From contig JBDREN010000082.1 in assembly GCA_043819795.1 (NCBI GenBank), forward strand, positions 1 through 36,088: a stretch of DNA of 36,088 nucleotides, given 5' to 3'. The stretch is from Elusimicrobiota bacterium (GTDB lineage: Bacteria > Elusimicrobiota > Elusimicrobia > UBA1565). Below, one piece after another: positions 1-36,088 of this stretch. Position 1 is the stretch's first letter; the number at the start of each line of letters is the position of its first letter. The position numbers and the translations under genes are program-made. Under the pieces are notes generated by a model. It did not search any database. It worked only from the letters and a program-made list of their open reading frames with translations, and had not been told where the DNA came from.

Positions 1-2185
1 CGCCGCGCGGCGGCCCGTCGCGTCGCGGCGGGGCGTCGGACTTCTCCGAGCCGGGCGAGATGACCGCTTTGCGCGAGAGGCGGATCTTGCCCTCCTTAGA
101 GACCTCGAGGACCTTGACCTCGACCTCGTCGCCCTCGCTCAAGACGTCGGTGACCTTGTCGATGCGCTTGACGTCTATCTGGGAGATGTGGAGCAGGCCC
201 TCGCGGCCCGGCATGATCTCGACGAACGCGCCGAACTCCACGCAGGAGACGACGCGGCCCTTGTAGATCTTTCCGATCTCGGGCTCCGCGGTCATCCCCT
301 CGATCTCCGCGCGGGCCTGGGCCACGGCGTCCGCCTGGACCCCGGCGATGAACACGCTGCCGTCGTCCTCGACGTCCACCTCGACCCCGTATTCCTCGAT
401 GATGCGGCGGATGTTCTTGCCGCCCGGGCCGATGAGCGCCCCGATCTTATCGATCGGGATCGAGATCCGGATCAGCCGCGGAGCGTAGGGAGAGAGCTCC
501 TTGCGCGGCGCCGCGATGGCGGCCTCCATCTCGGAGAGGATGTGCAGGCGGCCCTTGTGGGCCTGCTCGAGCGCCTCCCTCAGCACCTGGATCGAGAGGC
601 CGCCGACCTTGATGTCCATCTGGAGGGCGGTGATCCCGTCGCGCGTGCCGGCGACCTTGAAGTCCATGTCGCCGACGTGGTCCTCGAGGCCGGCGATGTC
701 GGAGAGGATGGCGTGCTTGTCCCCCTCCATGATGAGCCCCATCGCCACGCCGGCGCAGGCGGCCTTCATCGGGACTCCGGCGTCGAAGAGGGCGAGCGAG
801 CCGCCGGCCACGGTCGCCATCGACGAGGAGCCGTTAGACTCGAGGATCTCCGAGACCAGGCGTATCGTATAGGCGAAGTCCTCGGGCGCGGGCAGAAGCG
901 GCAGGAGCGCGCGCTTCGCCAGGGTGCCGTGCCCGATCTCCCGGCGCCCCGGGCCCCGCTCCATCTTGACCTCACCGACCGAGTAGCCGGGGAAGTTGTA
1001 ATGCAGCAGGAACCGGTCCTTGTAGTCCCCCTCGAGTTCGTCCATGATCTGCATGTCGCCGGGCGTGCCGAGCGTCGCCACCACCAGGGCCTGGGTCTCG
1101 CCGCGGGTGAATACCGCGGAGCCGTGCGTGACGGGCAGCACCTCCGTCGCGATCGTGATGGGCCTGATCTCGTCGAGCTTGCGGCCGTCGTGGCGGACTC
1201 CCTCGTCGAGGATCATTTTGCGGCCTTCCTCTCCCTCGAGGTCGTAGACGATGTTCCAAACATGGGCCTCCTGGCCTGTCCAGGCGGGGTCGCTCTCCGC
1301 CTTCTTGACGACCTCTTCGGAGATCCTCTTGCCGACCTCCTTGAGCTTCTCGCCCAGCTCGAACTTTCCCTTGTAGCCGACTCGGAGGTGCTTCTTCACC
1401 TCTTCGCGGGCCTGCTCGATCACGAAGGATTTGACCGGCTCGGGATAGTCCTGAGCCGCGACCTCGGGCTTCGCGATCTTCTTCCCGGACTTCACGGCCT
1501 CGTCGACGAGGCGGAGCTGGAGATCGCAGAGCTTCTCGATCTCCTTGTGGGCGCGTTCGAGCGCCTCCAGCATGACGTCCTCCGGCAGCTGGTTCGCGCC
1601 GCCCTCAACCATGAGGATCGCGCCCTTCTTGCCGGCGACGACCATCTCTAGGTCGAGGTTCCCGCGCTCCTCGAACGTGGGGAAGATGATGAACTCCTTG
1701 CTGGCGGCGTCCCGGCCGATGCGCACTCCGGCGACGGGCTCCGTGAACGGGGCGTTGGAGAGCAGCAGGGAGGCCGAGCCGCCGGTGATGCTCAAGGGGC
1801 CGGCGTCATTCTTCCCGTCCATGGCGATGAGCAGCGAGTAGATCATCGTCTCGTTACGCCATGACTTGGGGAACAGCGGGCGGATAGGACGGTCCGTCAT
1901 CCGCGCGTTGAGCACTTCCTTGTCGCGGGGCCGCGCCTCGCGCTTGAAGAAGCCGCCCGGGATCTTGCCCGCGGCGTACGTGCGCTCCCGGTATTCGACG
2001 GTCAGCGGCAGGAACGAGACGGGCCGTTGCTTGTCCGCGGTCGTGGCGGTCGTCAGCAGGACGGTGCCGCCCAGATGGATGGTCACGGCGCCGCCGGCCT
2101 GCTTGGCGAGGGTGCCCGTCTGGATAGAGATTTCCCTTCCGCCTATCGTCTCCGACAGGCTGATGTTCTGTAATTTTTTGGACAT
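1..2185 (-). CDS. pnp: Polyribonucleotide nucleotidyltransferase (PNPase), 3' end beyond the window
   Basis: Manual minus-strand translation from ATG at 2185 ([34 protein letters not shown]) shows PNPase motifs [58 protein letters not shown], the KH motif IGPGGKNIR and a C-terminal S1 domain (..GKIRLSRKA). No stop before the window edge, so it is absent from the ORF track. Lies directly downstream of rpsO. Confidence 0.98.
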
Positions 2186-2187
2186 GG

Positions 2188-2457
2188 TCACTTCCTGAGG
2201 TTTAGTTTATTGATGAGCTTGCTGTACGCGGAAAGGTCGCGCCGCTTGATGTAGGCAAGCAGCCGCCGTCGCTGGCTGACCAGCTTGAGCAGGCCGAGTT
2301 GCGAGGCGTGGTCCTTCCGGTGCGTCCTCAGGTGGTCCGATAGGTATCGGATGCGCTCCGTGAGTAAGGCAACCTGGACGGGAGTGCCTCCCGTGTCTTT
2401 GGGGGCGGTGCGAAACTTCGATACAATCTCGCTCGTCTTTTCCTTTGTCATTGTCAT
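2188..2457 (-). CDS. rpsO: 30S ribosomal protein S15
   Basis: 89 aa with [39 protein letters not shown]; conserved rpsO-pnp order. The start may be the second ATG at 2451. Confidence 0.98.
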
Positions 2458-2467
2458 AATCCCTATA

Positions 2468-2497
2468 ATTTTACGTCATTCCGACGGGCGAGGTCAA
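2468..2497 (-). promoter_or_regulatory. Putative sigma70 promoter for rpsO-pnp
   Basis: Minus strand TTGACC (2497-2492), 18-nt spacer, TAAAAT (2473-2468); the -10 box ends 10 nt before the rpsO ATG. Confidence 0.65.
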
Positions 2498-2557
2498 GTC
2501 AGCGGCCTCCCCGCGGGGGAGGGAAACGCACTTGGGGGCGATTCCGTTCTATCCCGG

Positions 2558-3895
2558 TTATTTCCGTTTTTCGATGGTTCTGCGGGAAACCGGAAGAATG
2601 GCGAGCAAAGCGTGGAGGGCTGTCGTCGCCGCTCTTTCCCGGACCTGGGCGCGCGTGCCCGGGAACAGGAAGCGGCGGACGAGGGTCCGATCCGGGGTCG
2701 ATATCCCGATAAACGTGAGCCCAACGGGCTTCTTGGGGGTCCTCCCGCCGGGCCCGGCGATGCCGGTGATCGCGATCCCGACACCGGCCCCGCAGCGGGC
2801 GCAGACTCCCAGGGCCATCTCCCGGGCGCACTGGCCCGAGACCGCGCCGAAGCGCCGGATCGTCCCTTCCCGGACGCCGAGCAGCCCCGCCTTGAGGTCG
2901 TCGCGGTAGGCGACGACGCTGCCCCGGTAGTAGCCGGAGCTGCCGGGGACCGACGTGACGCGTTGCGCGACGAGCCCCCCCGTGCACGACTCCGCCGTCG
3001 CGAGGGTCCATCCGAGCTCCCGCAGGCGCGCGCCTAGCACCGACTCGAGCGTGTCGCGGTCGCGTCCGTAGAGATGTCCGCCCATGCGGCGGGCGATGCG
3101 GCGCCCGAGGCGGTCGAGCCGGCCCTCGGCCTCGCGGATCGTGCGCGCGGTCGAGCTCACCTGCAGCTCCACGAGCCCCGGCCGCGCGAGGATGACGGGC
3201 TCGATGCCGGGGCCGGCCGCTTTTAGGAGCGGAGCGAGCCGGCGGTCCGCGGCGGCTTCGGCGATCCCGCAGAAGCGGAAGACGCGCTGGCGCGTGGCCC
3301 GGCCCGTCCCGTGGCGCCCCCGCAGCACCGGCAGGACGTCCCCCTCGAATATGGGCCCGAGCTCCTCGAAGGGCCCGGGCAGGAGGACAACGCTCCGGCG
3401 CCGGCGGGCCGGCCGCGCCCCGGAGGAGGTCTTTGTTCCGGGTCCCGGGCGCCAATCCGCGGGAAGGTCGAGGAACTGGCCCGGAGCCGAGCCGTTCCTA
3501 TTGTCGAGCACGCGCGCTCCCCGCAAGACCCAGGCCTGCCGCTTGTTGTTGGGCGGGATCCGCAGGCGGTAGCGGAGGTACAGCCTGCGGATGCGTTCGG
3601 CCAGGCGGGGTCGGAAGACGAGCGGACGCCCGACGGCCGCCGCGACCCCCTCGCGCGTGATGTCATCGAAGGTCGGTCCGAGCCCTCCGCAGACGAGCAC
3701 GACGACCGACCGGACCGCGGCCGCCGCGACGGCGTCGCGGATCTCCTCGACGGAGTCCACGACGGTCGTCTCGCGCCGCGCCTCCAGCCCGGCGCCGCGC
3801 AGGAGCCTGCAGAGGTGGGCCGTGTGCGTGTTGAGCTTGCCCGAGAGGAGCTCCGTCCCCACGCAGACGATCTCGGCGCGCGCCTTCAGGGTCAT
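2558..3895 (-). CDS. cinA: Competence/damage-inducible protein CinA (MoCF-like N-terminal domain plus PncC NMN deamidase domain)
   Basis: 445 aa; N-terminal VGTELLSG..NT, GGLGPTFDDITRE, NGSAPG and LLPGP.EL; C-terminal TAESCTGG, GAVS..CA.EMA and ITGIAGPGG....KPVG. Confidence 0.95.
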   Translation of the reverse strand: MTLKARAEIVCVGTELLSGKLNTHTAHLCRLLRGAGLEARRETTVVDSVEEIRDAVAAAAVRSVVVLVCGGLGPTFDDITREGVAAAVGRPLVFRPRLAERIRRLYLRYRLRIPPNNKRQAWVLRGARVLDNRNGSAPGQFLDLPADWRPGPGTKTSSGARPARRRRSVVLLPGPFEELGPIFEGDVLPVLRGRHGTGRATRQRVFRFCGIAEAAADRRLAPLLKAAGPGIEPVILARPGLVELQVSSTARTIREAEGRLDRLGRRIARRMGGHLYGRDRDTLESVLGARLRELGWTLATAESCTGGLVAQRVTSVPGSSGYYRGSVVAYRDDLKAGLLGVREGTIRRFGAVSGQCAREMALGVCARCGAGVGIAITGIAGPGGRTPKKPVGLTFIGISTPDRTLVRRFLFPGTRAQVRERAATTALHALLAILPVSRRTIEKRK

Positions 3896-3906
3896 CGGAC
3901 GGCGTC

Positions 3907-4206
3907 CTATTGGTAGAAGTCGACGGGCTTCGCCGGCCCTCCGGGCTTCTCGCCCGCGGCGATCGTTCCGAAGCGTTCCTCGTACCTCGCGACGTTATCC
4001 TGAAGGGCCCACAGCAGGCGCTTCGCGTGGACCGGCGAGGAGATGATCCGGGTGAGGACTTTCGTCTTGCGGGACTGCGGCTGAAGGAGCGTGAAGTCTA
4101 TGAGGAACTCCGTCTCCGAGTGGCTGATGAACGCCAGGTTCGTGTAGACACCCCGCGCGGTGACGTCGTCGATCTGGATCTGGATCTCAGGATGGGATTG
4201 TTCCAT
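3907..4206 (-). CDS. DUF3467 family protein
   Basis: 99 aa with IQIQIDD..ARGVYTNLAFISHS.TEF.IDF and RIISSP.HAKRLL.ALQ.NV.RYEERFG.I, the pattern I recognise for this family. Confidence 0.85.
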   Translation of the reverse strand: MEQSHPEIQIQIDDVTARGVYTNLAFISHSETEFLIDFTLLQPQSRKTKVLTRIISSPVHAKRLLWALQDNVARYEERFGTIAAGEKPGGPAKPVDFYQ

Positions 4207-4313
4207 ACCGGCATGATACCAAAATCCGGAGGCCTCGGGCCTCCCGGGGACCCTTTCCGATTAGCTTTGTTTTTGCTATTATTTATCGTTTGGAGGTTGT
4301 TCCATCGTTGAAT
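4207..4313. promoter_or_regulatory. Divergent promoter region between the DUF3467 gene and gmk
   Basis: Minus strand extended -10 TGgTATCAT (4221-4213); plus strand extended -10 TGcTATTAT (4274-4282) followed by GGAGG (4292-4296); inverted repeat GGAGGCC-tcg-GGCCTCC (4228-4244) between them. Confidence 0.55.
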
Positions 4314-4931
4314 ATGCCGCCCGGGTTCTTGGTGATCATTTCCGCGCCGTCCGGAGCCGGGAAATCAACGGTCTGCCGGAGGCTCAGGCGGCGAAACGCT
4401 TCGCTGAAGTATTCAGTCTCAACCTGTACGAGGAAGCCGAGGCCGAGCGAGGTCGAGGGGCGGCACTATCGCTTCATCTCGGTCCCCGAGTTCCGGCGAC
4501 GCATCCGGCGGGGCGAGTTCATCGAATGGGCGCGCGTCCATGGTAACTACTACGGGACGCCGAAGGGCTTCATCGCGCGCGAGATCCGCGCGGGGAACGT
4601 CGTGTTGCTGGACATCGACGTCAAGGGCGCCGGGATCATCCGCCGGAGGATGCGCGATGCCGTCACGATTTTTCTGCTCCCGCCGTCCTGGAGCTCGCTC
4701 GAGCGGCGGCTCCGGCTTCGGGGCGACACCGACGACGCGATCGGGACCCGACTGGCCAACGCGCGCAAGGAGTTCGCGCACGCGAAGCGCTACGATTACT
4801 GGGTCGTCAACGACGTTCTTGCGACGGCCGTCCGCGAGGTCGAGGCCATCATCCTCGCGGAGCGGCTGCGCTCCAGGCGTCGCCCGGGCGGCCGTGCCCG
4901 GCTTGCGAACCTGACGAGGAACCGAGAGTAA
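4314..4931 (+). CDS. gmk: Guanylate kinase
   Basis: P-loop SAPSGAGKST, SVS..TR.PR..EVEG.HY.F, EWA.VHGNYYGT and LDIDVKGA. Start at ATG 4314 or TTG 4308; the track's 4290 start is probably too early. Confidence 0.97.
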   Translation: MPPGFLVIISAPSGAGKSTVCRRLRRRNASLKYSVSTCTRKPRPSEVEGRHYRFISVPEFRRRIRRGEFIEWARVHGNYYGTPKGFIAREIRAGNVVLLDIDVKGAGIIRRRMRDAVTIFLLPPSWSSLERRLRLRGDTDDAIGTRLANARKEFAHAKRYDYWVVNDVLATAVREVEAIILAERLRSRRRPGGRARLANLTRNRE

Positions 4932-4940
4932 GGAAGGGGA

Positions 4941-5264
4941 ATGCATATGGCGCAACGCGCAGCGAAGAAGAAGGTGACGAAAAAAGAGACCGTGAAGGTA
5001 AAGGAGGAGCAGACCCTCGAGCAGATGATCCTCGACAAGACCTCCGGGAAGTATCAGGTCATTGAGATCATCTCCTTCTGGGCCAAGCAGCTGCGCACGC
5101 AGGAGGAGCACAGGCATCTGACCCAGGCCGAGATCCTCGAGCTGGCGATGAGTGATGTGCTCGGCGGGAAGGTGTCCGAGGACGAGCTCCGCAAAAAGCT
5201 GGCGGTGGCGGCTCCCGCCGACGGCCGGCAGCTGAGCGCCGAGAAGCCCAAAAAGAAGTCCTGA
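4941..5264 (+). CDS. rpoZ: Probable RNA polymerase omega subunit (divergent)
   Basis: Directly after gmk (conserved gmk-rpoZ order). LEQMILDKTSGKYQVIEIISFWAKQL ... ILELAMSDVLGGKV matches by eye the omega pattern (..S(R/K)Y.LV....RARQL ... AL.EI..GKI). Confidence 0.65.
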   Translation: MHMAQRAAKKKVTKKETVKVKEEQTLEQMILDKTSGKYQVIEIISFWAKQLRTQEEHRHLTQAEILELAMSDVLGGKVSEDELRKKLAVAAPADGRQLSAEKPKKKS

Positions 5265-5270
5265 CCCGAG

Positions 5271-6086
5271 ATGACGATCTCCGGCATGCGCCGGGGGGCG
5301 GCGACGCCCGGGAGCGGCCGCTCCGTGAACGGCGAGCTGACGTCCCTGGCTCGCGAGCTCCTCGGCCGCGTGGAGGTCCTCGACGAACTCGAATGGCGGG
5401 TCTCGCGGGAGCGAGCGGCGCCGGCATCGCCCCGGGGCTCGCGCCCTATAGAGGAAGACGCCGCGGCGGCGGACGTCCGTTCGCCCCTGGCGGCGCTCCA
5501 GCGGGAGGTCGAGAACTGCCGGAAGTGCCCCCTCGGAGCGCAGCGGATCCGTCCCGCCTTCGGGGTGGGCTCCCCCGGGGCCGAGGTGATGCTCGTCGGG
5601 GAGGGGCCGGGCTACGAAGAGGATCGCCGCGGGGAGCCGTTCGTCGGGAAGGCCGGGGAGCTGCTCGACCGGATACTCGCGTCCATCGGGTTTTCGCGAC
5701 GGACGGTATACATCGCCAACATCGTCAAATGCCACCCGATGGTCGACCCCTCGAAGCCGGAGAAGCGGGGCAACGACAGGCCGCCTTCCCCGGAGGAGAT
5801 CGCCTCCTGCCGCGACTATCTTGACGAGCAGATCCGGCTTGTCCGGCCGCGCGTCCTCGTGACGCTGGGCGCGGTGGCGGCGAAGGTCATGCTCGGGACC
5901 GCGCAGGGCATCACGCGCCTGCGCGGGATCTGGCGGGAGTACGCCCCGTTCGAGGGCGATCCGATCCCGCTGCTGCCGACTTACCACCCGGCGGCGCTGC
6001 TGCGTAACCCGGAGCTGAAGCGGGACGTCTGGACCGACATGAAGGATCTCAAGCGCGCGTTGGAGGCGGGCCATGAGAGAGACTGA
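5271..6086 (+). CDS. Uracil-DNA glycosylase family 4 (4Fe-4S type)
   Basis: CRKC, VGEGPGYEED..GEPFVGKAG, YIANIVKC, RPP..EEI..C and PTYHPAALLRNP. The true start may be downstream of 5271. Confidence 0.93.
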   Translation: MTISGMRRGAATPGSGRSVNGELTSLARELLGRVEVLDELEWRVSRERAAPASPRGSRPIEEDAAAADVRSPLAALQREVENCRKCPLGAQRIRPAFGVGSPGAEVMLVGEGPGYEEDRRGEPFVGKAGELLDRILASIGFSRRTVYIANIVKCHPMVDPSKPEKRGNDRPPSPEEIASCRDYLDEQIRLVRPRVLVTLGAVAAKVMLGTAQGITRLRGIWREYAPFEGDPIPLLPTYHPAALLRNPELKRDVWTDMKDLKRALEAGHERD

Positions 6087-6789
6087 AAAGGATAGGGATT
6101 TTCTGGCGCAGATCGAGGAGTTCTTCGAGGACAAGGTGGAGCCTCGCTTCAAGAACGGCTTCCGCGAGGTGGAGAAGCTGCTCAAGAAGGAGATCCGCCT
6201 CAAGAAGCTCAAGAAGCCGAGACTGCTGGAGTACGATCCCGACAGCCCGTTCTCCTACCTCTCGGCCTTCCTGCGCGACCGGGCCGTGGCTTCCGTCGCG
6301 CCGAGCACGAAGTACCTCATCAACCGTGTCGTCGAGGCCATGGCGCTGGGCGGGGCGCGGACCGTCGTCGAGTACGGCCCGGCCGAGGGAGTGATGACGC
6401 AGCGCATCCTCTCCGGGCTCAAGGCGGACGGCGTCCTGGTGGCCGTCGAGCGCAACGAGAACTTCGTGAAGACGCTGCGCAAGATCGGGGACGGGCGGCT
6501 CCGCGTCGTGCACGAGGACGTCCAGGACATAGGGCGCATCCTCAAGGAGCAGGGCCTGGCGAGCGTCGACGTGGTCGTGTCGGGCATCCCGTTCAGCCTT
6601 TTCGATTCCAGCGAGCGGCGGCGCCTCCTCGCGAAGACGAGCTCCTTATTGAGCCCGCGCGGGCGATTCGTCGCCTACCAGTTCACGACGCATCTGATCC
6701 CCCTGCTGAAGCGCTATTTCCGCAAGGTGGACACGCAGTTCGAGATACGGAACCTGCCGCCGCACTTCATCTTCACCGCCCATGTGTAG
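6073..6789 (+). CDS. Class I SAM-dependent methyltransferase, PmtA-like (phospholipid N-methyltransferase-like)
   Basis: VASVAPST..L, SAM motif VVEYGPAEG, VVSGIPFS, FVAYQFT and RNLPP; overlaps the UDG gene by 14 nt. Confidence 0.75.
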   Translation: MRETEKDRDFLAQIEEFFEDKVEPRFKNGFREVEKLLKKEIRLKKLKKPRLLEYDPDSPFSYLSAFLRDRAVASVAPSTKYLINRVVEAMALGGARTVVEYGPAEGVMTQRILSGLKADGVLVAVERNENFVKTLRKIGDGRLRVVHEDVQDIGRILKEQGLASVDVVVSGIPFSLFDSSERRRLLAKTSSLLSPRGRFVAYQFTTHLIPLLKRYFRKVDTQFEIRNLPPHFIFTAHV

Positions 6790-6803
6790 CGGCGGAGCGT
6801 CGA

Positions 6804-6820
6804 CGTAGGGGCCCCCTACG
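6804..6820. repeat. Short intergenic palindrome CGTAGGGG-C-CCCCTACG
   Basis: Perfect 8-bp inverted repeat around a single central base in the 39-nt gap before priA. Confidence 0.6.
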
Positions 6821-6828
6821 CTGCCTTT

Positions 6829-8877
6829 ATGCGGATCGCCGAGGTCGCCTATCCCCTCCCCGTCGACCGCACTTTCGACTATGAGGTCCCCTCCGCCCTG
6901 ACCGGAAGCCTGGCGCCCGGGGCGCGCGTGCTGGCTCCCTTCGGTCCGCGCACCCTCTGCGGCGTGGTGATGGGCGTGCGCGAAGGCGTTTCCGAGCGCC
7001 CGCTGAAGGCTATTGTCGCGGTCCCGGACCCCGAGCCGATCCTCTCCGAGGAGCACGTCGAGCTCGCGCGCTGGCTCTCCGGCCGCTACTGCGCGCCGAT
7101 CGGCGAGTGCCTCAAGGTTATGATCCCCGCGAACCTGCGTAACGCCCGACGCCCGGTCTCCGGGGAGGCGCCCGGGGCCGAGCCGGCCGCCGGGCACCGG
7201 GAGCGCGACCCGCGCGCTCCCCGTTTCCAGCTTACGAAGAGCCAGGCGGACGCGCTCGCGACCCTGAGCGACCGCCTGCGCGAGCGCCGCTTCAAGGCCA
7301 CGCTCCTCTTCGGAGTGCCGGCTTCGGGCAAGACCGAGGTCTACATGCGGCTCATCCGGCGGGCCTTGGCGGAGGGCGGTCAGGCGCTCTTCCTGGTCCC
7401 CGAGATATCCCTGACGCGTCCCTTCTATAAGGAATTCGCCGCGGCCCTCGGCCTTCCGGTCGCCCGGTGGCACAGCAAGATCAGCGTGAGGGAGAGGCGG
7501 CGGGTCTGGCTCGGCATGCGCTCCGGAGCCGTCCGCGTCGTCGTCGGGGCGCGCTCGGCGAGCCTGTTGCCGCTCAAGGATCTCCGGCTGGCGGTCCTCG
7601 ACGAGGAACAGGACGAGTCCTACAAGCAGGATGATCAGGCGCCCTACTACCACGCGCGGGACGTGGTCCTGCACCGGGCGCGGCGCTTCGGCGCCACCGT
7701 GGTCCTCGGGAGCGCGACGCCGTCCATCGAGGCCTTCGCCCGGACCGGGGCCGGCGGGCTGGAGCTGCTCCAGATGCCCGAGCGCGTGTCGAAGACGACG
7801 CAGCGCCCTCCGGTACGCATCCTGGCGCGCGCGGCCGCCGAAGCGCGCTGCCTGAGCCGGGAGCTCCTAGACGGCATCAAGGCCTGCCTGGCGCGCCGCG
7901 ACCAGGTCATCCTCCTCGTCAACCGGCGGGGCTACTCGAATTTCATCATCTGCCGCAAGTGCGGCTGGGTGGCCCGCTGCCCGACCTGCGCGGTCGCCTT
8001 CATCCACCACAGGGCCCCCAGGCATGAGACGGCCGGGGGATTGTTCGAGTCGTCGGCGTCCGGTTTCCATCTGCGCTGCCACCATTGCGGCGCGCGCGCG
8101 GAGGTGCCCCCGTCCTGCGGGCGCTGCAAGGCGGGTCCTCTGCGGTTCGCGGGGATCGGGACCCAGAAGGTCGTGTCCGAACTAGTGAGCGCTCTTCCCG
8201 GCGTTCGCGTGTTGCGTATGGATCGGGACACGGTGGCGAAGGAGAGCGTGACCGATACCGGCATCTACGAGGCGTTCTCAGCGGGCCGCGCCGACGTGCT
8301 GGTGGGGACGAAGCTGGTCGCGAAGGGCTTCCACTTCCCCCGGGTGACGCTCGTCGGGGTGGTCGACGCCGACACGATGCTGAACATGCCCGACTTCCGG
8401 TCGGCCGAGCGGACGGTCCAGATGCTGGTGCAGGCGGCCGGCCGCGCGGGCCGCGCGGAGCGGCCGGGCGAGGTCATCCTTCAGACCTCCCAGCCGACCC
8501 ACTATGCCATCCAGGCCGTGGCGCGCGGCGACTACGCTTTCTTCGCGCGCCAGGAGATCGGCTTCCGTAAGGAACTCCACTATCCGCCCGCCTCCACGCT
8601 GGTGCGCCTCGTATTCAGCGGCAAGAACGAGAAGGCCGTGCTCAAGGCGACTGAAGCCACGGCCCGGCATCTGCGCGCCGCTTTCGGGGAGGCGGACGAG
8701 GTGCTCGGCCCCGCGCCGGGCGTGCACGCCCGGCTGCACGGACGCTTCCGCTATCACCTGCTGCTGAAGGTCGACGACGAGGCGCGCGTGGGGCGGACGC
8801 TTGACGCCGTACGAGAGTTGAAGCTCCCCTCGACCGTGAGGATCAAGGTGAACGTCGACCCGTACGATTTTTTCTGA
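6829..8877 (+). CDS. priA: Primosomal protein N' (replication restart helicase PriA)
   Basis: 682 aa; N-terminal 3'-DNA binding region (FDYEVP..PG.RV..PFG), Walker A SGKTEVY, LVPEISLT, DEEQD.SYKQ, GSATPS, four CxxC motifs, AKG.HFP.VTLV and QAAGRAGR. Confidence 0.97.
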   Translation: MRIAEVAYPLPVDRTFDYEVPSALTGSLAPGARVLAPFGPRTLCGVVMGVREGVSERPLKAIVAVPDPEPILSEEHVELARWLSGRYCAPIGECLKVMIPANLRNARRPVSGEAPGAEPAAGHRERDPRAPRFQLTKSQADALATLSDRLRERRFKATLLFGVPASGKTEVYMRLIRRALAEGGQALFLVPEISLTRPFYKEFAAALGLPVARWHSKISVRERRRVWLGMRSGAVRVVVGARSASLLPLKDLRLAVLDEEQDESYKQDDQAPYYHARDVVLHRARRFGATVVLGSATPSIEAFARTGAGGLELLQMPERVSKTTQRPPVRILARAAAEARCLSRELLDGIKACLARRDQVILLVNRRGYSNFIICRKCGWVARCPTCAVAFIHHRAPRHETAGGLFESSASGFHLRCHHCGARAEVPPSCGRCKAGPLRFAGIGTQKVVSELVSALPGVRVLRMDRDTVAKESVTDTGIYEAFSAGRADVLVGTKLVAKGFHFPRVTLVGVVDADTMLNMPDFRSAERTVQMLVQAAGRAGRAERPGEVILQTSQPTHYAIQAVARGDYAFFARQEIGFRKELHYPPASTLVRLVFSGKNEKAVLKATEATARHLRAAFGEADEVLGPAPGVHARLHGRFRYHLLLKVDDEARVGRTLDAVRELKLPSTVRIKVNVDPYDFF

Positions 8878-11309
8878 TGCGAGGTCCCCAGTCCTCCCGG
8901 CCGCCGGCGGCGCGTTCTCCGGAGGTCGATCGGGCGCCGCGCCCGGCCGGCCTCCTGCTCGCGGCCTTGGGGCTGGGCCTTTTCTGGCTCTATCTTTGCA
9001 GCGCGTACCCCACCCTCTCCCCCTACCGGGATTCGGGGGACATGGCCGCCGGGGCCTTGACGCTGGGCGTCGCCCATCCGCCCGGCTATCCGTTCTACCT
9101 GCTGGCGGCCCACGCGTGGCTGCTTCTGCTGCGTCTGGGCAACGTCGCGTTCCGTCTGCACGTGTTCAGCGCGGCGGCCGGAGCGGCGGCGGCCGTCGTG
9201 CTTGCGGTTTGCGTACGTATGGCATGCCCCCCTCGCCTGTCATCCCCCCCCCGGGGGGATGACGAAGTAGGGGGGGCGAGTGTCGTTTCTAAAGGAGGCG
9301 CGGCTTTAGCCGCGCTCTCCGCGGGCCTTTTCCTCGGCCTCTCCCCCGCCTACTGGCACCTCTCCCTGGTCAGCGAGATGTACAGCCTCAACGCCCTGGT
9401 GGGCGCGGTCCTGCTCTGGCTTCTGCTTCCCCGCGCGGCTCCGCAGGATCCGCCCGCCCAGGACGCGGGACGCGGCGCGCGCCGCCGGCTGCTCCTGGCC
9501 GCGATGGTCTTCGGGCTCGGGATCGGGAACCACCAGACCCTCGTGGCCGCTCTCCCGGGGCTGCTTTGGATGGCGCGCCGCGACATCGCCGACGAAAGGG
9601 GCCTCGCCGTGAGAGGCTTCTGGATCGGCAGGCTTCTCGTCCTGGCCGCGTTCTCCTTCCTCGGCCTCCTGCTCTACGCCTATCTGCCGCTGCGCTCCGG
9701 GGCCGAGCCGGCGCTCGATTGGGGAGAGCCGGAGACGCTGCGCAACTTCTTTCGCATGCTGACGCGCGCGGACTACGGAGGGGTCCGGCTCCATCCCGAT
9801 CGTCCGGCGGGGCTCTTCGGCTTCTCCCACTGGGGCGCCGGGCTGCTCACGAGCGGGCGCTTGCTCGTCGGGGAGCTGAGCTGGCCGGGGGCGCTCTTGG
9901 CTCTGTGGGGGGCGTGGACCGGCCGGCGCAGTCGCGCGGTGCAGGGCTGCCTGCTGGCGGGGCTCCTCTCGGGACCGGTCTTCATCGTATGGGCCAACCT
10001 CGATCCGGCGCGTCCCGAGACATACGCCATTCTGGAGCCGCACCTCGTCCTGCCGCTGCTGTTCGCCGCCGCGCTCGCCGGATGGGGCGCCGCCGAGCTC
10101 TTCCGCCGATTGGGGAGCATCTTGCCCGCGAGCCCGAAGGCGCCCCTTGCCATGCGGCGCGTGCGGGTCCTGGGGAGGACCTTGGCGCTCTCGAGCGCGA
10201 CGCTCTTGATCGCCGGGGGCTGGCTCTGGAGCCAGGCGGCCGGCGTCGGGGCGCGTCTGGGCTGCCGGCGCGACTTCTCGGCTTGGGACTACGGCCGGGC
10301 CCTGCTCGCCTCGCTGCCCCGCGGGGCGCTGGTCCTCGATCCCGACGATCAGACCGCCTTCACGCTCAGCTATCTCGCGCACGCGCACGGCCTGCGCCGG
10401 GACGTCGTGCCCCTCCTCTACTTCCGGACGCGATGGGGCTACGAGCAGCTCAAGCGCCGCCGTCCGGAGCTGCTGCCGGCATGGGAGATCCGTTCGGGCC
10501 AGGAGCTCCTGGGCACGCTCGTGGCGCGGGGTCTGGAGACGGGCCGGAAGCTGTACCTGGATCTTCCACAGAAGGCCCCCTCCGGCTACGCGGCCTATCC
10601 GGCGGGGCTCGCGTACCGTCTTCTTCCCAAGGCGCCGGAGGGCGAAGAGAGGGACCGGCTGTTCGCGCACGCCGAGCGGATGGGGCGCCTGACGCGTATC
10701 CGGCCCTCGCCCGCCGGGACCGGCTTCTTCACGCGCCATACGGCCGCCTATTGGTCGAGCTCGCTCAACAACCTCGGCATCCAGGCCCAGCGTCTCGGCC
10801 GGCCGCGGGAGGCGATCTCCCTCTATAAGCGCGCCCTGCGGGTCATGCCGTGGCTCCCGGAGGCCTGGAACAATTGGGGCAACACGGCGCTCTCCCTGGG
10901 CGAACTGGAGGATGCCGAAGGCTGCTACCGCCAATCGATCCGCCAGAAGCCCGCGCCGCAGGTGCTCTACAACCTGGGAAGGGTATTCCTGCTGGGCGAG
11001 CGCTACGACGCGGCGGACCGCCAGTTCCGGCTGGCCATCGCGGCCGGAGCGCCCGTCGAGGCGCGTAACGATCTCGGCCTGGTGTTCCTCAGGACCGGCC
11101 GCGCGCGCGAGGCGGTCGAGCAGTTCATGGGGGTCGCGCGGGACTTCCCGGCCTATCCCCTTACCTACTACAACCTCGGCATCGCCTACGAGCGGCTGGG
11201 CGAAGGGGAGAGAGCGCGCGCGGCCGTCGAGGCCTACGAGCAGCTGGCCCGGGATCCCGAGGATAAGCGCGCCGCCCGCCTGTGGATGAAGCGGCTGCAG
11301 AAATTGTAA
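8877..11309 (+). CDS. DUF2723/TMEM260-like GT-C membrane glycosyltransferase with C-terminal TPR repeats
   Basis: 810 aa; N-terminal DSGDM..GA.TLGVAHPPGYPFY, SEMYSLN, G.GNHQ and YLPLRS.....DWG.P; many hydrophobic helices; C-terminal TPR-like repeats (NNLG.., AWNNWG.., YNLG..). The start overlaps the priA stop (TGATG). Confidence 0.85.
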   Translation: MRGPQSSRPPAARSPEVDRAPRPAGLLLAALGLGLFWLYLCSAYPTLSPYRDSGDMAAGALTLGVAHPPGYPFYLLAAHAWLLLLRLGNVAFRLHVFSAAAGAAAAVVLAVCVRMACPPRLSSPPRGDDEVGGASVVSKGGAALAALSAGLFLGLSPAYWHLSLVSEMYSLNALVGAVLLWLLLPRAAPQDPPAQDAGRGARRRLLLAAMVFGLGIGNHQTLVAALPGLLWMARRDIADERGLAVRGFWIGRLLVLAAFSFLGLLLYAYLPLRSGAEPALDWGEPETLRNFFRMLTRADYGGVRLHPDRPAGLFGFSHWGAGLLTSGRLLVGELSWPGALLALWGAWTGRRSRAVQGCLLAGLLSGPVFIVWANLDPARPETYAILEPHLVLPLLFAAALAGWGAAELFRRLGSILPASPKAPLAMRRVRVLGRTLALSSATLLIAGGWLWSQAAGVGARLGCRRDFSAWDYGRALLASLPRGALVLDPDDQTAFTLSYLAHAHGLRRDVVPLLYFRTRWGYEQLKRRRPELLPAWEIRSGQELLGTLVARGLETGRKLYLDLPQKAPSGYAAYPAGLAYRLLPKAPEGEERDRLFAHAERMGRLTRIRPSPAGTGFFTRHTAAYWSSSLNNLGIQAQRLGRPREAISLYKRALRVMPWLPEAWNNWGNTALSLGELEDAEGCYRQSIRQKPAPQVLYNLGRVFLLGERYDAADRQFRLAIAAGAPVEARNDLGLVFLRTGRAREAVEQFMGVARDFPAYPLTYYNLGIAYERLGEGERARAAVEAYEQLARDPEDKRAARLWMKRLQKL
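9226..9280. repeat. Intragenic palindromic element with C9/G6/G7 homopolymer runs
   Basis: GTCAT-C9-G6-ATGAC (9239-9263) forms an 11-bp stem, flanked by GCCCCCCT (9226-9233) and AGGGGGGGC (9269-9277). Confidence 0.7.
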
Positions 11310-11410
11310 TATCCCCCCGCCCGCGCCTCTTGCCGATAGGCCGGAGCAGCGGCACTGGAGGCCAGGTCCTTTAACCGACAACCTCCCCTCCGGCATAGGG
11401 CCGGTCCGCC

Positions 11411-12598
11411 ATGGATGCGATAGAACGTCTCAAGCGCGGTTGCGTGGAGCTGATCAGCGAGGTCGACCTTCGCCAGAAGCTGGCTTCGGGCCGTCCCCTG
11501 CGCGTCAAGCTCGGAGTGGATCCGACCACGCCCGATCTCCATCTGGGGCACACCGTGGTCCTGCACAAACTGCGCGCGTTCCAGGATCTCGGCCACACCG
11601 CGGTGCTGATCATCGGGGACTTCACCGCCCGCATCGGCGATCCGTCCGGCCGCGACGCCACGCGTCCGACCGTCACCCAGGAGACGGTGGACGCCAACGC
11701 GCGGACCTACCAGGAGCAGGCGTTCAAGGTCCTCGACCCGGACAAGACGGAGGTCCTCCGGAACTCCGACTGGCTGGATCCGTTCATGAAGACGGACAGG
11801 CTGCCGAAGACGCTCCAGCGCTACACGGTCCAGCAGCTGTTGGCGCGCGAGGATTTTCAGAACCGGATCAAGAGCGAGAACCCGATCACTTTGCTCGAGT
11901 TACTCTACCCCCTGCTCCAGGGCTACGACTCGATCGCGGTCAAGGCCGACGTCGAGCTCGGCGGCAACGACCAGCTCTTCAACCTCCTGATGGGCCGGCA
12001 GATGCAGAAGGACGAGGGCCAGCCCCCCCAGGTGGTGCTGACCATGCCGCTACTCGTCGGGCTCGACGGCGCGAAGAAGATGTCGAAGACCTACGGCAAT
12101 GCGATCGCGCTCAACGACCCGCCGCGCGACATGTTCGGGCAGGTCATGAAGATCTCGGACGAGGCCATGCGGACCTACTACGAGCTCCTCACCCTGGAGG
12201 ACATGGAGGCGGTCCGGTCCGGACATCCCATGGGGGCGAAGAAGCGGCTGGCGGAGATCATCACCGCGCGCTTCCACGGGGAGGAGGCCGCCGAGGCGGA
12301 GCGGACGTTCTTTGATGAGACATTCTCCAATCGCAAGGCGCCCGAGGACGTCGCCGAGCATCCCGTCCTGGCCGAGGACCGGGGCCGGCCGTGGAGCGTC
12401 TACCTCGTCAAGATCGGCGCCGTGAAGTCCCGCAAGGAGGCGCAGCGCCTGCTGGCCCAGGGCGCCGTCCACGCCGACGAGGATAGGGTCGCGGGGGACG
12501 CCCCTATGGAGGATTTTTTCGCGAAGAAGGGCCCGGCCGCGAAGGTGATCTCCTTGAAGGTCGGCAAGCATCGCTTCTTCAAGCTCCGCCGGGACTGA
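11411..12598 (+). CDS. tyrS: Tyrosine--tRNA ligase
   Basis: KLGVDPT..DLHLGH (HIGH motif), YPLLQGYDS, ELGG.DQLFN, KMSKT and a C-terminal S4-like domain. Confidence 0.98.
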   Translation: MDAIERLKRGCVELISEVDLRQKLASGRPLRVKLGVDPTTPDLHLGHTVVLHKLRAFQDLGHTAVLIIGDFTARIGDPSGRDATRPTVTQETVDANARTYQEQAFKVLDPDKTEVLRNSDWLDPFMKTDRLPKTLQRYTVQQLLAREDFQNRIKSENPITLLELLYPLLQGYDSIAVKADVELGGNDQLFNLLMGRQMQKDEGQPPQVVLTMPLLVGLDGAKKMSKTYGNAIALNDPPRDMFGQVMKISDEAMRTYYELLTLEDMEAVRSGHPMGAKKRLAEIITARFHGEEAAEAERTFFDETFSNRKAPEDVAEHPVLAEDRGRPWSVYLVKIGAVKSRKEAQRLLAQGAVHADEDRVAGDAPMEDFFAKKGPAAKVISLKVGKHRFFKLRRD

Positions 12599-12633
12599 GT
12601 GATTAAAACCGCCAGTTTTTTCAGGAGTTTTTG

Positions 12634-12663
12634 TTGACGCGGGGCTTCCGGCATGAGTATACT
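12634..12663 (+). promoter_or_regulatory. Putative sigma70 promoter for the mutase and response regulator genes
   Basis: TTGACG (12634-12639), 18-nt spacer, TATACT (12658-12663), preceded by T-rich tracts. Confidence 0.7.
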
Positions 12664-12720
12664 ATGGGGCTCCCTCCCCTGAAGGAGGGCGCCATAACCG
12701 TATTTCTGGGGTAATAGGCC

Positions 12721-14346
12721 TTGGCCACAGCCGCTAAGTCTCCGGAGAGGTCCGCTTCGGCCGCCGTCGAGGAGGCCGCTCCCGCCACGCTCTCCGAGAT
12801 CCCGGTCAAGCGGGAGTACGGCCCCGAGGACCTGAAGGATCTCGACCCGGCCCGCGATCTGGGCACGCCGGGCAACTATCCCTATACCCGGGGCATCAAG
12901 GCTTCGGGCTACCGCGCCTCGCGCTGGACCATGCGGCAGTTCGCGGGCCATAAGACGGCGAAGGACACCAACGAGCGCTTCAAGTACCTGATCGAGCACG
13001 GCCAGACCGGCCTTTCGACCGCCTTCGACCTCCCGACGCTGATGGGCGTCGACTCCGACGACCCGCGGGCCTTGGGCGAGGTCGGCCGCGAGGGGGTGGC
13101 CGTGGACTCCCTGCGCGACTTCGAGGCCCTCTTCTCCGGGATCGACCTGGCGAGGGCGTCTACGTCGATGACGATCAACCTGCCGGCGCCGATCCTGCTG
13201 GCGATGTACCTCTCGGTCGCCGACCAGCAGGGGGTCCCCTACAAGCGCGTCCGGGGGACGCTGCAGCTCGACATCCTGAAGGAGTACATCGCCCAGAACG
13301 AGTACCTCTATCCCCCCGAGCCCTCGATGCGGCTGGTCCTCGACACCATCGAGTTCTGCGTCAAGAACGTGCCCCGCTACTACCCGATCTCGATCTCGGG
13401 CTATCACATCCGGGAGGCCGGCGCGGACGCCGTGCAGGAGCTGGCGTTCACGCTCGCGGACGGCGTCGACTACGCCAAGCGTCTGGCCGAGAGAGGCCTT
13501 CCGGTGGACGGCTTCGCCAGGCGCCTCTCGTTCTTCTTCGACGTCCATAACGATTTCTTCGAGGAGATCGCCAAGCTGCGGGCGGCCCGGCGCATCTGGG
13601 CGCGCTTCATGAAGGAGACGATGGGCGCCGAGCACCCCATGTCGTGGATGCTGCCCGTGCACTGCCAGACGGCCGGGGTCTCCCTGACGGCCCAGCAGCC
13701 GCTCAACAACCTCGCGCGCGTCGGCTTCCAGGCGCTGGCGGGCGTCCTCGGCGGCACCCAGAGCCTGCACACGAACTCCTTCGACGAGGCGCTGGCGCTG
13801 CCCTCCGACGAGGCCGTGAGGCTGGCCCTGCGCACCCAGCAGGTCATCAGTGAAGAGTCGGGCCTCGCGGACACCGTGGACCCGTTCGGCGGATCGTACT
13901 ACCTGGAGTCTTTGACCGACGAGATGGAGCGCCGCGCGCTGGACATCATGCGGCGGATCGACGAGATGGGCGGGGTCGTCCCGGCGCTGGAGAAGGACTT
14001 CTTTCATCGCGAGATCGCCGAGACCGCCTACCGCTTCGAGGTGGACCTCGGCCGCAAGCGGCGCAAGATCGTGGGCGTCAACGTCTTCGAGTCCGGCGGC
14101 GTGCGCCCCCCGATCCTCAAGATCCGGTCCGAGGTCGAGCAGCGCCAGGTTGGGGCGCTCCGCACGTTGCGTGCCCAGCGGGATGGGGCGCGCGTCGAGG
14201 CGTCGCTCAAGCGCCTGCGCGACGCGGCCCGGGGCCCCGACAACGTCCTGCCCCCGATCCTCGAGTGCGTGAAGGCCTACGCGACGGTGGGCGAGGTCAC
14301 CGCGGCCCTGCAGGACGTCTTCGGAGAGTACACATGCGCGAACTGA
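12721..14346 (+). CDS. Adenosylcobalamin-dependent acyl-CoA mutase large (substrate-binding) subunit, isobutyryl-CoA mutase-like
   Basis: 541 aa, TTG start; [47 protein letters not shown] and [18 protein letters not shown]. No C-terminal DxHxxG B12-binding domain. Confidence 0.92.
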
Positions 14347-14356
14347 GAGGGGCGGC

Positions 14357-15073
14357 ATGCTGATCGCCGTCGTCGGACAGGACTCGAAGTTCTGCCTCCA
14401 GCTCCAGGATCTTTTGGAGACGCAGAATCATCGCGTGTCCCTGGTCCCCGACGTCGACCACGCCTTCGCGAGGCTCACGGCCGACCCGGTCCATCTCATC
14501 GTCGTCGACGGCCTGCCGTCCAAGGACGCCACCCTCGAGCTCATCCGCACGCTGCGCGCCCACGCCTCGACCCGCCAGATCCCCGTGCTCAACGTCAACC
14601 CGAACGGCTCGGCGAAGGAGGTCGTCGAGGTCCTGGACTCGGGCGCCGACGACTACCTCGTCAAGCCGTTCAACGGGGAGATCTTCCTGGCCCGCGTGCG
14701 GACGCTGCTGCGCCGCCAGATCTGGACCGGGACGATCCAGGAGGACCCTGTCACCAAGCTGGAGTGCGGCGACCTGCATGTCCACCTCGTCGAGCGGGTC
14801 GTCCGGGTCGCGGGAGAGGAGCGCGCCCTTACCCGCCTCGAGTTCGATCTGCTCGCGTATCTGGTGCGCAACCAGGGCAAGGTATTCAAACGCGTCGACC
14901 TTCTGGAGGCCGTCTGGAAGTATCCCGAGAACATCGAGACCCGCACGCTGGACAAGCACATCGAGACTTTGCGCAAGAAGCTCGCGCCCATGGGAAAGTG
15001 CATCCGCACCGTCCATGGCGTGGGCTACCGTTTCCTCGACCCGAAGTCCCCCCTCCCGCAGCAGCGGGACTAG
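14357..15073 (+). CDS. OmpR/PhoB-family response regulator (atypical receiver plus winged helix)
   Basis: GADDYLVKPF..ARVR.LLRR and a C-terminal wHTH: LT.LEFDLL..L..NQG.VF.R..LL..VW....TRTLDKHI..LRKKL.....I.TVHGVGYRF. Confidence 0.93.
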   Translation: MLIAVVGQDSKFCLQLQDLLETQNHRVSLVPDVDHAFARLTADPVHLIVVDGLPSKDATLELIRTLRAHASTRQIPVLNVNPNGSAKEVVEVLDSGADDYLVKPFNGEIFLARVRTLLRRQIWTGTIQEDPVTKLECGDLHVHLVERVVRVAGEERALTRLEFDLLAYLVRNQGKVFKRVDLLEAVWKYPENIETRTLDKHIETLRKKLAPMGKCIRTVHGVGYRFLDPKSPLPQQRD

Positions 15074-15250
15074 CGCTCGGCCTCAAAGCAGGCGCCCGGA
15101 CACCTATACCGCGTCAACGGCCTCCGCCTGGCGCTCCGCCGACCCCGGAGCGGCGATTTTCGCGGTCCGGCCAGGCCTTCCATATTTTATCATCCACTAT
15201 TATGTTAGACTGAAAAAATGTGTCCTGTCCCCCGGACGGCTTCGCCCGGA

Positions 15251-15280
15251 TTGCGAAAGATTTGCGAAACAAATTTCGCA
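15251..15280. promoter_or_regulatory. Candidate transcription-factor operator (TTGCGAAA twice at 11-bp period, plus an inverted TTTCGCA)
   Basis: TTGCGAAA at 15251-15258 and 15262-15269; TTTCGCA at 15274-15280 is the reverse complement of TGCGAAA. Sits in the AT-rich 354-nt gap upstream of 15428. Confidence 0.6.
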
Positions 15281-15330
15281 GACTATGCGCCGAATTTTCG
15301 GGAGAACGGGCCAAGATTGGGGTAAACTCT

Positions 15331-15365
15331 CGTACGCGCGCGGGCACGGGCCCCCGCGCGGTACG
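15331..15365. other. GC-rich stem-loop upstream of the fibre-like gene
   Basis: CGTAC(G)CGCGCGGG ... CCCGCGCGGTACG gives a 13-bp stem with one bulge, just after TAAACT (15323-15328). Confidence 0.5.
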
Positions 15366-15427
15366 CGCCAGCGAATGAATAAAAAATCGTTTTCTTACTT
15401 AAAATCCGTGACACACGGAGACCTGCC

Positions 15428-17011
15428 ATGAACAGAACGAACGCCCTGATTCCAAGCCGCCGGAACGGAGACGGCCGAAGTCCGAGAGCGGCCACGGCCG
15501 CCGCTGTGGCCGTGGCTTCGTTCTCGGCTGCCGCGGCCTTGTTGCTCGCCGCGCTCGCGGCCCCCCCGCCCGCGCGCGCCGCGGTCGCGCAGCGGATCAA
15601 CTTCCAGGGGCGGCTCCTCGATCCCGCGACCAAGAACCCCCGCACCGAGACGTCCGCCGACATCACGTTCCGCGTCTGCGACTCTTTGGCCGGGGCCTGC
15701 ACGGGCGGGTCTCTTCTTTGGGCGGAGACCCAGACCGTGAACCTGAGCAACGGCGTGTTCGACGTGATCCTGGGCGACGTGGTCGCCATCACGTCCTCGG
15801 TGTTCAGCGGCTCGGCCCAGTACCTCGAGCTCGTGGTGGAAGGCGAGACCATGAGCCCGCGCCAGCGGATGGTGTCGGTGCCCATGGCCCTTCGCGCGGC
15901 GGTGGCCGAATCGGTCGCGGCCGGGGATCCGAACTACGTCCAGGTGAGGCAGACGCTGCAGGCCGGGGCGACGTTCTATGTCTCCAGCGGCACCGTCTCG
16001 GGCGACCTCCTGGCCGGCAATCTCAGGGTGACGGGTTTGCTGCGCGCCGGGGCAGCCGCCAACCAGCTCACCACCGCCTCGGGCCTGCTCAACGCCGCGT
16101 CCGTCGACGGCGCGACGCTCGTCCCCAACGCATCGGTGGACGCCTCGAGCGTGACCAAGCAGGGCAACGCCTTCAACGCGGCCAACCGCCTGCTCAGGCT
16201 CGGAGGGACCGGCCTGATCGACAGCTCTTTGGTGGACGCATCCAGCGTCACCAAGCAGGGCAACTCGGTCAACGGGCCGAACGGGCTCATGCGGCTCGAC
16301 GGCTCCGGGAACGTGCCCAGCGCGCAGATCGACGGCTCCAGCATCGCCAAGCTGAGCGCCTCCGGCCTGGTCCCGAGCTCGCTCATCGACTCCTCCAGCG
16401 TCACCAAGCAGGGCAACTCGGTCAACGGCCCCAACGGGCTCCTGCGGCTGGACGGCTCCGGCCTGGTGCCTAGCGCGCAGATCAACGGCTCGAGCATCAC
16501 GAAACTGAACGCCTCGGGCCTGGTGCCGAGCTCCCTGATCGACGCCTCGAGCGTGACCAAGCAGGGCAACGTGTTCAACGCGGCCAACCGCCTCGTCCGC
16601 CTGGACGCGAGCGGAACCTTGAACGCGACGGCGACCGGAGCCGCGGTCTACAGCATCTCGGCCAGCTCGAGCGTGAACGTAAGCGGCACCGGGAAGCTGC
16701 GGGAGGGAGGCAATCCCATCATGCCGGCCGGGGCGATCTTCCTTTGGCTCGGGGCCGCGTGCCCGGCCGGCTTCACGGAGGTGACGAGCCTGCGCGGCCG
16801 GATGCCGCTCGGCGCCCCCGCCGGAGGCACGGTCGGCATCACCGGAGGCGCGGCGGCCTTCACGGGGGACGGCGGGGCCCTCAGCCACGTCCACGCGCCG
16901 ACCGGAGCGCTCGCCTCGCCGGGGTTCCGCAGCGGCGGCAGCCTGAACCTGACGGACAACGTGGACACGACCATGCCGTACGTGCAGGTGCTGTTCTGCC
17001 GGAAGTCGTAA
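15428..17011 (+). CDS. Secreted phage-tail-fibre-like protein (signal peptide, INFQGRL N-terminal domain, internal repeats, tail-collar-like C-terminus)
   Basis: 527 aa; RBS GGAG at 15417-15420; hydrophobic N-terminus ending A-R-A; INFQGRLLD..LLWAETQTV.LSNGVFDVILG; four D(A/S)SSVTKQGN repeats; C-terminal MPAGAIFLWLGAACPAGF..LRGRMPLG..G.TGG..MPYVQVLFCRK. Confidence 0.8.
   Translation: MNRTNALIPSRRNGDGRSPRAATAAAVAVASFSAAAALLLAALAAPPPARAAVAQRINFQGRLLDPATKNPRTETSADITFRVCDSLAGACTGGSLLWAETQTVNLSNGVFDVILGDVVAITSSVFSGSAQYLELVVEGETMSPRQRMVSVPMALRAAVAESVAAGDPNYVQVRQTLQAGATFYVSSGTVSGDLLAGNLRVTGLLRAGAAANQLTTASGLLNAASVDGATLVPNASVDASSVTKQGNAFNAANRLLRLGGTGLIDSSLVDASSVTKQGNSVNGPNGLMRLDGSGNVPSAQIDGSSIAKLSASGLVPSSLIDSSSVTKQGNSVNGPNGLLRLDGSGLVPSAQINGSSITKLNASGLVPSSLIDASSVTKQGNVFNAANRLVRLDASGTLNATATGAAVYSISASSSVNVSGTGKLREGGNPIMPAGAIFLWLGAACPAGFTEVTSLRGRMPLGAPAGGTVGITGGAAAFTGDGGALSHVHAPTGALASPGFRSGGSLNLTDNVDTTMPYVQVLFCRKS
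16139..16610 (+). repeat. Internal tandem repeats of the fibre-like gene
   Basis: SSVTKQGN codons start at 16145, 16241, 16394 and 16547 (spacings 96, 153, 153 nt); a 30-bp exact repeat at 16139-16168 and 16541-16570. Confidence 0.9.
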
Positions 17012-17057
17012 CGGGGAGAAGCGGGGACGGTGACTATAGTCTGAAGCACTGAGGAGC

Positions 17058-20000
17058 ATGCAAGGACGCGGGCCGACACGGACGACGGGAGCTCGCCCAG
17101 CCAAGCTGGGAGGGCTGGCCGCTGTCCTCCTGGCGGCCTTGCTCCTGCGCGGCCTGTGGGCCGGCACGTTCACTTCGGCGAACTACGAGGTCAGTCCCGG
17201 CAAGGAGAACGCGGGCGGCAAGGACCAGGTCACGAGCAGTTCGTTCGAGACGAACACCTCGGCCGGCGAGGCCATCGTCGAGCGCATGTCGTCCGCGAAC
17301 TACGAGGTCGGGCCGGGGCTCATGCGTCTGATCGCCGTGCCAGGCACGGTAACCGACCTGGCGGGCTCGGGCCTGAGCACGGGGACCATACGCCTGAGCT
17401 GGACCGCTCCGGGCCAGGACGGGGCCTTCGGCCAGCTCCAGGCCGGCTCGTCCTACTACATCCAGTACGGGCAGAACGCCGTTCCCTCGAGCTGGGGCTT
17501 CGACTCGGCGCAGGTCACCCGCTCCACGAGCGGCGTGGAGAACGGCGCGGTGGTCTCTCACGACGCCGGAGGGCTGGGCGCGAACTCCACGTATTACTTC
17601 CGGATCTGGCACCGCGACCCGGGTGGGGCCATGAGCCACCTCTCCGACGAGACGACGACGCACACCTTGGCCAAGCTCGTCACCGGAGTCCAGGTCTATC
17701 GCGTCTTCAACACGAGCGCGACGGTCAACTGGGTCCCGCGGCCCGGCGCCCCGGTGGCGGAGTCGGCCCGGGGCTACCGCTTGGACGCGAGCACGGCCGC
17801 GGACTTCAGCGGGGAGTTGCTCTCGTCGTCCACGCTGAACGTGGCCTTGAGCACGCTGACCGTGGCGGGCCTGGCGCCTTCGGCGACCTTCTATTTCCGG
17901 GTGGGCACGCTCAACCACGCCTGGGTCCCGAACTTCTCGGTGGACGGCTCGACGGTCACGGGCACGGCCGTGGACATCCCCCCCCAGGACTTCCAGGTCG
18001 CGGGCGTCTTCCTGTCGAGCGCGGCCCTGGCGTGGAGCCAGGTCAACTCGGAGGGCTACGCGGCCGAGGCCTCGACGGCCGCGGATTTTACGGGCGAGGT
18101 GAGTTTCTCCTCGACCACCAACGGGCAGAAGCTCACGCTCTCGGTGGCCGGGCTCCACCCCAACACGACGTACTACCTCCGGGCCGGCGCCATATGGGCG
18201 GGCGCGACGTATTACGCCCAAGTCTCCACGCGCTCGACTCTGGCCAAGACCGTGACGATCCTGGTCGATAGTTTCCCGGCGGTCTTCGAGTCCTCGGCGA
18301 CCGCGGCCTGGGCGGCCTTGCCCCTGTCCCCTCCCGCCGCGTCCAGCGACAGCGCGCGGGGCTACCGGCTCGAGGCCTCGAGCACGAACTTCATCGGGGG
18401 AGGCGTCGTGCGGTCCTCCTCCTCGCCGAACGTTTCTCTGAGCACGTTGACGGTATTCTCCCCCGCTTTGAGCCCGAACACGACCTACTATTTCCGCGCG
18501 GGAAGCCTCAACCACGAAGGCCAGCCGAACTACGTGTCTTTGGGCTCCACCCCGACGCTGGCTTCGCTCCCCTCGGGCGCGGGCATCGCGGCCGTGCACG
18601 TGGGGAGCGTGACCGTGAGCTGGACCCCTCCCGCCTCGGCTCGGGGCTACCAGCTAGAGGCCTCCACCGCCGCGGACTTCACCGGGGAGGTCAAGCTTTC
18701 TTCCACGACGAGCGGCTCCGCCACGGGCTTGACGGTGCGGGAGCTTTCGTCGAACACGACCTATTACCTCCGCGCGGGCTCCTTCAACCATGCCCGCGTT
18801 CTGAACCGCACGGGGGTCTTCGCGTCCACGGCCACGCTGGCGGACAGGGTCACGGGACTGTCCTTCTCCGCTGTCCACGAATCCAGCGCCGCGCTCTCCT
18901 GGACCACGGTCCCGAGCCGGGGCTACGAGATCCGGGCCTCCTCCACCGGCTTCGACGGCTCCGGCACGGTCCACTCCTCGGTCACGGCCAACGGGAGCCT
19001 GGGAAGCCTGGCGGTCTTGTCCCCTCCGCTGGACGCCAACACGACGTACTTCTTCCGCGTGGGCTCCATCAACCACAACGGCGCGCGCAATTTCGAGGCC
19101 GCGGGCTCGACCTCCACGTTGGCCAAAGCCCCCGAGGTCCTGCCGCAGTCCTTCCTCGACGTCTTCGAGACCTCGGCGACCGCGAACTGGGCCGCGCGTC
19201 CCCTGTCGCCGTTATCCGAGACCGCCGAAGGCTACCGCCTGGAGGCTTCCAGCACGGGCTTCGACGGCACGGGCGTCGTGGCGAGCACAGAGACGCGCGG
19301 CGTGCTCCTGAGCACGCTCACGGTCCTGTCCCCGGCCCTGGACCGGAACACGACCTACTACTTCCGCGCGGCTAGCCTGAACCACAACGGGGTGGGCGGC
19401 GCCTACGCGGCTCTGGGCTCCATCTCGACTCTGGCGCGGGCTCCCGAGTCCGCGGCCGCGCCCTTCCTGCAGGTGCACCCGGCCTCCGCGACCGTGGCCT
19501 GGGCCGCCTTGCCTCAGAGCCCTCTGTCCGAGAGCTCGGAAGGCTATGAGCTCCAGGCCTCGACCGCCCCGGACTTCACGGGCACGGTCGTCTCCTCGGC
19601 GACAGCGGACGTGCTCGTCTCCACTCTGACGGTAGGCGCGGGCGCCGCCCAGCTCGAGCGGAACACCACGTACTACTTCCGTGTGGCGGCCCTGAACCAC
19701 AACTCCGTTTCGGGGCCTTTCCTCGCCGTCGGCAGCACGGCCACGCGTTATAGCCCTCCGGAGCCGGGCGTGCCGCCGGTGACGGCCGTATCCTCGGTCA
19801 GCGTCACGGCCCAGTGGACCTCCGGCGCGCCCGCCAATCCCGCGGGCACGGTGTACGCGCTCAGGGCCTCCACCGCCTCCGACTTCACGGGAACGGTCTT
19901 CTCGTCACAGACGTTGAGCCTGACGGACACGGTCTCCGGGCTCGCGCCCAACACCACGTACTACCTGGAGGTCCGCGTCACCAACCACAACGGAGTCCGG

Positions 20001-23000
20001 GCTTTCGGATCCTTGGGCTCGACGGCCACCTTGGCGGCGCAGCCCGCCCAGCTGGCCGTCACGTTCCTGGAGGTGTTCGAGAGCTCGGTCACCGCGGCAT
20101 GGGTTTCGGGGAACGCGGTGGGCTATCGTCTGGAGGCCTCGACCGCCTCCGACTTCACGGGGGTCATCACCTCCTCCGAGACCGCGAGCGTATCGGTCAG
20201 CACTCTGACGGTCTTTGAATCCCCGGCATTGGACCGGAACACCACCTACTACTTCCGGGTGGCGGGCTTCAATCATGCCGGGAGGATCGGAGCGTTTACC
20301 GCGCTGGGATCCACCTCCACTTTGGCACGGGCGCCCGGCACTCTGGCGACCGCGTTCCTGGACGTGTTCGAGAGCTCCGTGACGGCCGCCTGGGCCGCGA
20401 ACCCGGTCTCCCCGTTGAGCGAGACCTCCGAGGGATACGTCCTCGAGGCTTCGCCGACGGCGGACTTCTCGGGGACGGTCGTCTCATCGCGGACCGCGGA
20501 CGTGCTCGTGAGCACGCTGAGCGCGCTCTCCCCGGCCTTGGCCGCCAACACCACGCACTATTTCCGCGCGGCGTCCCTGAACCACAACGGGGTCCCCGGA
20601 CCATACGCCGCTCTGGGCTCCACCGCGACCTTGACCGCGACGCTCGCGGACGCGGCCGCCAGCGCCGTCTACCGCACGAGCATCACCGTTTCTTGGACTC
20701 CGCTGGCCTCGGCCCAGGGCTACGAGCTGCGGGCCTCGAGCACGGATTTCGGGGCGGTCTCTCCGGGAGGCGTCGTCATCAGCTCCGCCACAGACAATCC
20801 CTCTCTGGGGACCCTGACGGTCCTGAGCCCGGCCCTCGAGCCGAACACGACGTACTATCTGCGCGCGGGGGGAGTGAACCATAACGGGGTGATCAACTTC
20901 GGGTCCGCGGGCGCGCGCTCCACGCTCGCGAACCTGACCCAGAACCACCAGTTCAATCAGGTCAACCAGAGCAGCGTGACCGTGACCTGGATCCCCCTGC
21001 CCACGGCCGCCGTGGCCGGCTCGTCGAGCACATCCGAGGGGTACGTCGTCCAGGCCTCCACCTCGCCTAATTTCGGCGGGACCATCGTCTCCTCCAGCAC
21101 GCCGAACGTCGGGCTGAGCACCCTGAGCGTGGTCGGGCTCTTCGTCAACACCACGTACTACTTCCGGGTGGGCTCGCTCAACTGGGAGAGCGTGGGGAAC
21201 TACGCGTTCGTGGGCTCGACCGTGCGGTTCGTGACGCCTCCGGACCGGGCCTGGAAGGTGCAGGCCTACTCCGGGGAGCTGCTCGCTTTGACGCTGGACG
21301 TGGACATCGATCCCGTCTACGACCTGGACAGGGCTTTCATCGTCGTGCCGTCCGGCCAGATGTCGGCCGGCGTGGGCAACATCGACAACAACATGGACCC
21401 CACCGAGGTCCTGGTCCGGGCGAGCTTCGTGAGCGCGAGCAAGGTCCGGCTCACGCGGGGCGTCGTCACCAACGGGAGCCTCTATTCCTTCTTCGTGGTC
21501 GAGAACCCCTCGGGCGGGGAGATATACGTCAAGTCCGGCTCCAACGGCTTCGTGGACAACACGGACGCGGACCTCGACATCAACGTGGGCGCCGGGATAA
21601 GCGACTACACGAAGACCGCGGTATTCGTGTCGGTGGAGAGCAACAACGGCACGAGGGACCACTACAACCAGGCCCATGTCCGGGCCCGCATGACCTCCAA
21701 CACCAACCTGGAGTTGCGGCGCACGGCCGGGGGCTCGATCGCGACCGTGAACTGGTTCGTGGTGGAGTTCATCGGGCCGGACTGGACCGTGCAGAGCGGG
21801 CAGACCCTCTTCGGGGCGAACCCCACCAACCAGGCCATCACCGCGGTCGCGGACACGAACAAGACCTGGGTCTACATGAACTGGAGCGCGGCCGCGCCCT
21901 TCAGCGACGACGTCTCCGCCAAGGTGGAGCTCACTGCCGCCGCCAACATCGCGTTCTCCCGCGACGGGGTCACCACCAACGACATCACCGCGAACTGGTT
22001 CGTGATGGAGAATCCGCTCATCGACGTCCAGCGCGGCGGGGCGACCAGCGCCGCCGCCGTTTACACGGTGAACCAGACCATCAGCCAGGTGGACACGACT
22101 TTGGCCTTCCCGGTCACCTTCAACGACAGCGCGGAGGGAGGCGACAAGTTCCCCCGCGGCTACTGGAGGGCCACGATCCCGAACCCGACCACGCTGACGT
22201 GGGACAGGTCCTACGCCGGCAGGGCCGCGGTCTTCACCTGGCAGGTCGTGCATCTCTCCTCCAACGTGGCCCCGGGCCCGGTCACGAACCTCTCGGCCCT
22301 GGTGGACGAGAAACTGGGCGAGGTGAGGCTCTCCTGGACGGCTCCGGGCGACGACCGGTACGCCGGGATCCTGGGCCAGGGCTGCGAGTTCCGTATCCAG
22401 CACACCACCGACGCGGTCGGCGCGGCCACCGACGTGTTCTGGTCCACGGCCTCGGCCCAGATCAAGATATCCACCTTCAACGTCAGTCCGGGGACCGTGC
22501 AGGAATGGGAGGTCGGATCCCTCTGGTCTAACTCGACCCACTTCTTCCGGATCTTCACGACCGACGAGGCGGGCAACGTCTCCCTGCTCTCGAACGGGGC
22601 GACCGTGGCCACTCTGGCGAACCCGACAGACGGCCACCAGTTCGCCGCGGTGAACGTGACGACCGTGACCGTGAACTGGACGCCTTTGCCCACCGCGGCC
22701 CAGGAGGGCTCGTCCAACACGGCCGAAGGCTACGTGGTCGAGGCTTCCTCCACGGATTTCGGGGCCTTCCTGCCTGGAGGCGTGCTCTACAGCTCGCAGA
22801 CGCGCAACGTCTCCTTGAGCACCCTCACGGCCCCCGGCGCGGTGCCCGAATTGGACCCCAACACGACCTACTACTGGCACGTGGCGTCCCTCAACTGGGC
22901 GGACGCGCGGACCTACGTCGCCATCGGTTCGACTTCCACGCTGGCCGTCGAGCCCACGGCTTTGGCCGAGACCTTCCTGGACGTTTCCCAAAGCTCGGTG

Positions 23001-26000
23001 ACCGTGGCTTGGGCCGCCCGGCCCGAGTCGCCTCCCGCGGCGTCGAGCGAGACGGCCTCGGGGTATCTCCTCCAGGCCTCGACCGCCGCGGACTTCACCG
23101 GGGTCCTGATCTCGTCGGAGACCGCCGACCTGTCGGTCAGCACTTTGACGGTCCTCTCTCCGGCCCTGGACCCCAATACGACGTATTACTACCGTGCCGG
23201 TACCCTGAACCACAACCACGCGCCCAACTTCATCCATTTCGGCGGCACGGCCACGCTCACCCTGCCCCCGACGGCATTGGCGCAGGAGGCCACCTTCCTG
23301 GAGGTCTTCGAGACCTCGGTCACCGTGGCCTGGGCCGCCTTCCCGCCCGCGCCGTCGAGCGCCAGCGCCTTGGGCTACCGGGTGGAGGCCTCCAGCACCG
23401 ACTTCGACGGGACGGGAGTGATCGTCAGCTCGGAGACGGACAGCGTGTCCTTGAGCACTTTGACGCTGTCCTCCCCCGCCCTGGACCGGAACACGACCTA
23501 TTACTTCCGCGTGACGGCCTTCAACCACAACCATTCCGTGAGTCGCTACACCGCGCTCGGCTCCACATCCACGCTGGCCCAGGCGCCCACGGCCCTGGCC
23601 GCGACGTTCCTGGGCGTGTTCCGCACCTCGGCCACGGTCGCCTGGACCGCGCTTCCCGAGTCTCCGCCCGCTGTCCTGAGCGAGACGTCCGAAGGCTACC
23701 TATTGCAGGCTTCCACGGCCCCGGACTTCACGGGGATTATCGTGTCCTCTCGGACGCTGGAGGTCGCCGCCAGCACGCTGACGGTATCCTCTCCCGGACT
23801 GGATTCGAACACCACGTACTACTTCCGGGCGGGCAGTCTGAACCACAACCTGGCGCCGCGGTTCACGTTCCTCGGGTCCACCGCCACCATCGCCAACGCG
23901 CCTACCGCCTTGGCCCAGGCCGATACATTCCAGGCCGTCTACGAGAGCTCGATCACGGTGGCCTGGGCCGCGCACCCGGTCTCGCCCTTGAGCCTGAGCG
24001 CGGAAGGCTACCGGGTGGAGGCATCGAGCACGGACTTCGACGGCACGGGAGTGGTGATCAGTTCGCAGACGGATAACGTCCTTGCGAGCACGCTGACGGC
24101 GCTTTCCCCCTCCCTCGACGCGAACACGACGTATTATTTCCGGGTGGCGGCCTTCAACCACAACGGCGTTCTCAGCGAGTACACGACCTTGTTCGCCACT
24201 TCGACCCTGGCCGCGGCGCCCACGGCTCTGGCCCAGGCGGACGCCTTCCTCGGAGTCTTCGAAACCTCGGCCACCGTGGCCTGGGCGGCCGTGCCGGCCT
24301 CTCCGCAGGCCGCGAGCGCCGAGGGCTACCGCCTGGAGGCCTCGAGCACCAACTTCGACGGCTCCGGGGTGGTCGTCTCTTCGAAGACGGCGGATGTCCT
24401 CCGGAGCACGCTGACGGTCCTCTCCCCGGCCTTGGACCGGAACACCACGTACTACTTCCGGGTGGCGGCCATCAACCACAACGGCGTGCCCGGCTCGTAC
24501 GCCGGCCTGTACTCCACCTCCACGAAGGCCCGTCCGCCGACCGGCCCCGCCTTCTTCGCGGTCTTCGAGACCTCGGTCACCGTGCGATGGGATCCGCTGC
24601 CGCAGGCGCCGCTGAGCGAGAGCGCCGAAGGGTATCTGCTCCAGGCGTCTTTGAGCCCCGACTTCAGCGGCGCGGTCATATCTTCCCGTACGGCGGCCGT
24701 GACAGCCAGCACCCTGACCGTGCTCTCCCCGGCCTTGGCGCCCAACACGACGTATTACTTCCGGGCGGCCAGCCTCAACCACAACGGCGTCAGGAGTTTC
24801 ACCGTCGTGCTCGCCACCTCCACCTTGGCGCTTCCCCCGGTCGCGAATTCGCCGGCGGCCACGTTCCTCGGAGTGTTCGGGACGTCGGTCACGGCCACGT
24901 GGCAGGCGCGTCCGGGAGGTCCGCTCTCCCAGACCTGCGAGGGCTACCGCCTGGAGGCCTCGAGCACGGGTTTCAGCGGCGGGACCGCGCACAGCGCCCG
25001 CTCGAGCACCTATCTCGGCAACACCCTGACGGTCCTTTCCCCGGCCCTGGACCGCAACACCACCTACTATTTCCGCGCGGCCAGCCTCAACCACAACGCC
25101 ACGCCCGGAAACTACACCTCCCTTTACGCCACGTCCACTCTCGTGGGGACCGTGCAGGCTTTGCCCGCGGCCGACTCGTTCCTTGTGGTGGGCACGACCT
25201 ATGTCACCGTCGCCTGGGTCGCGAAACCCCTCTCGCCGAGGTCCGAGAGCTCCGAAGGTTACCGCCTCCAGGCCTCCACGGCCGCGAACTTCACCGGAAC
25301 GGTGGTCTCCTCGCGGACTTTGAACGTGACGCTGAGCACCTTGACGGTATCGGCGCCCCCTCTCCAGGAGGACACGACGTACTACTTCCGGGTGGCCGCC
25401 CTCAACGCCAACGGGATCCCGGGGCCGTACACCGCGCTGGGCTCGACCGTGACGCTCATCAGCGGGCCCCAGCCCCTTCCGACGACGTTCCTCGGGGTCT
25501 TTGAGTCCTCGGCGACCGTCGCATGGGCCGCCACGGGAGCCAACGGCTACCGCCTGGACGCGTCCACGGCTCCGGACTTCAGCGGGGTGGTCGTCTCGTC
25601 GCAGACGAGCGCCGCGTCGGTGAGCACGCTCACGGTCGTGTCGCCGGCCTTGGACGCGAACACGACCCACTACTTCCGCGTGGCCGCGTTCAACAGCCAG
25701 CAGGTGCTCGGCCCGTACACCCAGCTGGGCTCCACGTCCACCTTGGCCCGGGCGCCCGAGGCCCTGGCCGCATCGTTCGTCGAGGTGTTCGAGTCGTCGG
25801 CGACCGCAGCGTGGGCCGCGCGGCCGGCGGGCCCGCTCGCGGAGAGCGCCGAGGGCTACCGCCTGGAGGCTTCGACCGCGGCCGATTTCAGCGGAACGGT
25901 GATCTCGTCGAGCACTTTGGACTTCCTCGCATCCACTTTGACGGCCGTGTCCCCGGCCTTGAGCGCCGACACGACGTACTATTTCCGCGCCGCGTCGCTC

Positions 26001-29000
26001 AACCACAACGGGGTGTGGGGCGCGTTCGCCTCGCTGGGCTCCACATCGACCTTGACCGAGCGCCCTGTGGGCCCCGCGCCGTTGGAGACTTTCCTGAGCA
26101 GCATGACGGCGCAGTGGACGGCGGTGACCTCGCAGGGCTACGAGCTGCAGGCCTCCGCGTCCCCGGATTTCTCGGGGACGGTATACGTCTCGAGCACGGC
26201 GAGCGGCGGGGCGACGAGCCTGGCGACCCCGGTTTCGCTGGCCGCGAACACGACGTACTATCTGCGGGTGGGCGGGATCAACCACAACGGGGTGCGCAAC
26301 TTCGAGTCCGCGGGCTCGACCTCGAGCTTGGCCCAGGCGCCCACGGCGCCCTCGTTCCAGGCGGTCTACTATACATCGGTGACGGTGCAGTGGACGCAGG
26401 CGGTCTGCGAGGGCTACGAGCTCCAGGCCTCCACGGGTCCGGACTTCACGGGCGTGATCGAGTCGTCGGCGACCGCGGACGCGGCGGTGACCGCCCTGAC
26501 GGCGACGGACATCCAATCCGGGACCACGTGGTACTTCCGGGTGGGGAGCCTGAACCACAACCGGGTCCCGCACTTCGTCTACGCGGGCTCGACGTTCACG
26601 CTGGTGGCGCCCTTGTACTGGACGGGCGCCGGGGGCGACGGGAACTGGTACACGGAGTCGAACTGGTCGCCGCCTCAGGTGCCGATGAAGTCGAACGTGG
26701 TGACGATCGACGTGGCGGCGAACGTGCGTGTGGACGCGAGCTCGCCGGCCATATCGTTCTCGAGCATGACCTTGGGCCGTTCGGACGGCGCGTCGGAGGT
26801 GAGCCTGACGCTGTCCACCGGGATCGCGTTCGGGCTGAGCATCCTGGTCAACGGCAACGCGGGACTGACCTCGGACACGACCGCTGAGCTGCGCGTGAGC
26901 GGGAACGTGACGCTGATGTCCGGCTCGAGCATGACGCACACCGCGAACGTGGCGGCGAGCACGGGCGCGTGGCTGAGCTGGAATACCTCCGGCGTGTTTG
27001 ACGTCAAGGCCGGGGCCACGGTGACGGTCCTGGGCCGCGGCATGCCGGGCGGCGGCGCCGGCGCCCCGGGAGCCGGGACGGGCGGCGGTACGGGCACGGC
27101 GGCGGCTGACAGCGGCGGAGGGGGCGGCGGCTACGGCGGAGCCGGCGGGACCGGCGACGGGGCGTCGCCCGGGTTCGGGGGGAGCGCCTACGGCAGCCAG
27201 ACCGCGCCCGTGGACGTGGGCTCGGGCGGCGGCGGGTCGGGCGGAGCCGGCGGGTCGGGCGGAGGCTACCTGCGCATCGCCGCGCAGACGATCCAGCTCA
27301 ACGGCCTGCTGGACGCGCGGGGCTCGGCCGGCCAGAGCGCGGCCGCGGGCGGCGGCGGAGGCGGCTCGGGCGGGACGATCAGGATCTCGGCGGTGACGGT
27401 GACGGGCGCGGGGGCTCTGCGCGCGGACGGCGGCTCGGGCCAGGGCGGGGCCGGAAGCGAGTACGGCGGGGGCGGAGGCGGAGGCCGGATCGCGGTGAGC
27501 GCGTCCGGCTCCTGCTCGCTGGACGCTTCGGAGTCCACGGCGGACGGCGGGACCTCGGGCGGGTCCGGAGCGGCGGGCTCCGCGGGAACGACGTACTCGC
27601 CCAACCTGACGGCGGCCGCAGGATTCACGGGCGTGGTTCAATCCTCGAGCGCGGTCTCATGGCGCTGGACCGCGGGCACGGGCGTGCTCCGCTACCGCGT
27701 CTTCGCGGCCACGGGCGGGGCGATCTCGGGAGACCTATCTTCGACCACGACGGAGTTCCTCAAAACCGGGCTGCTGCCGAACACCACGTACGGGGCGTAC
27801 GTGCGGGACTACGGGTGCGCGCACCTCTTGGACAGCCTCGTGGCCGTGAGCACGACCTTGGCCAAGCCCGTCCAGAACATCCGGGTCGGCGCGGTGTTCG
27901 TCACCTCCGCGACGCTCAACTGGAACGCGCTGGCGGCCGCGCCGCAGGCGGACTCGTCCGCGGGCTACCGCCTGGAGGCCTCGACCGCCCCCGACTTCAG
28001 CGGGACGGTGCTCTCGTCGCAGACCTCCAACGTGGCGCTGAGCACCTTGACCGTCGCGAACCTGGGCGTCAACACGACCTACTACTTCCGCGCCGGCGGC
28101 TTGAACCTCGGGGGCGCGCCCAACTACGTGGTGGGCCCGGCCACCGCCACGCTTCTGAGCACGCCGCAGCCCGGGACGCCCGTGTTCCCGGTCGTTTCCT
28201 CGCGGACCATCACCGCCCAGTGGACCGCGGGGCCCGAAGGCAATCCCGCGGGCACGCTCTACACGCTGCGGGCCTCGACCGCCTCCGACTTCACCGGCGC
28301 GGTGCTCTCCTCGCAGACCGTGGGTTTTTCGGGCGCGGCCTCCACCCTCACGCCGAATTCGACCTACTACTTCGAGGTCCGCGCCACGAACCGCAACGGC
28401 GTCGTCGCGTACGCGAGTCTTGGCTCCACCGCCACGCTCACGGCGGACGTGGGATCCTCTCAAGCCACGCAGGTGTTCCTGAGCAGCGTCACCGTGTCTT
28501 GGACCCCCGTGACCGCGCAGGGCTACGCGCTGCAGGCCTCCACCGCGTCCGACTTCACGGGCACCATCCACTCCTCGGTGACGGCGAACGGCGGCCTGGG
28601 GAGCCTGGCCACGCCCGCTACTCTGACGTCCAACACCACCTACTATCTGCGCGTGGGAGGCGTCAACCACAACGGCGCGCGCAATTTCGTGATCATCCCG
28701 GCGACCGCCACCTTGGCGCCTCTTGTGAGCGCTCCGGACTTCCAGGCGGTGTTTTTCACAAGCGTGACCGTGAACTGGACCGTGCCGTCGCCGGAGCCCT
28801 CGGGCTACCGCGTGGAGGCGAGCACGGCCGCCGATTTTTCGGGAGGCATCAACTCCTCCGCCACGGTCGTGGGAAGCTCGGACTTCCTGACGGTCAACAC
28901 GCTGAACTCGGGTACGACCTACTACTTCCGGGTGGCCTCGCTCAACCACGCGAGCCTGCCGCACTACCTCGCGGCGGGGTCGACGGTCACCTTCGCGGCT

Positions 29001-32000
29001 CCCAAGACCTGGGTGGGCGCGGCCGGGGACAACGATTGGAACACGGCCTCGAACTGGAACCCCCTCGGGGTGCCCACCGCGGGAGAGTCGGTCACCATCA
29101 ACCTCAGCACGACCGTCTTCTCCCAGCTCATCGCCATCTCCTTCTCGAGCCTGACCTTGGGAAGCCCGGACGGCTCGGCCGCCGCGTCCCTGACTCTGGG
29201 GGCCCAGATCGAGGCCGGCCAGAATATCGCCATCTTCAGGAACGCGGGGCTCACCATCGACACGGACCTGCCGGTCAGCGTGGCCAACGACATCACCATG
29301 TACGCGGGCTCGAGCATGACCCATACCGCGAACCCGGCTCTCAGCACCTCCTCCGTCCTGAACTTGAGCGTGGGCGGGACCTTCGACATCCAGGACGGGG
29401 CCACTCTCACGGTCAAGGCCAAGGGCATGCCGGGCGGCGCGTCCAACGGCGGCCCGGGCGTGGGCCTGGGCGGCGGGTCCGGCATCGCGACCAATGAGAA
29501 GGCCGGCGGCGGCGGCGGCCACGCGGGCGGCGGCGGCGCGGGCGACAACAGCGGGGCCTCGGGCGGCGGGACCTATGGAAGCCGGACGGACCCGGCCGAC
29601 GTGGGCTCGGGCGGCGGTGGCGGCGGGGCCAGCTCGGGCGGCCAGGGCGGGGCGGGCGGCGGCTTGATACTCATCTCCGGCGACACGATCCTCCTGGACG
29701 GTTTGATGGACGCCTCGGGCGGGGACGGAGGCAGCGCGGCCCAGGGCGGAGGCGGCGGCGGCTCCGGAGGATCCATCAACCTTTCCGCCGCCGCGATCTC
29801 GGGCTCGGGCCAGCTGCGCGCGGACGGCGGAGCGGGCCTCGGAGGCGGCGGAAGCGAGTACGGCGGCGGAGGAGGCGGAGGCCGCATCCGTGTCAACGCT
29901 GCCGGAACCTGCGCGCTGCCCAATTCGGCAGCGTCCGTGGAAGGCGGCGCGTCGGGAGGGACCGGTATCGCCGGCTTCGCGGGCACGGCGTTCGCGGACA
30001 GCCTTGCCGCCCCTACGAGCCTGACGGGCGTGGTCCAGTCCTCGACGAGCGTCGAGTGGCAATGGAACGCGGGCGCCGGGGCCGGCGACTACCAGGTGCG
30101 CGCCTCCACCGGCGGAGCCTTCTCGGGCGCCTTGTCCACGACGACTTTCGCTTTCATTCACTCCGGACTGGAGCCCAACACCGAGTACTCGGCCTTCATG
30201 CGGGCCAGGGGCTGCGCGTCTCAGGACGACTCGGACGTCGCGGTGAGCACGACTCTGGCCAAGCCGGTCGCGGGCGCCCAGATCTCCGAGGTGTTCGCGG
30301 GCAGCGCCACGCTCAACTGGCCGGCCTTCGCCGTGAGCCCGTCTAGCGAGAGCGCGGCGGGCTACCGGCTGGAGGCCTCCACCGCTTCCGACTTCAGCGG
30401 GGACATCGCATCGTCGCAGACCTTGATCGTGGCCCTGAGCACCTTGACCGTCTCCGGGCTCGACGCGAACACCACGTACTTCTTCCGCATCGCCTCGCTC
30501 AACCTCGCTTCGGCCTCCAACTTCACGGACGCGGGCTCGACCTCGACTCTAGTGTCCGCCTCGCCGGCGACCTTGCCCGAGACGTTCCTGGAGGTGTTCT
30601 CCTCATCGGCGACGGCCGCGTGGGCCGCCCTGCCTCAGGCGCCGCGCGCGCAAAGCGCCGAAGGCTACGTGCTCCAGGCCTCGACCGCCGCGGACTTCAC
30701 CGGGACGATCCATTCGTCGGGCACCGCCTCGGTCCTTGTCAGCACGTTGACGGTCCTGTCCCCCGCCCTGAGCGACAACACGGCGTACTACTTCCGTGTG
30801 GCCGGCCTCAACGCCAACGGGCTTCCCGGCCCCTACGCCGCGCTGGGCTCGACCGCCACCCTGATCGCGGGCGCTCCCACGGCCCTGGCCGCCGCGGACA
30901 CGTTCCTCGGGGTCTTCGAGTCTTCGGCCACGATCGCCTGGGCCGCCGGCGGTTTGAACGGCTACCGGCTGGAGTCCTCGACCGCCCCCGACTTCAGCGG
31001 GGTGGTGGTCTCCTCCGAGACGACCGACGCTTTGGTGAGCACTCTGACGGTCCTATCGCCGGCTCTGGATGCGAACACGACCCACTACTTCCGGGCGGCG
31101 TTCCTGAACCTCGGCGGCGTGCCCGGGCCGTACGCCCAGCTGGGCTCCACGTCGACGTTGGCTCCGGCGCCCGAGGCTCTGGCCGCGTCGTTCACGGAGG
31201 TGTTCGAGTCTTCCGCGACCGCCGCCTGGGCGGCCCGGCCGGCGACCCCGCTCTCCGAGAGCGCCGAAGGCTACCGCCTGGAGGCCTCGACGGCCGCGGA
31301 CTTCAGCGGCACGGTGATCTCTTCCGAGACTTTGGGCGTGCTCGTTTCCACGCTGACGGCTCTCGCTCCGGCTTTGGACGCGGATACGACCTATTACTTC
31401 CGGGCCGCTTCGCTCAACCACAACGGAGTCTGGGGCGCGTTCACCTCGTTGGGCTCCACGTCGAGCTTGACGGCGCGGCCCGTGGGTCCCGCGCCCTCGG
31501 AGACCTTCCTGAGCAGCATGACGGTGCAGTGGACGGCGGTCACGTCGCAGGGCTACGAGCTCCAGGCGTCCACGTCGGAGGACTTCTCGGGCACGGTATA
31601 CGTTTCGAGCACGGCGAGCGGCGGGGCCACGACGCTGGATACGCCGGTCACGCTGAACGCGAACACCACGTACTATCTGCGGGTGGGCGGCGTCAACCAC
31701 AACGGGGCCCGCAACTTCGAGTCCGCGGGCTCGACCTCCACTTTGGCTCAGGCGCCCGCGTCTCCGGCGTTCGAGGTGGTGTACTTCACGTCGGTGACGG
31801 TGAACTGGGCGCAGGCCGTGTCCGAGGGCTACGATCTTCAGGCCTCCACCGTCCCCGACTTCACGGGAGTGATCACCTCGTCGGCGACCGCGGACGTGGC
31901 GGTGACCACGTTGACGGTGACGGAGATTCAGTCCGGGGCCACGTGGTACTTCCGGGTGGGCAGCCTGAACCATAACGGGGTGCCGCACTTCACGTCCGCG

Positions 32001-35000
32001 GGCTCGACGTTCACGCTGGTTGCGCCCTTGTACTGGACGGGCTCCGGAGGCGACGGCAACTGGTACACGACGTCCAACTGGTCCCCGCCGCAGGTGCCGA
32101 ACAAGGCGCATGCGGTGACGATCAATGCGGCCGCAAACGTGCATGTCGACGTCAGTTCGCCGGCGATATCCTTCTCGAGCATGACGCTGGGCCGGCCGGA
32201 CGGGGCCGCGGCCGTGAGCCTGACTTTGTCGACGGGCATCGCGTTCGGGTTGGCGATCGTGGTCAACGACAACGCGGGGCTCACCTCGGACACGACAACG
32301 GAGATGAGCGTGAGCGGGAACGTGACGCTCTTGTCGGGCTCGAGCATGACGCATACGGCCAACCTGGCGCTCAGCACGAGCTCGTCGCTGAGCTGGGATA
32401 TCGGGGGAACCTTCGACATCCAGGCCGGCGCCACGGTCACGGTCGTCGGCCGGGGCATGCCCGGCGGCGTCGCGGGCGCCTCGGGAGTCGGGACAGGAGG
32501 CGGTTCCGGGACCGTGACCGCCGACAGCGGCGGAGGGGGCGGCGGCTACGGCGGAGCGGGAGGGACCGGCGATGGGGCGTCTCCGGGAGCCGGCGGGAGC
32601 GCCTACGGGAGCCAGACCGCGCCCGCCGACGTGGGCTCTGGCGGCGGCGGCGGCCCGGGCGCGTCCGGCGGAGCCGGCGGAGGATCCATACGGATCGCGG
32701 CGCAGACGGTCCACCTCAACGGGCTCTTGGACGCCCGGGGATCGGCCGGGCAGAGCGCGGCCGCGGGCGGCGGCGGAGGCGGCTCGGGCGGAACGATCAG
32801 GCTCTCGGCCGTCACGGTGACGGGCGCGGGCGCCCTGCGCGCGGGCGGAGGCTCGGGCCAGGGCGGGGGCGGCAGCGAGTACGGCGGCGGCGGAGGCGGC
32901 GGCCGGATCGCGGTGAGCGCCGCGGGCACGTGCTCGCTGGACGCTCCGGAGTCCACGGCGGGCGGCGGGTCCTCCGGCGGCTCGGGAGCCACCGGGACGG
33001 ACGGGACCACGTACTCGCCCAACCTGACGGCCGCGACCGGATTCACGGGGGTCGTGCAGTCCTCGACCGCCGTCGCCTGGCGGTGGACCGCGGGGACGGG
33101 CATGTTCCGCAACCGGGTGTTCTCGTCCACTGGCGGCGCGATCTCGGGAGAGCTCTCTTCGACCACCACGGAGTTCCTGAGGACCGGGCTCCTCCCGAAC
33201 ACGACCTACGGAGCTTACGTGCGGGACTACGGGTGCGGCCATTCCCTGGACAGCTTGGTGGCGGTCAGCACCACCTTGGCCAGGCCCTTGGAGAACGTCC
33301 AGGTCGTCGGGGTCCAGGACACCACCGTCACTTTGAACTGGAGCGCCCTGCCGGCGGCGCCGCAAGCGGACTCGTCGGCCGGCTACCGAGTGGAGGCTTC
33401 GACCGCCCCGGACTTCAGCGGGACGGTCCTATCGTCGCAGACCGTCAACGTGGCGCTCAGCACGTTGAGCGTGTCCGGGCTCGGCCGGAACACGACCTAT
33501 TACTTCCGGGCAGCTTCCCTGAACCTGGGCTCGGTCGCGAACTTCGTGGCCGGAGGCTCCACCGCGACTTTGTCCCGCTCGCCCGCGGCCATCGCCCCCT
33601 CCTTCACGGGGGTGTTCGAGACCTCGGCCACCTTGCGCTGGGCCGCGCTCCCGGCCGCTCCGCGGACCGAGACCGCCGAAGGCTATGTGCTCGAGGCCTC
33701 CACCGCGTCGGACTTCACGGGGACGGTCGTCTCCTCGCGCACGCTGAGCGTATCGCTCAGCACGCTGAGCGCGCTCTCCCCGGCCTTGGACCGCAATACC
33801 ACGTACTACTTCCGTGTGGCTTCGCTCAACTGGAGCAAAGCCCCCAGCGCCTACACGTCACTGGGCTCCACGTCCACGCTCGCGCGCTCTCCCCAGGCTC
33901 TGGCCAACGCATTCCTGACGGTCCACCCGGCGTCGGCCACCGCGGCGTGGGCCGCGCTGCCCGGGGCTCCCCTCGCGGAGAGCTCCGAAGGCTACGAGCT
34001 GCAGGCCTCCACCGCGCCGGACTTCACGGGGACGGTCATCTCGTCGGCCACCGCCGACGTCTTGGTGTCCACGTTGACGGCGCGGGACCCGGCTCTGGAC
34101 CGCAACACGACCTATTACTTCCGCGTGGCGGCGCTCAACCACAACGCGGTCCCCGGCCCGTTCCTGGCTCTGGGCAGCACGGCGACGCTCCTGAGCACGC
34201 CGGAGGCGGGCGTGCCCGCGATCAGCGCGGTCTCCTCGAAGACCGTGACGGGCCAGTGGACCTCCGGGACCCCGGCCAACCCTTCGGGGACGCTCTACGC
34301 CCTGCGCGCCTCCACGGCTTCCGACTTCACGGGCGCGGTCCTCTCGTCCGGCACGCTGAACGTTTCGGGCACGGTCGTGGCGCTCACCCCGGACACGACC
34401 TACTATCTCGAGGTCCGGGCCGCGAACCACAACGGCGTCGCCGCTTTCGTGGGCCTCGGATCGAGCTCCACCTGGACGGCCGACGTCACGGCTCCGGCGG
34501 CCGCGGTGGTGTACGTGAGCAGTCTCACGGCCGGGTGGGGCGTGGTGAGCGCCCAGGGCTACGAGCTCCAGGCCTCGACGGCGTCCAACTTCACGGGCAC
34601 GATCCACTTCTCGAGCACGACCAACGGCGGGGCCTCGGCCTTGACGCTGAACGGGTTGACGGCCAATACGACGTACTATCTCCGCGCGGGCGGCGTCAAC
34701 CACAACGGGGCGAGGAACTTCGTGGTCGCCCCGGCCACGCCCACTCTGGCTCAGCGCGTCACCTCGCCGGCCGTGGCCCAGGTCTACTACACGAGCGTCA
34801 CCGTGAGCTGGGTCGGCCCGTCGCCCGATCCCGCCGGCTACCGCGTGGACGCCAGCACCGCCCCGGACTTCACGGGCACGATCAAGTCCTCCGCCACCCC
34901 GAACGGCGCGGCCGTCGGCCTGACGGTGACGGCTCTCACCTCCGATACGACTTATTACCTGCGCGTGGGGTCCTTGAACCACGCTCGGGTGCCGAACTAC

Positions 35001-36088
35001 GAGTTCGTGGCCGCCACGATCACCCTGACCTCGCCGAAAACCTGGGTGGGGACCTCCGGCGACGGCAACTGGTACACCCAGGAGAACTGGAGCCCGGCCG
35101 GCGTGCCGCAAAGGGCCAACGCCGTCACCATCAACATCGTCGCGAACGTGTCCGTGCATCAGAGTTCGCCCGCGATCTCGTTCTCGAGCATAACGCTGGG
35201 GCAGGCGGACGGGAGCGCCGCGGTCAGCCTGACTTTGTCCACGTCGATCGCGGCGGGCGTGGACATCCTCGTCCATGACGGCGCGGGCCTCACGCTCGAC
35301 AGCACGGCGGTCTACGAGCTTTCGGGCGACCTCACGATGCGGCCCGGCTCCACCATGACGCACGCGGCCAGCGCTTCCGCGGCCACGCGCGCGGCCATCC
35401 GGTGGGACATCGGCGGGGAGTTCGACCTGCAGGCCGGGGCCACCATCACGGTCAGCGGCAGGGGCCACCCCGGAGGCGCGGCGAACGGCGGAAGCGGCTT
35501 CGGTTCGGGCGGCGGGACCGGCATCGCGCCCAACGACAAGGGCGGCGGTGGCGGCGGCTACGGCGGGGCCGGCGGACAGGGCGAGAACGACGGAGGCGCG
35601 GGGGGCCCGTCCTTCGGCTCCCAGACCGACCCGAACGAGGTGGGCTCGGGCGGAGGAGGCGGCGGCGCCAGCACGGGGAGCGAGGGCGGAGCCGGCGGCG
35701 GCTTGGCGCGCATCGTCGCGGGCACGATCATCATGGACGGGCTCATCGAGGCCGTCGGCGCCGACGGCGCGAGCGCAGCCTTGGGCGGCGGCGGCGGTGG
35801 ATCGGGAGGCGCCGTCAGTCTGTCCGCCGCGGACATCTCCGGCTCCGGCGCGTTCCGCGCGGAAGGCGGGTCCGGGCAGGGCGGCGCGGGCAACGAGTAC
35901 GGAGGCGGAGGCGGAGGAGGCCGCATCGCGGTAAGCGCCTCGGGTACCTGCTCTCTGGCCGCCTCCACCGCCACGGTCTCCGGCGGCTTCTCGGCCGCGG
36001 GCGGGGCCGGCGATCCCTCCAAGCCGGGCCAGTCCGGCGCGGACGGGACGGTCTATACCCCCAACCTGGTGGCGCCGGCCGGCTTCTT
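17058..36088 (+). CDS. Giant secreted multidomain surface protein (>6,340 aa; FN3-like repeats plus glycine-rich modules), 3' end beyond the window
   Basis: ATG 17058 follows GAGGAG and an in-frame upstream TAG; signal-peptide-like MQGR..KLGGLAAVLLAALLLRGLWA. The same frame gives coherent repeats at every position I translated, up to the last line (..TVYTPNLVAPAGF). The track lists no plus-strand ORF in this frame after 17058, consistent with no internal stop. Confidence 0.93.
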   Translation, partial: MQGRGPTRTTGARPAKLGGLAAVLLAALLLRGLWAGTFTSANYEVSPGKENAGGKDQVTSSSFETNTSAGEAIVERMSSANYEVGPGLMRLIAVPGTVTDLAGSGLSTGTIRLSWTAPGQDGAFGQLQAGSSYYIQYGQNAVPSSWGFDSAQVTRSTSGVENGAVVSHDAGGLGANSTYYFRIWHRDPGGAMSHLSDETTTHTLAKLVTGVQVYRVFNTSATVNWVPRPGAPVAESARGYRLDASTAADFSGELLSSSTLNVALSTLTVAGLAPSATFYFRVGTLNHAWVPNFSVDGSTVTGTAVDIPPQDFQVAGVFLSSAALAWSQVNSEGYAAEASTAADFTGEVSFSSTTNGQKLTLSVAGLHPNTTYYLRAGAIWAGATYYAQVSTRSTLAKTVTILVDSFPAVFESSATAAWAALPLSPPAASSDSARGYRLEASSTNFIGGGVVRSSSSPNVSLSTLTVFSPALSPNTTYYFRAGSLNHEGQPNYVSLGSTPTLASLPSGAGIAAVHVGSVTVSWTPPASARGYQLEASTAADFTGEVKLSSTTSGSATGLTVRELSSNTTYYLRAGSFNHARVLNRTGVFASTATLADRVTGLSFSAVHESSAALSWTTVPSRGYEIRASSTGFDGSGTVHSSVTANGSLGSLAVLSPPLDANTTYFFRVGSINHNGARNFEAAGSTSTLAKAPEVLPQSFLDVFETSATANWAARPLSPLSETAEGYRLEASSTGFDGTGVVASTETRGVLLSTLTVLSPALDRNTTYYFRAASLNHNGVGGAYAALGSISTLARAPESAAAPFLQVHPASATVAWAALPQSPLSESSEGYELQASTAPDFTGTVVSSATADVLVSTLTVGAGAAQLERNTTYYFRVAALNHNSVSGPFLAVGSTATRYSPPEPGVPPVTAVSSVSVTAQWTSGAPANPAGTVYALRASTASDFTGTVFSSQTLSLTDTVSGLAPNTTYYLEVRVTNHNGVRAFGSLGSTATLAAQPAQLAVTFLEVFESSVTAAWVSGNAVGYRLEASTASDFTGVITSSETASVSVSTLTVFESPALDRNTTYYFRVAGFNHAGRIGAFTALGSTSTLARAPGTLATAFLDVFESSVTAAWAANPVSPLSETSEGYVLEASPTADFSGTVVSSRTADVLVSTLSALSPALAANTTHYFRAASLNHNGVPGPYAALGSTATLTATLADAAASAVYRTSITVSWTPLASAQGYELRASSTDFGAVSPGGVVISSATDNPSLGTLTVLSPALEPNTTYYLRAGGVNHNGVINFGSAGARSTLANLTQNHQFNQVNQSSVTVTWIPLPTAAVAGSSSTSEGYVVQASTSPNFGGTIVSSSTPNVGLSTLSVVGLFVNTTYYFRVGSLNWESVGNYAFVGSTVRFVTPPDRAWKVQAYSGELLALTLDVDIDPVYDLDRAFIVVPSGQMSAGVGNIDNNMDPTEVLVRASFVSASKVRLTRGVVTNGSLYSFFVVENPSGGEIYVKSGSNGFVDNTDADLDINVGAGISDYTKTAVFVSVESNNGTRDHYNQAHVRARMTSNTNLELRRTAGGSIATVNWFVVEFIGPDWTVQSGQTLFGANPTNQAITAVADTNKTWVYMNWSAAAPFSDDVSAKVELTAAANIAFSRDGVTTNDITANWFVMENPLIDVQRGGATSAAAVYTVNQTISQVDTTLAFPVTFNDSAEGGDKFPRGYWRATIPNPTTLTWDRSYAGRAAVFTWQVVHLSSNVAPGPVTNLSALVDEKLGEVRLSWTAPGDDRYAGILGQGCEFRIQHTTDAVGAATDVFWSTASAQIKISTFNVSPGTVQEWEVGSLWSNSTHFFRIFTTDEAGNVSLLSNGATVATLANPTDGHQFAAVNVTTVTVNWTPLPTAAQEGSSNTAEGYVVEASSTDFGAFLPGGVLYSSQTRNVSLSTLTAPGAVPELDPNTTYYWHVASLNWADARTYVAIGSTSTLAVEPTALAETFLDVSQSSVTVAWAARPESPPAASSETASGYLLQASTAADFTGVLISSETADLSVSTLTVLSPALDPNTTYYYRAGTLNHNHAPNFIHFGGTATLTLPPTALAQEATFLEVFETSVTVAWAAFPPAPSSASALGYRVEASSTDFDGTGVIVSSETDSVSLSTLTLSSPALDRNTTYYFRVTAFNHNHSVSRYTALGSTSTLAQAPTALAATFLGVFRTSATVAWTALPESPPAVLSETSEGYLLQASTAPDFTGIIVSSRTLEVAASTLTVSSPGLDSNTTYYFRAGSLNHNLAPRFTFLGSTATIANAPTALAQADTFQAVYESSITVAWAAHPVSPLSLSAEGYRVEASSTDFDGTGVVISSQTDNVLASTLTALSPSLDANTTYYFRVAAFNHNGVLSEYTTLFATSTLAAAPTALAQADAFLGVFETSATVAWAAVPASPQAASAEGYRLEASSTNFDGSGVVVSSKTADVLRSTLTVLSPALDRNTTYYFRVAAINHNGVPGSYAGLYSTSTKARPPTGPAFFAVFETSVTVRWDPLPQAPLSESAEGYLLQASLSPDFSGAVISSRTAAVTASTLTVLSPALAPNTTYYFRAASLNHNGVRSFTVVLATSTLALPPVANSPAATFLGVFGTSVTATWQARPGGPLSQTCEGYRLEASSTGFSGGTAHSARSSTYLGNTLTVLSPALDRNTTYYFRAASLNHNATPGNYTSLYATSTLVGTVQALPAADSFLVVGTTYVTVAWVAKPLSPRSESSEGYRLQASTAANFTGTVVSSRTLNVTLSTLTVSAPPLQEDTTYYFRVAALNANGIPGPYTALGSTVTLISGPQPLPTTFLGVFESSATVAWAATGANGYRLDASTAPDFSGVVVSSQTSAASVSTLTVVSPALDANTTHYFRVAAFNSQQVLGPYTQLGSTSTLARAPEALAASFVEVFESSATAAWAARPAGPLAESAEGYRLEASTAADFSGTVISSSTLDFLASTLTAVSPALSADTTYYFRAASLNHNGVWGAFASLGSTSTLTERPVGPAPLETFLSSMTAQWTAVTSQGYELQASASPDFSGTVYVSSTASGGATSLATPVSLAANTTYYLRVGGINHNGVRNFESAGSTSSLAQAPTAPSFQAVYYTSVTVQWTQAVCEGYELQASTGPDFTGVIESSATADAAVTALTATDIQSGTTWYFRVGSLNHNRVPHFVYAGSTFTLVAPLYWTGAGGDGNWYTESNWSPPQVPMKSNVVTIDVAANVRVDASSPAISFSSMTLGRSDGASEVSLTLSTGIAFGLSILVNGNAGLTSDTTAELRVSGNVTLMSGSSMTHTANVAASTGAWLSWNTSGVFDVKAGATVTVLGRGMPGGGAGAPGAGTGGGTGTAAADSGGGGGGYGGAGGTGDGASPGFGGSAYGSQTAPVDVGSGGGGSGGAGGSGGGYLRIAAQTIQLNGLLDARGSAGQSAAAGGGGGGSGGTIRISAVTVTGAGALRADGGSGQGGAGSEYGGGGGGGRIAVSASGSCSLDASESTADGGTSGGSGAAGSAGTTYSPNLTAAAGFTGVVQSSSAVSWRWTAGTGVLRYRVFAATGGAISGDLSSTTTEFLKTGLLPNTTYGAYVRDYGCAHLLDSLVAVSTTLAKPVQNIRVGAVFVTSATLNWNALAAAPQADSSAGYRLEASTAPDFSGTVLSSQTSNVALSTLTVANLGVNTTYYFRAGGLNLGGAPNYVVGPATATLLSTPQPGTPVFPVVSSRTITAQWTAGPEGNPAGTLYTLRASTASDFTGAVLSSQTVGFSGAASTLTPNSTYYFEVRATNRNGVVAYASLGSTATLTADVGSSQATQVFLSSVTVSWTPVTAQGYALQASTASDFTGTIHSSVTANGGLGSLATPATLTSNTTYYLRVGGVNHNGARNFVIIPATATLAPLVSAPDFQAVFFTSVTVNWTVPSPEPSGYRVEASTAADFSGGINSSATVVGSSDFLTVNTLNSGTTYYFRVASLNHASLPHYLAAGSTVTFAAPKTWVGAAGDNDWNTASNWNPLGVPTAGESVTINLSTTVFSQLIAISFSSLTLGSPDGSAAASLTLGAQIEAGQNIAIFRNAGLTIDTDLPVSVANDITMYAGSSMTHTANPALSTSSVLNLSVGGTFDIQDGATLTVKAKGMPGGASNGGPGVGLGGGSGIATNEKAGGGGGHAGGGGAGDNSGASGGGTYGSRTDPADVGSGGGGGGASSGGQGGAGGGLILISGDTILLDGLMDASGGDGGSAAQGGGGGGSGGSINLSAAAISGSGQLRADGGAGLGGGGSEYGGGGGGGRIRVNAAGTCALPNSAASVEGGASGGTGIAGFAGTAFADSLAAPTSLTGVVQSSTSVEWQWNAGAGAGDYQVRASTGGAFSGALSTTTFAFIHSGLEPNTEYSAFMRARGCASQDDSDVAVSTTLAKPVAGAQISEVFAGSATLNWPAFAVSPSSESAAGYRLEASTASDFSGDIASSQTLIVALSTLTVSGLDANTTYFFRIASLNLASASNFTDAGSTSTLVSASPATLPETFLEVFSSSATAAWAALPQAPRAQSAEGYVLQASTAADFTGTIHSSGTASVLVSTLTVLSPALSDNTAYYFRVAGLNANGLPGPYAALGSTATLIAGAPTALAAADTFLGVFESSATIAWAAGGLNGYRLESSTAPDFSGVVVSSETTDALVSTLTVLSPALDANTTHYFRAAFLNLGGVPGPYAQLGSTSTLAPAPEALAASFTEVFESSATAAWAARPATPLSESAEGYRLEASTAADFSGTVISSETLGVLVSTLTALAPALDADTTYYFRAASLNHNGVWGAFTSLGSTSSLTARPVGPAPSETFLSSMTVQWTAVTSQGYELQASTSEDFSGTVYVSSTASGGATTLDTPVTLNANTTYYLRVGGVNHNGARNFESAGSTSTLAQAPASPAFEVVYFTSVTVNWAQAVSEGYDLQASTVPDFTGVITSSATADVAVTTLTVTEIQSGATWYFRVGSLNHNGVPHFTSAGSTFTLVAPLYWTGSGGDGNWYTTSNWSPPQVPNKAHAVTINAAANVHVDVSSPAISFSSMTLGRPDGAAAVSLTLSTGIAFGLAIVVNDNAGLTSDTTTEMSVSGNVTLLSGSSMTHTANLALSTSSSLSWDIGGTFDIQAGATVTVVGRGMPGGVAGASGVGTGGGSGTVTADSGGGGGGYGGAGGTGDGASPGAGGSAYGSQTAPADVGSGGGGGPGASGGAGGGSIRIAAQTVHLNGLLDARGSAGQSAAAGGGGGGSGGTIRLSAVTVTGAGALRAGGGSGQGGGGSEYGGGGGGGRIAVSAAGTCSLDAPESTAGGGSSGGSGATGTDGTTYSPNLTAATGFTGVVQSSTAVAWRWTAGTGMFRNRVFSSTGGAISGELSSTTTEFLRTGLLPNTTYGAYVRDYGCGHSLDSLVAVSTTLARPLENVQVVGVQDTTVTLNWSALPAAPQADSSAGYRVEASTAPDFSGTVLSSQTVNVALSTLSVSGLGRNTTYYFRAASLNLGSVANFVAGGSTATLSRSPAAIAPSFTGVFETSATLRWAALPAAPRTETAEGYVLEASTASDFTGTVVSSRTLSVSLSTLSALSPALDRNTTYYFRVASLNWSKAPSAYTSLGSTSTLARSPQALANAFLTVHPASATAAWAALPGAPLAESSEGYELQASTAPDFTGTVISSATADVLVSTLTARDPALDRNTTYYFRVAALNHNAVPGPFLALGSTATLLSTPEAGVPAISAVSSKTVTGQWTSGTPANPSGTLYALRASTASDFTGAVLSSGTLNVSGTVVALTPDTTYYLEVRAANHNGVAAFVGLGSSSTWTADVTAPAAAVVYVSSLTAGWGVVSAQGYELQASTASNFTGTIHFSSTTNGGASALTLNGLTANTTYYLRAGGVNHNGARNFVVAPATPTLAQRVTSPAVAQVYYTSVTVSWVGPSPDPAGYRVDASTAPDFTGTIKSSATPNGAAVGLTVTALTSDTTYYLRVGSLNHARVPNYEFVAATITLTSPKTWVGTSGDGNWYTQENWSPAGVPQRANAVTINIVANVSVHQSSPAISFSSITLGQADGSAAVSLTLSTSIAAGVDILVHDGAGLTLDSTAVYELSGDLTMRPGSTMTHAASASAATRAAIRWDIGGEFDLQAGATITVSGRGHPGGAANGGSGFGSGGGTGIAPNDKGGGGGGYGGAGGQGENDGGAGGPSFGSQTDPNEVGSGGGGGGASTGSEGGAGGGLARIVAGTIIMDGLIEAVGADGASAALGGGGGGSGGAVSLSAADISGSGAFRAEGGSGQGGAGNEYGGGGGGGRIAVSASGTCSLAASTATVSGGFSAAGGAGDPSKPGQSGADGTVYTPNLVAPAGF
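21243..22259 (+). repeat. Four tandem ~80-90 aa beta-rich domains within the giant ORF
   Basis: Units begin KVQAYSG / YVKSG / TVQSG / DVQRG, contain a D..(R/K/L)(A/T)(F/A/W) motif and end FFVVEN / NWFVVEF / NWFVMEN / TWQVVHL. Confidence 0.75.
26607..27608 (+). repeat. Glycine-rich module 1 (type A)
   Basis: APLYWTGAGGDGNWYTESNWSPPQVP ... SMTHTAN ... GRGMPGG ... GGGGGGYGG ... GSGGGG ... GGGGGGSGGTIRI ... EYGGGGGGGRIAV. Confidence 0.85.
28998..30005 (+). repeat. Glycine-rich module 2 (type B)
   Basis: APKTWVGAAGDNDWNTASNWNPLGVP ... SMTHTAN ... AKGMPGG ... GGGGGHAGG ... GSGGGG ... EYGGGGGGGRIRV. Confidence 0.85.
32022..33026 (+). repeat. Glycine-rich module 3 (type A, close copy of module 1)
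   Basis: APLYWTGSGGDGNWYTTSNWSPPQVP; offset 5415 nt from module 1 (TTGTACTGG at 26613 and 32028). Confidence 0.85.
35031..36068 (+). repeat. Glycine-rich module 4 (type B)
   Basis: SPKTWVGTSGDGNWYTQENWSPAGVP ... GRGHPGGAANGG ... EYGGGGGGGRIAV; offset 6033 nt from module 2. Confidence 0.85.

Follow-up and report, generated by a model that had tools for sequence, protein, structure and literature searches.

What is a predicted secreted protein of more than 6,000 residues for, and how is it held on the cell? The question is raised by an entire contig (C82) of an Elusimicrobiota bacterium, 36,088 nucleotides long and referred to below as the window, from a genome of 4.99 Mb in 241 contigs. Source records label homologues of one of this genome's proteins as Elusimicrobia, consistent with that phylum. 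The initial annotation had read one frame of this window as a very long cell-surface filament displaying several binding modules. Such a filament is supported here by a signal peptide, a rod of FN3-like repeats and adhesin-like predicted beta-helices, but not as a free-standing giant adhesin, given a pilin-like C-terminus that makes the protein likely the tip of a pilus.

A giant reading frame cut by the contig end

Frame +3 is free of stops from position 17040 to the last base of the window. Counted from the ATG at 17058 it holds 6,343 codons without an in-frame stop on exact translation, as expected from the earlier description of a frame longer than 6,340 aa and still open at the edge. The frame had also been said to be missing from the list of open reading frames, which is explained by the ORF lister reporting such frames only when open ends are allowed. 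In this stretch, the two alternative forward frames are interrupted by 202 and 17 stops. The GC3 of the giant frame is 0.91, matching that of the housekeeping genes upstream, and Ala, Ser, Gly and Thr together make up 51% of the protein. Because the window is the whole of contig C82, the frame has been truncated by the assembly. No exact internal repeat of at least 50 nt was found in the gene, so collapsed or inflated repeats are unlikely; since intact orthologues with the same layout exist as well, so is misassembly. The giant frame is a genuine gene with a length of no less than 6,343 codons. Its size by itself is ordinary in this genome, where 10 stop-free frames reach at least 6,000 codons. 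Elusimicrobiota have been reported to be rich in huge proteins (PMC11573180).

Table 1. Features on the forward strand of the window, in order of position
Feature	Position	Strand	Residues	Basis and remarks
OmpR/PhoB-type response regulator	14357..15073	+		Pfam, synteny
Secreted 527-aa fibre-like protein, MAT-like N-terminal domain	15428..17011	+		Ends 46 nt before the giant gene
Giant ORF	17058..36086	+		6,343 codons without a stop before the contig end; putative adhesin at a pilus tip; C-terminus likely on contig C59:1-1866
Sec-type signal peptide	17058..17162	+		Basic first residues, then a hydrophobic stretch and small residues where cleavage is likely; choice of start codon uncertain; sequence and hydropathy
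N-terminal "SGG domain" of ~60 aa, three similar Ser/Gly-led strands	17163..17348	+		Alignment; candidate docking site for MAT-like fibre
FN3-like repeats 1-13	17349..21242	+		Self-built profile, Pfam
Beta block, four repeats of 79-92 aa	21243..22259	+	1396-1734	Weak likeness to unnamed phage proteins
FN3-like repeats 14-27	22296..26615	+		Self-built profile
Gly-rich module 1	26616..27605	+	3187-3516	Homology to module 2 predicts a beta-helix with inserted glycine runs
FN3-like repeats 28-32	27606..29006	+		Self-built profile
Gly-rich module 2	29007..30002	+	3984-4315	AlphaFold2 model, parallel beta-helix
FN3-like repeats 33-39	30003..32030	+		Self-built profile
Gly-rich module 3	32031..33023	+	4992-5322	82% identical to module 1
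FN3-like repeats 40-46	33024..35039	+		Self-built profile
Gly-rich module 4	35040..36062	+	5995-6335	Near contig end

Domain organization of the giant protein

Strongly hydrophobic windows start only at aa 17-20, in agreement with the signal peptide proposed earlier, and, marginally and internally, at aa 5050-5051 (Table 1). A profile built from the protein's own repeats delimits exactly 46 FN3-like units, where about 46 had been estimated, and Pfam fn3 was matched in all four quarters of the protein (E 5e-52 to 3e-29). The beta block splits into four alignable repeats, as its first description as a fourfold array implied. No Pfam or PHROG family, no phage record and no relative of 186-594 aa was found for the block, which is present in 4 of 41 genomes. 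Its Atlas neighbours are unnamed, mostly phage clusters (0.91-0.94, with low recognition), and the block may resemble phage fibre-tip or H-type lectin domains.

All four Gly-rich modules named in the initial annotation are present, and they are 54-82% identical to one another. Structure prediction and structure search by segment, suggested there as a check, gave for module 2 a confident AlphaFold2 model (pLDDT 92.7, pTM 0.92) of a parallel beta-helix, whose nearest structures are the adhesins EtpA (Z 13.4, rmsd 3.1, 202 residues aligned) and HMW1 (Z 12.7). About 130 residues are unaligned to EtpA, including nine glycine runs that received no DSSP assignment, and Gly accounts for 40% of the last 197 residues of the module. 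The glycine runs are likely polyglycine-II helices in this model. The predicted EtpA/HMW1-like fold tells nothing of the ligand. Relatives of the modules comprise 192 proteins of 582-2,000 aa, some of them named from Elusimicrobiota, Verrucomicrobiae, Lentisphaerae and Omnitrophota. A likeness to the polyglycine-II bundles of phage gp38 or of ALK was considered but not confirmed: there was no Foldseek match in the PDB at E 0.001, a viral entry named gp38 appeared only at E 0.81, and none was found by profile.

The missing C-terminus

The last 281 nt of the window are 90% identical to the first 281 nt of contig C59, inside a Gly module, and this is the only end-to-end match for that contig end among the 241 contigs. 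After the overlap, the frame of C59:1-1866 encodes four FN3 units and a 144-aa domain followed by a stop. C59:1-1866 probably carries the end of the giant gene; against this link, the overlap is 90% identical and not exact. If the overlap is allelic (a strain variant), the full protein would have about 6,871 aa; alternatively, a further repeat unit may have been lost between the contigs. Among public contigs, none bridges the two ends; a small share was present in run X1 alone, as fragments 151-438 nt long that do not span the junction, and one fragment has the C82 version of the overlap.

Orthologues have the same ending. In a relative (G001), a complete syntenic orthologue, a frame of 4,641 codons in the same neighbourhood, has a last domain that shares 60% identity with that of C59, and a 7,161-aa protein (P0157) agrees with the giant protein in its order of parts, contains four Gly modules and closes with this terminal domain. 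Contigs C19 and C141 were rejected as continuations, with lower identity, different architectures and type IX-like ends. The C59 domain is the sole tip-type domain found in the genome. Inspection of the C-terminus for a secretion or anchoring domain, which the initial annotation had recommended, thus became possible through C59 and the orthologues and yielded this 144-aa pilin-like domain, which belongs to no NCBIfam or Pfam family; no type A or type B type IX sorting domain was found on the giant protein.

A predicted incomplete pilin domain at the C-terminus

The 144-aa domain of C59 matches two small secreted proteins of the same genome (C185 and C158). The small proteins carry about 15 extra residues ahead of the domain, which form a short strand directly after the signal peptide. 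By this sequence match, the C-terminal domain of the giant protein is homologous to small secreted pilin-like proteins. A profile built from four such sequences has matches in 696 library representatives and, within the phylum, in 38 of 151 genomes, with families f4 (45 genomes) and f12 (44 genomes) giving none. Among the best 150 library matches, 50 are at least 400 aa long, and in all 50 the domain lies within 12 aa of the C-terminus; 47 of these 50 large forms are without the first 11 profile positions. Of 84 short matches among the same 150, 70 include these positions, and the remaining 14 appear by eye to be mostly fragments of large forms or cut genes; 16 matches of intermediate size were left out of both classes.

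The fold was examined on the small protein C185. AlphaFold2 modelled it as a beta-sandwich (pLDDT 81.6) whose low-confidence N-terminus contains a strand at aa 8-14, and Foldseek returned FimA as the best match (E 6e-4). In a wide structure search with the same model, 10 of the first 14 entries are donor-strand fibres or pilins: TLP-1b (Z 6.9, rmsd 3.3, 127 residues aligned), CS17 (6.7), EcpA (6.5), CooA (6.4), CfaB (6.3 and 6.0), archaeal bundling pili (5.9), TasA (5.9), Csu (5.6) and Hyper2 (5.6), the last of which we take to belong to this group. All Z scores are below 8, a range that the tool describes as a common arrangement, and Cox11 and a hexosaminidase domain tie for first place. The tip-domain profile matched no solved structure, and the nearest named Atlas clusters (WxL, 0.80; SCPU, 0.79) are weak leads. 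Pilus tip adhesins have a pilin domain that is without the N-terminal strand. The C-terminal domain of the giant protein, reached via C59 or the orthologues, is predicted to be of the same kind, a pilin fold without its donor strand. TLP-1 is described as a donor-strand fibre (PMC11494351).

Predicted pilins, a chaperone-like protein, a base and a barrel-like gene in one operon type

The surroundings of the domain were read at 16 loci from 13 other genomes, chosen for several profile matches and favouring complete operons. The usual order is a large protein ending in the domain, small subunits bearing the strand, a two-domain protein of about 315 aa, and then the base protein with a barrel-like gene behind it. 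In the base, a signal peptide and a strand are joined to a type IX-like tail, in most cases with FN3 units as well, and there is no pilin domain. A pilin followed by a base and a barrel-like gene is found at 11 of these 16 loci, and also at C158 in the giant protein's own genome. With HMMs, a TIGR04183 tail and a barrel of the PorP/SprF or PorV family were scored above the cut-off in G000 and G041; the matches in G140 are weak, and tail and barrel at the other loci were recognised by eye. Likewise by eye, 12 bases end in a type IX-like tail rather than an LPxTG anchor. Tips of only 350-600 aa with the giant protein's terminal domain occur in operons with pilins, and one genome (G007) has seven near-identical pilins in tandem.

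The strand of the base resembles that of the local pilin. Similarity between base and pilin strands averages 25.1 within operons and 9.2 +/- 8.9 across operons, a mean of 25.1 being reached in 0 of 20,000 shuffles, with strand windows set by eye and related genomes that are not independent. The cognate pilin ranks first for 6 of 12 bases and among the top four for 11, and last for the base of G112.

Among 15 members of the two-domain, chaperone-like family, the PapD-type Pfam families ASH and MSP were each matched weakly by one member (E 0.04) and FixG_C was also matched weakly; PapD_N, DUF916 and DUF3324 were not among the families listed, and the family profile matched no solved structure. 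The usher PF00577 was found neither in the own genome (90% complete) nor in five other genomes (96-99%), with a positive E. coli control. WxL (PF13731) was absent from five genomes at E 1, with a positive control, and from 31 tip domains. For the type IX route, a frame of 1,889 codons on contig C134 gave three partial matches to SprA/Sov (E 2e-15 to 1e-13, below the cut-off), and the own genome has 32 PorV-family matches. A search for GldM and GldN, components of the type IX motor and ring, gave no match in the genome, and the control genomes likewise gave none.

In G007 and G013 a housekeeping run shared with the window (gmk, a TMEM260-like gene, tyrS and the response regulator) is followed by a pilin array, and this synteny ties the giant locus to the pilin system. 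The own genome has these components at separate places. About 12 kb beyond the stop on C59, reached via an exact 141-nt overlap, there is a pilin gene together with a chaperone-like gene; C158 holds a second pilin, a base of 3,900 aa and its barrel, and C223 a second chaperone-like gene. The giant gene itself is not in an operon with pilins, which counts against a pilus.

A proposed pilus and its alternatives

We consider it probable that the giant protein is the tip of an usher-less donor-strand pilus-like fibre, which would resemble the Elr pilus but be anchored in an outer-membrane barrel. Into the predicted incomplete pilin domain at its C-terminus, a small pilin would insert its N-terminal strand, further pilins would chain on by strand exchange with the help of the predicted chaperone, and the base protein would end the chain by donating its strand. 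The base itself would likely be held on the PorV/PorP-like outer-membrane barrel via its type IX-like tail. Adhesion would be the task of the beta-helix modules and the beta block, which are distributed over a rod of about 50 FN3 units. An FN3 unit is 3.5-4 nm long, and the rod, if extended, would measure about 175-200 nm. Export is proposed to run through the SprA-like translocon. That a tip of about 6,900 aa without a type IX tail of its own must still cross the outer membrane is a point against the pilus reading.

An unlikely alternative is that the C-terminal domain is complete and serves in anchoring or sorting, as was long thought of WxL, in which case the giant protein would be an ordinary adhesin or coat and its small paralogues coat proteins. 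The modest fold scores, the constant C-terminal position of the domain (usual for sorting domains), the weak WxL and SCPU leads and the many giant secreted proteins of this genome all fit such a role. It leaves unexplained, however, why a strand-only base tracks the strand of the local pilin, why the strand is missing from 47 of 50 large forms and why a chaperone-like gene is the neighbour; furthermore, the WxL platform model has itself been revised to a pilus (10.64898/2026.10.17.759780).

Quite improbable in our estimate is a pilus without a shaft, in which the strand of the base would plug directly into the giant protein's C-terminal domain and the FN3 array would be the stalk. At its length the giant protein could do without a shaft, its gene lies away from the pilin genes of the own genome, and the base strand does resemble pilin strands; the short tips that share operons with pilins speak against this arrangement, as do the seven tandem pilins of G007, a number that would suit an abundant shaft subunit. 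That the frame was inflated by repeat misassembly, or is not expressed, is very improbable, for although the assembly is from short reads and the gene is cut at a near-repeat, the gene has a housekeeping-like codon bias and no 50-nt exact internal repeat, the 7,161-aa orthologue keeps the order of parts, and five short contigs of run X1 are identical to window sequence.

Comparison with known systems

Donor-strand pili of Gram-negative bacteria are known with an usher. The chaperone-usher pili (type 1 Fim, CFA/I and CS17, ECP, Csu) share with the Elusimicrobiota system a predicted pilin fold, a strandless pilin domain on the tip and a strand-only base, but in 6 of 6 Elusimicrobiota genomes tested there is no PF00577 usher, and there is no PapD_N match. 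The giant tip is about 20 times the size of FimH or PapG.

Likenesses are also found among systems that work without an usher. The Elr pilus of Enterococcus faecalis, whose shaft was shown by cryo-EM, follows a four-part logic (10.64898/2026.10.17.759780) that recurs here: a large tip carrying a pilin domain at its C-terminus, small strand-bearing pilins, a two-domain chaperone (in Elusimicrobiota a predicted one) and a strand-only base. Unlike Elr, the Elusimicrobiota system gave no match to Pfam WxL, DUF916 or DUF3324. Where the Elr base has a terminal LPxTG for sortase, the Elusimicrobiota base has a type IX-like tail and a PorV/PorP-like barrel as its neighbour; the Elr chaperone is membrane-anchored, whereas the C185 chaperone-like protein has no C-terminal hydrophobic membrane helix by eye. 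Elr is reported from Bacillota only (10.64898/2026.10.17.759780). Pam pili of CPR bacteria similarly combine usher-less donor-strand assembly, chaperones, a strandless tip and a strand-donating base containing FN3, a likeness in described architecture; they differ in having two-domain pilins, a tip with a single small domain, and chaperones and base held by membrane helices in a cell without outer membrane (PMC13278184). Since the Elusimicrobiota system fails the tests for WxL, DUF916, LPxTG and usher, we file it under neither Elr/WxL nor Pam.

For the anchor, SprB-SprF and PG1035-PorP of Bacteroidota are described as a surface type IX tail held by a dedicated PorP-like barrel (PMC9143113). 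Anchoring of the base on a barrel is proposed because of this precedent of a type B tail on PorP; the difference is that the Elusimicrobiota tail sits on a separate base and not on the giant adhesin. Omnitrophota giant proteins (10.1101/2023.11.21.568195) are likewise very large predicted surface proteins of uncultured bacteria with a proposed role in adhesion, but contain numerous membrane segments and, in many cases, SecA-like and peptidase domains, none of which was seen in the Elusimicrobiota giant by hydropathy or Pfam. The main texts on Elr and Pam, in the parts accessible, make no mention of Elusimicrobiota (10.64898/2026.10.17.759780, PMC13278184), and a literature search that covered neither subscription papers nor preprint supplements found no description of donor-strand pili in this phylum.

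Next to donor-strand pili with an usher, a sortase anchor (Elr) or a membrane-tethered base (Pam), anchoring by a type IX-like tail on a PorV/PorP-like barrel would add one more way to cross the outer membrane. The proposed pilus would also assign a function to an unnamed family that 38 of 151 genomes of this phylum, most of it uncultured, possess. One class of the phylum's huge, unannotated proteins would be accounted for as interchangeable pilus tips with lengths of about 340 to more than 7,000 aa.

The N-terminal domain and the upstream fibre-like gene

The 527-aa protein encoded upstream of the giant gene matches the NCBIfam family Bdello_MAT_N (NF053851) at E 3e-7 and 30.2 bits, below the family cut-off of 60, and has no sequence match in the PDB. 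It resembles the MAT fibres of Bdellovibrio in joining a weakly matching N-terminal domain to a fibre-like body, and differs from them in its score under the cut-off. For the Bdellovibrio fibres, the surface partner of the MAT N-terminal domain is said to await identification (Caulton et al., PMC10769870).

MAT-like genes often come in threes, and the relatives G001 and G010 have three tandem copies at the position of the upstream gene. The three-strand SGG domain is common among tips. In the own genome, a gene with a MAT-like N-terminal domain is found no more than a few kb from each of the five SGG domains (four of them in the profile seed, that of C69 outside it). Around relatives' MAT-like genes, an SGG domain directly follows a signal peptide in 12 of 20 regions with a score of at least 8 bits (at least 15 bits in 5), and several regions have none. 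At 10 bits or more, 11 matches fall in 0.26 Mb of such regions, one of them not after a signal peptide, as against 9 in the 4.99 Mb of the own genome. This gene neighbourhood suggests the SGG domain as an adaptor that might grip a trimeric MAT-like fibre by its three strands, a reading that we find plausible but put slightly short of an even chance.

In a more speculative step of the proposed mechanism, the three-strand N-terminal domain of the giant protein would dock the trimeric MAT-like fibre encoded upstream. The full assembly would be a donor-strand pilus of Elusimicrobiota in which type IX-like machinery replaces usher and sortase, with a giant tip of about 6,900 aa that bears four beta-helix/polyglycine modules and grips three MAT-like chains; we offer this whole tentatively and hold it to be possible, though on balance doubtful. 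If true, it would supply the surface partner still sought for the MAT N-terminal domain and describe a three-tier appendage of barrel-anchored pilus, giant rod and trimeric fibre. The link between SGG domain and MAT-like genes bears on the open question of what holds MAT-type fibres on the cell. On C37 and C141, the SGG partner consists only of an SGG domain and a type IX-like tail, and is encoded beside a barrel gene.

Pilin-like arrays and MAT-like fibres

The pilin-like family, small secreted proteins homologous to the putative C-terminal tip domain assigned to the giant FN3-repeat protein, occurs both as gene arrays and as tandem domains. Seven near-identical pilin genes lie in tandem at a locus syntenic with the window in a relative's genome, and the 2,154-aa library protein P0156 ends in two tandem pilin-like domains, with the strand positions matched in the last one. 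A phylum-wide profile search gave no hit to these proteins in 45 f4 genomes or in 44 f12 genomes (f4 and f12 being families of the phylum); judging from genome size (1.2-1.7 Mb for the f4 genomes among those listed) and genome number, both may be gut-associated lineages. A look-up of the tip domain (L009:1435-1866, on the contig likely to carry the giant's C-terminus) in the Atlas returned look-alike 142-aa clusters from Nanobdellota and Woesearchaeota records (0.95, with a recognition value under the reliable range), a hint that small archaea may have related subunits.

MAT-like genes, whose fibre-like products weakly match the Bdellovibrio MAT N-terminal domain, are frequently found as sets of exactly three tandem paralogues, which suggests that the fibres are heterotrimeric. 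Two proteins of about 200 aa combine the three-strand candidate docking domain with a type IX-like tail, and each has one gene of the PorV family and one MAT-like gene beside it; from this composition and setting, they are candidate minimal fibre adaptors.

Features of the window and of related loci
Feature	Location	Strand	Remarks
TMEM260-like O-mannosyltransferase with TPRs	window 8877-11309	+	Pfam E 3e-28; upstream of giant gene
PMT_2 protein	L009:8878-11532 (C59)	-	PMT_2 family match
TPR membrane protein	L009:11405-13462 (C59)	-	TMTC-like by eye
Seven tandem pilin genes	L047:10244-15614 (G007 C13)
MAT-like genes in tandem sets of three	G000 C96, G001 C43, G010 C165, G015 C363, G006 C47, G013 C5, G013 C12, G003 C53, G007 C17
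Three-strand/type IX-like-tail proteins	L062:300-944 (G000 C37), L063:2553-3170 (G000 C141)
Mevalonate-like gene run	G000 C223:7572-15345	+	resembles archaeal-type pathway by eye; adjoins second chaperone-like gene

Glycosylation and start of the giant gene

Ser and Thr make up 24% of the giant protein, which may therefore be glycosylated, a candidate modification. Its start codon is uncertain. A Shine-Dalgarno-like word within window 17045-17060 ends one base before the ATG, closer than is typical.

Other loci of the same genome

Frame changes were observed close to the 3' ends of other giant secreted genes, on contigs C19 (minus strand, 2-32348; a 9,998-codon frame overlaps a 987-codon frame), C118 and C3, reflecting either assembly error or real frameshift. 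The mevalonate-like run presumably encodes type 2 IDI, HMG-CoA reductase, mevalonate kinase, UbiD, two AcnX-like subunits and isopentenyl phosphate kinase.
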